Notes under the pieces: generated by a model
What the model was told of the DNA's origin: nothing
Databases searched by the model: none
Seen by the model: only the letters and a program-made list of their open reading frames with translations
Shown here: positions 1-64,000 of the stretch, one piece after another
Position numbering within the stretch: position 1 is the stretch's first letter
Layout of the letters: every line of letters starts with the position of its first letter
Position numbers and translations under genes: made by a program
DNA from: an uncultured Actinomycetota bacterium
Lineage (GTDB): Bacteria; Actinomycetota; Actinomycetes; Propionibacteriales; Nocardioidaceae
Reading direction: 5' to 3'
DNA: 64,000 nucleotides
NCBI GenBank assembly: GCA_963784485.1
Contig: CAWARH010000006.1
Span: 580,298-644,297, forward strand

Positions 1-479
1 GCCCACATGATCGTGATCGAGACCGCACTGTGCGTGACGATCTTCTTGCCCTCGAGGTCGCACAGGTCCTGAGCGGTGCTGTCGGCGGGGACGGCGAGGA
101 TGCTGCGGTCGGAGTTGAACTTGCCGAAGATCGTGGCCTTCTCGCCGGTCTGCTTCTCCAGCTCCGGGACCTCGTACGACGCCGCGGAGACGACGTCGGC
201 GTGACCGCCGGCGTAGACGCCGAACTCGTCCCACGACGACGAGGTGAGGATCTGGATCCCCGCCGCCTCCTCCATCTCCTGCTTGATGCCCTGGTCCTCC
301 ATCCACTTCCACACGGGGTCGGGCGCCATGACCATGTTCACCGCGCCGTTGGCGTCCTTCGCCTCGCCGCCGGAGGCCTTGCCGGCCGACGGGCTGCAGG
401 CGCTCAGGGCGAGACCGCCCACGACGGCCGCGCAGGTCAGCTTCCACAGCGTCGGCGACGCCTTCGGTGTACTCGTCAT
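1..479 (-). CDS. ABC-transporter substrate-binding lipoprotein (N-terminal part; gene runs off window start)
   Basis: Reverse translation from ATG at 477-479 gives MTSTPKASPTLWKLTCAAVVGGLALSAC..., a signal peptide with lipobox LSAC, followed by solute-binding-like sequence. SD gagagg lies upstream. Absent from the ORF track because it is open at the window edge. Confidence 0.6.
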   Translation of the reverse strand, partial: MTSTPKASPTLWKLTCAAVVGGLALSACSPSAGKASGGEAKDANGAVNMVMAPDPVWKWMEDQGIKQEMEEAAGIQILTSSSWDEFGVYAGGHADVVSAASYEVPELEKQTGEKATIFGKFNSDRSILAVPADSTAQDLCDLEGKKIVTHSAVSITIMW

Positions 480-718
480 GTCGTGCCTCTCGTGAAGGTG
501 CGATGGGGTCCGCGACCACGGCGCGGCGCATCTGTGCTGCGCTGGATGCGCTGGGCGCGGGAGCCGCCGTGCGGCGCGGCCGGCGCGTGGTGACGTGGGT
601 CACAGCCTGTCCTTGGCATACCGTGCATTGTCAAGCATTCGGTAGTCACGAAATGGGCAACGCAACATCTCCGCTGCCATCGACTCCGGCACGGTGGATC
701 TGAGCGTGAATCGCGGCC

Positions 719-755
719 TTGTCACTCGCGAGACAGATCGTGCATACTCTATGCA
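719..755 (+). promoter_or_regulatory. Candidate sigma70-type promoter (TTGTCA-N18-CATACT) overlapped by palindrome TGCATA-ctc-TATGCA
   Basis: -35 at 719-724 and -10 at 743-748. The inverted repeat at 741-755 overlaps the -10. It is an AT-richer patch upstream of the LacI-family gene. Confidence 0.3.
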
Positions 756-852
756 TCAAGCCGGTCAGACTAAGGTGGGAACCCATGGACGAGAGCTCGC
801 CGGAACCTGCTCGCGACGGGCGCCGTCGCGCCGCGGGCCTCGTCCGGCGGCG

Positions 853-1917
853 GTGACGAGCTGGACGGTGGCACGCGAGGTCGGGGTGTCGCAGTCGACG
901 GTGTCCCGTGCGCTGCGTCAGGACCCGCGGGTCCGTCCCGAGACCCGGCAGCGCATCGAGCAGGTCGCCCAACGACTGGGCTACCGGTACGGCTCCTCCG
1001 AGGACAGCGGTGGCGGCTCGGCGCCGACCGTCGGGGTGGTCGTCGCCGACCTCACCAACCCGTTCTTCCCCTCCCTGCTGACCCCGATCCACGACGAGCT
1101 GCGACTGATGGGCTACCGGGCCGTGCTGTTCGCGGAGCGCACCGACATCCCGACCGGGCAGGAGGCGCTGAACCGCCTCCTGGACCGCTCCATCGACGGT
1201 GTGCTGGTGACCACGGCGACCCTCGGGTCACGCTTCCCGGAGGCGGCCCGCGAGCGGAACCTCCCGATCGTCCTGCTCAACCGCTACGTCGACGGCGTCG
1301 ACGTGGACAGCGTGGTGGCCGACAACACCGAGGGCGGCCGGCAGGCGGCACGGCACCTGCTCGGCCTGGGTCACGACCGCATCGGAGTGATCCGCGGACC
1401 CTCGAACACCTCGACCAGTCGGGACCGGCTCCAGGGCTTCGAGGAGGGGCTCGCGGAGGCGGGGATCGGACTCGACCCGGCACTGCTGCGGGAAGGGCCC
1501 TACACCCACCAGAGCGGCTACCAGCATGCGCGCGAGCTGCTCCGTCTCCCCGCGCCCCCCACGGCCCTGTTCTGCGCCAACGACGTGATCGGCTTCGGTG
1601 CCGTGGACGCGGCGAAGTCCTTGGGCGTGCGTGTGCCCGCCGAGGTGTCGATCGTGGGCTTCGACGACGTGCCCATGGCTGCCTGGGAGGTGTTCCAGCT
1701 GACCACGGTCCGTCAGCCGCTGGGTGACATGGCCCGCGCGGCCGCCCGGATGCTTGCGGAGCGGATCGAGTACGACGGCGACATCGGCCCGGGGCGGGAG
1801 CAGATCTTCGCGACCAGCCTGGTCCGTCGGGAGACCACCGACTTCGCCCGCGGCCCCGCGCCCTCGCACGGGCCCACACCAGAGCGCGCCGCAGGGACGC
1901 CGGTCTCGCCGTCATGA
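853..1917 (+). CDS. LacI-family transcriptional regulator
   Basis: N-terminal HTH VAREVGVSQSTVSRALR, then a periplasmic-binding-fold core (VVADLTNPFF, FCANDVIGFGA, VGFDD). Start set at GTG 853 so the HTH is near the N-terminus. The ORF track starts at 694, so the start is uncertain. Confidence 0.85.
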   Translation: MTSWTVAREVGVSQSTVSRALRQDPRVRPETRQRIEQVAQRLGYRYGSSEDSGGGSAPTVGVVVADLTNPFFPSLLTPIHDELRLMGYRAVLFAERTDIPTGQEALNRLLDRSIDGVLVTTATLGSRFPEAARERNLPIVLLNRYVDGVDVDSVVADNTEGGRQAARHLLGLGHDRIGVIRGPSNTSTSRDRLQGFEEGLAEAGIGLDPALLREGPYTHQSGYQHARELLRLPAPPTALFCANDVIGFGAVDAAKSLGVRVPAEVSIVGFDDVPMAAWEVFQLTTVRQPLGDMARAAARMLAERIEYDGDIGPGREQIFATSLVRRETTDFARGPAPSHGPTPERAAGTPVSPS

Positions 1918-3185
1918 CCGCCGACGACGCCTTCGGCGTCCCCCTCGCCCCGCTGCCCGACTGGGCCCGCGCCACGGCCGCAGACGTGGACCTGGACACC
2001 CTGGGGGCCCTGGTCGTGGAGCGCGACCTCGAGGCGGCGTTCCCCACCCTGGCCGGCAACGGCGAGTTCGTGGAGCGCCTCCGCGCCAGCGTTGCCGAGA
2101 ACCTCGTGGCACTCCAGCAGGTCCTCACCGGTCGGCTCGCCCTGAGCGAGGTGCGTCTCGACGAGCCGCTGGTCTTCGCGACGGTGCAGGCCCGGCTCCG
2201 GGTGCCGCAGACCGCGCTGCAGCGGTCCTACCGGGTCGGCTTCCGTGCCATGTGGCAGGAGTGGTCCGACCAGCTGTGCACGCGGGCCGAGACAGAGGGG
2301 GTGTCTCGCGACGAGGCGCTCGCCGCCCATCGCAGCCTGACCCAGGCCCTGCTGGCCTACCAGGACCACGTCGCCTCTCTGGTCGCAGAGAGCTATGCGC
2401 GCGCAGACGACGCGCTCAGCCGTTCCCGGGCCCACGTGCGCAGCGCCCTGGTCCGCCAGCTGCTCCAACCCGACGCCCCGACGCCCTCCCCCTCGGACCT
2501 TGTCACCCTCGGCTACCCGCTCGCCGACACCCATGTCGCCGTCCTGCTGCCCACGGTCGCCCAGGGCACCGCCGAGCGGCTGGCCCCGGGGCTGCGCGCG
2601 GCCTCGCGGGCGACCGAGTCCCTGCTCCATCCCATCGACCTGACCGGCACCGTGATCTGGCTGGCCAGCCCCGCCGGTTGGACCTCGGAAGCCACCGCCT
2701 CCCTGTACGAGAGGCTGGGAGCACTCGACGTGGTGGCGTCGGTCAGCGCGGCCCGGCCAGGGCTCGACGGGCTGCGTGAGACCTGGACCCAGGTCCAGCA
2801 GGTCCAGCAGATCCGCACCGCCTGGGGCGCGGCTCGCTCACCGCGGGTCCTCCGGCACGCCGATGTCGGCCTGGAGATCCTCCTCATGCAGGACCCGGCT
2901 CAGGCGAGAACCTTCGTCACCGAGGAGCTCGGGCCGCTCGCCGCGGCCACCGACCAGGCCGGCCGTCTCCGCGAGACGCTCCTGGTCTCGCTGGTGCTCG
3001 GCAGCCACGTCGCCACCGCCGAGCAGCTGCACCTGCACGAGCACACGGTGCGGAACCGGCTCCAGAAGGCCGAGGACCTGATCGGGCGGCCGCTGCAGGG
3101 CAGGCGCACCGAGCTGCAGGTCGCCCTGCGGCTGATCCGGCTCCTCGACGGCGACGACCCGGCCGGCGCCGCCCTCAGCGCGTGA
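1914..3185 (+). CDS. PucR/CdaR-like transcriptional regulator
   Basis: C-terminal PucR-type HTH (ATAEQLHLHEHTVRNRLQKAEDLIGRPL). ATGA overlap with the LacI stop. Confidence 0.7.
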   Translation: MTADDAFGVPLAPLPDWARATAADVDLDTLGALVVERDLEAAFPTLAGNGEFVERLRASVAENLVALQQVLTGRLALSEVRLDEPLVFATVQARLRVPQTALQRSYRVGFRAMWQEWSDQLCTRAETEGVSRDEALAAHRSLTQALLAYQDHVASLVAESYARADDALSRSRAHVRSALVRQLLQPDAPTPSPSDLVTLGYPLADTHVAVLLPTVAQGTAERLAPGLRAASRATESLLHPIDLTGTVIWLASPAGWTSEATASLYERLGALDVVASVSAARPGLDGLRETWTQVQQVQQIRTAWGAARSPRVLRHADVGLEILLMQDPAQARTFVTEELGPLAAATDQAGRLRETLLVSLVLGSHVATAEQLHLHEHTVRNRLQKAEDLIGRPLQGRRTELQVALRLIRLLDGDDPAGAALSA

Positions 3186-3951
3186 CGCCGTCGAAGAACG
3201 CACGGAGCAGGTCGGCGATCGCCTCGGGTTGCTCCAGCGCGCCCGCGTGGCGGGCGCCGAGCAGCCACGCCAGCCGTCCCTCACCCGTCGCCTCGGCGAG
3301 GACCGGCGCTGCGGCGGTGAAGGGCGGCGCGTCGTCGTCGCCGCACACCACGAGGGTGGGCGCGGCGACGCGGGGCAGCAGCTCTCGGGTGTCGGCCTCG
3401 GCGAGCAGCTCACAGGCGCGGGCGTAGCCCTCGGGGTCCATGGCCCGCAGCAGCGCCTCCACCTCGCCCACCACGGGGGCGCGGCCCGTGCGCGCCTCGG
3501 CGGTGAACCAGAGGTCGAGCGTGGGTGCCACCACCGGCTCCATGCCCCGCTCACGCACCAGGGCGGCGCGATCGTGCCACATCCGCCGCATCGCCTCCGG
3601 GTAGCGAGCGACCGCGTCGACCACGACCAGGCTGCGCACCACCCCGGGATGCCGCGCCGCGAGGTCGACGGCCACCAGGCCGCCCAGCGAGAGCCCGACC
3701 ACGTGGGCAGGCCCGGCCTCCTGGTCGAGCACCCTGGCTGCCTGGTCGGCCAGGTCGCCCACCACCAGCGGGCCTGCCGGCGCGGGCGACGCGCCGTGGC
3801 CAGGAAGGTCGTAGGAGAGCACCCGGAACCCGGCCAGCCGTCGCGCCAACCGACCCCACACCGTCCGGTCCACCCCGAGGGGATGGAGCAGGAGCACGGT
3901 CGGCCCCTGACCGACGGCGCTGGTCTCGGGGTCCACCAGGACGGCGGTCAT
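3175..3951 (-). CDS. alpha/beta hydrolase (3-oxoadipate enol-lactonase-like)
   Basis: MTAVLVDP... with nucleophile elbow GLSLGG and an HG oxyanion motif (LLLHPLG). Start ATG at 3951 overlaps the upstream stop; the longer track ORF is an Arg/Gly-rich extension. Confidence 0.8.
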   Translation of the reverse strand: MTAVLVDPETSAVGQGPTVLLLHPLGVDRTVWGRLARRLAGFRVLSYDLPGHGASPAPAGPLVVGDLADQAARVLDQEAGPAHVVGLSLGGLVAVDLAARHPGVVRSLVVVDAVARYPEAMRRMWHDRAALVRERGMEPVVAPTLDLWFTAEARTGRAPVVGEVEALLRAMDPEGYARACELLAEADTRELLPRVAAPTLVVCGDDDAPPFTAAAPVLAEATGEGRLAWLLGARHAGALEQPEAIADLLRAFFDGVTR

Positions 3952-4529
3952 CCTCCGACCACACCGCCCCGTGGCGGCAGCCGCGGCCCGGGCTCGGGTC
4001 GGGTGCCCGCCACGTTCATCATCAGCGCGAGGGTGGTGTAGTACCCGACCGTGACCACGACCTCGACCACACCGTCCTCGCCGAGCCGCTCCAGGGCTCG
4101 GTCGTAGGTCGCGTCGTCGACGAGTCCGGTCCGGTGCAGCTGGTCCACGACCTCCCACACGACGCGCACGTCCTCGTCGTCCGTGACGGGCCTGCGGTCC
4201 TCCCCGACCGCCTCGGCCACGTCCGTGGGCAGGCCGACCTGCAGGGCCAGGGGCTGGTGGTGCGCCCACTCGAAGTCCTGGTCCCAGCGTCGCGCCACCA
4301 TCAGCACGGCGAGCTCGAAGAGCCGAGGGTCCAGCGCCTTCTCGTAGCGCAGGTAGGCGCCGACCCCCTGGAGACGGTCCATGAGCACCGGGGTGCGCAG
4401 CAGCACCGCGAACGGGCCGAGCAGCTTGCCTCGCGGCCCGGAGGTGATCCGGTCCAGGGCCTCCTGCTGCGCGGCGTCCAGCCTGTCGACCTCGAGCGGG
4501 GGCAGGCGCTCCGCGCGGTCGGCGCTCAT
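3948..4529 (-). CDS. carboxymuconolactone decarboxylase (CMD/AhpD-like) family protein
   Basis: MSADRAERLPPLEVDRLDAAQQEALDRI... is a typical CMD-family layout. ATGA overlaps at both ends. Confidence 0.65.
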   Translation of the reverse strand: MSADRAERLPPLEVDRLDAAQQEALDRITSGPRGKLLGPFAVLLRTPVLMDRLQGVGAYLRYEKALDPRLFELAVLMVARRWDQDFEWAHHQPLALQVGLPTDVAEAVGEDRRPVTDDEDVRVVWEVVDQLHRTGLVDDATYDRALERLGEDGVVEVVVTVGYYTTLALMMNVAGTRPEPGPRLPPRGGVVGG

Positions 4530-5653
4530 GCCCGCGCCGGGAGCGGTGCCGTGGTCGTCGGCGCGAGCGCGGCCTCGACCTCGGGCATGACGTCGGTGGC
4601 CATCAGCTCCATGGAGCGTCGCCCGAGGTCGGCGTCGACCCAGTCCATGCCGGCGTACACCAGCTCCCCGAACTGCCCGGTCTCCTCGGTGAGGGCCAGC
4701 ACCTGCTCGGCGACCGAGTGCGCGGTGCCGGTCAGGACCAGCTTGTCGAGGACGTGCTCGAGGGTGATCTCGTCGTCGGGCTGGTCGCGGTGGGTCTTGA
4801 AGAGCTCGAGCCGCCCGAGAGCGCGCATCTTGGCCAGCATCTTGTCGTAGTAGAACCGGTACGGGCTCTGCGGGTCGTCCTTGCCGTAGCGCTGAGCCGT
4901 GGCCTCGTCGTCGGCGACGAACACCGTCCGGGCCACACGCCAGTCGGCCGGGTCGGCCAGGGCGCCCACGGACTCCTTGCCCTGCACGTAGTTGGGCCAG
5001 TGGGTGGCCACCCACTGCGGCAGGAGGAAGTTGGCCGACATCGGGTGGAAGTCCTTGGCTCCCATGGCCACCACGCCCTTGGAGAACGGCGCCACCACCG
5101 TGCCCACGATCTCGGGCCGCGGCTGCTGCAGCGGCTTGGGCACCGCCCCGATCCCGGCCTCCAGGTTCACGGTGGTCGCGGTGCTGACCTTGTACCGGTT
5201 GCCGGGCAGGTCGATGTCGTAGGGCGCGTCCTCGGACCAGACCCGGGTGATGATGTCGATGGCGTCCGCGAACATCTTGTTGCGATCCTCCGCCAGGATG
5301 CCGAGGACCTCCGCGTCGCTGGGCAGCGCGCCTGGGCTGACGCCCAGGATGAACCGTCCCCCGGCGAGGTGGTCGAACATCGCGGCGTGCGCCGCCACCA
5401 GCACCGGGTGGAGGTGGGACAGGTTGGTGGTGCCGGTCCCGAGCCGGATCTGTCGCGTCTGCGGGATCAAGGTGGCGAGGAAGAGCATGCTGTTGGTGAT
5501 GCTCTCCTGCCGGTCGGTCAGGTGCTCGCCGATGAACGCGTCGTGGTAGCCCAGCTCGTCGGCGAGGATCACCGCGTCCTGGTCCTCGCGCAGGGTCTCG
5601 CCCCACCCCCGGGACGCGGGGTGCATCGGCATCGCGAAGTATCCGAGCCTCAC
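4526..5653 (-). CDS. LLM-class (luciferase-like) flavin-dependent monooxygenase
   Basis: VRLGYFAMPMHP...LGTGTTNLSHLHP...FILGVSPG is typical of the luciferase-like family. GTG 5653 is preceded by a gaggaggag SD. Confidence 0.8.
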   Translation of the reverse strand: MRLGYFAMPMHPASRGWGETLREDQDAVILADELGYHDAFIGEHLTDRQESITNSMLFLATLIPQTRQIRLGTGTTNLSHLHPVLVAAHAAMFDHLAGGRFILGVSPGALPSDAEVLGILAEDRNKMFADAIDIITRVWSEDAPYDIDLPGNRYKVSTATTVNLEAGIGAVPKPLQQPRPEIVGTVVAPFSKGVVAMGAKDFHPMSANFLLPQWVATHWPNYVQGKESVGALADPADWRVARTVFVADDEATAQRYGKDDPQSPYRFYYDKMLAKMRALGRLELFKTHRDQPDDEITLEHVLDKLVLTGTAHSVAEQVLALTEETGQFGELVYAGMDWVDADLGRRSMELMATDVMPEVEAALAPTTTAPLPARA

Positions 5654-5789
5654 TGGTCTCTCCTCCTCATCGGGACAGGTACGCGACCAGTCTGCTGGCG
5701 GTCGTCCGCAGGCACACTGCTGGAGACGGACAGCAACCCGCCCTCGGCATGACGGGGCCTGTGAGTGCCGGGGTCCGGTCCGGTGGCCC

Positions 5790-7022
5790 ATGCTGGACGG
5801 CGTGAGCAGCAGGACGGCACTGGCGCTTGCCTGCCTGCTCGGCGGGTCGGCCGGCTGGGCGATGACCGCAGCGGGAGCCGGGGCGGCGAGCCTCGCGCCG
5901 GCCTACGACGTGGGCCTGGTCACCGTAGGGCTGATGACGACCGCCCTGGCCGCGCCGTACGCCCTGCTCCAGCTGCCGGCAGGCGCGCTGGTCGACCGGA
6001 TCGGCCCCCGGGCCGCCTCCGCCGTCGGGCTCAGCCTGGTCGTGCTCGTCCACGTCGCAGCGTCCACGGTGCCCGTGACCTGGCTGGCGCTGGTCTGCCG
6101 CGCCTTGGCCGGTGCGGGCTACGCGGTCTGCTTCGTCTCCGGGGCCGAGCTGGTCCGCCGGTCGGGGGCGGGACCGTCCGCGATGGGCGTCTTCGGCGGT
6201 GTCGCCCTGGCCGCGTCCGGCTTCGCGGTCCTCGTGGTGCCGCTGGCGGAGCCTCTGCTGGGGTGGCGGGCGGCCTGGGTGACCAGTGGCTGCGTCGCGG
6301 TCCTCGCCCTCGCCCTGCTGGCCCGCACCCCGGTTCCCGAGCCCCGCGCGCGCCCCGACGCGAGCCCCCTCGGCGCCCGTGCGGAGGGCTCCTCGTCCCT
6401 GCTGCGCGACCGCGAGCTGCACCGGCTCGCGGCGATCCATGCCGTGACCCTCGGCCTCGGTGTGGTCCTGAGCAACTGGGTGGCGGTCGTGCTGGTGGGC
6501 ACCTGGGGGTTCGGCAGGCCCGGCGCCGCCCTGACCGCCTCCCTCATCCTCGGCTTGAGCGTGCTCAGCCGCCCGCTCGGCGGCGCCCTCACGCTGCGCT
6601 GGCCCCACCTCAGCGGCCGGGTGGCCGCGGTCTCGCTGGTCGCCTGCGCCGTGGCCACCGTGATGCTGGCCCTGCCGGGACCCCCGGTCCTCGCCATCGT
6701 CGCCGTGCTCGTGCTCGGCGCCCTGAGCGGGCTGCCGTTCGCGGCGCTGCTGTCGCTGGGGCAGGGCCGGAGACCGGACCGCCCGGGCGCTGCGGTCGGT
6801 CTGCTCAACAGCCAGGCGAACGGGCTGATCCTGCTCGGCACGCCCGTGCTGGGCGCCGCGATCGAGGGAGGGCGCACCGCCGCGGCGCTGACCGGGGCCG
6901 CGGCCCTGTGGCTGGTGCCGCTGCTGTTCTGGCCGCACTCCTACCGTCGGGCCGACAGCACCTCGTCGGCCCGGACCGCCAGCACCAGCTCGGCCAGCGA
7001 GCCGACCTCGGTGAGCGAGTAG
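5790..7022 (+). CDS. MFS transporter
   Basis: About 12 hydrophobic segments and an MFS loop motif (LPAGALVDRIGPR). The 3' end overlaps the convergent regulator by 82 nt, so the true stop region is uncertain. Confidence 0.75.
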   Translation: MLDGVSSRTALALACLLGGSAGWAMTAAGAGAASLAPAYDVGLVTVGLMTTALAAPYALLQLPAGALVDRIGPRAASAVGLSLVVLVHVAASTVPVTWLALVCRALAGAGYAVCFVSGAELVRRSGAGPSAMGVFGGVALAASGFAVLVVPLAEPLLGWRAAWVTSGCVAVLALALLARTPVPEPRARPDASPLGARAEGSSSLLRDRELHRLAAIHAVTLGLGVVLSNWVAVVLVGTWGFGRPGAALTASLILGLSVLSRPLGGALTLRWPHLSGRVAAVSLVACAVATVMLALPGPPVLAIVAVLVLGALSGLPFAALLSLGQGRRPDRPGAAVGLLNSQANGLILLGTPVLGAAIEGGRTAAALTGAAALWLVPLLFWPHSYRRADSTSSARTASTSSASEPTSVSE

Positions 7023-8593
7023 CCGAGCAGCTGCTCGGCTCGACGGACCCGCAACCCCACGGTGTTCGGGTGGACGAACAACGCGGCCGCCGTGCGAGCG
7101 GTGCTCAGGTCGTGCCGCAGGTAGGCACGCACCGTCGCCTCCAACGCACCACCGCGCTGCGCGTCGTGCTCCCGCAGCGGGCGCAGCCGCGCCTCGACGA
7201 ACCGGGCCAGCTCGCCCACGTCGTCGACCTGCAGCAGGAGTCCGGCCGCACCGAGGTCGTCGAGGGCCACCACGCCCCCGCGCGCGTCCGGTGGGTGCAG
7301 CGCCTGGAGGGCGACCGCCCCACGAGCCCGCCGGAGCGCGGGCGGGTAGTCGCCGAGCCCGTGGCACGGCGCGGACAGCGCCACCACCGGCGCCACCTGC
7401 GGACAGGCGCGCACGAGGGAGCGGTGCAGAGCCTCGGCGCGGGGCCGGACCTCCGCCTCACCCGCCGGCCACAGCAGCACGAGGTCGTCGCCCACGGTGG
7501 TGAGCAGCGAGCGCGGGTGGGCCGACAGGGCCACACCGCGGGCCACGGACAGGACCCGTCTCCGCTCGTCGGTGGTGGCGCGCCTGCAGCCGACCACGAC
7601 CACCACGTGCGCCCGGCCCAGGTCGTGGTCGAGCCGTCGTGCCCGCTCGTGCACCCGTGCGGTGGCTCCGCCGGTGAGCAGGTCGCTCAGGAGCTCACCG
7701 GAGACCCGCCACTCCGCCTCCAGCGCGGCCCGACTGCGCAGGAGCTCCAACGCGCACACAGTGGCCGCCTGCTCCAGCGCGCGCCGCTCCAGCGCGGTCA
7801 GCTGCTCCGACGGTGCGTCGGTCCAGATCCGGGCCACCACCTCGCTGCCGAGCCGTACGGCGGTCTCGCTGCCCCCGGTCGCCGCCGGCGGCGGGTCCTC
7901 GCCCGCCTCCGGCTCCTCCGCGATGCGGACCGACCGGCCGAGCAGCCCCGCCAGCGCCTCGGCGACTCCGGTGACCCCTCCGCCGCGCAGGGCGACCTCG
8001 GTGAGCTGGGCGTGGATCTCCGCGCCCTGACGGTCCAGCTGCTGCTGGCGCGCGGAGGTGATCGCGACGCCGGCCTGGTCGGCCAGCATGCTGAGCAGCT
8101 CCACCTGCTGCTCCTCGAACCCGCCCGGGGCCCGGCGATAGCAGTTCAAGGTGCCCAGGGTTCGGCCGGAGACCAGCAACGGCACCGAGATCATCGAGCG
8201 GTAGCCCTGCTCACGGGCCACACCTCCCCAGGGGAGGAACGCGCGGTCGGCCAACGTGTCGCGGACGTGCGCCGCGACGCCGGAGCGGAAAGCCCGGCCG
8301 GAGGGCGACTCGGGATCGTCGCCGCCGCGGGGCCACAGGAGGGTGACCGGGTTGTGCTCGTTGACCTGCCTCAGGTAGTCCTCGGACAGGCCGTAGGAGC
8401 CCTCGATGAGCAGCACGTCCTGCTGCGGTCCAGGCAGGAGGACCGCACAGAAGTCGAAGTCCATGAGCTCGGCAGCGGTGCGCGAGACCAGGTCCAGGAG
8501 AGCGGGGAGCGGGACGGGGCGGTTCACCGCGGCAGCGATGCCCGCCGTCGCGGAGAGCCAGCGACGCAGGATCGGGGTCGCGTCGTCGCTCAT
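6941..8593 (-). CDS. GAF-domain PucR-family transcriptional regulator
   Basis: N-terminal GAF-like region (FCAVLLPGP...MISVPLLVSGRTLGTLNCY) and C-terminal PucR HTH (TARTAAALFVHPNTVGLRVRRAEQLLG). Confidence 0.8.
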   Translation of the reverse strand: MSDDATPILRRWLSATAGIAAAVNRPVPLPALLDLVSRTAAELMDFDFCAVLLPGPQQDVLLIEGSYGLSEDYLRQVNEHNPVTLLWPRGGDDPESPSGRAFRSGVAAHVRDTLADRAFLPWGGVAREQGYRSMISVPLLVSGRTLGTLNCYRRAPGGFEEQQVELLSMLADQAGVAITSARQQQLDRQGAEIHAQLTEVALRGGGVTGVAEALAGLLGRSVRIAEEPEAGEDPPPAATGGSETAVRLGSEVVARIWTDAPSEQLTALERRALEQAATVCALELLRSRAALEAEWRVSGELLSDLLTGGATARVHERARRLDHDLGRAHVVVVVGCRRATTDERRRVLSVARGVALSAHPRSLLTTVGDDLVLLWPAGEAEVRPRAEALHRSLVRACPQVAPVVALSAPCHGLGDYPPALRRARGAVALQALHPPDARGGVVALDDLGAAGLLLQVDDVGELARFVEARLRPLREHDAQRGGALEATVRAYLRHDLSTARTAAALFVHPNTVGLRVRRAEQLLGYSLTEVGSLAELVLAVRADEVLSARR

Positions 8594-8629
8594 CGCGCGA
8601 GTGTGTCACGCCCCAGGAAGGACAGAGAA

Positions 8630-8649
8630 CCATGTGCGGCCACACATGG
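8630..8649. promoter_or_regulatory. Near-perfect 20-bp palindrome CCATGTGCGGCCACACATGG in a divergent promoter region
   Basis: 7-bp perfect arms CCATGTG/CACATGG and one mismatched inner pair. It sits between the GAF-PucR start (8593) and the cupin start (8682). Confidence 0.4.
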
Positions 8650-8681
8650 CTCTCGCCTCGTTCCCGGGTGAGCATCGGGTC

Positions 8682-9113
8682 ATGGAAGAAGACGTGCACA
8701 TCGTCCGGGCCGGCGACCTCTCCGACCAGACTCCGCAGACCGCAGGGCTCCAGCGCTTCGAGGCCGTCTCTGCCCGTCGCCTGGGCTCCCAGGACCTCTG
8801 GATGGGCCTGTCGGTGCTGCCTCCGGGCGGCCGGACCGGTGTCCACCACCACGGGCAGTCCGAGACCGCGCTGTACGTGCTCAGCGGAGTCGGCCGTTGG
8901 TGGGTCGGGGACCGGCTCGACTCGGTGCGCGAGGCGCACCCTGGCGACTTCGTCTACATCAAGCCCCACGTCGTTCACTGGGAGGAGAACGCCAGCGAGA
9001 CCGAGCCGGTGCGCATGATCGTCGCCCGCACCACCCAGGACGCGATCGTGGTCAACCTCGAGAACCACCCGCACGCGCCCGACCTGTCCGGCGGCGAGGC
9101 GCCGCATGGCTGA
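8682..9113 (+). CDS. cupin-domain protein
   Basis: Cupin motifs GVHHHGQSETALYVLSG and GDFVYIKPHVVHWEEN. ATG 8682 was chosen over the long track ORF. Confidence 0.75.
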   Translation: MEEDVHIVRAGDLSDQTPQTAGLQRFEAVSARRLGSQDLWMGLSVLPPGGRTGVHHHGQSETALYVLSGVGRWWVGDRLDSVREAHPGDFVYIKPHVVHWEENASETEPVRMIVARTTQDAIVVNLENHPHAPDLSGGEAPHG

Positions 9114-10296
9114 CCGGCCGAGAGCCGTCGTGGTCGGCGGCTCCTTCGGCGGTCTGACTGCCGCGCTGCTGCTGCGTGAGCGCGGCTTCGCGGTCGAGGT
9201 GTTCGAGCGGTCCTCGCAGCTGCTCGACGGCCGCGGTGGCGGCATCGTGCTCCAGCCGGACACCGTCCGCTGGATCCGGGAGCGGCGTGCCGACCTCGCG
9301 GTCGCCGACGTCAGCATCGGCTCGTCGTTGCTGCGCTACCTCGGGCCGGACAACGCGGTGGTCCACGAGGAGCCCGCCGCGTGGCGGTTCAGCTCCTGGA
9401 CCACGCTGTACCGCACCCTCCTCGACGAGCTCGGCCGGGAGCACTACCACCTCGGCGAGCTCGCCGTGGGGGTCGACCAGGACCCTGACCGGGCCGAGGT
9501 CCGCTTCGTCAGCGGTCGTCGCGCCTACGCCGACCTGCTGGTCTTCGCCGACGGCATCTCCTCGGTGGGCCGCCGACGGCTGCTTCCCCAGGTGCGCCCT
9601 CGCTACTCCGGGTACGTCGGCTGGCGTGGGACGGTGCCCGAGGCGCGGGCATCGGACGAGACCCGCGCGCTGCTCGACGACGCGCTCGGGTACGCCGTGA
9701 TGGAGCGGTCGCACATCTGCATGTACCCGATCCCCGGGCGGCAGGGCCAGCTCGACCGCGGGCACCGGCTGCTCAACTACGTCTGGTACCGCAACGTCGC
9801 CGAGGGCCCTGAGCTGGACGAGCTCATGACCGACGTCCGCGGCAACCCGATGACGGTGTCGGTGCCGGCCGGCAAGGTGCAGCCCCGCTACGTCGAGGAG
9901 CTCAGGGAGCTGGCACCCCAGGTCCTCCCCCCGGCTGCGGCCGAGCTGGTGCTGCGCACCCAGGACCCCTACATCCAGGCGGTAGTGGACGTCGCCGTGC
10001 CCCGGATGGCGTTCGGCAGGGTGGCCCTCCTCGGGGACGCCGCCTTCGCCGCACGCCCGCACGCGGCCGCCGGCACCGCCAAGGCGGCAGCCGACGCGTG
10101 GGCCCTGGCCGACGCTCTCACCGACCACGACAACAACGTGCTGCCCGCGCTCGAGGCCTGGGAGCCGGCCCGCCTGGTTCTCGGCGAGGACCTCGTCCGG
10201 CGCAACGCCGAGATGGGGGCCCGGTCGCAGTTCACGGGCACCTGGGACCCGGCCGACCCCGCGCTGCACTTCGGGCTCTACGGCCCCGACCGCTGA
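9106..10296 (+). CDS. FAD-dependent aromatic-ring monooxygenase (2,6-dihydroxypyridine/salicylate hydroxylase-like)
   Basis: GxGxxG (VVVGGSFGGLTAA) and the GDAAFAARPHAAAGTAKAAADA FAD-binding motif. 8-nt overlap with the cupin gene. Confidence 0.75.
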   Translation: MADRPRAVVVGGSFGGLTAALLLRERGFAVEVFERSSQLLDGRGGGIVLQPDTVRWIRERRADLAVADVSIGSSLLRYLGPDNAVVHEEPAAWRFSSWTTLYRTLLDELGREHYHLGELAVGVDQDPDRAEVRFVSGRRAYADLLVFADGISSVGRRRLLPQVRPRYSGYVGWRGTVPEARASDETRALLDDALGYAVMERSHICMYPIPGRQGQLDRGHRLLNYVWYRNVAEGPELDELMTDVRGNPMTVSVPAGKVQPRYVEELRELAPQVLPPAAAELVLRTQDPYIQAVVDVAVPRMAFGRVALLGDAAFAARPHAAAGTAKAAADAWALADALTDHDNNVLPALEAWEPARLVLGEDLVRRNAEMGARSQFTGTWDPADPALHFGLYGPDR

Positions 10297-10346
10297 GTTC
10301 GCGGGGGCCCCGACCAGGTGATCCGCGCGGATGACAGGATCCACGC

Positions 10347-10940
10347 ATGCTCGATGCAGACCGCGCCTACTGGGACGGCCAGGCTTCCACCTTCGACGAC
10401 GAGCCCGACCACGGACTGGGCGACCAGCGCACGCGCGAGGCGTGGCGCTCTTTGCTGGTCGACCACCTCCCGGAGGCCCCCGCCGACGTCGTCGACCTCG
10501 GCTGCGGGACCGGGACGCTGTCGGTGTTGTTGGCCCACGAGGGGTTCCAGGTGCGCGGTCTCGACTTCGCCGCGGCGATGGTGGCCGCTGCCAAGGCGAA
10601 GGCGGCTGCAGCGGGAGTCCCTGTCGCCTTCGCCCAGGGCGACGCCGCCGCCCCGCAGTACGCCGCTGCGTCGTGCGACGTGGTGCTCTGCCGGCACGTG
10701 CTGTGGGCACTGCCTGACCCGGGGCTGGCGCTGGCGAGCTGGATCAGGCTGCTCCGCCCCGGAGGGCGGCTGGTCCTCGTCGAGGGAGAATGGTCGACAG
10801 GGGCAGGGCTCCCGGCCGCCACCTGCGCGACCCTGGTGCGCGAGCAACGGGCCAGTGCCGAGATCACCTTTCTGCGCGACCCCGTCTACTGGGGAGGCGA
10901 GACCGGCGACGAGCGCTACCTGCTGGTGAGCCTGCGCTGA
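10347..10940 (+). CDS. class I SAM-dependent methyltransferase
   Basis: Motif I VVDLGCGTGTLS and post-I LDFAAAMV. Confidence 0.75.
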   Translation: MLDADRAYWDGQASTFDDEPDHGLGDQRTREAWRSLLVDHLPEAPADVVDLGCGTGTLSVLLAHEGFQVRGLDFAAAMVAAAKAKAAAAGVPVAFAQGDAAAPQYAAASCDVVLCRHVLWALPDPGLALASWIRLLRPGGRLVLVEGEWSTGAGLPAATCATLVREQRASAEITFLRDPVYWGGETGDERYLLVSLR

Positions 10941-10969
10941 ACCACCCACCCACCCGGCGTGCGGGGCGA

Positions 10970-11863
10970 CTACCCGGCGGACGCAGGCCGGTAGGCGTGC
11001 AGGACCGTGGCGATGTCCTCGCCGCCGTGACCTGCCTCGACGGCGCGGGCCAGCTGGTCCCGCACCACCCGGAGCAGCTCCGCGTCCACCCCGGCCTCGG
11101 CACCCGCGGCCACGATCAGGTCCGCGTCCTTGATGCCGCCCTCGACCCCGAAGGCCGACTCGAAGCGGCCCTCGACCATGGCCGCCCCCTTGTGCTTGAG
11201 GTACCCGGACTCGAGCGGTCCTCCGGCCAGGGCGTCGAGGACCTGCTGGGGCTTCAGTCCGAGCGCCTCGGCCAGGGCCAGCGACTGTGCGACCGCCGAG
11301 GTCAGGCTCAGCACGAACGCGTTGGTGGCCAGCTTGAGCCGGGAGCCCGCGCCGGCGTCGCCGACCCAGACGGTGCGCGACCCGACCGCGTCCAGGACCG
11401 GGTCCACCGCTGCCCGCGCCGCGGTCGGGCCGGAGGCCAGGACGACGAGCGTGCCCTGCTCCGCGGGCCCCTTGGTGCCCTGGACCGGGGAGTCCAGGTA
11501 GACCAGGCCGAGCTCCTCGGCCACCGTCGCGAGCCGGTCCGCGCCCTCCGCGCCGACCGTGGTGGTCTGCAGCAGCACCGCCCCTGGGGCGAAGCTGCCC
11601 GCGCCCTCGCGCAGCGCCTGCTCGACCGTGGACTCGTCCCACAGCATGGTCACGACGACGGAGGCGCCGTCGACCGCCTCGGCGACGCTCTCGCAGTGCC
11701 GGGCACCGAGCTCGGCCAGCGGCGCTGCGCGCTCCGGCGTACGGTTCCACACCCTCAACGGGATCCCCGCCGCGCAGATGTTGCGGGCCATCCCCGCGCC
11801 CATGGCGCCGGTTCCGAGCAGGGCAACGACGGGTGACGTCACCGACGACATGACTGAGGACAT
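10970..11863 (-). CDS. NAD(P)-dependent oxidoreductase, 3-hydroxyisobutyrate/6-phosphogluconate dehydrogenase-like
   Basis: Rossmann motif VALLGTGAMGAGMARN and the HIBADH-like C-terminal helical domain. Start ATG 11863; the longer track ORF is an artefactual extension. Confidence 0.75.
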   Translation of the reverse strand: MSSVMSSVTSPVVALLGTGAMGAGMARNICAAGIPLRVWNRTPERAAPLAELGARHCESVAEAVDGASVVVTMLWDESTVEQALREGAGSFAPGAVLLQTTTVGAEGADRLATVAEELGLVYLDSPVQGTKGPAEQGTLVVLASGPTAARAAVDPVLDAVGSRTVWVGDAGAGSRLKLATNAFVLSLTSAVAQSLALAEALGLKPQQVLDALAGGPLESGYLKHKGAAMVEGRFESAFGVEGGIKDADLIVAAGAEAGVDAELLRVVRDQLARAVEAGHGGEDIATVLHAYRPASAG

Positions 11864-11958
11864 GGCGCGAGTGTCGCAGAACCCTCCAAGGCGAGGCAGG
11901 ATCCACGGTGCGAACCGGCCGCCGGGAAGAGACGAAGCCCGGGCCGCCCCTTTCGGTC

Positions 11959-13170
11959 TCAGCCGCCCATGCGGACCCGCACCGCCTTCGCGTCGCCCAA
12001 CGGCGTCGTGAGATCCACCTCCGCATCCGAGACCGCACCCGTGGTGCCCGGACCGACCTGCCCGGACGCGAACGTGCTGGTGTGGGCATACGCGCCGGAG
12101 CCGTCGTAGTCCGCCGCCGGGGTGGTCCACCACACCACCGATCTCGGGACGTCGTAGACGTGGGGCAGAGGCTTGCCGAAGTACTCGCTGAAGTTGGACT
12201 GGTCCGTGACCGTGGCAAGGCTGTCAGGGACCGAGATCTTGCCCAGCGGCGTCTCCACGCCGGCGGTCTCGTCGAGCACCCACGCGCCCCACCACCGGTA
12301 GGTGACGCCCTCATCCTGGTACGTGTCCAGCTTCCACACCCGCAGCCGGTACCAGTGGCCGGTGGCGATCGGATGGGCGGCCCGGCAGCTCAGTCCCTCT
12401 CCTTCGCCGGCGAACGCGTCGCAGGAGGAGCCCTCGGCCCGGTGAGCGTTCCACAGGGAGAAGATCGCTGTGTCGCCGGACGTCCCGTCGAGCCGGTTTC
12501 CGTTGGTCTGCAGGCCCAGGTAGCCGCCGTCGGCTGAGCCGGACCAGCGCCAGTTGGTCGCCCAGTACGACGACCTGGCTCGCTTGGTGACCCGGAGCTC
12601 CTGGTCCAGGTTCTGGCCGAAGTCGTCCCCCGACCAGCTCCAGTTGGTGTAGACCCAGGCGTTGCGGTGCTGGGAGGCGATCGCCGTGTCCGCTCCGCAG
12701 ATCCCGTCGACCCGGTCGCTGTAGCGCCTTGTCGCAGCCACCTTGGCGACCAGGGCGGGCCAGCCGTTCCGGCGGACAGAGCGCTTGCCCTTGCGGACCA
12801 GCGGCTTGCTCGGATGGCGGTCCTGGAGGGCGAGGTAGAGCCGGGTGACCCGCTTCGCGAGTGTGCGTCGGGCGTTGCGCCGGTCGTACGTCGGTGAGGT
12901 GAACAGGTCCTGGGCGAGCCCCGGAAGGCCGGTCGCGCAGCTGTCGTCCACCCGCAGGCGCCATCGCTGCCACTGCGCCGGCGTGGGTGCCTTCCCGTGC
13001 GCATATCTCGCGTAGGCCGCGATCTCCCCGTTGCGATCCGGGGTCCTCTCGTCGGCAGCCGTCGCCGGTCCCGCGAGTGCGGCCAGGACGAGAGCGGTGC
13101 ACGTGGTGGCTGTGGTTGCTCCGATGATCCTCACGCCTGGAAACCTACGGGCCGTGCGCCGCGAGCCCAT
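11959..13170 (-). CDS. secreted hypothetical protein
   Basis: N-terminal signal-like segment (ATTATTCTALVLAALAGPATAADE) and a Trp-rich C-terminal half (NWSWSGDD, NWRWSGS, FSLWNAH). I cannot place the family confidently. Confidence 0.55.
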   Translation of the reverse strand: MGSRRTARRFPGVRIIGATTATTCTALVLAALAGPATAADERTPDRNGEIAAYARYAHGKAPTPAQWQRWRLRVDDSCATGLPGLAQDLFTSPTYDRRNARRTLAKRVTRLYLALQDRHPSKPLVRKGKRSVRRNGWPALVAKVAATRRYSDRVDGICGADTAIASQHRNAWVYTNWSWSGDDFGQNLDQELRVTKRARSSYWATNWRWSGSADGGYLGLQTNGNRLDGTSGDTAIFSLWNAHRAEGSSCDAFAGEGEGLSCRAAHPIATGHWYRLRVWKLDTYQDEGVTYRWWGAWVLDETAGVETPLGKISVPDSLATVTDQSNFSEYFGKPLPHVYDVPRSVVWWTTPAADYDGSGAYAHTSTFASGQVGPGTTGAVSDAEVDLTTPLGDAKAVRVRMGG

Positions 13171-13194
13171 GACCCGTTCGGTGCATTGACTCGC

Positions 13195-14715
13195 TCAGTC
13201 ACCCGCCGTGGAAGGAGGCGCGGTCGGCTTCTCCGCAGAGCGCACCCAGACGTCGAAGAAGGCGCCGAGGTCCTGTCCGGACGCTCGTTCGAAGACCGCC
13301 TCGAAGTCCGCCGTGCTCGCGTTCCCGTCGTCGTACCGGGACACCCACGCGCGGGCACCGGCGAGGAAGTCGTGGGCGCCGATCTTCTGGCGGAGCGCGT
13401 AGAGCGTCGCCGCGCCGCGGCTGTAGACCGCGCCCGAGAACAGCCCGAGGGGACCCGGATCGGCAACCACCACGTCCCAGAAGGGCGAGTCGGCGGGAAG
13501 CCCCATCACGTCGTCGAACCGCTCCTGGGCGGTGACGCGCCCCTGGTGCTCGGACCAGGTCCACTCGGCGTAGGTCGCCCACCCCTCGTTGAGCCAGATG
13601 TCGGCCCAGCGGTGCGGGCTGACCGCGTTGCCGAACCACTGGTGAGCCAGCTCGTGGACGACGGTGCTCTCGTCCGCGACCTCGGAGTAGACCGGCCGGG
13701 TCTGGGTCTCCAGCGCGTAGTCCACGGAGTCGTCGTCGACGATCGAGCCGAAGGAGCGGAAGGGGTAGCGACCGAAGGCCTCCAGGAACCTGATCATCTT
13801 GCCCTGCAGGGCCAGGCTGGCGTCGGTGGTCGCCCGGTGGGCGGCGGTCAGGTCGTCGTCGACGGCGTCGATGATCGGCAGGCCCTCACGGGTCCTGGAC
13901 CTCCGGAGCTCGTAGTCCCCCACCGATGCCGTGGTCAGGTAGCTCGCCTGGGGGTCGGGGGCGTCCCAGTACCAGGTGGTCCAGCCCCCGTGCCGGCTCG
14001 GCTTCCGGGCGGGCAGTCCGTTGGCGACTGCCACCTTCCCCCGGGGGACGCGGATCTCGAAGCGGTAGGACGCCTTGTCGCTGGGGTGGTCGCTGACCGG
14101 GTACCAGGTCATCGCCCCGTCGGGCTCGTTGACCACCATGGCACCGTCCCGGGTGGTGACCCAGCCATAGAGCACGCCCTCGATGTCGGTGGGCTGGGTG
14201 GTCGCACCTCCGTACGCGACGACCACGGTGACGGTGCGTCCGGCCTTGATCCTGGGCCGGGGCTGGATGACCAGCTCCCACTTCCGCCGGGTCTCGTCCT
14301 GGACCTGCCAGAAGCCCCGCCCGTGCACGCTCGCCCCCGCCCTGGGTGGCGTCACCGCGCGCACCCGACGCCCGTCCACGCTCACCCGCTGCACCTGCAT
14401 CCCCCGGAGGTCGAGGTTGAACCGGTCGAGGTCCTGGGTCGCCCGGAGCCGGATCGTCGCGACGCCGTCGAAGCGACCGCGCAGAGGCGCGGGGGCCGGC
14501 GGAGGTGGGGTGTAGGTGATGTCGAGGTCGTAGTGCTTGACGTCGTAGCCACCGTTGCCCGCGAACGGGAAGTAGGGGTCCCCCGCGCCGCTGGCTCCTG
14601 CGGTGAACCGGGGCGCTCCCCCGGGTTTCGCGGTCGACGCCGTCGGCGCCAGGACCAGCGCGATCCCGGTCGCCCCCGCAACCAACCCTCGACGCAGCCT
14701 CAAGGTGCTCACCAT
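13195..14715 (-). CDS. secreted M1-family zinc metallopeptidase (aminopeptidase N-like)
   Basis: HELAHQWFGN...WLNEGWATY is the HEXXH-X18-E gluzincin signature. N-terminal signal peptide. Confidence 0.85.
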   Translation of the reverse strand: MVSTLRLRRGLVAGATGIALVLAPTASTAKPGGAPRFTAGASGAGDPYFPFAGNGGYDVKHYDLDITYTPPPPAPAPLRGRFDGVATIRLRATQDLDRFNLDLRGMQVQRVSVDGRRVRAVTPPRAGASVHGRGFWQVQDETRRKWELVIQPRPRIKAGRTVTVVVAYGGATTQPTDIEGVLYGWVTTRDGAMVVNEPDGAMTWYPVSDHPSDKASYRFEIRVPRGKVAVANGLPARKPSRHGGWTTWYWDAPDPQASYLTTASVGDYELRRSRTREGLPIIDAVDDDLTAAHRATTDASLALQGKMIRFLEAFGRYPFRSFGSIVDDDSVDYALETQTRPVYSEVADESTVVHELAHQWFGNAVSPHRWADIWLNEGWATYAEWTWSEHQGRVTAQERFDDVMGLPADSPFWDVVVADPGPLGLFSGAVYSRGAATLYALRQKIGAHDFLAGARAWVSRYDDGNASTADFEAVFERASGQDLGAFFDVWVRSAEKPTAPPSTAGD

Positions 14716-14773
14716 GTCCCCTCCCCTTCGCCGGCCCTGACCCTACGCCCGTCGCGTGGGACCTGGGGAGCCC

Positions 14774-17700
14774 TCAGGAGCCGGTGGGCCACTGGGGACA
14801 GGTCGTCCCGTAGGGGCGGCTGGGGAAGAAGTGCTGCCACTCGGCCGGGGTGAGGTTGCGACCGGCGATGGTGCACGCGCGTTCCCTCCACCCATCCGTG
14901 CGCGCGTCCGTGACCCAGGTCCGGCCGTCCGCCGAGGCGAGGACGAGGGCCGAGCCGTCCGGGAGCCAGCCGAAGGCGCGGATCACCTGGTCGGGAAGGG
15001 GGATGCTGGCGTGATACTCGCCGCTGTGACCGTCCCAGAGCCGCACCCGGTCACCCTGGAGCGCCGCGACCTGCCTTCCGTCAGGGGCGAACCCGACGAT
15101 CCCGCCTCCGTCCTGGACGGACTCACCGATCCACTCGAGGGTCTCGAGGTCGAGGAGCCGCATCCGGCCGTCCGGGTCGGACGTGGCCAGCAGCGAGCCG
15201 TCCGGCGACAGGTCGTTGGCCAGGCTCCGGGGATCGCTCAGCGTGCCGGGGGGCGCCCGGCTCACGGAAGCGCCGGTCTCCGGGCGGACCCGGAGGAACG
15301 ACCCGTCCGCACGCAGGACCACGACGGAGTCGCCTCGCGCCATCAGTCCGGTCGCACCGGCTGCTATGGCGGTGGCGCCGACGGGCCGGAGGGTCGCCCG
15401 TTCCAGGACGGCGAGCGTCCCGCGCACGTCCTCGGCGTACACCCGCTCGCCGTCGGAGCTGAACGTCTGCGCCGCCCCCACAGTCCTGAGCCCCCTGACG
15501 GCGATCTGCCTTCCCGTCGTCGTGTCCCAGATCCGAAGCCTGGCGTCGGTGCCGGTGGACAGCATCCAGCGGGAGTCGGGGGTCCACCGCGCGTTGACCT
15601 GGTCGCCGAGCCGGGCGGACCACGAGGTCCGACGCCCCGTCGCGAGGTCCACGAACCGCAGCCTCCCTGCCCGGAAGCGAGCGAGGGTGCGACCGTCCGG
15701 AGCCGGGAGTGCCAGGTCCGTGGCGGCGTCCGACGGGACGCCGACGTCATCACTGAGGGACAGCGGGCGGCGGGTGCCGCCGAGGCTCCACGTCGCCAGG
15801 CCCACGCTTCCCAGGGTGCCGTAGATGGCGTGGTCGTCGGAGGACCACGCGGTGCTCGTGCCCCACAGCCCACCGGGGGCCCGCAGGTGGTGCACCAGGG
15901 CGCCTGACCTCGTGTCCCACACCTCGACGCTCTCGTCGGCGGAGGCTGCCATCAGGAGCGTGCCGTCGTGGGAGAACCGACCGCCTTCCGCCGGCTCGAA
16001 ACCGCGCATCCGGGGGCCCCCGGCACGAAGGGTGGTCGCGTCGTACAGAAGGATCCGGCGTCCCGTGGTCACGGCGATCGTCGACCCGTCGGGGCTGAGG
16101 TCGAGCCCGGTGGGCACCTGCCCGGGCTGGAGCGGGACGTCGGCAGCGTGCAGAAGCCGACCTGAGTCGACGTCGTAGGAGCGCAGTGAGTCCTGTCCCT
16201 TCATCGCGACGTAGAGACGACGGCCGTCGGCATCCAGAGCCACCAGGGCGTACTCCGGCACCGTCACGCCGAAGACCGGACGACGTGGGTGCCCGAGATC
16301 CCAGACCGCCGCGGTGCCGAGTCCGGTGAACTGCTCGGCCTTCAGGTCGAAGCGCTGCACGACGGCGGAGATGCGCCGGCCGTCGTCGCTGTAGTCCAAG
16401 GCGTACTCGACGGAGTCGCCCGGGCGCCAGCCGCCCAGCTGCCGCCGGGCCAGGGCACCGCCCGGGAGGTCCAGGAGCTGGATCGGCTGGTCGTCGAGTC
16501 TCGGCGGTGCCTGCTTGTCCTCGACCCACTGGTTCACCGCCATGGCGATCTGACGGCCGTCGGGCGAGAACCGGATGATGCTGGACGGCGGGGTGCCCGC
16601 GAAGTCGACGGGTTCGAGGGTCGTCGCGTCGTAGAGGTGGATCCCGGGATCCTCCGCGTCCGGCGCCATGCTGAGGGCCAGCGTCTTCCCGTCGGGGCTG
16701 AGCGCGACCGAGACCGCCAGCCCGCGGATGGCGTGCACCCGGGACAGCGGCCCCGCGCGCGTCAGGACAGCTCCCAGCGCGTCGCGGGACCGCGGCGACG
16801 GGTTGACGGTCATCGCCTCGACGGCGAGCAGCAGTCCAGCGGCGAGATCCTGCTGCCCCGCTGCCTGCGCTCCGGCCCGCTGCGCCTCGACGACCAGGGC
16901 AGCCCGCTCGCGGCCCCGCCTGTCCTGTTCGGCCCGGTCGGCAGCGCGTACGGCGAGGACGCCGGTCAGGAGGGCGAGCGCGAGGAAGACGCCGACGCCG
17001 CCCAGCGCCCCCGCCAGTCGGCGCCGGGACCGGCGGTCTCGCGCGGCCCGGGTGCTGGCGGCGCGCTGCTCCGCCCGCCACCCGGCGAGGGAGGCGTCGA
17101 GGAACGCGGCCTCGCTGCGGTCCAGATCGGGCCGAGCGCGCTCGCGCCACTCCCGGGTGCGCGTCAGCCGGATCCCCCGGTAGAGCTCGGAATCGGGACG
17201 GCCCATGGTCTCCCAGGCATGCGCGGCGCCGGTCAGGTGACCGAAGAGCCTCTGCCCGTCGAGGTCGTCGTCGAGCCAGCCGCGCAGTCGCGGCCACACC
17301 TGGACCACTGCCTCGTGCGCGATCTGCACCGTCTCGCCCTCGACGCTGACCAGCCGGGCCTCGACCAGCCTCTCCAGGAGTCGTGCCCGCTCCGGGTCGA
17401 GAGCCACCGTGTCCCGGGGCAGGCGGGCCCGCGCCGGGACGCCGTCCCCGGTCGGCACGACGAGTCGCAGCAGCATGCCGCGCAGCTGGGCGCGTTGACT
17501 CGCGTCCATCGCGTCGTAGAGGGACTCGGCGGACTGGGTGACCGCCTGCCGGATCCCCCCGGCCGCCCGGTATCCCGCCACGGTCAGCGTCGGCCCCTCG
17601 CGCCGCTGCCACGTCTCGCGCAACGCGTGGGACAGCAGCGGCAGCGCCGCGGGCTCCCCGTCGACCTCGTCGACGAGCAGGTCGACGAGACCCGGTTCCA

Positions 17701-18988
17701 GACGCAGGCCGGCGCGTCGGGCGGGCCCTTCCACCGCGCTGCGGAGCCCTGCCTCGCCCAGCGGGCCGAGGAGGTAGAGGCCACCCTCCACGACCCGGGC
17801 GATCTCGGAGTAGGGCGCGAAGTCGCCGAGGTGGTCGGCTCGCACGGCCAGTACCAGTGATCCGCCGGCGCCCACGTGCACCGCCAGCGCCTCGGCGTAC
17901 CTGGCCCGTTCGCCCGCGTCCACGCAGAGCGTCACGGCCTCCTCGGCCTGGTCGACCACCAGGGTCTGCAGTCCGCGGGGCTGCAACGCGACCAGCGAGT
18001 CCATCGGGTGCGCCCCCGGCGTCGTGACCAGCACCGGGAGACCACTCCGGACGAGCGACGCCACCACGCCGGCACGGACCAGGGAGGACTTCCCGACTCC
18101 GGAGGGGCCAGCCACCGTGAGCACGTGGGTCTCGCGCAGACGCCTCAGGCACACCGCCACGTCGTCGTGGCGCCCGAAGAACGTGTCGGCGTCCTCGGTG
18201 CCGTAGGGAAGCAGCCCCCGGTAGGGGCAGGTCGCGCTCACCCCGAAGACCTCCGGCTGGCCGAGTGGGGGGTCCGGCTTCAGGAGCAGCCGTTCGAGTC
18301 GCTCGAGCTCAGGGCCGAGGTCCAGGCCCAGCTCGCCGACGAGAAGGGACCGCGCGCGCTTCACCGCTGCCAGGGCCTCAGGCTGCCGACCCGTGCGGTA
18401 CAGCGCGGTGGCGAGCAGCGTCCACCGGCGCTCGCGGTACGGCGACTCAGCCACCAACGCTCGTGCGCGTTCCAGCACCGCGTGCGAGCGGCCGGCGGCG
18501 ATCGCGGACCCGACCCAGACCTCCTCGGCGTCCATGCGCAGCCCCTCGAGGCGCCCCGCCTCGACCCTCCCGGGTCCCCACGCGGCCAGGTCCGTCAAAG
18601 GCGGGCCCCGCCACAGGTCCAGGGCCTCGCCCGCGAGGCAGGACGCGCGCCCCGGGTCGCCTGCGGCCAGGGCCTCACTGGCCTGGTCCCCCAGCCGTTC
18701 GAAGGTCCGGAGGTCGAGCTCGTCGTCGGACAACGTCAAGCGGTACCCGGACGGGACGGACTCGATGGCGGCGGGGCCGAGCACCTCCCGCAGCCGCACG
18801 ACGCACCCCTGGATCACCGTGGCCCACGATGCGGGCACGGCGTCGCCCCACAGCGCGTCCGCCAGGGCGTCCTGCGTCACCGGTGTTCCAGCCCGCACCA
18901 CCAGGGCCGACAGGACCACCCGGTCCCGCGGGCCCAGCCCGTCGGCGCTGCCCTCGACCTGGAGCGGGCCGAGTACGGCGATGCCCAT
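14774..18988 (-). CDS. SARP (OmpR-type wHTH + BTAD) - STAND P-loop NTPase - TM helix - double beta-propeller (WD40/PD40-like) protein
   Basis: N-terminus GIAVLGPLQVEG...YRLTL plus a BTAD helical region. CPYRGLLPYGTEDADTFFGR is followed by Walker A GPSGVGKSS (nt 18083-18109). A hydrophobic segment LAGALGGVGVFLALALLTGVLAV lies at nt ~16949-17017. About 14 SPDG/SxDG blade repeats follow. Start set at ATG 18988 (MGIAVLG). Confidence 0.85.
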   Translation of the reverse strand: MGIAVLGPLQVEGSADGLGPRDRVVLSALVVRAGTPVTQDALADALWGDAVPASWATVIQGCVVRLREVLGPAAIESVPSGYRLTLSDDELDLRTFERLGDQASEALAAGDPGRASCLAGEALDLWRGPPLTDLAAWGPGRVEAGRLEGLRMDAEEVWVGSAIAAGRSHAVLERARALVAESPYRERRWTLLATALYRTGRQPEALAAVKRARSLLVGELGLDLGPELERLERLLLKPDPPLGQPEVFGVSATCPYRGLLPYGTEDADTFFGRHDDVAVCLRRLRETHVLTVAGPSGVGKSSLVRAGVVASLVRSGLPVLVTTPGAHPMDSLVALQPRGLQTLVVDQAEEAVTLCVDAGERARYAEALAVHVGAGGSLVLAVRADHLGDFAPYSEIARVVEGGLYLLGPLGEAGLRSAVEGPARRAGLRLEPGLVDLLVDEVDGEPAALPLLSHALRETWQRREGPTLTVAGYRAAGGIRQAVTQSAESLYDAMDASQRAQLRGMLLRLVVPTGDGVPARARLPRDTVALDPERARLLERLVEARLVSVEGETVQIAHEAVVQVWPRLRGWLDDDLDGQRLFGHLTGAAHAWETMGRPDSELYRGIRLTRTREWRERARPDLDRSEAAFLDASLAGWRAEQRAASTRAARDRRSRRRLAGALGGVGVFLALALLTGVLAVRAADRAEQDRRGRERAALVVEAQRAGAQAAGQQDLAAGLLLAVEAMTVNPSPRSRDALGAVLTRAGPLSRVHAIRGLAVSVALSPDGKTLALSMAPDAEDPGIHLYDATTLEPVDFAGTPPSSIIRFSPDGRQIAMAVNQWVEDKQAPPRLDDQPIQLLDLPGGALARRQLGGWRPGDSVEYALDYSDDGRRISAVVQRFDLKAEQFTGLGTAAVWDLGHPRRPVFGVTVPEYALVALDADGRRLYVAMKGQDSLRSYDVDSGRLLHAADVPLQPGQVPTGLDLSPDGSTIAVTTGRRILLYDATTLRAGGPRMRGFEPAEGGRFSHDGTLLMAASADESVEVWDTRSGALVHHLRAPGGLWGTSTAWSSDDHAIYGTLGSVGLATWSLGGTRRPLSLSDDVGVPSDAATDLALPAPDGRTLARFRAGRLRFVDLATGRRTSWSARLGDQVNARWTPDSRWMLSTGTDARLRIWDTTTGRQIAVRGLRTVGAAQTFSSDGERVYAEDVRGTLAVLERATLRPVGATAIAAGATGLMARGDSVVVLRADGSFLRVRPETGASVSRAPPGTLSDPRSLANDLSPDGSLLATSDPDGRMRLLDLETLEWIGESVQDGGGIVGFAPDGRQVAALQGDRVRLWDGHSGEYHASIPLPDQVIRAFGWLPDGSALVLASADGRTWVTDARTDGWRERACTIAGRNLTPAEWQHFFPSRPYGTTCPQWPTGS

Positions 18989-19120
18989 GTCTCGACTCTC
19001 GACCTTGCGGGAGGAGGCGTCAACGGGCCATGACCGCACCGACACCGCCGTGGGCCACCCAGCCGTTGCGGAGCGGTTCCTGGCCCTAGCCGCGTCGGGA
19101 ACGGGCCGGTCTGGCCATCC

Positions 19121-19157
19121 TTGACTCGAGGCAGGATGGTGCTAATAATACTAGCAT
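19121..19157 (+). promoter_or_regulatory. Strong sigma70-like promoter TTGACT-N17-AATAAT with overlapping inverted repeat TGCTA-N7-TAGCA; near-leaderless transcript
   Basis: -35 at 19121-19126, -10 at 19144-19149 and the inverted repeat at 19140-19156. The ATG is at 19159, so the leader is only a few nt. This is the only strongly AT-rich patch in this region. Confidence 0.5.
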
Positions 19158-19158
19158 C

Positions 19159-19506
19159 ATGCGATGGTCCATCGATCACTCCTCCCGCGACTCGCTGCAG
19201 CACCAGATCGCCAGCAGCGCCCGTTTCGGCGTGGCGTCAGGGATGCTCGCCGTCGGCGAGCAGCTCCCCCCGGCGGCCGAGCTCGCGGAGGCCCTGTCGG
19301 TGGACCGCAACACCGTCCTTGCGGCGTACCGACAGCTGCGCGACGAGGGCCTGCTCGAGTTCCGCCGGGGTCGCGGGGCTCGGGTCACCGCGACGGCCCC
19401 CGACCTGTCGCCGGTCACCGAGGCGGCCCACCACCTGATCACGGTCGCGCGCACCCACGGCCTCGGCCGCGCCGACCTGGTTCGCCTGATCGAGGAGCTG
19501 ACATGA
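19159..19506 (+). CDS. GntR-family (short YtrA-like) transcriptional regulator
   Basis: wHTH LPPAAELAEALSVDRNTVLAAYRQLRDEGLLEFRRGRGARV, with a 115-aa short C-terminal part. Confidence 0.8.
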   Translation: MRWSIDHSSRDSLQHQIASSARFGVASGMLAVGEQLPPAAELAEALSVDRNTVLAAYRQLRDEGLLEFRRGRGARVTATAPDLSPVTEAAHHLITVARTHGLGRADLVRLIEELT

Positions 19507-19994
19507 CCAAGCCCGGCTACGCCGACACCCACCGGTACTCGATCTACACCGGCCGAGCCACGAACTGGACCATGATCGTGGCCTTTGCCGTGGTGGCGGT
19601 CCCGCTCTTCCTGCTCGGGGGCGACCCCGAGCAGGACGGGTGGGAGCTGGCCCTGCCGCTGCTGCTGTACGCCGTCGGCGTGCTCGTGTACGCGCTGACC
19701 GGCTCGAGCGTCCGCACCACCGCCGGGCCGAACGGCGTCACCGTGCGCTTCGGCGCGCTCGGATGGCCACGGTGCACCTACCGCCTCGACCAGATCGACC
19801 GGGCCGAGGTGGTCGACCTGCACCCCCTCTCGGTGGCCTTCGGGTTCTGGTGGACTCCGCGACGCACCTGCTGCACCGTCCGTTCCGGCCCCACCCTGCG
19901 CCTGCTCCTGCACAGTGGCCGGTCGGTCACCATCACCGCACCTGAGCCGCACGCCGCAGTCGCCGCGCTCGACGAGGGACGGGCCGCGAGGTAG
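19503..19994 (+). CDS. membrane protein of unknown function
   Basis: ATGA overlap with the GntR stop. Two or three hydrophobic helices (WTMIVAFAVVAVPLFLL, LALPLLLYAVGVLVYAL). Confidence 0.6.
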   Translation: MTKPGYADTHRYSIYTGRATNWTMIVAFAVVAVPLFLLGGDPEQDGWELALPLLLYAVGVLVYALTGSSVRTTAGPNGVTVRFGALGWPRCTYRLDQIDRAEVVDLHPLSVAFGFWWTPRRTCCTVRSGPTLRLLLHSGRSVTITAPEPHAAVAALDEGRAAR

Positions 19995-20012
19995 GCGGAC
20001 CGCGGTCGGGAC

Positions 20013-20041
20013 CCGGCTCGAGCCCGCGGGTGACGAGCCGG
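20013..20041 (+). terminator. possible hairpin terminator (CCGGCTCG-N13-CGAGCCGG)
   Basis: 8-bp GC-rich arms about 20 nt after the stop at 19994, with no U-tract. Confidence 0.3.
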
Positions 20042-20111
20042 CGCGGGTGCTCGGCGCAGGCCGCTGCCCTAGTCTCGAGCTGTCGGGTGCCACGCCCGGG
20101 AGGGAGCGCCG

Positions 20112-22889
20112 ATGGCCGACCCGTTGGTGGAGACCAAGCTCCTGCTGCCCGAGCCACGCCGCGAGCTGGTGCTGCGCCCCCGCCTGCTCGACCTGTTGCG
20201 CCGCGGCTCCCGGTGCAAGGTCACGCTGATCTCCGCCCCCGCGGGCTTCGGCAAGACGACCCTGCTGGCCTCCTGGTTCGGCGCCGCCTCGTCCACCCCT
20301 CGCCGCGGTCACCGGGTTGCCTGGGTGTCGCTGGACGAACGCGACCGAGAGGCCACGTCGTTCTGGACCTACCTGCTCCAGGCCCTCGACCGAGCCGTTC
20401 CGGGTTCCGCTGCCGCCGGGCTCACCCTGCTGCACTCCGGCCAGGCGCCCGTGGAGACCGTGCTCGCCGGCCTGGTCAACGAGCTCAGCGTGCTCCCGGA
20501 CGAGGTGACGATCGTCCTGGACGACTACCACCTCGCCGACGGCGGCGAGGTCGCCACCGGGATGGCCTTCCTCGTCGACCACCTGCCGCCGCAGCTCCGG
20601 CTGGCCATCGGGACCCGGGCCGACCCGGCGCTGCCGCTCTCCAGGCTGCGGGTCGGCGGCGAGCTCGTCGAGATCCGCGCCTCCGACCTCCGCTTCACCG
20701 GCGGGGAGGTGGCCGGCTACCTCAACGACCTCCACGACCTCGACCTGCCGCCTGCTGACATCGCCGCACTGGAGACCCGCACCGAGGGGTGGATCGCCGC
20801 TCTCCAGCTGGCGGCGCTCTCGTTGGGCGACCGCGATGACCGCGCCGACTTCATCGCCGGGTTCGCCGGCGACGACCGCTTCGTCCTCGACTACCTTGCC
20901 GACGAGGTGCTCGGTCGCCAGCCCCCCGACGTACGCCGCTTCCTGCTCGACACCTCCATCCTCGACCGGCTCACCGGGTCACTCTGCGACGCGGTCAGCC
21001 CCCTGCCCGGACGAGCCGGCGACAGGGCCGGCGCGGCGATGCTCGAGGCCGTGGACCGGGCGAACCTGTTCCTCGTGCGGCTCGACGACCGCCGCGGCTG
21101 GTACCGCTACCACCGCCTGTTCGCCGACGTCCTGCGTGCGCACCTGCTCGTGGAACGACCCGATGACGTCCCCGCCCTGCACCGCCGAGCAGCCCGGTGG
21201 TACACCGAGGCGGGACAGCCCGAGGCCGCCTTCAGCCACGCGCTGGCCGGCGGAGACCGCGAAGGCGCCGCGGACCTCGTCGAGCGCAGCTACCGGGCCC
21301 TCGGTCGTGAACGGCGCGAGGACCTCCTCCGTCGGTGGGCGCACGAGCTGCCCGCCGACGCCGTACGCGACCGGCCCGTGCTCGCGATCGCCCTCGTCGG
21401 CGGGCTGATGGCCAGCAACGTGTTCGACGGCGTCGCCCCACGCCTCGACCATGTCGAGCGCCTGTTGGCGAGACCGGCAGCGGACCTCGTGGTCGCGGAC
21501 CCCGACGAGCTCCCCCGGGTTCCGGCAGCCGTCGAGATGTACCGTGCCGCACTCGCGCTCGTCGGTGGTGACCCCCGTGGCGCCATCGCACGGGCCCGCC
21601 GGGCCATCGACGCTGCTGTCGACGGGGACGACCTCATCACCGGCGCTGCCGCCGCGCTGTCCGGGCTCGCGTCCTGGACCACCGGCGACCTCGCCACGGC
21701 GCACGCCAGCTACACCACCGCCCTCCCCGCCCTCGCTCGTGCCGGGCACACCGCGGACGTGCTGGGCTGCTCGATCGCGTTGGCCGACATGGAGCTCAGG
21801 CTCGGCCACCTCCGGCAGGCCGAGCGCACCTTCGGTCGCGCGCTCGCGCTCGCCGAGATGCAGGCGTCGGCCGGTGCCGGGGTCATGCGAGGCACTGCGG
21901 ACATGCTCGTAGGTCTCAGCCGGGTCGCTTGGTACCACAACGACCTCAGCGCTGTGGCCAAGCTCCTGCGCCGTTCCGACGAGCTCGGCGAAGCAGCGGC
22001 GCTCGCGCAGAACCCGTACCGGTGGCGGGTCGGCCTGGCGCGGCTCCGGGCCGCTCAGGGCGACCTCTCGACCGCGCTGGAGCTCCTCGACGACGCGGAG
22101 CGCGTCTACGTGGGCGACTACTCGCCGAACGTGCAGCCGATCCACGCGACCCGTGCCCGCGTGCTCGCCGCCCGCGGTGACATCGGGGAGGCGCTCGACT
22201 GGGCACGACGGCACCGGGTCACGAAGGACGACGACCTGTCGTACGTGCGCGAGTACGAACACCTCTCGCTCGCTCGGGTCCTGCTCGCCGAGCACGCGGC
22301 GACCGGGTCCCTGCAGGTGCTCGAGGACGCGGCTGCCCTGCTGGACCGCCTGCTCGCCGCAGCCCGGGCCGGAGCGCGCACGGGCACGGTGATCGAGGTC
22401 GAGGTGCTCCGGGCCGTCACCCAGCACGCACGCGGCGCAAGCGACGCATCGCTCCAGGCCCTGCGGCACGCCGTCGAGCTCGCCGAGCCGGACGGCTGGG
22501 TGCGGGTCTTCGTCGACGCCGCCCCGGTCGTGGCCGACCTGCTGCACGAGCTTGCCGGGAACGAGCCTCCCTCCGCCTTCTTGCGGGGACTCCTGGCTGC
22601 GGCGAGCGGGCACGAGGACGCCACCACCGACGCGGCCGGCGACACGACGCCGGCACCCGGACCTGTGGCGCGGCTGGTCGACCCCCTGAGCGTCCGCGAG
22701 CTGGAGGTCCTGCGGCTCCTGGGCTCGGATCTCGACGGGCCCGCCATCGCGCGCCGGCTGGTCGTGTCCCTCAACACCGTCCGCACCCACACCAAGCACA
22801 TCTACACCAAGCTCGACGTCAACAGCCGACGCGCGGCGGTCAGCAAGGCGCACCGGCTGGGGCTCCTGCCGGGCCCGGGCCCCCGCTGA
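20112..22889 (+). CDS. LAL-type (MalT-like) LuxR-family transcriptional regulator
   Basis: N-terminal Walker A SAPAGFGKTTLL, a long helical/TPR-like middle, and a C-terminal LuxR HTH (LSVRELEVLRLLGSDL...LNTVRTHTKHIYTKL). Confidence 0.85.
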   Translation: MADPLVETKLLLPEPRRELVLRPRLLDLLRRGSRCKVTLISAPAGFGKTTLLASWFGAASSTPRRGHRVAWVSLDERDREATSFWTYLLQALDRAVPGSAAAGLTLLHSGQAPVETVLAGLVNELSVLPDEVTIVLDDYHLADGGEVATGMAFLVDHLPPQLRLAIGTRADPALPLSRLRVGGELVEIRASDLRFTGGEVAGYLNDLHDLDLPPADIAALETRTEGWIAALQLAALSLGDRDDRADFIAGFAGDDRFVLDYLADEVLGRQPPDVRRFLLDTSILDRLTGSLCDAVSPLPGRAGDRAGAAMLEAVDRANLFLVRLDDRRGWYRYHRLFADVLRAHLLVERPDDVPALHRRAARWYTEAGQPEAAFSHALAGGDREGAADLVERSYRALGRERREDLLRRWAHELPADAVRDRPVLAIALVGGLMASNVFDGVAPRLDHVERLLARPAADLVVADPDELPRVPAAVEMYRAALALVGGDPRGAIARARRAIDAAVDGDDLITGAAAALSGLASWTTGDLATAHASYTTALPALARAGHTADVLGCSIALADMELRLGHLRQAERTFGRALALAEMQASAGAGVMRGTADMLVGLSRVAWYHNDLSAVAKLLRRSDELGEAAALAQNPYRWRVGLARLRAAQGDLSTALELLDDAERVYVGDYSPNVQPIHATRARVLAARGDIGEALDWARRHRVTKDDDLSYVREYEHLSLARVLLAEHAATGSLQVLEDAAALLDRLLAAARAGARTGTVIEVEVLRAVTQHARGASDASLQALRHAVELAEPDGWVRVFVDAAPVVADLLHELAGNEPPSAFLRGLLAAASGHEDATTDAAGDTTPAPGPVARLVDPLSVRELEVLRLLGSDLDGPAIARRLVVSLNTVRTHTKHIYTKLDVNSRRAAVSKAHRLGLLPGPGPR

Positions 22890-23028
22890 TCGCGCGCTGG
22901 GCGCCCGGGAGCCGCGCCATCTCACCAGGCCTCTCACCTCATCTGGTGACGCCAGGTCACCCCGTCGGCTCCTAGGTTCCAGTCATCCCGGCGAGGTCCG
23001 CCGAGAACCAGCCAGACAGGAGCCGACC

Positions 23029-23721
23029 ATGAGCATCACGCCCACCGCTCTCACCCGGGCCTCCGGTGCAGCCGCCGTGGCCGCCGGACTGATCTTCATC
23101 GGAGTCCAGGTCAACCACCCGCACCTGGACGCCGTGTCGATCACGACGACCGAGATGGCCGTCCGCAACTCCCTCAAGGTGGCCATGGCCGCACTGGCGC
23201 TGGTCGGCATCACCGGCATGTACCTGCACCAGGTGCGGCAGATGGGCTGGCTCGGCCTGGTCGGGTACCTGCTCTTCGGCGCCAACTACCTCGTCATCAT
23301 GGCCACGTCCTTCGTGGCGGCGTACGTCCTGCCCTCCATCGCTGCGACCAACCCGGCGTACGTCGACAACGTGCTCGACGCCGCCAGCGGCCGCTCCGCC
23401 ACCGGCGACATCGGCCTGCTCCACACCGTGGTCGCACTCGAGGGCGGACTCTTCCTGGCAGGCGGGCTCGTCTTCGGCGTCGCGCTGTACCGGGCACGGG
23501 TCCTTGCCCGCTGGGCCGCCGCGCTCCTCGCGGTCGGCGGCGTCGTCACCGCCGCGCTCACCCTGATGCCGGACGCGTTCTACCGGCTGCTGGCCTTCCC
23601 GAACAGCATCGCCCTGATCGGCCTCGGCTGCTCGCTCTGGCTCGGCACGCGCAGCGACGCCCCCGCCCGATCGACCCGTCCCGGCCACGACCCGGTTCCC
23701 GCCACGGTCGGTGCCTCGTGA
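23029..23721 (+). CDS. integral membrane protein of unknown function
   Basis: About 6 hydrophobic helices, good GC3 bias, and an aggag SD upstream. Confidence 0.6.
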   Translation: MSITPTALTRASGAAAVAAGLIFIGVQVNHPHLDAVSITTTEMAVRNSLKVAMAALALVGITGMYLHQVRQMGWLGLVGYLLFGANYLVIMATSFVAAYVLPSIAATNPAYVDNVLDAASGRSATGDIGLLHTVVALEGGLFLAGGLVFGVALYRARVLARWAAALLAVGGVVTAALTLMPDAFYRLLAFPNSIALIGLGCSLWLGTRSDAPARSTRPGHDPVPATVGAS

Positions 23722-24383
23722 CCCGCCCGGTCGGCCGGTGGGTGCCGGCCGGGCTGGTCGCGCTCGCCGCGATCCCCGTGCTGGCCGGCAGCGCCCGCCT
23801 CGTCGAGCTCCTCGGCGGACCCGATCTCATCCCCGCGGATGCCCGCTTCGCAGCCTCCCCGCTCCCGGTGGTGGTCCACGTCTCGACGGCGATCGCCTAC
23901 GCCCTCCTCGGGGCACTGCAGTTCTCCGCCGGCCTGCGCCGCCGTCACCCTGCATGGCACCGGCGAGCGGGCCGTCTCCTGGTCGCGCTCGGCCTCGCGG
24001 TCGCCCTCTCGGCTCTCTGGATGACCCTGGCCCTCCCGGTCAAGGAAGGCACGGGGGCGCTCCTGTACCTGTTCCGGCTGGTCTTCGGAGCCGGCATGGC
24101 CCTCAGCATCGTCCTCGGACTCGCCGCCGTCCGCCGGCGTGACCTCGCCCGGCACCGCGCCTGGATGACCCGTGCCTACGCCCTTGCTCTGGGCGCCGGC
24201 ACCCAGGCGTTCACGGTCGGCGTAGGCGGAGCGCTCCTCGGAGCGGGGGTCGTCCGCCACGACCTCCTGATGGGAGCCGCATGGGTGGTCAACCTCGCCG
24301 TCGCGGAAGCGATCATCCGCCGCCCCTCCGTCCGACGGACCCGCACCGGTCGGCCCCGCGCGGCGCTGGTCGCGTCGCGATGA
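23718..24383 (+). CDS. DUF2306-like membrane protein
   Basis: GTGA overlap. Sequence pattern LVALAAIPVLAGSARLVEL...PVVVHVSTAIAYALLGALQF...HRRAGR resembles DUF2306. Confidence 0.5.
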   Translation: MTRPVGRWVPAGLVALAAIPVLAGSARLVELLGGPDLIPADARFAASPLPVVVHVSTAIAYALLGALQFSAGLRRRHPAWHRRAGRLLVALGLAVALSALWMTLALPVKEGTGALLYLFRLVFGAGMALSIVLGLAAVRRRDLARHRAWMTRAYALALGAGTQAFTVGVGGALLGAGVVRHDLLMGAAWVVNLAVAEAIIRRPSVRRTRTGRPRAALVASR

Positions 24384-24670
24384 GCCGACCGGCGGCCCCC
24401 GCACCAACGCAGTACGCACTGCGTGTCGAGGGGCACCTGGCCCCCCGCTGGTCGACCTGGTTCGGGGGCCTCACCCTCACCCAGAACGACGACGGGACCA
24501 CGACGCTGCGCGGTCCCGTGACCGACCAGGCCGAGCTGCACGGCCTGCTCGCCAAGGTGCGCGACCTCGGTGCCACCCTGCTCTCGGTCACGACCCTCGA
24601 CTCCGACGGGCGAGCGTCCCCTCAGTGCGGCGACATCGACGCGAGCGCACCGAGGGACCGGCCGAGGTAG
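24380..24670 (+). CDS. small conserved hypothetical protein
   Basis: ATGA overlap. YALRVEGHLAPRWSTWFGGLTLTQNDDGTTTLRGPVTDQAELHGLLAKVRDLG is a pattern I recall as a recurrent actinobacterial hypothetical. The 3' end overlaps the convergent gene by 49 nt. Confidence 0.5.
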   Translation: MSRPAAPAPTQYALRVEGHLAPRWSTWFGGLTLTQNDDGTTTLRGPVTDQAELHGLLAKVRDLGATLLSVTTLDSDGRASPQCGDIDASAPRDRPR

Positions 24671-25221
24671 GCGAGCAGCCGCTCGTGCGGAGGACGCCCG
24701 CCCTCGTCGGCACAGGTGCTCACCTCGGGGCCGAAGACACCGGGGACGCGGTAGGCGTCGACACCGCCCATCCGGCCCATCAACCCGAGCAGGGCCGCGC
24801 ACTGGTCCTGGTCGACGAGGTCCGCCCGGTCGACGGCGACGGCGATGTCGACACCGTGCACCACGACCTCGGTGAGGTGGATGATCGCGGCGAGCGGGCC
24901 GGGCAAGGTTCCCAGCCCGAGGGTGATGGTTCCCTCCAACGCGTCGGCTCGCGCCCAGGCTGCGCGGTCGGCGGCTGCTGCCCGGGCGTACGCCGCGACG
25001 GGGTCGGCACCGAGCCAGTCGGAGTCGTGCGCGGCGCGCTCGGGGGTGCCGCTGACCTCACCGGCGAAGATGCGGATGCCGCCGACGAGGTGGTTGGCGA
25101 CCCGGTGCACGTCCCACCCCTCACACGGGGTGGGACGCTGCCACTGGTCGGCCTGCACTGCGCCGACCACCGCGGCGGTCGTCGTGAGGGCCGCGTGGAT
25201 CGCGGTGGTCACGTCGTTCAT
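24622..25221 (-). CDS. DinB/mycothiol-dependent maleylpyruvate isomerase-family protein (TIGR03086-like)
   Basis: MNDVTTAIHAAL...QWQRPTPCEGWDVHRVANHLVGG is the characteristic N-terminal metal-binding domain pattern. Confidence 0.7.
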   Translation of the reverse strand: MNDVTTAIHAALTTTAAVVGAVQADQWQRPTPCEGWDVHRVANHLVGGIRIFAGEVSGTPERAAHDSDWLGADPVAAYARAAAADRAAWARADALEGTITLGLGTLPGPLAAIIHLTEVVVHGVDIAVAVDRADLVDQDQCAALLGLMGRMGGVDAYRVPGVFGPEVSTCADEGGRPPHERLLAYLGRSLGALASMSPH

Positions 25222-25328
25222 GTCGTGCTCCTGTCGCAGCAGTCGGCCGGGTGCCGTGACACCCACCCTGGCTGTCCGAGGAGTCGCGCCGCGTCGGCGC
25301 CAGGGTGGACTTCGATGCGCCCGGTCCT

Positions 25329-25358
25329 GGTGGCCTCCACCCCGGGGTGGAGGCCACC
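25329..25358 (-). terminator. perfect 13-bp GC-rich hairpin (GGTGGCCTCCACC-ccgg-GGTGGAGGCCACC) downstream of gcdH
   Basis: Lies about 65 nt after the gcdH stop (25423) and before the next gene start (25221). No U-tract. Confidence 0.5.
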
Positions 25359-25422
25359 TGCCTTCCCCGCTTCGACTACCGACCCACGGGGGCTCGCGGT
25401 CGAGCGCGGTCTTCCCAGGCGC

Positions 25423-26613
25423 TCAGCGGAAGGCGGAGTGGCCGGTGAGGGCCTGGCCGAGCACGAGGGTGTGCATCTCGACGGTGCCTTCGTAGGTCAG
25501 GACCGACTCCAGGTTGTTCATGTGCCGGATGACCGGGTACTCCAGGGAGATCCCGTTGGCCCCGAGGATGGTCCGCGAGGTCCGGCAGATCTCCAGCGCC
25601 TCACGGACGTTGTTGAGCTTGCCCAGGCTCACCTGCTCCGGACGCAGCGTCCCCTGGTCCTTGAGCCGGCCCAGGTGCAGGGCGAGCAGGAAGCCCTTGG
25701 ACAGCTCCACGGCCATGTCGGCCAGCTTCTGCTGGGTGAGCTGGAAGCCGCTGAGCGGGCGGCCGAACTGCTCACGGGACCCCGCATAGGACAACGCGGA
25801 CTCGAAGGAGGACCGGGCCGCACCCAGGGCACCCCAGACGATGCCGTAACGGGCCTCGTTCAAGCACGACAACGGCCCCTTGAGCCCCCGCACCTGCGGC
25901 AGCACCGCGGACCCGGGCAGACGCACCCCGTCCAGGACCAGCTCACTGGTCACCGAGGCCCGCAACGAGAGCTTGTGCTTGATCTCGGGGGCGGTGAACC
26001 CGGGCGTCGCGGTCGGCACCACGAACCCGCGGACCCCCTCCTCGGTCTGCGCCCACACCACCGCGACCTGGGCGACCGACCCGTTGGTGATCCACATCTT
26101 CCGCCCGTCCAGGACCCAGTCGTCACCGTCGCGCCGGGCCCGGGTCCGCATCGAGGCCGGGTCCGAGCCCGCATCGGGCTCGGTCAACCCGAAGCACCCG
26201 ATCGCCTCCCCCGCAGCCATCCGCGGCAACCACTCCTGCTTGTGCTCCTCCGAGCCCCACCGCCAGATCGCATACATCGCCAGCGACCCCTGCACCGAGA
26301 CCAGCGACCGGATCCCCGAGTCCACCGCCTCCAGCTCCACACACGCCAACCCGTAGTCGACCGCGCTCATCCCCGCACAGCCGTACCCCTCCAGATGCAT
26401 GCCCAGCACCCCCAACGACCCCAGCTCCTTGGCCAGCCCGGGCAGGTCGTCGATCCGGCCCGCCTCGAACCACCCCGCCACATGCGGCTGGATCCGGCTC
26501 TGCGCCACCTGACGCACCGAGGCCCGCACGTCCCGCTCCTCCCCGGTGAGCAACGAGTCGACCCCGGCCGGGTCCAACGGGTCGAACGGGGGACGCTTGT
26601 CGGTGGTGGTCAT
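25423..26613 (-). CDS. gcdH: glutaryl-CoA dehydrogenase
   Basis: Acyl-CoA dehydrogenase fold with GCDH-type motifs: GLTEPDAGSDPASM, KMWITNG and a C-terminal LTYEGTVEMHTLVLGQALTG. Start ATG 26613 (MTTTDKRPPFDP). Confidence 0.8.
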   Translation of the reverse strand: MTTTDKRPPFDPLDPAGVDSLLTGEERDVRASVRQVAQSRIQPHVAGWFEAGRIDDLPGLAKELGSLGVLGMHLEGYGCAGMSAVDYGLACVELEAVDSGIRSLVSVQGSLAMYAIWRWGSEEHKQEWLPRMAAGEAIGCFGLTEPDAGSDPASMRTRARRDGDDWVLDGRKMWITNGSVAQVAVVWAQTEEGVRGFVVPTATPGFTAPEIKHKLSLRASVTSELVLDGVRLPGSAVLPQVRGLKGPLSCLNEARYGIVWGALGAARSSFESALSYAGSREQFGRPLSGFQLTQQKLADMAVELSKGFLLALHLGRLKDQGTLRPEQVSLGKLNNVREALEICRTSRTILGANGISLEYPVIRHMNNLESVLTYEGTVEMHTLVLGQALTGHSAFR

Positions 26614-26717
26614 CAGTTGCTCCTCAGTCCGCCGGCGGCGGACCTCGTGGTGGCGCTCCCCCAGCAACGGATGCGAGGGCGCGGTGATCGGTGTCCTTCG
26701 ACAGTCGCGCAGCTGCG

Positions 26718-28247
26718 CTAGCGCCTCCGGGAGGCCGCGGAGCCGCCCGTCCTCTCGGCGTGCTCGATGCCGCCGTTGACGCGGCGCGGAACCTGCAGAG
26801 GGTTGTCGCTCTGCGCCTCCGGCGGCAGCCAGGAGTCGTGGGCGGACTGGAAGGCCACCGGCCGCACGAAGCGACCGAGACCCTGGGCACCCACGGAGGT
26901 CGCGGACGGCACCGACGTGGACGGCCACGGCCCACCGTGCTGCTGCGCCCACGTGAAGGCGACACCGGTGGGCCAGCCGTCGACGACGACCCGGCCGACC
27001 TTGCGGCTCAACCGATCGAGAAGGGCGGCGGCCTGGGGGTCGTCGGCGCCACCGGTGATCAGGCTGGCCGCCAGCGCGCCCTGGAGGTTCGCCAGAGCAT
27101 CGTCCAGCTCCTCGTCGCCGTCGTACTCGCAGACGAGGAGGACGGCGCCGAAGCACTCCTCGAGCAGCCTGCTCCCGGGACCGAGCGCGGCCAGGTCCGC
27201 GCGGAGGACGGCGGCAGGGGCCGGCCAGCCCGACGTCGCCGGGTCCAGCATCTCCACGACCTCCGACCCCGCGTCCTGCATCGCGGCGAGTCCGTTGCGG
27301 ACCGACGACGCGATGGACTCGGTCAGCATCGACGGGCTCGGTGCGGCGTCCCGCAAGGCACCGGCGACGGCGGCAGCCGCTCCTACGCCGGCGGGAGCGA
27401 GCAGCAGCCCCGGCTTGGTGCAGAACTGGCCGTGCCCCAGGGTGAAGGAGCCGACGAGGCCGGTCGCCACCGTCCCGAGGTCGCGGGCCCCGGCGCGGGT
27501 CACCACGACCGGGTTGACCGTGCCCATCTCCGCGTAGACAGGGATCACCACGTCGCGCTCGTTGGCCAGCCGCCACAGCGCCAGCCCGGCCGCTTGCGAC
27601 CCGGTGAACGCGACAGCGGAGATCGCAGCCGCGCGGACGAGCTCGACGCCCGCCTGGTGACCGTTGACCATGCCGAACGTGCCGACGGGTGCGCCCGCCT
27701 CGGCGAGCGCCTCCCGCGCGATCTCGGCCTGCAGGTGGCTGAGGCCGACGTGTGCCGGGTGGGCCTTCACCACCACCGGGCACCCGGCTGCGAGAGCTGC
27801 GCCGGTGTCGTTGCCCAGGACGCTGAACGCGAAGGGGAAGTTGCTGGCGCCGAACACGGCCACCGGTCCCAGGGGCCGGTTCACCCGGACGATCCGCGCA
27901 CGGGTGGCGGTGGCCTCGTCGATGGTCACGCCCAGGTAGGAGCCCTCGACGGCCACGTCGCCGTAGAAGCGCAGCTGGTCGGCCGCCCGGGTGACTTCTC
28001 CGGACAGCCGCGCGAGGCCCAAGGCGGTCTCCCGGTCGGCGTGGGCCGCGAGCTCGTCCTGGCGTGCCTCGAGGGCGTCGGCGATCCGGTGGAGCCAGGC
28101 GCGACGCTCGCCAGGAGCAGCCGCTGCGACGGCCGCGGCGGCGCCGGCCGCCAGGTCCACGACCTCGGCGACCCGCTCCGGGGTGGTCTCCTCTGCGGTC
28201 GAGACTGCCTCGCCGGTCCGCGGGTCGTACGACGTCACCGCGCTCAC
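26718..28247 (-). CDS. NAD(P)+ aldehyde dehydrogenase (KGSADH-like subfamily)
   Basis: ALDH catalytic motifs EMGTVNP and GQFCTKPG. GTG 28247 forms a GTGA overlap with the gabT stop. Confidence 0.8.
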   Translation of the reverse strand: MSAVTSYDPRTGEAVSTAEETTPERVAEVVDLAAGAAAAVAAAAPGERRAWLHRIADALEARQDELAAHADRETALGLARLSGEVTRAADQLRFYGDVAVEGSYLGVTIDEATATRARIVRVNRPLGPVAVFGASNFPFAFSVLGNDTGAALAAGCPVVVKAHPAHVGLSHLQAEIAREALAEAGAPVGTFGMVNGHQAGVELVRAAAISAVAFTGSQAAGLALWRLANERDVVIPVYAEMGTVNPVVVTRAGARDLGTVATGLVGSFTLGHGQFCTKPGLLLAPAGVGAAAAVAGALRDAAPSPSMLTESIASSVRNGLAAMQDAGSEVVEMLDPATSGWPAPAAVLRADLAALGPGSRLLEECFGAVLLVCEYDGDEELDDALANLQGALAASLITGGADDPQAAALLDRLSRKVGRVVVDGWPTGVAFTWAQQHGGPWPSTSVPSATSVGAQGLGRFVRPVAFQSAHDSWLPPEAQSDNPLQVPRRVNGGIEHAERTGGSAASRRR

Positions 28248-29578
28248 CGGGCACCTCGCACGGCCGCCTCGAGGACGTCCAGCGCCTCGTCGAGGAGGGG
28301 CAGGGGGATGACCAGCGGCGGGAGCAGCCGGATCACGTTGCCGTAGGTGCCGCAGACAAGGACCAGGACGCCGTCGCGGTGGCACCGGGCGGCGACGGCC
28401 CGGGCGACCTCCGGCGCCGGCTCTCTCGTGCCCGGACCGACGAGCTCGAGCGCGAGCATCGCGCCCCGGCCACGCACCTCGCCGACGGTGGAGCCTGGAC
28501 CGGTCAGCGCATGCAGCCGTGGCATCGCCCGCGCCTCGATGTCGCGGGCCCGCTGCACCAGGTCCTGCCGCTCGATGGTCTCCAGTGCCCCGAGGGCGGC
28601 CGCGCAGGCGACGGGGTTCCCGGCGAAGGTGCCCCCCAGCCCGCCGGGCGCGACGGCGTCCATGAGCTCGGCGCGACCGGTCACGGCTGCAAGCGGCAGG
28701 CCACCGGCCAGCGCCTTCGCGGTGGTGACCAGGTCGGGGACCACCCCCTCGTGCTCGCAGGCGAACATCGCCCCGGTCCTGGCCAGCCCGGTCTGGATCT
28801 CGTCGGCCACGAACACGATCCCGTGCTCGGTGGCGAAGTCCTGGACCGCCCTGAGGTAGCCGGGCGGCGGGACGATGAAGCCGCCTTCGCCCTGGATCGG
28901 CTCGGCCACGATCGCGGCGACGTTGTGAGCGCCGATCTGGGTGACGACCGCGTCCTTCAGGGCCGCGAGGGCCTCGGCACCAGCGTGCTCGGCACCGCTC
29001 GGCCACCGGTAGGGGTACGGCGACGGCACACGGTAGACCTCGGGCGCGAACGGGCCGAAGCCCTCCTTGTAGGGCGCGTTCTTGGCCGTCATCGACATCG
29101 TCAGCAGGGTCCGGCCGTGGTAGGCGTGCCCCAGGACCACCACTGCAGGTCGGCCCGTCGCGGTCCGCGCGATCTTGATGGCGTTCTCGACCGCCTCGGC
29201 CCCGGTCGTGAACAGCGCGGTCTTCTTGGCGTGGGTCCCGGGCGTGAGGCGGTTGAGCGCAGCAGCGACCTCCCCGTACCCCTCGTACTCGGTCACCAGG
29301 AAGCAGGTGTGGGTGAAGCGTTCAGCCTGCTCACGCAGGCGACGGACCACGGCCGGGTCGGAGGCCCCGACACTGGTCACGGCGATGCCCGAGGCGAGGT
29401 CGATGAGGTGGTTGCCGTCGACGTCGACGAGCACCCCACCGCCCGCTCGCTCGATGAAGACGGGCATCGTGGTGCCCAGCCCGCCGGCCACCTCGGCGTC
29501 GCGCTGCTCCTGGAGCTTCAGCGAGGTGGGGCCGGGGATCTCGGTGACGAGAATGCGGCGCTGCTCCGGCTGCGACAT
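28244..29578 (-). CDS. gabT: class-III PLP aminotransferase, 4-aminobutyrate/5-aminovalerate:2-oxoglutarate type
   Basis: Full-length GabT-like sequence (EIPGPTS..., FVADEIQTGLARTG, TTAKALAGGLPL with the PLP lysine). Confidence 0.8.
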   Translation of the reverse strand: MSQPEQRRILVTEIPGPTSLKLQEQRDAEVAGGLGTTMPVFIERAGGGVLVDVDGNHLIDLASGIAVTSVGASDPAVVRRLREQAERFTHTCFLVTEYEGYGEVAAALNRLTPGTHAKKTALFTTGAEAVENAIKIARTATGRPAVVVLGHAYHGRTLLTMSMTAKNAPYKEGFGPFAPEVYRVPSPYPYRWPSGAEHAGAEALAALKDAVVTQIGAHNVAAIVAEPIQGEGGFIVPPPGYLRAVQDFATEHGIVFVADEIQTGLARTGAMFACEHEGVVPDLVTTAKALAGGLPLAAVTGRAELMDAVAPGGLGGTFAGNPVACAAALGALETIERQDLVQRARDIEARAMPRLHALTGPGSTVGEVRGRGAMLALELVGPGTREPAPEVARAVAARCHRDGVLVLVCGTYGNVIRLLPPLVIPLPLLDEALDVLEAAVRGAR

Positions 29579-29706
29579 CGTTCCTCCGTGGGATGTGGGA
29601 AGTCAGACGGTACGCAGGAGGACCGCCTCCGTCTTCGTCGGATCCGACCAACCACCTGCGGTTGTCGTCCGTACGACGAGGAGTCGGCGCGGTCCGGCGC
29701 CCGCGG

Positions 29707-31158
29707 TCAGGCGACTCCCCGGGTCCGCAGGGCCAGCCATGTCTCGGCGGACACGTCAGGGTCGTCGAGGTCGAGCTGGAGCAGCTCTCGGGCTCGGGCC
29801 ACCCGGTAGCGCAGCGTGTTGCGGTGCAGGCCGAGGGAGGTCGCCGCCTGCTCGTACTGACCGCGGTGCCGTAGGTAGCCGACCAGTGCCTGCAGCAGCT
29901 CCGGGCTCGCCCGGGCCACGAACCGGTCGACGGCTCGGGGCACCCCTCCCCCTGGGTGCCGGGGCCGGGCGATCTTCCCCGGAGGGGTCGACGCGAGTGC
30001 CCGCTGGGTGCGGGGCCGGACTCGGCCGGCGGCGTCGAGGGCGACCAGCTCGGAGACCACCGCCGACGCGACGGGGTCGACTCTGCCCAGCTCGGCCTCG
30101 AGGTCGTCGAGTGCTGGATGGCCGTCCGGCAGCAGGCACCAGGCTGCGGCCCGGTCCACCATCACCGACAGCGCCTCTGGGCACCACCGCTCCACCGCCT
30201 CGACGAGGTCGGCGCTGTCGCGGCCCCTGATCGCGAGCACGCTGACCTCCCGGCCCGGGGAAGGCACGCCGGTGTCCGCGGCGAGCCGCCGGCTCGCGTC
30301 CGTCAGGCCCGCGTCGACCAGCAGCGCCACGCACCGTCGCGTCGCCTCCCGGGCGGACTGGCTGCGCTGGTTGCGGATCACGTCGAGGCTGAGCAGCGCC
30401 GCGGCGGTGAGCACGACCCGCCGCTGGGCCGCTTCCAGCTGGCGCGGGGACCCGGCTGCGAGATAGCCGACCACCCGGTTCTCCACCGCGAGCGGGAAGA
30501 CGACGACCACGTGGTCGGCGGAGCTGAACGAGGCAGACGAGTGGACCCCTGCCATTTCCAGCCGGCTCACCTCGGCCTGGAGCGCCTCCATCTCCTCCAC
30601 CAGCCCGGCGGGGTAGCTCTGGTCGACCTTTCCCTGCGCGGTGAGCAGGGCCGCCCAACCCTCGAGAAGCACCGCGAGCCGCCGCAGGACGGCCGCAGCC
30701 GGGTCCGGCGCCACTGCCGCGTCGACCAGCGCCCGGTGCGCCGCGACCGCGTCGGTGAGCTGCTGCTCGGTCGAGCGCGCGCGGGCCGACCAGTAGGTGC
30801 GCGAGACCAGGAGGAACGGGGTGGGGACGGGTACGACGAGCAGGGGCAGCCGCGCCTCGCGACAGGCCCTCACCAGGGACGGGGGCGGCGACTGGTGCAC
30901 GGGACCGAGCCCCAGGGCCAGGGCGCTCAGTCCTGCCTGCCTCAGCCGGGCGACGTACCGGCGACAACCCAGGTCGCTGTGCGGCAGCGTCAGCCCGGTC
31001 GTGAGGAGCAGCTCCCCGCCACTCAGGTAGGCGACCGGGTCGACCAGCTCGCTGATGTGGACCGCGGTGATCTCCGTGTCGGGTGCGGTGAAGCCCTCGG
31101 CCGGCACCAGGTGGTGTCCCAACGCCGAGCACAGGGAGGCGACGGTGGGGATGGACAT
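29707..31158 (-). CDS. PucR-family transcriptional regulator
   Basis: N-terminal PucR/PurC-like domain (ITAVHISELVDPVAYLSGGELLLTTG) and C-terminal HTH (ATSLGLHRNTLRYRVARARELL). Confidence 0.8.
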   Translation of the reverse strand: MSIPTVASLCSALGHHLVPAEGFTAPDTEITAVHISELVDPVAYLSGGELLLTTGLTLPHSDLGCRRYVARLRQAGLSALALGLGPVHQSPPPSLVRACREARLPLLVVPVPTPFLLVSRTYWSARARSTEQQLTDAVAAHRALVDAAVAPDPAAAVLRRLAVLLEGWAALLTAQGKVDQSYPAGLVEEMEALQAEVSRLEMAGVHSSASFSSADHVVVVFPLAVENRVVGYLAAGSPRQLEAAQRRVVLTAAALLSLDVIRNQRSQSAREATRRCVALLVDAGLTDASRRLAADTGVPSPGREVSVLAIRGRDSADLVEAVERWCPEALSVMVDRAAAWCLLPDGHPALDDLEAELGRVDPVASAVVSELVALDAAGRVRPRTQRALASTPPGKIARPRHPGGGVPRAVDRFVARASPELLQALVGYLRHRGQYEQAATSLGLHRNTLRYRVARARELLQLDLDDPDVSAETWLALRTRGVA

Positions 31159-31274
31159 GGCCCCACCCTTCTCGACGCCGTGACCACGGGCGAGCGATCT
31201 CGGTCAGACTACCCAACGACTGCCACGCGGCATCCAAGCGACGGGCCCACGCGACAGGCCCGGGCGACGTGCGC

Positions 31275-32081
31275 TCAGCCGTCCAGGAAGGCCCGGAACA
31301 GCACCTCGCGGTCGGCCCTCGAGCCGTCGTCGTCCTCGGGGTGCCACTGGACCCCGACCAGCCAGTGGTCGGGGTGCTCGATCGCCTCGACGATCCCGTC
31401 CTCGGCGACGGCGGCGACCGTGAAGCCCTCCGCCACGCGGTCCACTGCCTGGTGGTGACCCGAGCGCACCGTCAGCCGGTCGCTGTCGAAGATCGCCCGG
31501 AGGCGGGTCCCGGGAACGAGCGTGACCTTCTCGTCGACGAACATCGGCTGCCCCACGCCGCCCCGGTGCAGCGCGTAGTTCGCGATGTCCGGGATGATCG
31601 AACCGCCCCACGCCACGTTGAGCAGCTGTGCGCCGCGGCAGATCGCGAGGACGGGTCTTGCGGCACCGACGGCCGCCCGGATGGCGGCCATGCCGTCGTC
31701 GTCGGCCCGCCGGTCCACGCCGTAGGAGTGGGGGACGTCGACGTCGTCCCCGCCGTAGCAGGTCGCGGACACGTCGCCTCCTCCGAGGACGAGCAGCCGG
31801 TCGAAGGCCGCGACCTCGGTGGCGTCGGGGAGGGGCTCGGAGGTGTCGAACAGCTCGTACGTCGCCCCGAGACCGACCAGCGTCTGCAGGGCGCAGCGGG
31901 TGAACCTGCGGACCAGGTCCGCCACCGGCGGGGTGAGGTCCGGGAAGTTCAGGGACACGACCACCGCGACCCGCGGTCCGCCGCCGCTGCCGCTGCCCGG
32001 GCCCTCCGGCTCCACCTCGCCGCGGAGCACCACAGGCGCCGGCCCGGACGACACGGCCGGTCCGGGCGAGGAGCCGGTCAC
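31275..32081 (-). CDS. class-I glutamine amidotransferase-like / peptidase C26 gamma-glutamyl hydrolase (PuuD-like), copy 2
   Basis: Catalytic motifs LAICRGAQLLN and VGVQWHPE. GTG 32081 gives a GTGA overlap, but the first ~45 aa are low-complexity, so the start may lie further downstream. Confidence 0.7.
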   Translation of the reverse strand: MTGSSPGPAVSSGPAPVVLRGEVEPEGPGSGSGGGPRVAVVVSLNFPDLTPPVADLVRRFTRCALQTLVGLGATYELFDTSEPLPDATEVAAFDRLLVLGGGDVSATCYGGDDVDVPHSYGVDRRADDDGMAAIRAAVGAARPVLAICRGAQLLNVAWGGSIIPDIANYALHRGGVGQPMFVDEKVTLVPGTRLRAIFDSDRLTVRSGHHQAVDRVAEGFTVAAVAEDGIVEAIEHPDHWLVGVQWHPEDDDGSRADREVLFRAFLDG

Positions 32082-32791
32082 GCTGCCACCCCGCGACGAG
32101 CCAGAGCACGCTCGACCAGGTCGGCGAAGAGCGCCAGGTCGGTCGGGGAGGTGCAGTGCAGGTCCTCGGGATGCCACTGGACCGCCAGGACGTCCGCGCT
32201 GACGTGCTCGGCCGCCTCGATGCACCCGTCGGCGGCCCGGGCGGTGACGCTCAGGCCGTCTCCCAGGCGGTCGACGGCCTGGTGGTGGTAGGACGACACA
32301 GGGATGGTCGTACGCCCCACGATCTCGCGCAGCCTGCTGCCCGGGGCCACGTCCACGTCGTGGATCGACTGCCGGTGGTCCACCCCGGTCGGGCCGAGGT
32401 GCTGGTGCAGGGTGCCACCTAGCGCCACGTTCAGCACCTGCATGCCCCGGCAGATCGCCAGCGTCGGGCGCCCCGTCACGACGACGGCACGGGCCACGGC
32501 GAGGTCCAGGACGTCCTGGTGCTCGACCGCGCGCTCGGTCCGGGGCAGCGGCTCCTGTCCGTAGCGGCGCGGATCGAGGTCGGCTCCACCCGGCAGCAGC
32601 ACGCCGTCGAAGCGACGGAGCCGGTCGGCGAGACCCGCGGTCGGATCGGCTGCCGGACCGTGCAGCACCAGCGGCTCACCGCCGCCCGCCCACACGGCCT
32701 CGCACATCGCCTCGGCGGCGATGGTGCCGCTGAACCGGAGGACGCCGACCTGGGCGGAGCGGCGTCCGATGACGGCGATCAGGGGTCGCAC
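32078..32791 (-). CDS. class-I glutamine amidotransferase-like / peptidase C26 gamma-glutamyl hydrolase (PuuD-like), copy 1
   Basis: LAICRGMQVLN and LAVQWHPE. GTG 32791 is preceded by an aaggag SD. Confidence 0.75.
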   Translation of the reverse strand: MRPLIAVIGRRSAQVGVLRFSGTIAAEAMCEAVWAGGGEPLVLHGPAADPTAGLADRLRRFDGVLLPGGADLDPRRYGQEPLPRTERAVEHQDVLDLAVARAVVVTGRPTLAICRGMQVLNVALGGTLHQHLGPTGVDHRQSIHDVDVAPGSRLREIVGRTTIPVSSYHHQAVDRLGDGLSVTARAADGCIEAAEHVSADVLAVQWHPEDLHCTSPTDLALFADLVERALARRGVAA

Positions 32792-32802
32792 GAGAGGCTC
32801 CT

Positions 32803-33510
32803 TCAGAAGGGGTAGTCGAGGGTGGGCAGCCAGTGCTCCCAGACCCGGCGGTGCCGGCCGTCGGCCACGATGCGCTCGAGCGCGCCGTCGAGGGTCGAGA
32901 GCAGCTCGGGGCGGTCCTTGGCCACCCCGATCCCCCACCGGTTGCCGGTCTGGACGGAGAAGGCGAGCTCGAAGACGGGGTCGGACTCGCCGAGCGGGAC
33001 GAAGACCACGTCGTCGTCGACCACGGCATCGACGTCGCCTTGGCGCAGGGCGGCGAGCATGTCGGCGTACACGTCGCCGGTGTCGCCGCTGAAGGGCACC
33101 ACCTCCGCGCCCTCGAACGTAGTGGCCAGGGCCAGGTTGGCGGAGCCGGCGATGGCGGCGACGCGTCGGCCGACCAGCCCGTCCGCGTCCCGCACGCCCT
33201 CGCCACGACGCACGAGGACGCCCTCGTGGAAGAGGCCGTACGGACGGGTGAAGTCGACCTGCTGCTGTCTCGTGGCGATGATCCCCTGTCCACAGAGCAC
33301 CGCGTCCACGTCGTGGCGCTGCACCGCAGGCAGCATCTCCCCCCACGGCATGACGACCCACTCCAGGGGCCTGCCGAGCTCGTCGGCCAGCAGTCGGGCG
33401 GTCGCGGGCTCGAACCCCTCGCGGCGGCCCTCGGCGTCCACGAGCCCGAACAGGGGTGGAGCATCGGCGTCGATGCAGGCGAGCCGCAACGACTGCGCGG
33501 ACGGGTTCAC
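32803..33510 (-). CDS. type-3 periplasmic-binding-fold (amino-acid SBP-like) protein lacking a signal peptide
   Basis: SBP_bac_3-like pattern (LRLACIDADAPPLF...GFEPATARLLADELGRPLEWV...DAVLCGQGIIATRQQQVDFTRPY...WGIGVAKD). Neither candidate N-terminus (GTG 33510 or ATG 33573) has a hydrophobic h-region. GTGA overlap with the GS-like gene stop. Confidence 0.65.
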   Translation of the reverse strand: MNPSAQSLRLACIDADAPPLFGLVDAEGRREGFEPATARLLADELGRPLEWVVMPWGEMLPAVQRHDVDAVLCGQGIIATRQQQVDFTRPYGLFHEGVLVRRGEGVRDADGLVGRRVAAIAGSANLALATTFEGAEVVPFSGDTGDVYADMLAALRQGDVDAVVDDDVVFVPLGESDPVFELAFSVQTGNRWGIGVAKDRPELLSTLDGALERIVADGRHRRVWEHWLPTLDYPF

Positions 33511-34892
33511 GGCAGGTCCGCCCAGTAGGTCTGCCGCTCCCAGTCGGTGACGGCGCCGCAGAAGCGCCCCCACTCGTCGGTCTTGTACTCGAGGTAGAGG
33601 TCGGCGAGCTCGGCGCCGAGAGCCTCCTTGAGGTAGGTGTCGTTGTCGAAGGCGGTGATCGCCTCCCCCAAGGTGAGGGGCAACGCGTCGAACTGGTGCT
33701 GCCCCTCGGTGCCGTAGCTCGACCCGACCTGCGGTGCACCGGGGTCGATCTGGTTCTTCAGCCCGTCATCGATGGCCGCGAGGATCACCGCGTGGGTGAG
33801 GTAGGGGTTCACGCTCGCGTCCGGCAGCTTGTACTCCAGCCGGCCGTTGGCCGACAACCTCACCGTGCAGGTCTTGTTGTCGAGCCCCCAGTTGATCTGC
33901 GACGGCGCGAACTGGCCCGCGTCCCAGTAGCGCTTGTACGAGTTGACCGTCGGACCCATGGCGAGCATCGCGCCGGCGGAGTGGGTGAGCAGCCCCCCGA
34001 GCGCATGCTTGCCCTCCTCGCTCAGGTGCAGCTCCCTCGTGCCGGGGGTCTCGAGGATGTTCGCCTCACCGCGCCACAGGCTCCAGTTGTGGTGGCATCC
34101 GTTGCCCATCATGCCGGTGGCCGGCTTGGGCATGAAGCTGGCTTCGATGCCCAGCTCCCGCGCCACCTGCTTGCAGATCTGGCGGTAGACGACGAGACGG
34201 TCGGCTGTGAGCTCTGCCCTGTCGAACATCCAGTTCAGCTCGATCTGGCCAGAGTCCTCGTAGTCGCCCTCGACCATGTCGAGACCGAGCGCCGTGGCGT
34301 AGCGGATCACCCGTTGGAAGATGTCGCGGTTCTTCTCCAGGTGCTCGATGTGGTACGCGGGAGAGGAGTCCGGCCGGAAGACCGCCTGGCGGCCGGGGCC
34401 TTCCCACGTCATCTCCGGCTCGGTGCCGGTGCGGAGCTCGAGGCCGGTGCGCGCGGTGAACTCCGCGTGCATCCGCCTGAAGACGCCCCGGGTGTCGGTG
34501 GCCAGGGCCGTGCCTCCGACACCGGGCACGTGGTCGGGTTCGTAGAGACGGCAGAAGAAGCGGCCCAGCGAGGTGTCCCACGGCAGCACGGAGAACGAGT
34601 CCAGGTCGGGGACGGCGGTGTACTCGGCGGCGTCCGCGCCACCGCCCATCAGGGTGCCGGACCGGTCGGCCTGGAGGTTGGAGATCGCCGTGCGGTGCTG
34701 CTGCACGCCGCGCACGGCCAGCCGGTCGACGTGGGAGGCAGGGGCGACCTTGCCGACGACGCGACCGGTGATGGTCACCGTCTGGTAGTAGATGTTCTCG
34801 ACACCGGACTCCTTGAGGGACTGCTTGACGAGGTCGAGCGCCCCCGCACGGGAGTTCTCCTCCCGGTGCAGGTCGAGATCGGTTGTGCTCAT
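33507..34892 (-). CDS. glutamine synthetase-family gamma-glutamyl ligase (PuuA/GlnA3-4/IpuC-like)
   Basis: GS catalytic-domain motifs FMPKPATGMMGNGCHHNWSLW and NSYKR, in a 461-aa type-I-like architecture. Confidence 0.8.
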   Translation of the reverse strand: MSTTDLDLHREENSRAGALDLVKQSLKESGVENIYYQTVTITGRVVGKVAPASHVDRLAVRGVQQHRTAISNLQADRSGTLMGGGADAAEYTAVPDLDSFSVLPWDTSLGRFFCRLYEPDHVPGVGGTALATDTRGVFRRMHAEFTARTGLELRTGTEPEMTWEGPGRQAVFRPDSSPAYHIEHLEKNRDIFQRVIRYATALGLDMVEGDYEDSGQIELNWMFDRAELTADRLVVYRQICKQVARELGIEASFMPKPATGMMGNGCHHNWSLWRGEANILETPGTRELHLSEEGKHALGGLLTHSAGAMLAMGPTVNSYKRYWDAGQFAPSQINWGLDNKTCTVRLSANGRLEYKLPDASVNPYLTHAVILAAIDDGLKNQIDPGAPQVGSSYGTEGQHQFDALPLTLGEAITAFDNDTYLKEALGAELADLYLEYKTDEWGRFCGAVTDWERQTYWADLP

Positions 34893-34950
34893 CGTCGGTC
34901 ACCTTTCGAGTGGACTGCCCGTGGCGAGGTGCCAGAGTCGGTGGTGCGGG

Positions 34951-36192
34951 TCAGCCGAGGGGGACGAGGCGGCTGAAGGCGTTGCGGAGCTCACGCTGTC
35001 GGGCCGGGTTGAGGTTGACTGCCACCGTGCCCACGTGGTCGCCGACGCGGTGGTAGGTGAGCAGGGCCCCCGCGGCCAGGTCGTCGAGGTCGCCTCCGAC
35101 CAGGCGCACCTCGTCGCCGAGGCCCGGGGAGCCGAAGCTCTGGAGGCGAAGGTCGAGCTGGTCGCTCCAGAAGGACGGGACCGGTGCGAACACCGAGGCG
35201 GGCAGGGTTTCGCCGCGCAGCCGGGCGGTCAGCGTCGCAGCGGCGCGCTTGGCGGTGTCGGTAGGGGTGGACCAGTGCTCGACCCGACGGGGGACGTCGT
35301 CGAGGAGCGGGTTGGGGAACCGCGCGATGTCACCGGCCGCGACCACCCCCGGTGCGCCCACGACCTCGAGGTGGTTGTCACACAGCACCCCGTCGGTGAG
35401 GTCGACCTCGGTGTTGCCGTCGAGCCATTCGCTGTTGCACACCGACCCGACCGACTCCACCACGACGTCGGCCGGGAGCTCGCGGCCGTCGCCGAGGACG
35501 ACACCGCCGACCCGGCCCTCCGGGCCGGCGTCGCCGGTGCCCGTGAAGCCCGTGACGGCGACGTCGACCTCGAAGGTGATGCCTCGGGCAGCGAGGTGGC
35601 GCTGCACGCCGCGCGCGAGCCCGGCACCCAGGACGCGCTCCATGGGGGCGCCGAACGGCTCGACGACCGTGACCGCGCAACCGTGCTTGGTCAGCGTGCA
35701 CGCGGTCTCGACGCCGATGAAGCCCCCGCCGACGACGACGACCCTCTTGCCCGGTTCGAGCTCGCGGCGCAGCGCGACGGCGTCGTCGAGGGTCCGCAGC
35801 ACGAAACGCCCTCGGGCGGGACCGGGCAGCGACAGCCGCCGGGGTCGAAGCCCCGTGGCCACGACGAGGCCGTCGTAGCCGAGGCTCTCTCCGTCGTCGA
35901 GGTGGACCTGTCTGCCCCGGAGGTCGACCCGCGCAGCTCGGCGACGCAGCACGAAGTCGACGTCGTCGACCGAAGGACGACGACGCAGGACCACCATGCC
36001 GTGCAGCCTCGCGAGGTCCGAGTCGCCCGGATCTGCGAGGACCTCCTTGGACAGCGGGGGCCGGTTGTACGGCAGGTGGGGCTCCTCGCCGACGACGGTG
36101 ACCGGGCCGGCGTGTCCTGCGGCCCGCAGCTGCTCGGCAGCACGGAGCCCGGCAAGGGACGCACCGACGACGACCACGCGGGAGGCGGGCAT
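34951..36192 (-). CDS. FAD/NAD(P)H ferredoxin reductase
   Basis: VVVVGASLAGLRAAEQLR and a second Rossmann motif VVVVGGGFIGVE; putidaredoxin-reductase-like. Confidence 0.8.
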   Translation of the reverse strand: MPASRVVVVGASLAGLRAAEQLRAAGHAGPVTVVGEEPHLPYNRPPLSKEVLADPGDSDLARLHGMVVLRRRPSVDDVDFVLRRRAARVDLRGRQVHLDDGESLGYDGLVVATGLRPRRLSLPGPARGRFVLRTLDDAVALRRELEPGKRVVVVGGGFIGVETACTLTKHGCAVTVVEPFGAPMERVLGAGLARGVQRHLAARGITFEVDVAVTGFTGTGDAGPEGRVGGVVLGDGRELPADVVVESVGSVCNSEWLDGNTEVDLTDGVLCDNHLEVVGAPGVVAAGDIARFPNPLLDDVPRRVEHWSTPTDTAKRAAATLTARLRGETLPASVFAPVPSFWSDQLDLRLQSFGSPGLGDEVRLVGGDLDDLAAGALLTYHRVGDHVGTVAVNLNPARQRELRNAFSRLVPLG

Positions 36193-36193
36193 G

Positions 36194-36382
36194 TCAGTCC
36201 TGGAGCTCGATCGCCTGGACAGGGCATACGTCGGCGGCCTCCTCGACCTCGAAGCGCTGCGACTCCTCCGCCTCGGTCTGGTGCTCGAGCTTGCCGTCCT
36301 CGTTGATGCGGAAGACGTCGGGGGCCGCGATGGCGCACTGGCCGTGGTCCTGGCAGCGGGTCCTGTCGACGGTGATGTGCAC
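36194..36382 (-). CDS. small 3Fe-4S-type ferredoxin
   Basis: 62 aa: MHITVDRTRCQDHGQCAIAAPDVF...ADVCPVQAI. One nt separates it from the reductase start. Confidence 0.8.
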   Translation of the reverse strand: MHITVDRTRCQDHGQCAIAAPDVFRINEDGKLEHQTEAEESQRFEVEEAADVCPVQAIELQD

Positions 36383-36457
36383 GTGTGCTCCTCGGATGGT
36401 GTGGCGGGGGTGCTGCGGGCGCCTGCGACGGCTTCGCCGCCCGCGGCAGGATCGGGT

Positions 36458-37660
36458 TCAGTCGCTGAGGTCGAAGGCGACCGGCAGGCTCAGCGGGCCG
36501 GTGTTGCCCGAGTCCGAGAGCCAGGTCGCCTCGCCGCCGAAGCGGACGTGGGGCATCCTCCGGGCAAGCAGGGGCAGTGCCTCGCTCATGTCGCTGCGGG
36601 CCACGAAGTGCCCCAGGCAGTGGTGGGCGCCGCCACCGAAGCCGAAGTGCGGCTTCCGCTCCGCGGTGATGTCGAAGCTCGGCTCACCGAAGGCGCGGGG
36701 GTCGGTTCCCGCGGACTCGCTGTACAGGTGGACGGTGGTGCCCTGCTCGATCGTGAGCCCCTCGAACTCGAAGGTCACCAGTGCCTCGCGGCTCACCCAG
36801 CGCACCGTCGGGTTGACCCGCATCACCTCCTCGACGGCCTTGGCGCCGAGCTCGGGCCTCTCGGCCAGCAGCCTCCACTGGTCGGGGTGCTCGATGAAGG
36901 TCTGCAGGGCGAGGCCGAGCTGGTTGCGCGTGGTGTCGAAGCCCCCGAAGATCAGCAGCACGAGGGCATCACGAAGCTCTCGGTCCGACAACGAGTCATT
37001 GGCCCGGTGCGCCTCGACCAGCCGGGTGACGAAGTCATCCTGGGGACGGGTGTGCCGGTCCTCGATCAGGGCGTCGGCGTAGCTGTACAGCCGTTCGAGA
37101 GCGGCTTCGATCCGCGGGAGGTCACGCTTGAACGTGACACCGAGGGCCAGCCCGATCGTGACCGAGTCGCGTGCGATCACCGGCCACTCGGCCTCGTCGA
37201 TGCCGAGCATGATCGCGATGACGCGCGCGGCGTAGGGCTCGGCGAACTCGCTGACGAACTCGCACCGACCCGGCTCGGCGAAGTTGTCGACGAGCTCGGC
37301 CGCCAGCGCCTGGAAGCGGGGCACCAGCCCGCCGATGAGCTTGGGGGAGAACGCCGGGTTGAGCAGGCGGCGCAGCCGGTGGTGCTCCTCGCCTTCCTTG
37401 TTGAGGATCCAGCTGTCGAACCACTCCGCGAAGGGACCTTCGGTCACGCCGTTGTGGCGGGGCCACGAGACGCTGCCCTGACGCAGCTTCGGGTGCTTGA
37501 GCAGCCTGCTCACCTCGTCGTAGCGGAGGACCGCGATGCCGTAGGTGGTGCGGGCGAACCAGCTCTCCTCGCGCGCAGCCTTCACCACGTCGGAGGTGAT
37601 GGAGAAACCAGGGTCGGCGACGTCGAGCATCGGGGCGTTCATGAGGGCGAGCGTGGACAT
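36458..37660 (-). CDS. cytochrome P450 monooxygenase
   Basis: Heme-thiolate loop FGFGGGAHHCLG, the EXXR motif (EEVMR) and I-helix GGFDTT. Confidence 0.9.
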   Translation of the reverse strand: MSTLALMNAPMLDVADPGFSITSDVVKAAREESWFARTTYGIAVLRYDEVSRLLKHPKLRQGSVSWPRHNGVTEGPFAEWFDSWILNKEGEEHHRLRRLLNPAFSPKLIGGLVPRFQALAAELVDNFAEPGRCEFVSEFAEPYAARVIAIMLGIDEAEWPVIARDSVTIGLALGVTFKRDLPRIEAALERLYSYADALIEDRHTRPQDDFVTRLVEAHRANDSLSDRELRDALVLLIFGGFDTTRNQLGLALQTFIEHPDQWRLLAERPELGAKAVEEVMRVNPTVRWVSREALVTFEFEGLTIEQGTTVHLYSESAGTDPRAFGEPSFDITAERKPHFGFGGGAHHCLGHFVARSDMSEALPLLARRMPHVRFGGEATWLSDSGNTGPLSLPVAFDLSD

Positions 37661-37690
37661 CGGCGACTCCGGAGGGTGGGGGCTTCGCCA

Positions 37691-37720
37691 AATCCTCTAA
37701 CTTTGGAGGATTGAAGTCAA
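37691..37720 (-). promoter_or_regulatory. AT-richer inverted repeat AATCCTC-N8-GAGGATT with a candidate -35 TTGACT just upstream of the P450 gene
   Basis: Inverted-repeat arms at 37691-37697 and 37706-37712. On the minus strand TTGACT (37715-37720) is followed 17 nt later by GAGGAT. The P450 ATG is at 37660 with a ggag SD. Confidence 0.3.
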
Positions 37721-38448
37721 GAGGATGCTCCGGACCGGCTCGCCACCACCCACCCGGTGCCGTCGATCACTTCGCTCACCGTCGTGAACCCGGTGCCGCC
37801 GCTCAGGGGGTGCGTCGGCAACCGGTCGCCGGGGATCCAGCGTGCCGAGTTGCTCATCACGACCTGCCGGTCGGCATTGACCACCACGGTCTCCGTCTCG
37901 ACGCGGTTGAGCACCGGGACCAGCTCCACCTCCATCCGCGTCATCAGCAGGTCCGCCCCTGCCACGCCGACGAACCGGCCCTCGTGGACGACCGGCAGCG
38001 ACAGGGTCATCACGAACTGGTCGGAGCCGGAGTAGTCGACATAGGGGCCGTAGAGGACCGGCCGGCGGTCCGCCTCGGCCTTGGTGTACCAGTCCATGTC
38101 CAGGTAGTCGTAGACGTTGACGTCACCGGCGTCGAAGTTCAGCTTCAGCCGCCTGGTCCCTCGCTCCCCGCGCTGGAACCAGTAGAGGTACCGCTCCCGG
38201 CCTTCGACCACCCCCGGCGCGGCGACGAACCCGTAGCCGAAGGCGGCGTCGGCGCCGTCGAGCCAACCGTGGGCCAGCTCCCCGACCGGCCGCAGCGCGG
38301 CCTCGTGGAGGGTCGCCTCCGCGCCCCGGACACCGGCGAGAGCCTCGCCCACACGGCTCCCCACCAGCTGCAGCCGCTCGAGGTGGTGTGTCACGACCCC
38401 CCTGAGGTGGTCGCGCGCGAGCTCGTGGTTCGTGGGCACGGCCTTCAC
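37717..38448 (-). CDS. soluble Cache-domain protein
   Basis: Cache hallmark PVLYGPYVDYSGSDQFVMTLSLPVVHEGRFVGVAGADLLMTRME. No TM or signal segment. GTGA overlap with the GntR stop. Confidence 0.6.
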   Translation of the reverse strand: MKAVPTNHELARDHLRGVVTHHLERLQLVGSRVGEALAGVRGAEATLHEAALRPVGELAHGWLDGADAAFGYGFVAAPGVVEGRERYLYWFQRGERGTRRLKLNFDAGDVNVYDYLDMDWYTKAEADRRPVLYGPYVDYSGSDQFVMTLSLPVVHEGRFVGVAGADLLMTRMEVELVPVLNRVETETVVVNADRQVVMSNSARWIPGDRLPTHPLSGGTGFTTVSEVIDGTGWVVASRSGASS

Positions 38449-39197
38449 GCGTCCGCCTCCTGACCCGGGCGGTCCACCACCGAGAGGTGGGTGGTGATGA
38501 TCCGTCGGAGGTTGCCGCGGACGTGCCGCTCAGCGGCTCTGCGCGCCCGCTCGCCATCCTCCTCGGCGATGGCGGTCGCGATCTCGTGGTGCTCACGACC
38601 CATCTCGGCGTGCTCGCTGCCGGCAACCGGCTCCAGCCACAGCAGTCCGGCCGTCTCCCCTTGGAGCCGGACCTCGGCCCTGGTCAGGCGCTCGGACTGC
38701 GAGGCCATCGCCACCTCGACATGGAAGCGGCTGTCCGCCTTGAGACGGGATCCTCGGGTGGTGGCCATGCTCATCTGGTCCACCATCGCAAACAACCGGC
38801 GGACCCCGGCGGCATTGCTCCGTTCCGCGGCGAGCCGTGCCGCTGCACCCGAGATCGCGGTCTGCTCGTCGGCGAGGTCGCGAAGCGCCGAGACCGTCAT
38901 CTCGGCGATCCTGCGCCGGTCCGGCCCCTCGGCCGGCTCGACGAACCGACGGACGAACGTGCCGCCGCTGCGACCGCGGCGGGTCTCGACCAGACCCCGT
39001 TCGCGCAGCTCTGCGATGGCGTCCCGCAGGGTCATCGGCGAGACGCCGAGCTGGTGGGCGAAGTCCACCTCGGACGGCAGCTGCTCCCCGTCCGCGAGCA
39101 GGCCGAGGTGGATGGCCTCGGTGAGCCGCAGCAGGATCTCCTCCGCCCGCCCGGCCGAGGCCAGGGGTGCGATCAGCGAGGCGCGTTCGTTGCCCAC
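38445..39197 (-). CDS. GntR-family (FadR/FCD-type) transcriptional regulator
   Basis: wHTH LPSEVDFAHQLGVSPMTLRDAIAELRERGLVETRRGRSGGTFV plus a helical FCD-like C-terminal domain. Confidence 0.8.
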   Translation of the reverse strand: MGNERASLIAPLASAGRAEEILLRLTEAIHLGLLADGEQLPSEVDFAHQLGVSPMTLRDAIAELRERGLVETRRGRSGGTFVRRFVEPAEGPDRRRIAEMTVSALRDLADEQTAISGAAARLAAERSNAAGVRRLFAMVDQMSMATTRGSRLKADSRFHVEVAMASQSERLTRAEVRLQGETAGLLWLEPVAGSEHAEMGREHHEIATAIAEEDGERARRAAERHVRGNLRRIITTHLSVVDRPGQEADA

Positions 39198-39276
39198 GCG
39201 CCCTCCTCTCGGGAACGGTCCAGGGCGGCTCGCCTGCTTCCAGGGGCCGGCCGCAGGGCACTACCCTGCCAGAATC

Positions 39277-39324
39277 CAAGGGGCGTGGACCCCTTGCGCA
39301 CAAAACCTACAACGCTATAGGTTT
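39277..39324. promoter_or_regulatory. two inverted repeats in the GntR/permease divergent region (CAAGGGG-N6-CCCCTTG; AAACCTA-N8-TAGGTTT)
   Basis: 39277-39296 and 39303-39324. The second is an AT-rich island in GC-rich DNA. Confidence 0.35.
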
Positions 39325-39415
39325 CCCGGCGAGGGCATCGCCGATGTCACTGCACACGAGCGGGACCGCGTCGTACGGGGCGCGACCGAGTTCCTCTGCT
39401 TCGAGGAGATCCTCC

Positions 39416-40936
39416 ATGCCAAGCCCAACTCCGTCGGTCGAGGATGACTACCTGCATCACCCCGACGCCGACGCCCACCACCTGAAGTCGCTGGGTTACC
39501 AGTCGGAGTTCAAGAGGGAGATGAGCCCTTGGGCGAACTTCTCGCTCGGCTTCACCTACCTCTCACCGGTCGTGGGGGTCTACAGCCTGTTCGCGATCGC
39601 GCTGATGTCCGGCGGGCCGCCGATGATCTGGAGCTTCGTGATCGTCGGTATCGGCCAGCTGCTCGTGGCGCTGATCTTCAGCGAGGTCGTCGCCCAGTAC
39701 CCGGTCGCGGGCGGGGTCTACCCCTGGGCCCGGCGACTGTGGGGACGCAAGTACGCGTGGATGACCGGGTGGGTCTACATGGTGGCGCTCCTGGTCACGA
39801 TCGCCTCGGTGAGCTACGGCGCCGGCCCCTACGTGGCCGCGGCCTTCGGGTTCCAGAGCAGTGTGAACACCACGATCGCCTGCGCCCTCGGCGTGCTGGC
39901 CATCGCCACGGTCATCAACATGCTGGGCACGAAGGTGCTTGCGATCGTGGCGATCTTCGGTTTCAGCGCTGAGCTGGTCGGCGCCCTCGTCGTGGGAGCG
40001 TGGTTGCTGCTGACGCACCGTGAGCACGGCCTCGGCGTCTTCTTCGACTCCTTCGGCACCGCCGGGGACGGGAACTACCTCTGGGCCTTCGCCGCAGCCG
40101 CCCTGATCGGGGTGTACCAGTACTACGGCTTCGAGGCGTGCGGCGACGTCGCCGAGGAGGTTCCCGACCCGGGCCGCCTGATCCCCAAGGCGATGCGCCG
40201 CACCATCTACATCGGAGGCGCGGCCGCCACCTTCATCGCCCTCTCCCTCACCCTCGCGGTGACCGACATCGGCGCGGTGGTCTCGGGCCAGGACACCGAC
40301 CCGGTCGGCACGTTGCTGACCGATGCCTTCGGCGGGGTGGGCTCGAGGATCGTGCTGATGATCGTCCTGATCTCCTTCGTGTCCTGCGCGATGAGCCTCC
40401 AGGCTGCCGCCAGCCGGCTGGCCTACTCCTACGGACGCGACGACATGATCATCGGCAGCTCCTTGCTCAAGAAGTTCTCGGCCACCCGTCACGTGCCGCC
40501 GTACGCGCTGCTCGTGGCGGCCGTCGTGCCGGCCGTCATCGTGATCGGCTCCAAGATCAGCGAGGACGCCCTCGTCAAGATCATCAGCTTCGCGGCCTTC
40601 GGGATCTACCTGGCCTTCCAGATGGTCGTCCTGGCGGCCCTGCGCGCGCGCCTTCGCGGATGGGTTCCCTCCGGCAAGTACTCGCTGGGCAGGTGGGGAC
40701 TGCCGGTCAACATCGCCGCCCTCGTCTATGGCGTCACCGCGATGGTCAACATGGCGTGGCCGCGCACGCCGGACGTGGCCTGGTACGACAACTGGATCGT
40801 CTGGTTGTCGGCAGCGCTGGTCGTGGGTCTCGGCCTCGTCTACATGGCGGTGCACCGCAGCTACGGCCGCAGCGACGCGCCGTACGACGACGCCATTCCC
40901 AGGCTCTCGCAGGAACGCGCCACCGCCGTCAGGTGA
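39416..40936 (+). CDS. APC-superfamily amino acid/polyamine permease
   Basis: About 12 TM segments, N-terminal LGYQSEFKREMSPWANFSLGFTYLSPV and GGVYPWARR. ATG 39416 is preceded by a gaggag SD. Confidence 0.8.
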   Translation: MPSPTPSVEDDYLHHPDADAHHLKSLGYQSEFKREMSPWANFSLGFTYLSPVVGVYSLFAIALMSGGPPMIWSFVIVGIGQLLVALIFSEVVAQYPVAGGVYPWARRLWGRKYAWMTGWVYMVALLVTIASVSYGAGPYVAAAFGFQSSVNTTIACALGVLAIATVINMLGTKVLAIVAIFGFSAELVGALVVGAWLLLTHREHGLGVFFDSFGTAGDGNYLWAFAAAALIGVYQYYGFEACGDVAEEVPDPGRLIPKAMRRTIYIGGAAATFIALSLTLAVTDIGAVVSGQDTDPVGTLLTDAFGGVGSRIVLMIVLISFVSCAMSLQAAASRLAYSYGRDDMIIGSSLLKKFSATRHVPPYALLVAAVVPAVIVIGSKISEDALVKIISFAAFGIYLAFQMVVLAALRARLRGWVPSGKYSLGRWGLPVNIAALVYGVTAMVNMAWPRTPDVAWYDNWIVWLSAALVVGLGLVYMAVHRSYGRSDAPYDDAIPRLSQERATAVR

Positions 40937-40946
40937 GCCAGCGCCT

Positions 40947-40981
40947 CAGGGGGGTCACCTGCACGAAGGGTGACCCCCCTG
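40947..40981. terminator. bidirectional hairpin terminator, perfect 13-bp stem (CAGGGGGGTCACC-N9-GGTGACCCCCCTG)
   Basis: Lies between the convergent stops at 40936 (+) and 41029 (-). No U-tract. Confidence 0.5.
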
Positions 40982-41028
40982 ACGCGCAACCGGGTCAGGT
41001 CCGGGCGCAATGACGCCGTCCCGCCTGA

Positions 41029-41976
41029 TCACCCGATGTTGTACATCGCCCTGGCCTCCGCCTGCGTCGCGATCGGCCTACCGACGTCGCGTGCGATCTC
41101 CTGCGCCTGCTGCAGGAGCTCGAGGTTCGTGGGGTTTCGCTCCGGGTCGTAGAACAGCTCCAGGCCCGTCTTGATGTGCCCCCCGAGCTCGATCGCCCGG
41201 CGGAGGACCGCCGTGTCGTCGAGCGCCCCCTGCCCCCAGATCGAGATGTACCAGGGGTGCTTCACCTTGGCCTCCTCGATCATCGAGAGGTAGTAGTACA
41301 GGCTCTCCAGGCTGGGCTTCATGCCGTTGGTGCCGATGGGCTCGGTGGCGGTCAGGCCGTAGTCGCCGATCAGGTAGAAGTCCCACATCGAACCCCGCGT
41401 CGTCATGCCCTGGTTCACGTAGTGCATCGCATGGCGGAGATGGCCAGGTTCGTAGACGCCGAAGACCATGGCCAGGTCACGCTCGCGGAACATGCGCACC
41501 TGGCTGGCGACGCGCTGGTAGTTGAAGCCGAACTCGGGGCCCGAGAGGTAGCCCTCCTCGTCGACCTCGGTGGCGAACAGCGTGAGACCCGTGTCGACGC
41601 AGCCGATCCGGACGTTGGCACCCTCGTAGAGGAAGGGCACGTGCTCGAGGCCGTTCTCGTGCGGGAGCAGGCGCAGGTTGTTGCACGTGGTGGGGTACCA
41701 CGTGATGTCCGGGTGCCTCTCCAGCACGCTCGACCACGTGCGCATGTAGTCCTTGTAGGCGTTCTCCCCGAGGAGGTCGAAGCTGGTGTTGTGGGCATGG
41801 ATGGCCCCGGCGCCGGCCTCCCAGCACCGGACCGCGTCTTCGGCGATCTCTTCGTAGCTGGTCGGAGTGTGAGGGTTCATCTCCTTCGTGCGGACCCCGT
41901 TGATGTGCGACTCGATGACGACAGGGTCCTCCCACGTCGGCTTCATCTCGGCGTACCTGTCCAGAGCGGTGGTCAT
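41029..41976 (-). CDS. BKACE-family (DUF849) 3-keto-5-aminohexanoate cleavage-like enzyme
   Basis: MTTALDRYAEMKPTWEDPVVIESHINGVRTKEMNPHTPTSYEEIAEDAVRCWEAGAGAIHAHN is the typical Kce/BKACE N-terminus in a TIM-barrel-length protein. ATG 41976 has a aaggag SD. Confidence 0.7.
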   Translation of the reverse strand: MTTALDRYAEMKPTWEDPVVIESHINGVRTKEMNPHTPTSYEEIAEDAVRCWEAGAGAIHAHNTSFDLLGENAYKDYMRTWSSVLERHPDITWYPTTCNNLRLLPHENGLEHVPFLYEGANVRIGCVDTGLTLFATEVDEEGYLSGPEFGFNYQRVASQVRMFRERDLAMVFGVYEPGHLRHAMHYVNQGMTTRGSMWDFYLIGDYGLTATEPIGTNGMKPSLESLYYYLSMIEEAKVKHPWYISIWGQGALDDTAVLRRAIELGGHIKTGLELFYDPERNPTNLELLQQAQEIARDVGRPIATQAEARAMYNIG

Positions 41977-42029
41977 GCGATCTCCTTGTTCTGGCGGACT
42001 GCTGCGCGCCGGCACGGAAACGAGAGGGT

Positions 42030-42043
42030 AAGTATTCATATAC
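42030..42043. promoter_or_regulatory. short AT-rich palindrome AGTAT-tcat-ATACT in the BKACE/TetR divergent region
   Basis: Only 5-bp arms, within the AT-rich stretch taagtattcatatactgcacgttcattcat. Confidence 0.25.
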
Positions 42044-42111
42044 TGCACGTTCATTCATAGGATGAGCGCGGGGACCCCGCGTGTCAAGACCTCCCGTGGG
42101 AGCATGGGCGC

Positions 42112-42732
42112 ATGCCAGACCCAGCGCCGTCTCCACTGCCAGCGCGTCGTGGTCCTGGACGCCCGGGCTACGACCAGCAGACCGTTCTCCGGCGGGCCAT
42201 CGAGCTGTTCAACGAGCAGGGGTACGACGCGACGAGCATCGGCGACCTGGCCAGGGACCTGGGGCTGACCAAGTCGGCGATCTACCACCACGTGCCGAGC
42301 AAGGAGTCGCTGTTGGCTGCCGCCCTCGACGAGGCGCTCGACGAGCTGACGAGGGCGATCGAGTCGGCTGTCGCCAGCGAAGGCACCACCGCATCGGAGC
42401 GACTGCGGACCGCCATCCACCGCTCGGTGGAGATCCTGGTCGAGCACCTGCCCGCCGTCACGTTGCTGCTCCGGGTGCGCGGCAACAGCGAGGTCGAGAC
42501 CATCGCTCTCCAACGGCGACGCGCTCTCGACGAGCAGCTCGCCTGTCTGGTGAAGGACGCCGCTGCGGAGGGCACGGTCCGCTCCGACATCCAGCCGGAG
42601 CTGATCAGCCGGCTGCTCTTCGGCATGGTGAACTCACTCGTCGAGTGGTACCGGCCCGGCGGCCCGCTCGACAGCGACGTCCTCGCTCGAACGATCTCCA
42701 GCTTCGCGTTCGAGGGGTTGAGCCGGTCCTGA
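42112..42732 (+). CDS. TetR-family transcriptional regulator
   Basis: HTH YDATSIGDLARDLGLTKSAIYHHVPSKESLL. Confidence 0.85.
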   Translation: MPDPAPSPLPARRGPGRPGYDQQTVLRRAIELFNEQGYDATSIGDLARDLGLTKSAIYHHVPSKESLLAAALDEALDELTRAIESAVASEGTTASERLRTAIHRSVEILVEHLPAVTLLLRVRGNSEVETIALQRRRALDEQLACLVKDAAAEGTVRSDIQPELISRLLFGMVNSLVEWYRPGGPLDSDVLARTISSFAFEGLSRS

Positions 42733-42859
42733 CCCGGGACGACCCGGCCCTCGAGCTCCTCGACGCACCCCGGTGGGAGGTTGTGGAATGGTGCGCAGAC
42801 CTCACCGGGTTTCCGACTCAGCCGCGGGAGCCTCCATCGGCTAAGAGGAGGCGCGACGG

Positions 42860-44170
42860 ATGCACAGCGAGAAGGTCACCTTCCCCGGGTCGAACGGGGT
42901 CCCACTGGCGGGCCGCCTGGACCTGCCCGACGGCCAGAGGAGGGCGTTGGCGCTCTTCGCGCACTGCTTCACGTGCAGCAAGGACGTGCTGGCCGCCTCG
43001 AGGATCGCGAACGCGCTGACAGGGTTCGGCATCGCGGTGCTGCGCTTCGACTTCACCGGTCTCGGCGGCTCCGGCGGTGACTTCGCCAACACCAACTTCA
43101 CCTCGAACGTCGCTGACCTGGTCAACGCCGCCGACTACCTGCGCGGCACCCACACGGCCCCCACGATCCTGATCGGCCACTCCCTCGGGGGGGCGGCTGT
43201 CCTCGCCGCCGCCGAGCACATCCCCGAGGTGCGCGCCGTCGCCACCATCGGGGCCCCCGCCGACACCGAGCACCTGGTGCAGCTTCTGGCGGGGAGCCGC
43301 CAGGAGATCGAAGAGGCCGGGGAGGCCGAGATCTGCCTGGCGGCCCGCACGTTCAAGATCCGCAGGCAGTTCCTCGAGGACATCTCCCACCAGCCCCAAG
43401 CCGACAGGATCGGCCGGCTGGACGCCGCGCTCCTGGTGATGCACTCCCCCACCGACGAGACGGTGGGCATCGACAACGCCCGCAGCATCTTCGACGCGGC
43501 CCGCCACCCCAAGTCGTTCGTCTCCCTCGACGGTGCCGACCACCTGCTCACCCAAGCCCTCGACGCCCGCTTTGCCGCCTCGGTGCTCGCGGCCTGGGCG
43601 AGCCGATATCTCGACGAGGACGCCCCACCGACCTCCACCTCCGCCCCGACCTCCGCCCCGTCGGAATCCTCGCTCACCCCGGGGAGCGAGCAGGGGCAGG
43701 TCGTCGTGTCCGAGAACGGTCAAGGACCCTACGGCCAGCGGATCACAGCCGGCCGGCACCTGCTCAGTGCCGACGAACCGGCTCCGGTCGGCCACGACAC
43801 CGGCCCCTCGCCCTACGACCTGCTGCTCGCTGGACTCGGAGCCTGCACCTCGATGACCCTGCGCATGTACGCCGCTCGCAAACAGTGGCCCCTCGAGAGC
43901 GTGAGCGTCTCGCTGCACCACTCCCGGATCCATGCCACGGACTGCGAGACCTGCGAGACCCAAGCCGGTCGGCTCGACCGCGTGGAGCGCACCATCGGCT
44001 TGACCGGCGACCTCGACGACGAGCAGCGCCGGCGACTTCTCGAGATCGCGGACCGGTGCCCGGTGCACCGCACCCTGCACTCCGAGGTCGACGTGCGCAC
44101 CTCCCTGGCCTCGGACGACTCCCTTCCCGGGGCCGCCGCCGAGCAGCCGACGACCGGGAGCTCGGCATGA
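42860..44170 (+). CDS. alpha/beta hydrolase fused to OsmC/Ohr-family domain
   Basis: N-terminal LFAHCFTCSKD...GHSLGG, and a C-terminal OsmC-like LLLAGLGACTSMTLRMYA...CPVHRTL. Confidence 0.75.
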   Translation: MHSEKVTFPGSNGVPLAGRLDLPDGQRRALALFAHCFTCSKDVLAASRIANALTGFGIAVLRFDFTGLGGSGGDFANTNFTSNVADLVNAADYLRGTHTAPTILIGHSLGGAAVLAAAEHIPEVRAVATIGAPADTEHLVQLLAGSRQEIEEAGEAEICLAARTFKIRRQFLEDISHQPQADRIGRLDAALLVMHSPTDETVGIDNARSIFDAARHPKSFVSLDGADHLLTQALDARFAASVLAAWASRYLDEDAPPTSTSAPTSAPSESSLTPGSEQGQVVVSENGQGPYGQRITAGRHLLSADEPAPVGHDTGPSPYDLLLAGLGACTSMTLRMYAARKQWPLESVSVSLHHSRIHATDCETCETQAGRLDRVERTIGLTGDLDDEQRRRLLEIADRCPVHRTLHSEVDVRTSLASDDSLPGAAAEQPTTGSSA

Positions 44171-46008
44171 GCTCGCTTCCGATCGGCGAGCACGCCCTGC
44201 TCTCGGACCGGCACTCGGCCGCCCTGGTCTCGTCCGGCGGCTCGATCGACTGGCTGTGCATGCCCCGGTTCGACAGTCCCTCGATCTTCGCCCGCATCCT
44301 CGACGACGACGCCGGGCACTGGTCGATCCGACCCGAGGGCGACTTCACGACCGAGCGCCGGTACGTCGCCGCCAGCATGGTGCTGCTCACCACCTTCCAC
44401 ACCCCCACCGGCACCCTGGAGCTGCGCGACGCCCTGGTCCTCGGCGACACCCAGGACCCCCACGCGCTCGGCGAGCACGCTCCCCACCTCCTGGCCCGGA
44501 CCCTGACCTGCACCAGCGGCCGGGTCGTCGCCACCATGACCTTCCGCCCCCGCCCCGAGTACGGGCTGATCTCCCCGACCATGAGCCCGGTGGACGGCGG
44601 GGCGGTCGCCACCGGCGGGGCAGCCCGGCTGACGTTCTCGAGCACCCTCGACCTCCAGGTGGAGCCCCACGGCTGCCAGGCCCGCTTCGAGCTCGGGACC
44701 GGCGAGCACGTCGGCTTCGCCCTGCAGCACGCGGCCCTCGGCGCCACGAAGCCGGCGACACGCACCGGCGCGGAGATCGCTGCTGCTGTCGAGGAGACCG
44801 TGTCCGGTTGGCGGGACTGGTCCGAGCTCCACCAGAGCTATCAGGGCTTGTGGTGCGAGCTCGTGCACCATTCGGGGCGCGTGCTGCAGGCGCTCAGCTA
44901 CCAGCCCACCGGGGCGGTCGTGGCCGCGGCCACCACCTCCCTGCCCGAGCAGGTCGGCGGAGAACGGAACTGGGACTACCGCTACTCGTGGGTCCGTGAC
45001 GCCAGCATGACCATGCAGGCGTTGTGGGTGGCCGCCTGCCCCGACGAGGCCTACGAGTTCTTCGACTTCATGGCCAGCGCAGCCGCCGGCTCCGGTACCG
45101 GCACCCACCGGCCGTTGCAGATCATGTTCGGGATCGGCGGCGAGCACGACCTCTCCGAACGCACCCTGCCCCACCTCGCCGGGTGGCGGAGCAGCGCGCC
45201 GGTCCGGGTCGGCAACGGCGCCTGGGACCAACCCCAGCTCGACGTCTACGGCGAGCTGCTGGACGCGGCCGCCCAGCTCCGCCACCAGCTGGGTGTCCTG
45301 AGCGACCAGACCCGCGACTTCCTGGTCGGTCTCGCCGACGCGGCAGCCGCACGCTGGCAACAGCCCGACAACGGCATCTGGGAGGTCCGCGGGGAGCCAC
45401 GCCACTTCGTCCACTCGAAGGTCATGTGCTGGGTCGCCCTCGACCGTGCCATCGGGCTCGCCGACCTGCTCGGCGCCGAGAGCCATCTCCCGGCCTGGAG
45501 AGCGGCCGCCGAAGAGGTCCGCACCGCCGTGGAGACCCGAGGCTGGAGCCCCGACCTCGGTGCGTTCACCCAGTCCTTCGACAACGCCGACCTCGACGCC
45601 ACCGCCCTGCTCCTGCCGATCGTCGGGTTCCTCCCCGCCGACGACCCGCGCGTGCTGTCGACGATCGACGCGGTTCGCGACCAGCTCAGCGACCACCGCG
45701 GCCTGGTGCACCGCTACCACAGCCGCTCCGGGGTGGACGGCCTGGACGGCCAGGAGGGCACCTTCGTGCTGTGCACGTTCTGGCTCGCGCACGCCCTCGC
45801 GCTGGCCGGACGGACCGAGGAGGCCACCGCCGTGTTCACCCGTGCAGCCGGCTACGTCAACGACGTCGGCCTGCTCGCCGAGGAGGTCGACTCCGTCACC
45901 GGCGAGCTGCTCGGCAACTTTCCCCAGGCCTTCAGCCACATCGGCCTGGTCAACGCGGCCTGGGCACTCGACCAGGCCGTCGCGTCCCCCACGACCCCGG
46001 GGGTGTGA
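44167..46008 (+). CDS. glycoside hydrolase family 15 (glucoamylase/trehalase-like)
   Basis: IGEHALLSDRHSAALVSSGGSIDWLCMPRFDSPS and ERNWDYRYSWVRDAS are typical GH15 motifs. ATGA overlap with the upstream stop. Confidence 0.8.
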   Translation: MSSLPIGEHALLSDRHSAALVSSGGSIDWLCMPRFDSPSIFARILDDDAGHWSIRPEGDFTTERRYVAASMVLLTTFHTPTGTLELRDALVLGDTQDPHALGEHAPHLLARTLTCTSGRVVATMTFRPRPEYGLISPTMSPVDGGAVATGGAARLTFSSTLDLQVEPHGCQARFELGTGEHVGFALQHAALGATKPATRTGAEIAAAVEETVSGWRDWSELHQSYQGLWCELVHHSGRVLQALSYQPTGAVVAAATTSLPEQVGGERNWDYRYSWVRDASMTMQALWVAACPDEAYEFFDFMASAAAGSGTGTHRPLQIMFGIGGEHDLSERTLPHLAGWRSSAPVRVGNGAWDQPQLDVYGELLDAAAQLRHQLGVLSDQTRDFLVGLADAAAARWQQPDNGIWEVRGEPRHFVHSKVMCWVALDRAIGLADLLGAESHLPAWRAAAEEVRTAVETRGWSPDLGAFTQSFDNADLDATALLLPIVGFLPADDPRVLSTIDAVRDQLSDHRGLVHRYHSRSGVDGLDGQEGTFVLCTFWLAHALALAGRTEEATAVFTRAAGYVNDVGLLAEEVDSVTGELLGNFPQAFSHIGLVNAAWALDQAVASPTTPGV

Positions 46009-46047
46009 GCCACGGTCGGAGCCACCGGGACCCGGTCGCCTCCGGGC

Positions 46048-47205
46048 TCAGCCGCCCACCGTTCGACCGGACTCGCTCACCGATGGCCGCCGAAGGGCGG
46101 GCGTGGACCGACCCGCGTCGCCGAGGTACGACGATGCGTCGCCACCAGGGTCACGCACCGCCCACAGCCCCTCGGCTGGGGGAACCACCACCCCGGTGCT
46201 GTCCCCGGGACGCAGGCTGGTCCCCAGCCGCGCCTCGACGTCCACTCTGAGCCTCGCTCTGCCCGGCGGGCCGTCGAGCTCGACGACCACGTCCTGGTGC
46301 GGGCCGGACTGGCGTACCTGCACGACCCTGCCGATGACGCTCGGCCCCCCGTCCAGGCGTGCCAGGCCAAGTCGTTCCTTGCGCACCAGGAGGATCGCAG
46401 GGCCCTCCTCCTGGACGGCTCCGGGAAGGGCGAACGAACCGAGGCCCGAGTGGTGTGCACCCGACTCGACCCTGCCGGGCAGCTCGTTGAAGCCGCCCAC
46501 GAGCCGGGCGACTGCAAGGGTCTTCGGGGCCGCATAGAGCCTCGCGATGGTGTCGACCTGCTCGATGCGTCCCCCGACGAGAACGGCGACCCGGTCGGCC
46601 AGCCCGGCCTCGTCGAGGTCGTGGGTCACCATCACGATCGTGGGGTCGAGGGCACCGCGCACCTCACCCAGCAGCTGGTGCATCGACGTGCGCAGGTCGT
46701 TGTCGAGTGCGCTGAAAGGCTCGTCGAGGAGCATGACCCGACGGTTGGCGGCCAGCGCCCGGGCCAGGGCGACGCGTTGCTCCTGGCCGCCGGAGAGCTG
46801 CCGTGGCCTGCGCCGGGCGAGGTCGCCCAGACGGACCAGGTCGAGGTACCGCTGCGCGGCAGCCCGGCTCCGCGAACGGCTCCGGCCACGGAGCCGGTCC
46901 GCGAAGGCGACGTTGTCCAGCACGCTCAGGTGCGGGAAGAGGTGCGGTTTCTGGAACATGACGGTGAGGTCGCGCCGCTCCGGCGGGACCCCCAGGACGC
47001 TGGTCCCGTCGAGCAGCACGTCACCGGACTCGGGCTGCTCCAGGCCGGCCGCGGCCCTGAGCAGGGTGGTCTTGCCGGATCCGGAAGGCCCGAGGACGGC
47101 GAGCATCTGCCCGTCCTGGACCTCGAGGTCGACCTCGGCGAGGGTCGCGTGCACGGCTCCGGGATGGCGGTGGGTGAGCGCGGAGAGCTTCAGTGCGGCC
47201 GTCAT
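46048..47205 (-). CDS. ABC importer ATP-binding protein (YnjD/PotA-like with C-terminal TOBE-like extension)
   Basis: Walker A GPSGSGKTT, signature LSGGQEQR and Walker B LLDEP. ATGA overlap. Confidence 0.85.
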   Translation of the reverse strand: MTAALKLSALTHRHPGAVHATLAEVDLEVQDGQMLAVLGPSGSGKTTLLRAAAGLEQPESGDVLLDGTSVLGVPPERRDLTVMFQKPHLFPHLSVLDNVAFADRLRGRSRSRSRAAAQRYLDLVRLGDLARRRPRQLSGGQEQRVALARALAANRRVMLLDEPFSALDNDLRTSMHQLLGEVRGALDPTIVMVTHDLDEAGLADRVAVLVGGRIEQVDTIARLYAAPKTLAVARLVGGFNELPGRVESGAHHSGLGSFALPGAVQEEGPAILLVRKERLGLARLDGGPSVIGRVVQVRQSGPHQDVVVELDGPPGRARLRVDVEARLGTSLRPGDSTGVVVPPAEGLWAVRDPGGDASSYLGDAGRSTPALRRPSVSESGRTVGG

Positions 47206-48017
47206 GCGGGGGCAGCCGTCCTGCGGCGTGAGACCGCGTAGGTGAAGACCGCCAGGGCCACGAGCGGTGGCAGGCTGGCCGAGAGGGCCAGGGTCGAGGT
47301 GAGGGCGTCGTTGCCGGACCCGGCCGCCGACGAACCGATCAGCATGGGCGCGGTGACGATCTGACCGCCACCGAGGAGCAGCGTGACCGCGTAGTCGCTC
47401 CACCCGACCAGGAAGGCGAGTCCGGTGGCGGTGACGAGTCCGGCGGTGGCTGCCGGGAGCGTGACCCGGCGTCGGGCCTGGCGCGGGCTTGCGCCGAGGA
47501 CTCGGGCCTGCTCCTCCAGGTCGGGGTCCAGGGCGAGATAGGTGGCCCGCATGGTGAAGGTGGTGTAGGGCAGCGCGAACACGCTCAGGACGAGAACCAC
47601 GGCAACCTCCTCCGGGATCCCCAGTTGCAGGATGACGACGTCGAAACCCATCGCGACTGCGAACGGCGCCAGCACGACCGGACCGAGCAGGACGATCGAC
47701 GGCAGGGCGGGTCTGCGTAGCAGCCGCCACCCCAACGCACGGCCAGCCCTCACCCCCAGCGGCGTCGCGATCAGCGCGACCGCGACCCCGAGGAGACCGG
47801 AGCGGACCAACGCTGCGACGACGCCCGCGTCGAGCGCCTCCTGCCACCCACGAAGACCGAGGCTCTGGGGCAGCCGCGCCGTTCCCGACCAGCGTGAGGC
47901 GCCTGCCCACAGCACCAACGGGGTCAACGGGATGCCCAACCAGAGGGCAAGCAGCGCCGGGAGCGCACCGCGACGCGTAGCGGCCCGGCCCGAACCCGGA
48001 GCGGTCGGCCGGCTCAC
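47202..48017 (-). CDS. ABC transporter permease
   Basis: EAA-like loop (LEEQARVLGASPRQARRRVTLP) and 6 TM segments. GTGA overlap. Confidence 0.75.
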   Translation of the reverse strand: MSRPTAPGSGRAATRRGALPALLALWLGIPLTPLVLWAGASRWSGTARLPQSLGLRGWQEALDAGVVAALVRSGLLGVAVALIATPLGVRAGRALGWRLLRRPALPSIVLLGPVVLAPFAVAMGFDVVILQLGIPEEVAVVLVLSVFALPYTTFTMRATYLALDPDLEEQARVLGASPRQARRRVTLPAATAGLVTATGLAFLVGWSDYAVTLLLGGGQIVTAPMLIGSSAAGSGNDALTSTLALSASLPPLVALAVFTYAVSRRRTAAPA

Positions 48018-48889
48018 CGGTCGGCTCCGAGTCGTCGTACGAGCGGAAGGGTGATGACGGCCGCCAGGAGGGCCAGCCCGGTGGCCACCACGGCGGTTGC
48101 GGCGGCCTGTGGTCGAGCCGCGAGGTCGATGTCGGTGAAGAGCCGGTAGGCCATGACCGGCAGCGGTTCCGGATAGGCGCGACCGAGCAGTCGGGCGACC
48201 TCGTAGGTGCCGAGCGCGTAGACGAAGACGATGAGGGAGGACGAGGTGAGAGCGGGTGCGGACAGGGGCAGCAGGACACGCCGCCACTGCCCTCGCGGGG
48301 CTGCGCCGAGCACCGCGGCGACCTCGCGCAGGTCGGCGTAGCGCCGTCCGAGGGAGGCGGTGACGACGAGGGCCACGAAAGCCGACTCCTTCCAGGCGAG
48401 CTCCAGCACGGTGGCCCACGGCCAGCGTCCCCCCACCAGCTCGGGCCACGAGGCGGCAGGAATCCCCGACCAGCGCTGGGCGAGCCCGACGTCGGAGAGC
48501 AGCAGCCCGGTCGCGGCCGCCCCCACCAGGTGCGGCACCGTCAGCACCGCGACAGCCAGGGCGACGACGACCCGCACGCCACCGCCCGCACGGACGACGA
48601 CGGTGGCGATGGTGAGACCGATGGTCGCAGCCAGCGCCGTCGCGGCGGCGGCGATGAGCAGTGACTCCTGCGTCGCAGCGCGCAGGTCACCGGCCAGCGC
48701 GGTGAATCCATCGGCGCTCAGGCGGGGCTGACCCACCAGGGGCAGCAGCCCGAGACTGGTGACGACGACGGCGACGAGCGCCGTCCCGGTGACTGCCACG
48801 ATCAGGAACACCGCAGGCGCAACCAGGCGAGCGCCCTCGGGCTGCCCGACGGCTCGGAGGTCGCCGCTGCGCGTGGGGTGGTGGGTCAC
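48014..48889 (-). CDS. ABC transporter permease
   Basis: EAA-like loop (LREVAAVLGAAPRGQWRRVLLP). GTGA overlap with the SBP stop. Confidence 0.75.
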   Translation of the reverse strand: MTHHPTRSGDLRAVGQPEGARLVAPAVFLIVAVTGTALVAVVVTSLGLLPLVGQPRLSADGFTALAGDLRAATQESLLIAAAATALAATIGLTIATVVVRAGGGVRVVVALAVAVLTVPHLVGAAATGLLLSDVGLAQRWSGIPAASWPELVGGRWPWATVLELAWKESAFVALVVTASLGRRYADLREVAAVLGAAPRGQWRRVLLPLSAPALTSSSLIVFVYALGTYEVARLLGRAYPEPLPVMAYRLFTDIDLAARPQAAATAVVATGLALLAAVITLPLVRRLGADR

Positions 48890-50127
48890 GATCCGGATCC
48901 GAGCACGGCCCTGCGCCAGCCATCGTCGAGCTTCGGAACCCAGGACGAGGCGAGCTCGGGGTTCGCGTGGCGTGAGAGGACGTCGTAGGACGGCACGACG
49001 TCCGAGGCCGGGAGATCGTCGAACCGGGTCCGATCGGCCTTGCTGAGCAGGTCGGTGTCGAGCACCGTGAACTGGCCCCAGGTGCCCGGGTCGGCCTTGA
49101 TCGCCTGCTGGGCCGGCGACAGGGCGAGGTTGGCCACCACCATGGCGCCCTCCGGGTCGCCGGCCGAGGAGGGGATGGCGAGGAAGCTGGCGTTTCCGAT
49201 GGTCCCCTCGTCCAGGGAGAGGACACGGGTGGTCGCCGGGAAGGTGCCCTCGTCGACGAGCTTGGTGAGCGTGGCCGGTCCGTACGTCATGGTCATGTCG
49301 ACCTCCCCGTCGGCGTAGAGCCGGTCCAGGGCCACCGAGTCGCGGGGATAGGTCCTCCCCTCGCGCCACAACGAGGGCGCCACGTCCTTCAGGGCAGCCC
49401 AGAGCGCCGGGGTCACCTGGTCGTAGGCGTCCGGGTCGAACTGGACCGGGATCTGCGCGTGACCGCCCGCGGTGCTGTACAGCGCCTCGCGGAGAAAGAC
49501 CGAGCCGGTGAAGTCGGGCGGGGCAGGGTAGGTGAACCGTCCGGGATGGTCCTTGGCCCACTGCAGGACTCCCGCCATCGACGTCGGCGGCTCGGCTACC
49601 CGCGCCGAGTCGTAGACGAACGTGAACTGTGCCTTGTGCCACGGCGCCTCGCAGCCGTCGACCTGGGTCCCGAAGTCCTGGGTGGCCAGGGCGTCGTCCG
49701 CCGCCACGAAGGTCATGTTCGGCAGCCGGGAGGACCAGCCGCAGCGCCAGGCATCGGCCTGCTTGCCGGTGGCGAAGTTGTCGCCGTTGACCCACACGAG
49801 GTCCACCGCGCCGTCCGTCGTGCCGGCTTGCCGCTCGGCCAGGAGACGGGTCATGGCGTCCTTGGTGTCGGCCACCGGGACCCTTCGCAGGGTCACCCCG
49901 AGCTGGGCCGCGGCAGGGGTGAGAACGTCATCGACGTAGGCGTTGCCCTGCTGGTCGCCGCCGTACATCCACAAGTCGACAGTCTGCCCCTCGGCCAGGT
50001 CGGTGATCTGCGACCAGGAGCGGTCCTCGGTCAAGGCACCTGCCGGTGAGTCCGGGGCGGCGCAGGCGGAGACGGCCAGTCCGAGCAGCGCGGCAGGGAG
50101 GAGAAGGCGGGCAGGGCGCGGGTACAT
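48886..50127 (-). CDS. ABC transporter substrate-binding lipoprotein (YnjB-like)
   Basis: MYPRPARLLLPAALLGLAVSAC contains a lipobox. A ggagg SD precedes ATG 50127. Confidence 0.75.
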   Translation of the reverse strand: MYPRPARLLLPAALLGLAVSACAAPDSPAGALTEDRSWSQITDLAEGQTVDLWMYGGDQQGNAYVDDVLTPAAAQLGVTLRRVPVADTKDAMTRLLAERQAGTTDGAVDLVWVNGDNFATGKQADAWRCGWSSRLPNMTFVAADDALATQDFGTQVDGCEAPWHKAQFTFVYDSARVAEPPTSMAGVLQWAKDHPGRFTYPAPPDFTGSVFLREALYSTAGGHAQIPVQFDPDAYDQVTPALWAALKDVAPSLWREGRTYPRDSVALDRLYADGEVDMTMTYGPATLTKLVDEGTFPATTRVLSLDEGTIGNASFLAIPSSAGDPEGAMVVANLALSPAQQAIKADPGTWGQFTVLDTDLLSKADRTRFDDLPASDVVPSYDVLSRHANPELASSWVPKLDDGWRRAVLGSGS

Positions 50128-50229
50128 CGGACCTCCGGGCAGGGAACATGTCACATCGGGAACACTTCGAGATGCTCAGGGACTTCCCGATACAAGAACG
50201 TCCATCTCAGCCACCAGTCAGGATGCCGC

Positions 50230-50895
50230 ATGAGTCGAGCTGCCCTCCTCAAGGCAGGCGCGTTGGTCCTGATCCTGCTGGGTGCCGTCGGCCTCGCCCT
50301 CTGGCTCGGGACCCCCGATGTCGAGGCGCTGCGCCTGCGCGTCGATGCAGCGCGGATGTGGGGGCCGGCCCTGTTCTTCGCGCTCTACGTCGGCCTGGCC
50401 CTGATCCCCTGCCCCAAGGCGCTCCTGACTGCCGCGGGCGGAGCACTGTTCGGCCTGTGGGCGGGTGCCGGGCTCGCCTTGGCCGCGGCCCTGGTCGGCG
50501 CGGTCCTCTCCTTCGGTCTCGGGCGGGTGCTGGGGCGTGAGGCCGTCGACCGGCTCATCCGCGGCCGCGTGGCGCGCGTCGACGCCCTCCTGGCTGACCA
50601 TGGCCTGTCGGCTGTCCTCATCGTTCGCCTGGTCCCGCTGGTGCCCTTCATCGCCATCAACTACGCCTCCGGGCTCTCTGCAGTCCGGTTCCGTCATTTC
50701 GTGCTGGGCAGCGCCATCGGCATGGTTCCCGGCAGCCTCGCCTACGCCGCGTTGGGAGCCTACGGAACCAACCCGTGGGGCCTGGCCGCTGCCGGATCGG
50801 CCCTGGTCGCTCTGGTCGTCGGCGGATCCTGGTGGGCGCGGCGGCTCGAGGCGCGCGGTGCCGGTCACCGCGCTCAGGACGGGACCCATGTTTGA
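50230..50895 (+). CDS. TVP38/TMEM64 (DedA-related) family membrane protein
   Basis: LIPCPKALLTAAGGALFG and FIAINYASGLS are typical of the family. Confidence 0.7.
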   Translation: MSRAALLKAGALVLILLGAVGLALWLGTPDVEALRLRVDAARMWGPALFFALYVGLALIPCPKALLTAAGGALFGLWAGAGLALAAALVGAVLSFGLGRVLGREAVDRLIRGRVARVDALLADHGLSAVLIVRLVPLVPFIAINYASGLSAVRFRHFVLGSAIGMVPGSLAYAALGAYGTNPWGLAAAGSALVALVVGGSWWARRLEARGAGHRAQDGTHV

Positions 50896-51529
50896 CGCAC
50901 CGGTCCGACGCGTTCTCGACCGACCCCTGTCTGGGGTGGCACAGCTCCTGGACCGGCCCTTCGTGACGCCGCACCGGCTCACCATGCTCGGGCTGGCGAC
51001 CGGGCTCGGCAGCGCCGCGGCAGCCGCAGGGCAGCTGTGGTGGTGGGCGTTGGGACTGTGGCTGTTCTCCCGCGCCATGGACGGGCTCGACGGGCCACTC
51101 GCCCGACGACGCAAGGCCCACGCGCCCGGCACTACCGGGAAGTCGTCCGGGTCGGAGGCGGGCGGCTTCCTGGACATCACGGCCGACTTCACGGTCTACG
51201 GCGCGACCGTGGTCGGGGTCGCCATCGGTGCCACAGCGCAGTACGGCGCCGACTGGTTGCCGTTCTTGCTGGTGCTGCTGGCCTACTACGTCAACGGCAC
51301 CGCGTTCCTTGCGTTCTCCTCCATCGCCGAACGGACCGGACGCCGTCGCCAGGACGGGCGCTCGCTCAGCTTCCTCGGAGGACTCGCGGAGGGAGCCGAG
51401 ACCATTGCCGTGCACGCGTTGTGGCTCATCATCCCCAGCCAGGCAGGGGTGATCGCCTTCGTGTGGGCTGCCGTCGTGGGTCTCAGTGCCGCCCAGCGCG
51501 TCGTCGCGGGGTTCCGCGACCTCTCGTGA
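50888..51529 (+). CDS. CDP-alcohol phosphatidyltransferase-family protein
   Basis: DGLDGPLAR...GGFLDITAD matches DG(x2)AR...G(x3)D(x3)D, but with a ~10-aa insertion in the spacer. 8-nt overlap with the TVP38 gene. Confidence 0.65.
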   Translation: MFDAPVRRVLDRPLSGVAQLLDRPFVTPHRLTMLGLATGLGSAAAAAGQLWWWALGLWLFSRAMDGLDGPLARRRKAHAPGTTGKSSGSEAGGFLDITADFTVYGATVVGVAIGATAQYGADWLPFLLVLLAYYVNGTAFLAFSSIAERTGRRRQDGRSLSFLGGLAEGAETIAVHALWLIIPSQAGVIAFVWAAVVGLSAAQRVVAGFRDLS

Positions 51530-51532
51530 CGG

Positions 51533-53011
51533 TCAGGCGTCCCGGCTGACCCACCACGTGCGTGCGCGTGCCAGGGCCCCCAGAGCACGTCGGGTGCCAG
51601 GCCGTTCGAGCTGGTCCTGGACGTCGGAGACAGCGGCGTTCCACGCTCCGTCGTTGTACGTCGGGTAGGCATGGGTGACGCCTGCGAGGTCGCGAGTTGT
51701 GAGCCCCCGCGTGATCGCCAGGGTGAGCTCGCCCAGGGTCTCCCCTGCCCTCGGCCCGACCACCGTGGCCCCCAGGACATGGCCGCGCCTGTCGAGAACG
51801 AGCCGCACGAACCCTCCGGACGCTCCCTCCGCGACCGCCCGGTCCACATGGGAGTGCGACCAGTCGATGGTGCGCAGGCCTTGCGGGACCCGGTCCGTCT
51901 CCACCCCGACCGCGGCGACCTCCGGGTCGGTGAAGGTGACCCGCGGCACCGCCGTCAGGTCGACCTTGCGGCGTACCCCCAGAACGGCGTTCGACGCGGC
52001 CAGGCTCGCGTGCACGGCGGCGGTATGGGTGAACTGCGGATGGCCGGTGAGGTCGCCGGCAGCCCAGATCCGCGGATTGGTCGTCCGCAGGAGGTCGTCG
52101 ACCACCACGAACCCACGGTCATCGACCTCGACCCCCGCGGCCGCCAACCCGATGTCGCGGGTGCGAGGGGCACGCCCCACGGCGACCAGCAGGCGCGAGA
52201 AGGGCACGCGACCGCCGTTCTCGAGGTGGAGCACCCCGGAACCGGGTCCGAGTGGCTCGACCTTGGCGACTCCCGAGCCGGTGTGCAGGTCGACTCCGTC
52301 ATCGGCCAGGGCGTGCGCGAGCTCCGCCGCTGCGAGAGGGTCCTCGCGAGGCAGGATCCTGGGTGCGCCCTCGACGACGGAGACCCTGCTGCCCAAGCGG
52401 GCGAAGGCCTGTCCCAGCTCGCAGCCGATGCTCCCCCCGCCCAGGACCACCAGCTCGGCGGGAAGCTCGGTCAGCCCCCAGACGGTGTCGCTGGTCAGGT
52501 AGTCGACGTCCTCCAGGCCGGGGATGGGGGGAACCGCCGGCGAAGCACCGGTGGCGACGAGTGCCTGTCGAAACCTCACCGGTGAGCCGTCGATCTCGGC
52601 CGAGTCCGCCCCGGTGAAGCGGGCGGACGCGGTGCGAACAGTGACCGACGCCTTCTCGAGTGCCTCGACGGAGTCCACCGGCGCGATGTGCTGGATCGAC
52701 GCTCGCACGTGATCCATCACCCGGGTGAAGTCGACCGCGACCTCGCCGACGTCGATGCCGAACCGATGCCCGCGGCGGGCGCTGGCAGCGACGGCCGCGG
52801 CGGCCAGAAGCGCCTTGGACGGGACGCAGCCGGTCCACAGGCAGTCACCACCGGTGCGCGCCCGTTCCACGAGGAGCACCCGGGCACCCAGCCGTGCTGC
52901 GGTCTTCGCGCCCACGATCCCGGCCGTCCCACCCCCGACGACCAGGAGGTCCCACGGCTCGCCCGGAGAGCCGACTGACGAAAGGGTGGCAGTGGGCCGG
53001 CTGAGGCTCAC
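51533..53011 (-). CDS. class-I pyridine nucleotide-disulfide oxidoreductase (mercuric/glutathione-reductase-like)
   Basis: VVGGGTAGIVGA and the redox-active disulfide GGDCLWTGCVPSK, with a dimerisation domain carrying HAYPTY. GTG 53011 forms a GTGA overlap with the anti-sigma stop. Confidence 0.8.
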   Translation of the reverse strand: MSLSRPTATLSSVGSPGEPWDLLVVGGGTAGIVGAKTAARLGARVLLVERARTGGDCLWTGCVPSKALLAAAAVAASARRGHRFGIDVGEVAVDFTRVMDHVRASIQHIAPVDSVEALEKASVTVRTASARFTGADSAEIDGSPVRFRQALVATGASPAVPPIPGLEDVDYLTSDTVWGLTELPAELVVLGGGSIGCELGQAFARLGSRVSVVEGAPRILPREDPLAAAELAHALADDGVDLHTGSGVAKVEPLGPGSGVLHLENGGRVPFSRLLVAVGRAPRTRDIGLAAAGVEVDDRGFVVVDDLLRTTNPRIWAAGDLTGHPQFTHTAAVHASLAASNAVLGVRRKVDLTAVPRVTFTDPEVAAVGVETDRVPQGLRTIDWSHSHVDRAVAEGASGGFVRLVLDRRGHVLGATVVGPRAGETLGELTLAITRGLTTRDLAGVTHAYPTYNDGAWNAAVSDVQDQLERPGTRRALGALARARTWWVSRDA

Positions 53012-53286
53012 GCGGTGTCCTCGTCGTTGATCGTGGACAGGAAGTCGCGGACCCGGTCCACGGATCGGGGGTCGACTCCTGTCCCGCCTGACCACAGCGA
53101 CAGCGCCCGGTGCAGGGCACGGTGCTCGGCGGCGACCTGGGTGCACTTGGCGCACGTCGCGAGGTGTCCCTCCAGACGCGAGATCTCGCCGGGCGTGAGG
53201 CGGGCAGCGGGGTCGGCGTCGAGATAGCGCTGGATGCGGCGCGCGGACCAGTGGCAGGTCAGCATCTGACGCAGAGTCCCAGTCAT
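53008..53286 (-). CDS. soluble zinc-binding anti-sigma factor (ZAS, RsrA/RshA-like)
   Basis: 92 aa with no TM segment. C11 plus H41-x3-C45-x2-C48 (GHLATCAKC) mirrors the RsrA ligand pattern. ATGA overlap with the sigma gene. Confidence 0.75.
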   Translation of the reverse strand: MTGTLRQMLTCHWSARRIQRYLDADPAARLTPGEISRLEGHLATCAKCTQVAAEHRALHRALSLWSGGTGVDPRSVDRVRDFLSTINDEDTA

Positions 53287-53846
53287 GACAGGTCTCCTCG
53301 GGTGAAGGGGCTGAAGCGAAGCGACTTGCGGACCCGGTCCCGGGCGCGACTGAGCCGGGACATCACCGTCCCGACGGGGACCCCCATGACCGCGGCCGCC
53401 TCGGAGTAGCTCAGGTCGTGCACATCGACGAGGATGAGCGCGGCTCGAAAGCGGGGGTCGAGGGCACGCACGGCGGCATCGAGATCCGCGTGCAGCTCCT
53501 TGTGCACGAAGGTGTCCTCGGCACTCGGCAGCTCCGCCCTGCCGAAGGCAGGCCGGGCGGTCCGGATCAGCTCCCAGTCGCCGATCGTGCCCGGCCGCTG
53601 ACGGCGGTGCATGTTGGCGTTCGTGTTGCGCAGGATGGTCAGCAGCCAGGCCCGCGGATGCCGGCCATCGAAGCGATCGATCGCCCGGTAGGCGCGCAGC
53701 AGCGTCTCCTGCACCAGGTCCTCGGCGTCGGCCTGGCTCGAGGTGATGGTCAGAGCCACCCTCAGCAGGACCTCGATCTCGGGCTCCACCAACTGGCGGA
53801 AGGTGGCTTTCCGGGCTGGATCATCCGGTGGTCGCGGGGTTGTCAC
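53283..53846 (-). CDS. ECF (group 4) RNA polymerase sigma factor, SigR/SigH-like
   Basis: Region 2 DAEDLVQETLLRAYRAIDRF and region 4 LSYSEAAAVMGVPVGTVMSRLSRAR. Confidence 0.85.
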   Translation of the reverse strand: MTTPRPPDDPARKATFRQLVEPEIEVLLRVALTITSSQADAEDLVQETLLRAYRAIDRFDGRHPRAWLLTILRNTNANMHRRQRPGTIGDWELIRTARPAFGRAELPSAEDTFVHKELHADLDAAVRALDPRFRAALILVDVHDLSYSEAAAVMGVPVGTVMSRLSRARDRVRKSLRFSPFTRGDLS

Positions 53847-53853
53847 GACTGGG

Positions 53854-53882
53854 AAACCCGCTGGACACGGGAAACTCTTCCC
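53854..53882 (-). promoter_or_regulatory. candidate SigR/SigH-type autoregulated promoter GGAAGA-N17-GGTT
   Basis: The minus strand reads GGAAGAgtttcccgtgtccagcgGGTTTcccagtcGTG, with 19 nt between GGAAG and GTT. That is one more than the N18 I recall for SigR. It implies a very short leader. Confidence 0.3.
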
Positions 53883-54044
53883 GCCTCACCTCGCGGTGCT
53901 ACCGAGAGGCAGGGGTCGCCTGAGGCGCTCCAGCCGCGCTGCGGCGTGGCGCGACATGCTCTTGGGTGCCCGGGATGCTCCAGGACGGGTCGCGGGGTTC
54001 CCCTGGCGTATCGACCATGCGACACGACTCCACCGGAGGAACCC

Positions 54045-54608
54045 ATGAGTGCCACCACCAGTGCCCCCGCCACCTCTCTCGCCTCGCTGACGCGCGTCGC
54101 GTCGATGGGCGCGATCGCCGGCGTCATCGCCTCGCTGATGATGGCCGCGTACGCCATGATCGCGGCCGCGACCTACCAAGGCTCAGGCTTCTTCACCCCG
54201 CTCTACCACATCGCGTCGGTGTTCATCTCTCCCGCCGACATGATGTCCTCGATGCAGAGCGCCACCATGGGTGGCTCGAACTTCGAGTTCTTCGCCGGCG
54301 CCGCCCTCCTCGGGGCGCTCGTCCACATGATGGTGGGCGCGATGTACGGCGTCGGCTTCGCCGTCCTCGCCAGCCTCATCCGGATCCGCGGCATGGCACT
54401 GGTCGCCGCAGCCGTCGTCTGGGGCGGCCTCGTCTTCGTGATCAGCTCGTTCGCCGGCCTCCCCCTGGCCGCCACCATCTTCGACAGCGGGGACCAGATC
54501 ACCGACATGGCCGAGCTCGTCGGCTACGGCACCTTCCTCGTCGAGCACCTGGTCTTCGGGCTCTTCCTGGGTCTCCTCCTCTTCATGGGCGCCAAGCGCG
54601 CGCGTTGA
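54045..54608 (+). CDS. methionine-rich 4-TM membrane protein of unknown function
   Basis: A ggagga SD precedes the ATG. 15 Met in 187 aa, clustered as LMMAAYAM, DMMSSMQSATM and HMMVGAM. Confidence 0.65.
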   Translation: MSATTSAPATSLASLTRVASMGAIAGVIASLMMAAYAMIAAATYQGSGFFTPLYHIASVFISPADMMSSMQSATMGGSNFEFFAGAALLGALVHMMVGAMYGVGFAVLASLIRIRGMALVAAAVVWGGLVFVISSFAGLPLAATIFDSGDQITDMAELVGYGTFLVEHLVFGLFLGLLLFMGAKRAR

Positions 54609-54653
54609 GCCCCTCCCCCCTTTCCCGCGCCGGACCGCCACAGAGGACGAGCA

Positions 54654-55697
54654 ATGACCCAGACCACCCCGCCCCCACCCCAGGTCGAGGTGATGTGGCG
54701 GCCCGGCTGCCCGTTCTGCAGCTCGTTGCGTCGGGGGCTGAGGCGCGCGGGCGTGACGAGCGTCGAGCACGACATCTGGTCCTCCACGGACGCCGCCGCC
54801 CGCGTGCGGGGCGCCACCGGTGGCGACGAGACGGTGCCCACCGTCTTCGTCGGCGAGCGAGCGCTGGTGAACCCGTCCGTGCGGCAGGTGGTCGCCGCGA
54901 TCAGGGCCGCCGACCCCGACTATCGACCCGGTTCGACACCAGCGACTGGTCGCGACGTCAGCGACGGCACCCGGGAGCTTCCCGGCCCGGGACTCATCTG
55001 GACACTCGTGGTCGCGGTCGCGTGGACGGTGCTCGTCGCGTGGCGGCCCACGACCACGTGGCACCTCGCGCCGCTGATCCTGGCAGTGGCCTGGCCCTGG
55101 GTGGCCGGTCAGGACACCTCAACCGGTGATCCGTCGGCTCGACGACGCATCCTGCTCGCGGGCAGCGGTGGCCTCGGCGCTGCCGTGGCGACGACGGGGG
55201 TCCTGGCTGCGGCCGGTCGTCTGGAGGGACCTACGTGGACGGGGTCGGGAACCCCTGTGGTCGAGGCGCTCCTCCTCTCGGCCGGTGGTGCGGCCCTCGC
55301 CACGACCCTGGGACTGCTGCGCACGGTACGACGCACGACAGCCGCCTCAGCGCGGCTCGGGACCAGCCTGGTCGCCGCGTCGGACGACATCGTGACGGTG
55401 GAGGGCAACGCCTACTTCCCCCTGTCCAGCGTCCCCGGAGGAGTGCTGCAACCCAGCAGCACCACCAGCGTCTGCCCCTGGAAGGGAGTCGCGAGCTACT
55501 ACGACGTCCACGTCGACGGACAGGTCGTCCCGGACGGGGCGTTCACCTACCGCCACCCCTCACCGCTGGCCCGGCGCATCAAGGGCCGGGTCTCGTTCTG
55601 GAAGGGAGTCGAGGTCGACACCCGCCGACCAGGACCGGACCGAGCCCCTCACCCGGGACCCGACGGGCCTGCCCCCGAGGAGGGACCCGCCTGGTAG
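54654..55697 (+). CDS. mycoredoxin/glutaredoxin-like domain - TM region - DUF427 fusion protein
   Basis: N-terminus VEVMWRPGCPFCSSLRRGL...ETVPTVFVGERALVNPS (CxxC thioredoxin fold). Central hydrophobic helices follow. C-terminus TVEGNAYFP...CPWKGVASYYDV...AFTYRHPSPLARRIKGRVSFW is DUF427-like. Confidence 0.7.
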   Translation: MTQTTPPPPQVEVMWRPGCPFCSSLRRGLRRAGVTSVEHDIWSSTDAAARVRGATGGDETVPTVFVGERALVNPSVRQVVAAIRAADPDYRPGSTPATGRDVSDGTRELPGPGLIWTLVVAVAWTVLVAWRPTTTWHLAPLILAVAWPWVAGQDTSTGDPSARRRILLAGSGGLGAAVATTGVLAAAGRLEGPTWTGSGTPVVEALLLSAGGAALATTLGLLRTVRRTTAASARLGTSLVAASDDIVTVEGNAYFPLSSVPGGVLQPSSTTSVCPWKGVASYYDVHVDGQVVPDGAFTYRHPSPLARRIKGRVSFWKGVEVDTRRPGPDRAPHPGPDGPAPEEGPAW

Positions 55698-56761
55698 GTC
55701 TCCAGCCAGCGGCGATCGATGTACCGCTTGAGTCGCAGCGGTACGGCGCCGTACCAGCACCAGCGCCCACGGCAAGCGAGCCCGACGCCGTCGCCGAGAT
55801 CCAGGATCGCCAGGGCATGGCGCTGGGGCTCGTAGAGCGGCAGCGGGCCTCCCCGAACCCGCGCAAGCAGACTGCGGTGCAGCACCGGTCCCTGCCGAAC
55901 TCCGTGCACTCCGATGCGCGGCAGCGGAGCGGGGAGGAAGCGCGCGCAGTCGCCGACCGCGTAGATCTCGTCCCGGTCCACGTGCTGGAGGGTCGCTCGC
56001 ACCGGCACCCCGTGCCCGTCGCCGATTCCGAGCTCGGCGAGCAACGGGGGCGCGGTGAGCCCGGCGGCGAGCAGGGCGACATCGTGGGGCATCTCAGCAC
56101 CGTCGGCACAGACCAGGTGTCGCTCGCCGATCTCGCGCACGTCGCAGTGGGTGCGAACGGCGACGCCTCGTGTGGCGAGGAGCCGCCCGAGGCGCTTGCG
56201 CGCACGCTCGGGCAGCTCCGCACCGATGACCGGACCGGACTCCACCAACCGGACCTGTCCGACGTCCGGGCGGATCGCAAGGTGGGCCGCCAGCTCCAGG
56301 CCCGAGGCACCGCCGCCCACGACCGTGACCGTGGCAGTCGGTCGACCCAGACTTCGCAGTCGCACGTCCAGGTCAGCGAGGCCGCTCAACGGCTTCACCC
56401 TCAGCACCGTCGGATGGACCTCCATGCCGACCGGCGCCACCGCACTGCCGACGTTGACCGAGAGCACGTCGTAGGACAGGCGGGTCCCATCCGCCGCCAC
56501 CGCGATCCGCGCTTCCACATCGAGCGACTCCAAGGTGCCCTCGTGCAGCTCCACACCGGTGTCACCGGCGAGCCTCCGCACATCGACCCGCCCGACGTCG
56601 CGGGGCAGCGCACCGGCTGCCCTGGCCGCCGCAACACCGCTGTAGTCGAAGAACCGCGGAGCCAGGAGATGAACCCGATAGCCCGCCGCAACCAGCTCCT
56701 CCGCATGCTTCACGACGTAGAGGTGGGCGTGGCCGGCGCCGACCAGGAGCAGGACTGGCAC
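55649..56761 (-). CDS. NAD(P)/FAD-dependent oxidoreductase (Pyr_redox_2 fold; NDH-2/TIGR03169-like)
   Basis: LLLVGAGHAH at the N-terminus, a second dinucleotide motif VTVVGGGASGLE, and YAVGDCA. Confidence 0.7.
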   Translation of the reverse strand: MPVLLLVGAGHAHLYVVKHAEELVAAGYRVHLLAPRFFDYSGVAAARAAGALPRDVGRVDVRRLAGDTGVELHEGTLESLDVEARIAVAADGTRLSYDVLSVNVGSAVAPVGMEVHPTVLRVKPLSGLADLDVRLRSLGRPTATVTVVGGGASGLELAAHLAIRPDVGQVRLVESGPVIGAELPERARKRLGRLLATRGVAVRTHCDVREIGERHLVCADGAEMPHDVALLAAGLTAPPLLAELGIGDGHGVPVRATLQHVDRDEIYAVGDCARFLPAPLPRIGVHGVRQGPVLHRSLLARVRGGPLPLYEPQRHALAILDLGDGVGLACRGRWCWYGAVPLRLKRYIDRRWLETYQAGPSSGAGPSGPG

Positions 56762-56883
56762 TCGGCAACCTCAGGAACTAGAGCGAAACGGGACTCCCGC
56801 AGCCCAGTGCGAACTCACGGATGGCGCTCTGAGATTACCCGGACAGCTACCGGGCTCGGGTCTCGTAGGGGCGTGGGACGAGC

Positions 56884-57650
56884 TCAGGCTCTCTCGAGGG
56901 CTCTGAACCTCCAGGTCGTGCGCGAGAGGTAGGACTGCCCTGGGCGCAGGATCGGCGAGGGCCACTCGGGTCTGTTGGGTGAGTCGGGGAACAACTGTGG
57001 TTCCAGCGCGATGCCACCGCCTTGACGGAGGAGGCTGCCGGTGGTCGAGCGCTCACGGCCGTTCAGGGAGTTGCCGGTGTAGACCTGCAGACCAGGCTGG
57101 TCGGTGACCAGCTCCATCTCGATCATCGTGGCGGAGGAGCGCAGGACGGCGGTGGGGCGCATCGCGCCTCCATCGAGCACGTAGTTGTGGTCGATGCCCG
57201 AGGTTGCGGCGATCTGCGGATGGTTCGACCGCACGATCTCGCCCAGGCGTCGTGCGGCACGGAGGTCGAAGGGGGTGCCTGCCACCGGGGCGTGCCCGCC
57301 GAGGGGAAGCCCGGTGTCGTCCACCGGGGTGTAGAAGTCGGCCCCGACCTGGAGATCGTGGTCGTCGATGGTGCCCGAGCCCTCCCCTGCGAGGTTGAAG
57401 TAGGCGTGGTTGGTGAGGTTCACCACCGTGGCCGCGGTGGCCACGTGGCCGTGAGCTCGATGCGGACCCGGTCCGGCTCGACCGCGAACGACGCTGTGGC
57501 GTGGACCACCCCGGGGAAGCCCTGATCGCCGTCCGGGCTGGTGAGGGAGAAGCTTGCGGAGCTGTCGTCGTGGCGGTCGAGGTTCCACACCCGTTTGTCG
57601 ACGGCAGGGCCGCTCACGATGTGGGCGCGTTGGAGGAGCCTGTCCTCGGC
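56884..57650 (-). pseudogene. aldose 1-epimerase (galactose mutarotase) remnant: 5'-truncated and frameshifted
   Basis: Two frames carry consecutive mutarotase segments. One has ...[56 protein letters not shown]; the other has (T)[16 protein letters not shown]...[14 protein letters not shown].... The frame break is near 57443-57447, and about 100 N-terminal residues are missing. Confidence 0.7.
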
Positions 57651-57654
57651 GGCG

Positions 57655-57849
57655 AGTCACCTCGTCGCCGATCTGGACGTGGCTATCAGGGCTTGCGATG
57701 CCAGAGCCCATCCACCTCCCAGGCGGGGTGCCGCGCTCGGTGTGGTGACGGGTCAGCGGCGTCGACAGCGACCGGTCCCCGTCGCCTGCCGTACGCAGGA
57801 CGTACTCGTAGCCCTTGCCGGCGCTCATCTTGCTGATGGGTACGGTCAC
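57655..57849 (-). mobile_element. N-terminal stub (~65 codons) of a MobF/TrwC-type conjugative relaxase
   Basis: A gaaggagg SD and GTG 57849 are followed by [52 protein letters not shown]...QIGDEVT. This matches the conserved actinobacterial relaxase N-terminus (KLSAG.GY.YL.R...YY.E.GE.PG.W.GSG). Similarity stops abruptly where the mutarotase remnant begins. Confidence 0.6.
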
Positions 57850-57965
57850 CGCGCCCACCTCCTTCAGGAGGTAGGTGTGCAGGCGCTCCCGGACGGCGCC
57901 GGGACGGGCGCAGAAGGAGGGGCGGAAGAAGGAGCAGCAGGTGAAGAGGTGAGAGAGAAGATGTC

Positions 57966-59225
57966 GTGAAGGACGGGAGGGAAGAATGGCGCACTGTGAG
58001 CACACTGGCCGACGCCGTACTCCCGCTGATCCGTACGCGGTCAGACCTCCACCGCTACAGCGCCGCCAATGCGCACGGGCGCGACATGCACGAGGCCGTC
58101 GACATCCTCGAAGCCGCGATCCCGAGCACCGACCCGGCCGAGATCTACGCGGTGACACACAAGGCCCTCGCGTCGTCGCTGAAGGTGATCGCCCGCGCTG
58201 ACGACTCCAGCGGGATCATCGGCGACGCCTGCCGTCGACTGTTGGAGCTCCACCCGCAGGCGGCCGCAGCGGCCAGGACTCCGGTCGGCAAGTTGATCGA
58301 CTGGATGATGAAGTTCCAGTTCGAAGAAGAGGCCGACTACTTCGAGCTCGACCCGGTGGCGTACGCGTCGGCGCTGGGCGAGGTTGGCATGGCCGCCTAC
58401 CGGAGGCGACTCGCGGAGGTCGAGACGAGGCTCGGCCCGAAACCCTCTGCGGAGGATCGTTGGACGTCGGGTCACTCGCACGAGTGGTTCACCCTGGACT
58501 GGAACGCGCAGCGCCTGGCCGTCCTCGATCACGACATCGACGCGATCATCCGCACGCACGCGAGGGATCGGAAGGTCGCCGCCTGGTTCGAGGACACCGC
58601 CGAGGCATTCGAGGAGATCGGCGAGATCGACCTCGCCATCGACTGGGCGAAGCAGGCCACCGACTTCGACCGCGGACACCAGTCGCTCAAGGCTGCCGAC
58701 TACTGGTGCCGACTCCTCGAGGAACACCGACCAGCCGAAGCGCTCGAGGCCCGGCTCGTCGTGTTCCGCAAGTGGCCTTCGTCGACCTCCGCGGCACGTC
58801 TTTACAAGACGGCCGGGAGGTCTTGGCCAGACTTCCGCGACGAGGTCGTGACCACGCTTGCCGCGAGCCCTACAGATGCGGTGCTGTTCGCGCTCCTCAC
58901 CCTGAAGGAGCCTGAGTTCGCGTGGAACCTGGCCCAATCACTCGCGCTCGACAGCGACCACACCTGGAGCGAGCTAGTGAAGGCGTACGAGAAGGTCGAC
59001 CCGCTTGCGGTGCTGCCGATCCACCAGCGCCTCGTCGAGAACGAGCTGGTGGAGGCCGGCGCCCAGCACTACCGACTCGCTGCGAGGCGGCTGGCAAAGA
59101 TGCTCAAGCTCGCAGAAGGGTCCGACCACGCTGTCGAGGTCGAGGAGTTGATCGCCGAGCTCCGGGAGACGCATCGTCGCCGGCCGCGACTGCAGCAGGA
59201 GTTCGATCGCGCCGGACTTCCGTGA
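57966..59225 (+). CDS. all-helical hypothetical protein (possibly DUF6880-like)
   Basis: 419-aa ORF with normal codon bias and no motifs I can assign. The family guess is from memory of the C-terminal ...[14 protein letters not shown] pattern and is weak. Confidence 0.5.
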
Positions 59226-59299
59226 TCGACGAGGTGCTCCGGCGAGCCCGAAACGTCGCCTTTCCTCGGTGGACTGAGAGTCAGCAGGGGGGTTGAGCC

Positions 59300-59515
59300 A
59301 TGACCGTGGAGACCACGTCCGGCATCGAGAGGCGCAAGCGCGCCATCAGCGACGCTCGGCGCTCCTCTGAGTTGGAAGGCTCCCGCAGCAGCGACGCCAC
59401 CCGTGCCGATCAGGATGCCTACGCTCGGGGCGAGATCGACGTCGAGCAACTGGGCCAGCGGGTGCGGCCCGCCACGCCCTCTGGTGAGCGATCCCCGACC
59501 TTGGGAGGTCGGTGA
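59300..59515 (+). CDS. VbhA-type antitoxin (Fic inhibitor)
   Basis: 71 aa: RRKRAISDARRSSELEGSRSS carries the inhibitory S-x-x-x-E-G motif, followed by YARGEIDVEQL typical of the VbhA family. Confidence 0.6.
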   Translation: MTVETTSGIERRKRAISDARRSSELEGSRSSDATRADQDAYARGEIDVEQLGQRVRPATPSGERSPTLGGR

Positions 59516-59516
59516 C

Positions 59517-60007
59517 CACGAGTCCCGCTCATTCGGTTACCTGATCGCACCGGGCTTCTGGGTGCTCCGCAACAAGATCGGAGCAACCACGGCCGCGGAT
59601 CTGCGTGTCGCGGAGAACGACTTGGTCGAGACCAGGGCTGTTGAGCCCGATCTCGGCCGCGGCTGGTGAAGCGGACCTACGATCTGGCCCATTTGCGTGG
59701 GTTGCACTCCCAGCTCTTTCAGACAGTGTACGAGTGGGCCGGCGACATCCGGACTGTCGGCATCGCCAAGGGCGATGGCGAGGAGAACTCCTTCATCCCG
59801 CCCCTGGACATCGAACGTCCGGTCGCCCATGTCGCCAGCCGAATCGCTGACAGCGACTTGCTGCGCCCCATCCAGTGCGGAGCGGAACGGGCCCGATGTG
59901 GACCGTAGACGGACATCATTCGAATCCCTTCACGACGGGGTTGGTGCGAGGACACTTCGCCCGCGAGTCGACCGTGGCGCTCGTGATTTTCCATCAGGCG
60001 CACGCGT
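59517..60007 (+). pseudogene. degraded Fic/Doc-family (VbhT-like) toxin gene
   Basis: Frame 1 reads SFGYLIAPGFWVLRNKIGATTAADLRVAENDLVETRAVE and stops at 59669. Frame 2 reads TYDLAHLRGLHSQLFQTVYEWAGDIRTVGIAKG and stops at 59908. The expected HPFxxGNGR is present only as a corrupted NPFTTGLVRG. There is no clean start codon. Confidence 0.55.
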
Positions 60008-60089
60008 GATCCGCGCCGGCTCTCATGCTCCTCTCATGGAAGCACTCGTAACTTGACTCAAGTGTTCCCTCCCCGAGTCAGGCGGATCG

Positions 60090-60770
60090 ATGACCCGTGT
60101 GCTGCTCGTTGACGATGAGGCATCCATCGTTGAGGCCGTCGGTCGTGGGCTCAGGGGGGAGGGGATGGCCGTTGATTCCGCTGCCGACGGGGTCGACGGC
60201 TTGTGGAAAGCGACGAACCAGCGCTACGACGTGATCATCCTGGATGTCATGCTGCCGGGCCTGTCGGGACATGAGGTGCTGAAGCGCACGAGGGCAGCCG
60301 AAGTGTGGGCCCCGATCCTGATGCTGACCGCCAAGGACGGCGAGTACGACATCGCCGATGCCCTTGATCTGGGGGCCGACGACTATCTCTCTAAGCCGTT
60401 CAGCTTTGTGGTGCTCCTTGCCCGAGTCCGCGCACTTCAGCGTCGGGGCGTCCGCGCTCGACCTACCCAGCTCACGGCCGGTGACCTGGTGATCGACCCA
60501 GGGCAACGTATCTGCCGCCGCGGTGTCAACGAGATCGCGCTGACGCCCAAGGAGTTCTCCGTCCTTGAGTTCTTGGCGAGTCACCCCGATCAGGTGATGA
60601 GCAAGACCGAGATCCTCCATGCCGTCTGGGACGAGAACTTCGAGGGAGACTCGAACATCATCGAGGTCTACATCGGCTACCTGCGCCGCAAGATCGACGC
60701 CCCTTACGGACGGCATGCCATCGGGACAGTCCGTGGAGCGGGTTATCGGCTGGACGGGACTGGAGGATGA
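60090..60770 (+). CDS. OmpR/PhoB-family response regulator
   Basis: Receiver domain (VLLVDDE, DVIILDVMLPG, LMLTAKD) plus a winged-helix output (LTPKEFSVLEFL...GAGYRL). Confidence 0.9.
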   Translation: MTRVLLVDDEASIVEAVGRGLRGEGMAVDSAADGVDGLWKATNQRYDVIILDVMLPGLSGHEVLKRTRAAEVWAPILMLTAKDGEYDIADALDLGADDYLSKPFSFVVLLARVRALQRRGVRARPTQLTAGDLVIDPGQRICRRGVNEIALTPKEFSVLEFLASHPDQVMSKTEILHAVWDENFEGDSNIIEVYIGYLRRKIDAPYGRHAIGTVRGAGYRLDGTGG

Positions 60771-62110
60771 GCGCGCGGCTGCGGCCGAGCAAGTGGTCGT
60801 TGCGCGCGCGGCTCACGGTGACCGCCACCCTGGTCATCGTCGTTCTTGTGTCCCTCGCAGCTGTTGTCTTGGTGTGGCGGGTGGACACCGCGCTGCGTGC
60901 GAGCACGGACGCGATCGTGCGGCGGCAGGCCTCCGACATCGCAGCGACCTCCACAGGCTCCACGAGTCCGCAGCTCCCCACATCTGCAGGGACGGCCCTC
61001 GTGCAGATCACCGATGCCTCCGGCATGGTCATCGCCTCCTCAGCGTCGATCGACGGGGAACCACTCGCGTTCCCGGTCGCAGTGCCGCTTTCGGGACAAG
61101 CTGTGGAGACGAGAACAATTGCTGTTGGGGCCCTCGATGGTGCTCCGTACCTCGTGGCGGCGGTCGCCACGGAGGGTGTGCCTGCGTTCCAGGTGTATGT
61201 GGGCCTGCCGCTGGCGGAGGCCAATCGGAGCACCGCCGAGCTCGCGACAACCCTCGCCGTGGGAGCTCCGCTGCTGGCCGTCGCGTTCGCCGTGCTGATC
61301 TGGGTCATGGCCGGCCGCGCCTTGCGTCCGGTCGAGATGTTGCGACGCCAAGCCGCGGACATCCCGCTGACTGACCTGCACCGCCGCCTGACGGTGCCCG
61401 AGACCGGCGATGAGCTTGAGCGGCTCGGTGCGACTCTGAACAACCTGCTCGATCGCCTTGATCGTTCGCTGAGTCGACAACGCCAGTTCGTGGCTGACGC
61501 CGCCCACGAGCTCCGAAGCCCGGTCGCCGCGATCCGGTCCCAAGCTGAGGTCGACGACCACGTGAACGGGCTCTCCTCACCGAGCGCTGTTGCTGTCGAG
61601 TCGGCACGGCTGACCCATCTCGTCGATGAGTTGCTCGCCCTGGCGCGCCTGGATGCAGAACCCCAGCGGCGCCGGGAGGTTCTGGACCTTGATGACGTCG
61701 TCCTGACCGAGGTCTCGCTGATGGGCCGCCCCCATGGTCCGGTCATCGTGAGCTCCGGTGTCACAGCAGTGCAGATCAGCGGCGACACCGGACAGGTCTC
61801 ACGCGCGGTCCGCAACCTACTGGAGAACGCCGCGCGGTACGCGAGAAGCCGCGTAGTGGTCACCTTGGAGGCCCAGGGCGGGAACGCCGTCCTTGTTGTC
61901 TCCGACGACGGCCCTGGAATCCCCGAGAGCGACCGCAGCCGGGTCCTCGAGCGTTTCACCCGACTCGAGGAGGCGCGCACGCGCACTACCGGTGGTGTCG
62001 GCCTTGGGCTGGCCATCGTGGACGAGGTCGTGGCCGCGCATGGCGGCGTGCTAGCCGTCGAAGACGCAGCCCCCGGAGCGCGGATGGTTGTCCGTCTCCC
62101 CCGCGTGTAG
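60767..62110 (+). CDS. sensor histidine kinase (2 TM, HAMP, HisKA, HATPase_c)
   Basis: H-box FVADAAHELRSPV, N-box LLENAARY, G1 DDGPGI and G2 GGVGLGLAIV. ATGA overlap with the response regulator gene. Confidence 0.9.
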   Translation: MSARLRPSKWSLRARLTVTATLVIVVLVSLAAVVLVWRVDTALRASTDAIVRRQASDIAATSTGSTSPQLPTSAGTALVQITDASGMVIASSASIDGEPLAFPVAVPLSGQAVETRTIAVGALDGAPYLVAAVATEGVPAFQVYVGLPLAEANRSTAELATTLAVGAPLLAVAFAVLIWVMAGRALRPVEMLRRQAADIPLTDLHRRLTVPETGDELERLGATLNNLLDRLDRSLSRQRQFVADAAHELRSPVAAIRSQAEVDDHVNGLSSPSAVAVESARLTHLVDELLALARLDAEPQRRREVLDLDDVVLTEVSLMGRPHGPVIVSSGVTAVQISGDTGQVSRAVRNLLENAARYARSRVVVTLEAQGGNAVLVVSDDGPGIPESDRSRVLERFTRLEEARTRTTGGVGLGLAIVDEVVAAHGGVLAVEDAAPGARMVVRLPRV

Positions 62111-62180
62111 TCGGGGAGCCACCAGTCGGGAACCCCGCGCTCTCATCGTGGTCTCATCGGCGAGATCGCAGTGTGGGGTC

Positions 62181-62870
62181 ATGACGATCTCCTCAACCTC
62201 TTTGTCGATGCGCCGGCTCCTCCAGGCACTCGGTGTGGCCGCCCTCCTGACGGGCGTCGCCGCCTGCGGCGGCACATCCGGTTCCATCACGGCTCCCGCG
62301 CCGACACCCAGTGCGTCGTCCACTAGTTCCACCCAGGCCCCGTCAACCCCTGCCTCGTCCGCGCCTCCGGCCAACACGGACGCTCCCGTCCCGGTGGAGA
62401 GCAACCCGCCCGGGGACATCCCGGACAACCTCGCGTTCGTCAGCTACTCCAACAAGGCCGGGGGGTACTCCTTCACCCACCCCGAGGGTTGGGCCCAGAC
62501 AGGCACAGGCACCCAGGTTCTGTTCACCGACAAGCTGAACGGCGTGGCCGTGGACAGCCTGAAGGCGAGCACGGCGCCCACCACCTCAAGCGCCAAGTCG
62601 TCAGACGTTCCGCGTCTGCAGAGCTCCGTACCGGCCTTCCAGCTGCGAGACATCACCGCTGTCACGGTCCCGGGTGGACAGGGTGTGCGCATCGTGTTTC
62701 GGCGCAACTCCGACCCTGACCCGGTCACCGGCAAGGTCTTCCGTGACGAGGTCGAGGAGTACCTCGTCTTCCACGCAGGCCGTTTGGTCCGCATGGATCT
62801 GTACGGACCTGTCGGCGCCGACAACGTTGATGCCTACCGGACCATGTCGCAGAGTCTGACCATCCGATGA
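62181..62870 (+). CDS. lipoprotein of unknown function
   Basis: MTISSTSLSMRRLLQALGVAALLTGVAAC contains a lipobox. A Ser/Thr/Pro-rich linker precedes a ~150-aa globular domain. Confidence 0.7.
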   Translation: MTISSTSLSMRRLLQALGVAALLTGVAACGGTSGSITAPAPTPSASSTSSTQAPSTPASSAPPANTDAPVPVESNPPGDIPDNLAFVSYSNKAGGYSFTHPEGWAQTGTGTQVLFTDKLNGVAVDSLKASTAPTTSSAKSSDVPRLQSSVPAFQLRDITAVTVPGGQGVRIVFRRNSDPDPVTGKVFRDEVEEYLVFHAGRLVRMDLYGPVGADNVDAYRTMSQSLTIR

Positions 62871-63574
62871 CGGCGCTGCTGCACGAGGTCGATCCTCGGC
62901 TCCCAGCTCGCGTTGCACCGGTCCTGGAGGCACGCGGGCTGCACCGGTTCTTCCGCCGTGGAGGCGAGGAGGTGGCGGCGCTACGCGATGTCTCGCTCAC
63001 GCTGTTTCCTGGCGAGATCGTGGCGATCGTGGGGCCCTCGGGATCCGGAAAGTCCACGTTGCTCAACATGCTCGCGGGCCTTGACGACCCGGACGGCGGG
63101 TCGGTGCAGGTGGCCGGGAGACAGCTCAGCCACGAGTCCCCTTCGGTACAGGCACGACTCCGTGGCGAGCTCATCGGCGTACTCACCCAAACGAGCGGGC
63201 TGGTCGAACACCTCGATCTGTTGGAGAACCTGCGCCTCGCGGCCTCGTTTCGTGACAACGCCGGATCGACCAGCGCGCTGCGCTCGCTCCTGAGTGACGT
63301 GCAGCTCACCGAGCACGCCCATGCCCGTCCCTCCACCCTGTCCGGCGGCGAGACCGCACGAGCCAACCTGGCCGTCGCGTTGGTCGGCGGCCCCCGGCTA
63401 CTGCTGGCCGACGAGCCGACGGCCGAGGTGAGTACGGGTGAAGAGGCGGCACTGCTGCAGCTTCTTCGCAGGCTGCAACCGACTGGTGGCGCCACGCTTC
63501 TGGTCACTCACTCCCCCGGGGTCGCCAGGGCCGCCGACAGGACCGTGCACCTGCTGGACGGGCGTGCATCATGA
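62867..63574 (+). CDS. ABC transporter ATP-binding protein (atypical signature LSGGE)
   Basis: Walker A GPSGSGKST, signature LSGGETARANLAVAL, Walker B LLLADEPTAEV and H-loop VTHSP. ATGA overlap with the lipoprotein gene. Confidence 0.8.
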   Translation: MTALLHEVDPRLPARVAPVLEARGLHRFFRRGGEEVAALRDVSLTLFPGEIVAIVGPSGSGKSTLLNMLAGLDDPDGGSVQVAGRQLSHESPSVQARLRGELIGVLTQTSGLVEHLDLLENLRLAASFRDNAGSTSALRSLLSDVQLTEHAHARPSTLSGGETARANLAVALVGGPRLLLADEPTAEVSTGEEAALLQLLRRLQPTGGATLLVTHSPGVARAADRTVHLLDGRAS

Positions 63575-64000
63575 CCTCAACCGACGTGGCTCCATTGGTG
63601 TCGGCCAGCACCGTGGGCGTGCGCTACGGAGCGACTCAGATTCTGCGCGATGTCGACTTAGAGATCGCCGCCGGTTCCCACATCGCGTTGACGGGTCGCT
63701 CCGGAAGCGGCAAGACGACGCTGCTCCTGGTCCTCGCGGGCCTGCTGGCGCCCACCGAAGGTGATGTCACCTGGCCCGGGCTCTCCACAGACCGGACGGA
63801 ACGACGCGGGCAGATCGGCATGGTGTTTCAAGCACCGTCGCTGATGCCAGAGCTCACCGCCCTCCAGAACGTCACCCTCCCCCTGCGACTGAGGGGAACC
63901 GACCGTCAGCACGCAGAAGCAGCCGCCCTCGTTGCCCTGGGCCACGTCCGGGCCGCGGACCTTGCCGACGCCCTCCCACCGCAGCTCTCTGGAGGTCAGC
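63571..64000 (+). CDS. second ABC transporter ATP-binding protein (3' end beyond window)
   Basis: Walker A GRSGSGKTT, Q-loop MVFQAPSL and canonical LSGGQ at the window edge. ATGA overlap. Confidence 0.8.
   Translation, partial: MTSTDVAPLVSASTVGVRYGATQILRDVDLEIAAGSHIALTGRSGSGKTTLLLVLAGLLAPTEGDVTWPGLSTDRTERRGQIGMVFQAPSLMPELTALQNVTLPLRLRGTDRQHAEAAALVALGHVRAADLADALPPQLSGGQ

Follow-up and report, generated by a model that had tools for sequence, protein, structure and literature searches.

The closest described systems are the pip locus of Mycolicibacterium smegmatis, for which pipR-pipA was reported by Poupin et al. 1999, and the mor operon morA-morB-morC-orf1' of Sielaff and Andreesen 2005 (both as cited in PMC9477822). 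As cited in the same article, growth on piperidine induced pipA, and MorABC forms an active monooxygenase system (PMC9477822). A comparable logic, by description, is found in the proteobacterial ipu and pip systems of Pseudomonas, in which a ligase acts first, its gamma-glutamyl amide product is the substrate of a P450, and a gamma-glutamyl hydrolase comes last. Like ipu, the Pseudomonas pip (piperidine) system is a gamma-glutamyl-amide/P450 pathway, and to our knowledge neither has been described with a cytoplasmic partner of the substrate-binding-protein (SBP) or Cache fold. The ipu (isopropylamine) pathway goes back to de Azevedo Wasch 2002 (cited in PMC11335346).

The stretch of DNA analysed here (the window) comprises 64 kb. 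Due to its G+C content of ~72%, gene calling relied on GC3 frame bias; domains were assigned by Pfam, NCBIfam and PDB sequence searches. All 14 genes of an earlier sequence-only reading, i.e., 13 genes on the minus strand (25423-39197) and a divergently transcribed APC permease gene, were recovered with the strands and domains given there. Taking all comparisons together, the region is probably orthologous to the pip/mor locus of mycobacteria, i.e., a catabolic island for cyclic secondary amines of small size (piperidine, pyrrolidine, morpholine), to which a module leading from 5-aminovalerate to glutaryl-CoA is attached. The pip locus of M. smegmatis mc2155 contains 11 counterparts in near-identical order, of which ten are 44-78% identical and one, the PucR regulator, 31%. 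The shared order is APC permease, divergent from GntR-Cache-P450-Fdx-GS-like-SBP-C26-C26-PucR, plus GabT, GcdH and an aldehyde dehydrogenase (ALDH). In contrast to the window, the M. smegmatis locus encodes a family III CoA-transferase and two canonical ALDHs, its gabT-gcdH module is situated on the opposite strand and a ferredoxin reductase gene is absent from the cluster; the window ALDH is of another type, with about 31% identity.

In total, 80 loci were found by means of the GS-like protein, and presence was counted in 62 related loci with a length of 20 kb or more. Nearly all of the 80 loci, which come from different actinobacterial genera, repeat the gene order of the window, and thus the arrangement is not due to chance. 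A near-invariant core consists of the APC permease and, divergent from it, GntR-Cache-P450-(Fdx-FdR)-GS-like-SBP-C26-C26, with occurrences among the 62 loci of 62 (SBP), 61 each (P450, Cache, GntR), 60 (APC permease, divergent in all of these), 56 (C26b) and 55 (C26a). The electron-transfer genes are less constant (ferredoxin 46, ferredoxin reductase 33). The SBP-fold and Cache genes had been taken for an uncharacterised extension; given their presence in 62/62 and 61/62 loci, they belong to the standard pip/mor architecture, including that of M. smegmatis. Judged by these sequence comparisons, the cluster arrangement is already known and represents a well-conserved actinobacterial pip/mor type. 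Apart from the P450 system, which is known, no tested role was found in the literature for most of the conserved genes.

The P450 gene (36458-37660, minus strand) encodes a MorA/PipA orthologue with the heme Cys motif FGFGGGAHHCLG in its translation. It shares 78% identity with MorA (P0047, AAV54064.1) of Mycobacterium sp. HE5 and 76% with the P450 of the M. smegmatis pipA locus, and its best PDB match is 3p3l/3p3o (E 5e-74). The MorA/PipA-type family is presumably CYP151A. Downstream, also on the minus strand, are situated the genes of a small single-cluster ferredoxin (36194-36382; Fer4_15, E 2.5e-15; CxxHxxC...CP motif), the MorB counterpart, and of an FAD/NAD(P)H ferredoxin reductase (34951-36192; Pyr_redox_2, E 1.5e-59), the MorC counterpart. 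The former is 60% identical to the ferredoxin of the M. smegmatis pip locus, the latter 58-59% identical to the reductase of loci whose P450 is identical to HE5 MorA. At these loci the order P450-Fdx-FdR-GS occurs as well, and the proposed agreement with the mor operon of Mycobacterium sp. HE5/RP1 thus holds. Likewise, the mor loci carry GntR, Cache and divergent permease genes upstream and SBP and C26 genes downstream. They differ in that the contigs with the HE5-MorA-identical P450 have flanking transposases and a truncated SBP gene, and no gabT or gcdH within reach.

The gene next to the reductase (33507-34892, minus strand; Gln-synt_C, E 2e-72) encodes a GS-like glutamate-amine ligase, predicted from its sequence to be a gamma-glutamyl-amide synthetase. 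Among PDB entries it is most similar to 7cql and 9qur (E 1e-55), both gamma-glutamylmethylamide synthetases, and it stays under every curated family cutoff (TIGR03105, 294 vs 470; PuuA NF045547, 199 vs 650). It retains the catalytic core but not the residues of the ammonium site (D50, S53, E327): in all 85 GS-like orthologues D50 is replaced by G/A, S53 is deleted and E327 is replaced by F. This loss fits an amine ligase. Two paralogous amidohydrolases of the Peptidase C26/class I GATase gamma-glutamyl type are encoded on the minus strand, C26a (32078-32791; Peptidase_C26, E 5e-52) and C26b (31275-32033; E 1e-39). They are 31% and, over 142 aa, 32% identical to PuuD, and the Cys-His-Glu triad is kept in 72-73 of 73 and in 74 of 74 orthologues, respectively.

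Between ligase and hydrolase genes lies the gene of a cytoplasmic protein with the type II periplasmic-binding-protein fold (32803-33510, minus strand; SBP_bac_3). Its description as a signal-less SBP-fold protein stands, except for the start, which was corrected so that the gene overlaps the GS stop (33507-33510) and is translationally coupled to the ligase. The resulting product of 235 aa, in which neither a signal peptide nor a lipobox was found, is in line with orthologue lengths of 232-243 aa. The AF2 model (pLDDT 91.4) matched closed amino-acid-binding proteins in Foldseek, i.e., SocA (TM 0.87) and AncQR, and resembles a closed, ligand-bound form. The alpha-amino-acid anchors corresponding to R75, G68 and D157 of GlnH are kept in 82-84 of 85 orthologues, whereas the contacts to the Gln side chain are altered (D10 to L/I, K115 to I, H156 to D). 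The SBP is therefore predicted to bind an alpha-amino-acid moiety, possibly that of a gamma-glutamyl intermediate.

With ligase, ALDH, C26 hydrolase, transaminase, permease and regulator, the window covers the same role set as the Puu pathway of E. coli. The term Puu-like is appropriate as an analogy of roles; membership in the Puu family is not indicated, since identities of 24-32% (except for PuuE/GabT with 44%) remain at the superfamily level and all scores of window proteins against the NCBIfam Puu equivalog models are far below the cutoffs. Furthermore, the window lacks a PuuB oxidase and its regulator is of a different family. It is plausible that the P450 may replace PuuB by acting on a gamma-glutamyl amide.

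The APC-family amine/amino-acid permease gene (39416-40936, plus strand; AA_permease_2, E 6.5e-43) is indeed divergent from the regulator gene, but instead of the start first proposed at 39167, position 39416 is the likelier one according to the GC3 score and the resulting length (506 aa vs 498 aa of the M. smegmatis orthologue, to which it is 78% identical). The permease probably takes up the amine substrate. The GntR/FCD transcriptional regulator (38445-39197, minus strand; GntR and FCD domains) is 54% identical to its M. smegmatis counterpart, PipR, a name taken from the title of Poupin 1999. In the divergent promoter region between both genes, a perfect palindrome AAACCTA-N8-TAGGTTT (39303-39324) is the sole such site in the window, with a chance expectation of 0.02, and a related AT-rich imperfect palindrome occurs at the same position in most of 78 relatives. 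We infer that it is a candidate operator of the GntR (PipR-like) regulator.

The start of the adjacent gene (37717-38448, minus strand; dCache_1/MCP-like_PDC_1) overlaps the GntR stop by 4 nt. It encodes a stand-alone soluble double-Cache (dCache) protein, whose high-confidence AF2 model (pLDDT 91.9) contains no transmembrane helix and matches domains that bind amines and amino acids, namely the ligand-binding domains of PctD, PctC-GABA, CqsR-ethanolamine, McpU-putrescine and TlpQ in Foldseek. Y113, W120 and D166 are invariant, and Met replaces the carboxylate-binding Arg. From sequence and model, the protein is predicted to be an intracellular amine sensor partnering the GntR regulator. Stand-alone intracellular dCache_1AM proteins paired with GntR/FCD regulators are predicted amine sensors in Actinobacteria (PMC10589655). 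The window shares with the two-gene operons of that article a soluble dCache gene translationally coupled to a GntR/FCD gene in an actinobacterium; in the accessible parts of the article the pair is not linked to a pip/mor P450 cluster.

Matches of the Cache fold to sensors of GABA, ethanolamine, putrescine and histamine, together with the use of methylamine by the nearest solved relatives of the ligase, would also suit a linear substrate, either a biogenic amine or a polyamine (e.g., cadaverine, putrescine, an alkylamine, an amino alcohol), in a Puu/Ipu-style pathway, in which the gamma-glutamyl derivative would be oxidatively deaminated or hydroxylated by the P450. GcdH would fit cadaverine too. 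Such a substrate is nevertheless very improbable, given the 76-78% identity to P450s described as taking part in the hydroxylation of N-heterocycles (PMC9477822) and the lack of an amine oxidase or second transaminase for a diamine.

Downstream of C26b, a PucR-family transcriptional regulator (29707-31158; PucR and HTH_30) is followed by a GabT-type omega-amino-acid:2-oxoglutarate transaminase (28244-29578; NF004714, 702 bits vs 639 cutoff), an ALDH (26718-28247) and a glutaryl-CoA dehydrogenase (GcdH, 25423-26613; PDB 3sf6, E 2e-183; 3swo, E 1e-177; human GCDH 1sir, E 2e-115), all on the minus strand. Two related loci, L011 and L014, share the gene order of the window; their GabT is ~80% identical to that of the window, and their equivalently placed PucR genes are 65% and 56% identical. 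GabT is predicted by its sequence to form the semialdehyde from 5-aminovalerate or GABA. The ALDH had been assigned the PuuC role. It is of the Vibrio harveyi/alpha-ketoglutarate-semialdehyde dehydrogenase (KGSADH) type instead, neither PuuC- nor GabD-type (PDB 1eyy, E 5e-89; 3v4c, E 1e-79), and its top NCBIfam matches, 2,5-dioxovalerate and KGSA dehydrogenases, are all under cutoff. It is predicted to serve as a glutarate (or succinate) semialdehyde dehydrogenase. In the Nocardioidaceae relatives this ALDH always adjoins CoA-transferase-GcdH, forming triads. The window cluster has neither a glutarate CoA-transferase nor a second ALDH, both of which occur in relatives; no CoA-transferase homologue was found anywhere in the 64 kb. 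Hence the pathway as drawn is not self-contained, in agreement with the sequence-only reading.

The 14 genes had been regarded as including a single chain on one strand. Intergenic gaps of 116 nt (C26b-PucR), 128 nt (PucR-GabT) and 104 nt (ALDH-GcdH) suggest at least three transcription units, and PucR probably controls the downstream gabT-ALDH-gcdH unit. The first two gaps and the separate regulator, which in addition is so dissimilar to the M. smegmatis PucR, would be expected as well if two unrelated modules happened to be adjacent, namely a P450 operon (GntR to C26b) for cyclic amines or xenobiotics and a generic PucR-GabT-ALDH-GcdH module for the catabolism of GABA, lysine or 5-aminovalerate, between which no metabolite would be passed on. 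In favour of this, no GcdH gene lies within 10 kb in half of the relatives, and the module differs among loci in its place and strand. We consider such a chance adjacency very unlikely, as synteny analysis revealed the linkage of the GS/P450 block to this module in 31/62 loci, in at least four arrangements and several actinobacterial genera, which is far above the expectation for unrelated genes, and as the expected product of piperidine ring opening is the exact substrate of GabT-ALDH-GcdH. The interpretation as a C5 skeleton is thus retained: GcdH (within 10 kb of the core) occurs in 31, the family III CoA-transferase (CoA_transf_3) in 25 and GabT in 23 of the 62 loci, and the M. smegmatis locus has GabT, GcdH, ALDH and CoA-transferase, which supports a route from piperidine via 5-aminovalerate to glutaryl-CoA.

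For a cyclic amine degraded by this route, the following sequence of events is proposed. The amine would be imported by the APC permease and, free in the cytoplasm, be bound by the soluble dCache protein, which would relieve or modulate GntR/FCD at the palindrome and so switch on the permease and the GntR-to-C26b operon. The GS-like ligase would then form the gamma-glutamyl amide from ATP, glutamate and the amine, thereby neutralising its charge and adding a binding handle; this step is suggested by the lost ammonium site and by the Pseudomonas ipu pathway. The P450, fed by ferredoxin and reductase, would hydroxylate the ring carbon adjoining the nitrogen of this presumed substrate, and the N-acyl carbinolamide would open to gamma-glutamyl-5-aminopentanal.

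The order of the last two steps may be reversed, an alternative that we regard as possible though doubtful. Here, the P450 would hydroxylate the free cyclic amine, the carbinolamine would open to 5-aminopentanal or 4-aminobutanal, and glutamylation by the GS-like enzyme would be followed by ALDH and C26. Glutamylation of the primary amine would then stop its re-cyclisation to the imine, which is the usual rationale for this step in the Puu pathway. HE5 MorABC reportedly oxidises free morpholine in vitro (as cited in PMC9477822), and thus glutamylation may not precede the P450 step. A Cache sensor implies free amine in the cytoplasm, and gene content and synteny fit this order equally well. Small protonated amines, on the other hand, are poor P450 substrates, and in the Pseudomonas ipu pathway glutamylation comes before the P450 step. 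The hydrophobic side-chain-amide positions of the SBP (L/I, I) are better suited to an amide that carries a ring than to an aldehyde or acid, which are polar, and the ligase exchange of E327 for Phe points to a hydrophobic amine pocket. None of these four points is decisive.

Continuing with glutamylation as the first step, an aldehyde dehydrogenase would yield gamma-glutamyl-5-aminovalerate. Since the dedicated ALDH of many relatives is missing, this step must fall to the KGSADH-type ALDH or to an enzyme whose gene lies elsewhere. A C26 hydrolase, its triad intact, would free glutamate and 5-aminovalerate from this putative substrate, and GabT, ALDH and GcdH would lead from 5-aminovalerate via glutarate semialdehyde, glutarate and glutaryl-CoA to crotonyl-CoA, with the glutarate CoA-transferase necessarily provided from elsewhere in the genome. 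The SBP gene invariably follows the ligase gene without a gene in between; its product probably binds an intermediate by the glutamyl moiety and may be a carrier or specificity subunit.

Parts of this cluster type occur in two further contexts. In the xplAB (RDX) region of plasmid pGKT2 of Gordonia sp. KTR9, GntR/FCD, Cache, P450 (70% identity) and GS-like (70% over residues 1-390) genes are found in the same order. There, the GS-like gene breaks off at residue 390, directly next to a gene annotated as FAD-dependent oxidoreductase, which we take to be XplB, followed by a second P450, presumably XplA; SBP, C26 and downstream genes are missing. The region looks like a derived, truncated copy of the pip/mor cluster type. 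Outside the actinobacteria, a 57%-identical P450 on a Ruegeria plasmid has a ferredoxin, a GATase and a pair of GS-like genes, one of them with 41% identity, as neighbours, which indicates that, as far as gene neighbourhood tells, the coupling of P450, ligase and amidohydrolase extends beyond this phylum.

The P450 encoded at 36458-37660 is 78% identical to P0047, a P450 whose accessions include that of MorA of Mycobacterium sp. HE5 (AAV54064.1), and 76% identical to P0065, the P450 of M. smegmatis. By the nomenclature threshold of >55% identity for the same subfamily, it falls into the family and subfamily of MorA/PipA. The match to the gene order of the mor operons that the sequence-only reading had proposed holds. 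The gene of a small single-cluster ferredoxin (Fer4_15; 36194-36382) is situated directly downstream and its product is 60% identical to the M. smegmatis ferredoxin, while the ferredoxin reductase (FdR; 34951-36192) shares 58-59% identity with the reductases of loci that encode an HE5-MorA-identical P450. The GntR/FCD regulator gene upstream (38445-39197) and the glutamine-synthetase-like (GS-like) ligase gene downstream (33507-34892) occur in the same order as their M. smegmatis counterparts, with 54% and 69% identity, respectively. Judged by the P450 identity, the shared locus architecture and pairwise BLASTP, in which ten window proteins are 44-78% identical to their M. smegmatis counterparts (PucR: 31%), the locus in the window is orthologous to pip/mor. 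A linear amine is an unlikely substrate.

The M. smegmatis locus is composed of ALDH(-) APC(-), GntR-Cache-P450-Fdx-GS-SBP-C26-C26-PucR, and CoA-transferase(-) ALDH(-) GcdH(-) GabT(-), and the loci with an HE5-MorA-identical P450 of ALDH(-) APC(-) and GntR-Cache-P450-Fdx-FdR-GS-SBP-C26...PucR. Both architectures were read from DNA fetched around P0047 and P0065 and lie beyond the reach of the early cloning papers. The earlier interpretation was largely right, and its sense of novelty arose because it was unaware that M. smegmatis and the loci with an HE5-MorA-identical P450 possess the same full architecture; the cluster is a further case of a known, partly characterised locus type. According to secondary citations in PMC9477822, growth of M. 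smegmatis on piperidine induced pipA, and recombinant MorA together with its ferredoxin and reductase oxidises morpholine. Full-text searches for gamma-glutamylpiperidide, CYP151, pipA/morA biochemistry and the Gordonia sp. KTR9 cluster retrieved no paper on these subjects, only secondary citations in PMC9477822 and PMC11335346 and a paper on Cache proteins. Two M. smegmatis genomes (L081 and L082) differ by an insertion of ~2.2 kb between the Cache gene and pipA, which consists of an ISL3-family transposase gene and a PRiA4_ORF3 gene and lengthens the encoded Cache protein (238 aa) to 289 aa. This insertion could affect pipA regulation in the strain concerned.

Because mechanical ORF lists are artefact-rich at the window's G+C content of ~72%, genes were called by GC3 frame bias, and Pfam, NCBIfam and PDB sequence searches served to check their products. 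All of the genes proposed earlier proved to be real, i.e., thirteen in a row on the minus strand and the permease gene that diverges from them. In addition to the five genes already located, the minus strand encodes a stand-alone dCache protein (37717-38448), an SBP_bac_3 protein without signal peptide (SBP; 32803-33510), the Peptidase_C26 paralogues C26a (32078-32791) and C26b (31275-32033), PucR (29707-31158), GabT (28244-29578), a KGSADH-type ALDH (26718-28247), and glutaryl-CoA dehydrogenase (GcdH; 25423-26613), and the APC permease gene on the plus strand probably starts at 39416. GcdH is full-length and was matched in the PDB sequence search by 3sf6 (E 2e-183) and human 1sir (E 2e-115), with generic ACADs at 1e-66 or weaker. 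Overlaps of 4 nt indicate coupling of GntR/Cache, GS/SBP, and GabT/ALDH, whereas PucR, GabT, and GcdH are each set apart from the preceding gene by 104-128 nt. Due to these gaps, at least three transcription units are likely. A scan of the window, uninformative for high-GC DNA, returned no sigma-70 promoter and terminators at chance level, and no Rfam match was obtained anywhere in the window.

A genome scan with the GS-like protein as query identified 80 loci with 66-75% identity in Nocardioides, Intrasporangium, Humibacillus, Microtetraspora, Streptomyces, Actinomadura, Nonomuraea, Millisia, and many Mycolicibacterium. All window proteins were compared to these loci by tblastn, and counts refer to those 62 that span 20 kb or more. 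SBP was present in all 62, P450, Cache, and GntR in 61 each, APC in 60, C26b in 56, and C26a in 55, followed by Fdx (46), FdR (33), GcdH (31), a family III CoA-transferase (25), and GabT (23). The P450 is almost never found without the GS-like ligase, the cytoplasmic SBP-fold protein, the two C26 hydrolases, and the Cache/GntR pair. SBP and Cache, which the sequence-only reading had regarded as extra components of an extended arrangement, are therefore core components.

The gene order of the window is shared with L011 of Nocardioides daeguensis and L014 of a Marmoricola metagenome-assembled genome. In about half of the genomes gabT/ALDH/gcdH are linked to the core, and their position and orientation vary among the linked loci. 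Due to this variation the linkage appears to be functional and not historical, and the merely accidental adjacency of two unrelated modules is unlikely. In case of L041, a second copy in Mycolicibacterium chlorophenolicum (6226-21385), only the C-terminal half of the permease is left and GntR, Cache, and P450 are deleted, but Fdx-GS-SBP-C26-C26-PucR and CoA-transferase/ALDH/GcdH/GabT are kept. Genes for a flavin amine oxidase and a luciferase-like monooxygenase are situated just upstream. Due to the truncated permease and the deletion, this locus was considered a decayed copy and rejected as a natural variant with another oxidation module.

The pathway had been described as incomplete, which the comparison with relatives corroborates. 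A CoA_transf_3 gene is located between the genes of the KGSADH-type ALDH and GcdH in the relatives of closest synteny, L011, L014, and seven other Nocardioidaceae-type loci (L025, L006, L008, L020, L029, L040, and L066). The corresponding spacer of the window (26614-26717) comprises 104 nt only, and no CoA-transferase homologue was found in the entire 64 kb, which rules out an overlooked gene at this position. The CoA-transferase is cleanly absent from the window's lineage. Many relatives furthermore carry a canonical ALDH gene beside the permease gene or after the C26 genes, which the window lacks as well.

The cluster had also been called Puu-like. Direct comparison with the proteins of the E. 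coli K-12 puu region resulted in identities of 26% (PuuA/GS-like), 31% and 32% (PuuD/C26a and PuuD/C26b), 29% (PuuC/ALDH), and 24% (PuuP/APC), with 44% for PuuE/GabT. Every NCBIfam Puu equivalog model scored far below its cutoff, e.g., 199 bits against 650 for the PuuA model NF045547 on the GS-like ligase, 75 and 56 against 266 for the PuuD-type model NF008471, and 64 against 850 for the PuuC-type model NF007352. None of the 18 proteins encoded by the genes called at 24.6-44.2 kb was matched by E. coli PuuB in BLASTP. By these identities and scores the cluster does not qualify as a Puu member. It may nevertheless work like Puu, since the C26 fold and the catalytic triad are present: both C26 paralogues keep the residues equivalent to PuuD C114, H222, and E224 in essentially all orthologues. 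With the triad intact in both, a catalytically dead paralogue was rejected. At the left ends of L015, L016, and L083, hosted by M. chlorophenolicum and, for L083, an HE5-MorA-identical-P450 locus, a paralogous pair of SBP (~48%) and C26 (~50%) genes occurs upstream of the main cluster. The recurrence of this pair hints that SBP and C26 hydrolase work as a unit.

When 85 GS-like orthologues were aligned to GlnA and PuuA of E. coli, the residues for metal, ATP, and glutamate, E129, E131, E220, H269, E357, R321, and R344, proved invariant (85/85). The ammonium-site residues are lost in all 85, with D50 replaced by G/A, S53 deleted, and the flap residue E327 replaced by Phe; PuuA possesses G, a gap, and Y at these positions. 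The possibility raised earlier that the ligase makes only glutamine is, as far as its residues tell, very probably not realised. Ranked by score, the best matches are the gamma-glutamylmethylamide synthetases 7cql and 9qur (E 1e-55), followed by 8wwu (1e-25), which we take to be NpaA1, and PA5508 (4hpp; 2e-18). The retained catalytic core of a GS and the lost ammonium-binding and -deprotonating residues agree with the glutamyl-organic-amine synthetases ("GoaS"), GS-like enzymes that fix no ammonia, of PMC11335346.

SBP (235 aa) has no signal peptide, and its gene start and the stop of the ligase gene overlap. The SBP model (pLDDT 91.4) is similar to amino-acid-binding proteins in the closed, ligand-bound state. 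Compared to E. coli GlnH, R75, G68, and D157, which form the alpha-carboxylate/alpha-ammonium clamp, are kept in 82-84 of 85 orthologues, and the readers of the glutamine side-chain amide are replaced (D10 by L/I, K115 by I, and H156 by D). Because the clamp is kept and the side-chain readers are replaced, we infer binding of an alpha-amino acid whose distal end is altered, which a gamma-glutamyl amide would fit. With a mean column identity of 63% the family is unusually conserved. The invariant Cys12 was rejected as part of a lipobox, since a hydrophobic leader is missing, the start overlaps the GS stop, and the residue is located in the first beta-strand.

The Cache protein contains no transmembrane segment and is modelled as a double-Cache module (pLDDT 91.9). 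Its structural neighbours are the ligand-binding domains of PctD (choline), PctC (GABA), CqsR (ethanolamine), McpU (putrescine), and TlpQ (histamine). Among 34 family members, the aromatic and Asp positions for the amino group do not vary, and the carboxylate-binding Arg of amino-acid sensors is an invariant Met; the conserved aromatic pair and Asp (W120/Y121 and D166) are present in the protein of the window. Set against the intracellular dCache_1AM and GntR/FCD pair described in PMC10589655, the Cache protein of the window is stand-alone, lacks a transmembrane segment, and overlaps the GntR gene by 4 nt. As a class this part is thus already known, and its systematic place at the head of pip/mor clusters seems new.

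The best-supported interpretation is that a gamma-glutamyl cycle around a MorA/PipA-type P450 would supply 5-aminovalerate to GabT, ALDH, and GcdH. Glutamylation somewhat more probably precedes the P450 step than follows it. This order is favoured by the Pseudomonas ipu pathway, which reportedly proceeds in this way, by the chemistry, since a small cation suits a P450 less well than a neutral amide that offers a handle, and by the change to hydrophobic residues in ligase and SBP. The opposite order, in which the P450 acts first and an amino-aldehyde is then trapped, is less probable but deserves consideration, since MorABC is noted in PMC9477822, by secondary citation, to be active on free morpholine; the change to hydrophobic residues would speak against it.

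It is tempting to speculate, albeit as a rather doubtful whole, that the textbook scheme of a P450 acting on the free cyclic amine is incomplete and that a gamma-glutamyl-amide route operates, with SBP as glutamyl-binding carrier or specificity subunit of ligase, P450 or hydrolases, dCache sensing the amine and controlling GntR by protein contact, and the two C26 hydrolases having distinct jobs, e.g., product release and proofreading of the gamma-glutamyl amide pool. If true, two "extracellular" folds (SBP and dCache) would have been repurposed inside the cell. Piperidine, pyrrolidine, and morpholine are amines met commonly in nature and in industry, and their breakdown in actinobacteria has, to our knowledge, been attributed to the P450 alone. 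For four conserved genes, encoding the GS-like ligase, the cytoplasmic SBP, and the two C26 hydrolases, no experimentally established role was found in the literature, and the Cache/GntR sensor is of interest as well. M. smegmatis has the same gene set and is genetically tractable, and therefore lends itself to direct tests of the gamma-glutamyl hypothesis and of what SBP and Cache do.

A tblastn search of plasmids revealed two further relatives. On pGKT2 of Gordonia sp. KTR9 (L090, 10482-17493), GntR/FCD, Cache, and P450 (70%) genes are followed by a GS-like gene (70%) that covers residues 1-390 only. The GS-like gene, cut at residue 390, has no annotation in the PLSDB table and abuts genes for an annotated FAD-dependent oxidoreductase and then a second P450, which we presume to be the RDX-degradation genes xplB and xplA. 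The KTR9 cluster, which houses these RDX-degradation genes, appears to be a truncated derivative of the pip/mor cluster type, into which the xpl region seems to have been inserted. On a plasmid of the alphaproteobacterium Ruegeria sp. SCSIO 43209 (L091, 9328-18965), an Lrp regulator gene is situated next to genes for a P450 (57%), two GS-like proteins, one of which is 41% identical to that of the window, an ABC transporter, a class I glutamine amidotransferase, and a 2Fe-2S ferredoxin. By these similarities the partnership of P450, ligase, and amidohydrolase crosses phyla, an argument for their action in a single pathway.

The 218-nt divergent region between the GntR and permease genes contains a perfect palindrome, AAACCTACAACGCTATAGGTTT (AAACCTA-N8-TAGGTTT), at 39303-39324, the sole such site in the window. 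The exact palindrome was not recovered in relatives; a related AT-rich imperfect palindrome (consensus about AAAAACTACAgtcCTATTGTTTA) is located at the equivalent site of most of the 78 related loci, and this conserved motif emerged through AT-richness only. The site at 39303-39324 is a good candidate for the predicted operator of a PipR-like regulator.

Adjoining the permease gene, 41029-44170 encodes a beta-keto-acid cleavage enzyme (BKACE/DUF849), a TetR regulator, and an alpha/beta-hydrolase-OsmC fusion (436 aa), none of which is kept beside the cluster in relatives. On the other side, 14774-22889 encodes two large signalling proteins, a BTAD-nSTAND NTPase-WD40 protein of 1404 aa (minus strand) and a MalT/LuxR-type regulator of 925 aa (plus strand), with a short GntR-domain ORF (19159-19506) in between. 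At 58000-62000, where the G+C content drops to ~66% and the called ORFs have weak coding-potential scores, the DNA may be foreign or non-coding.
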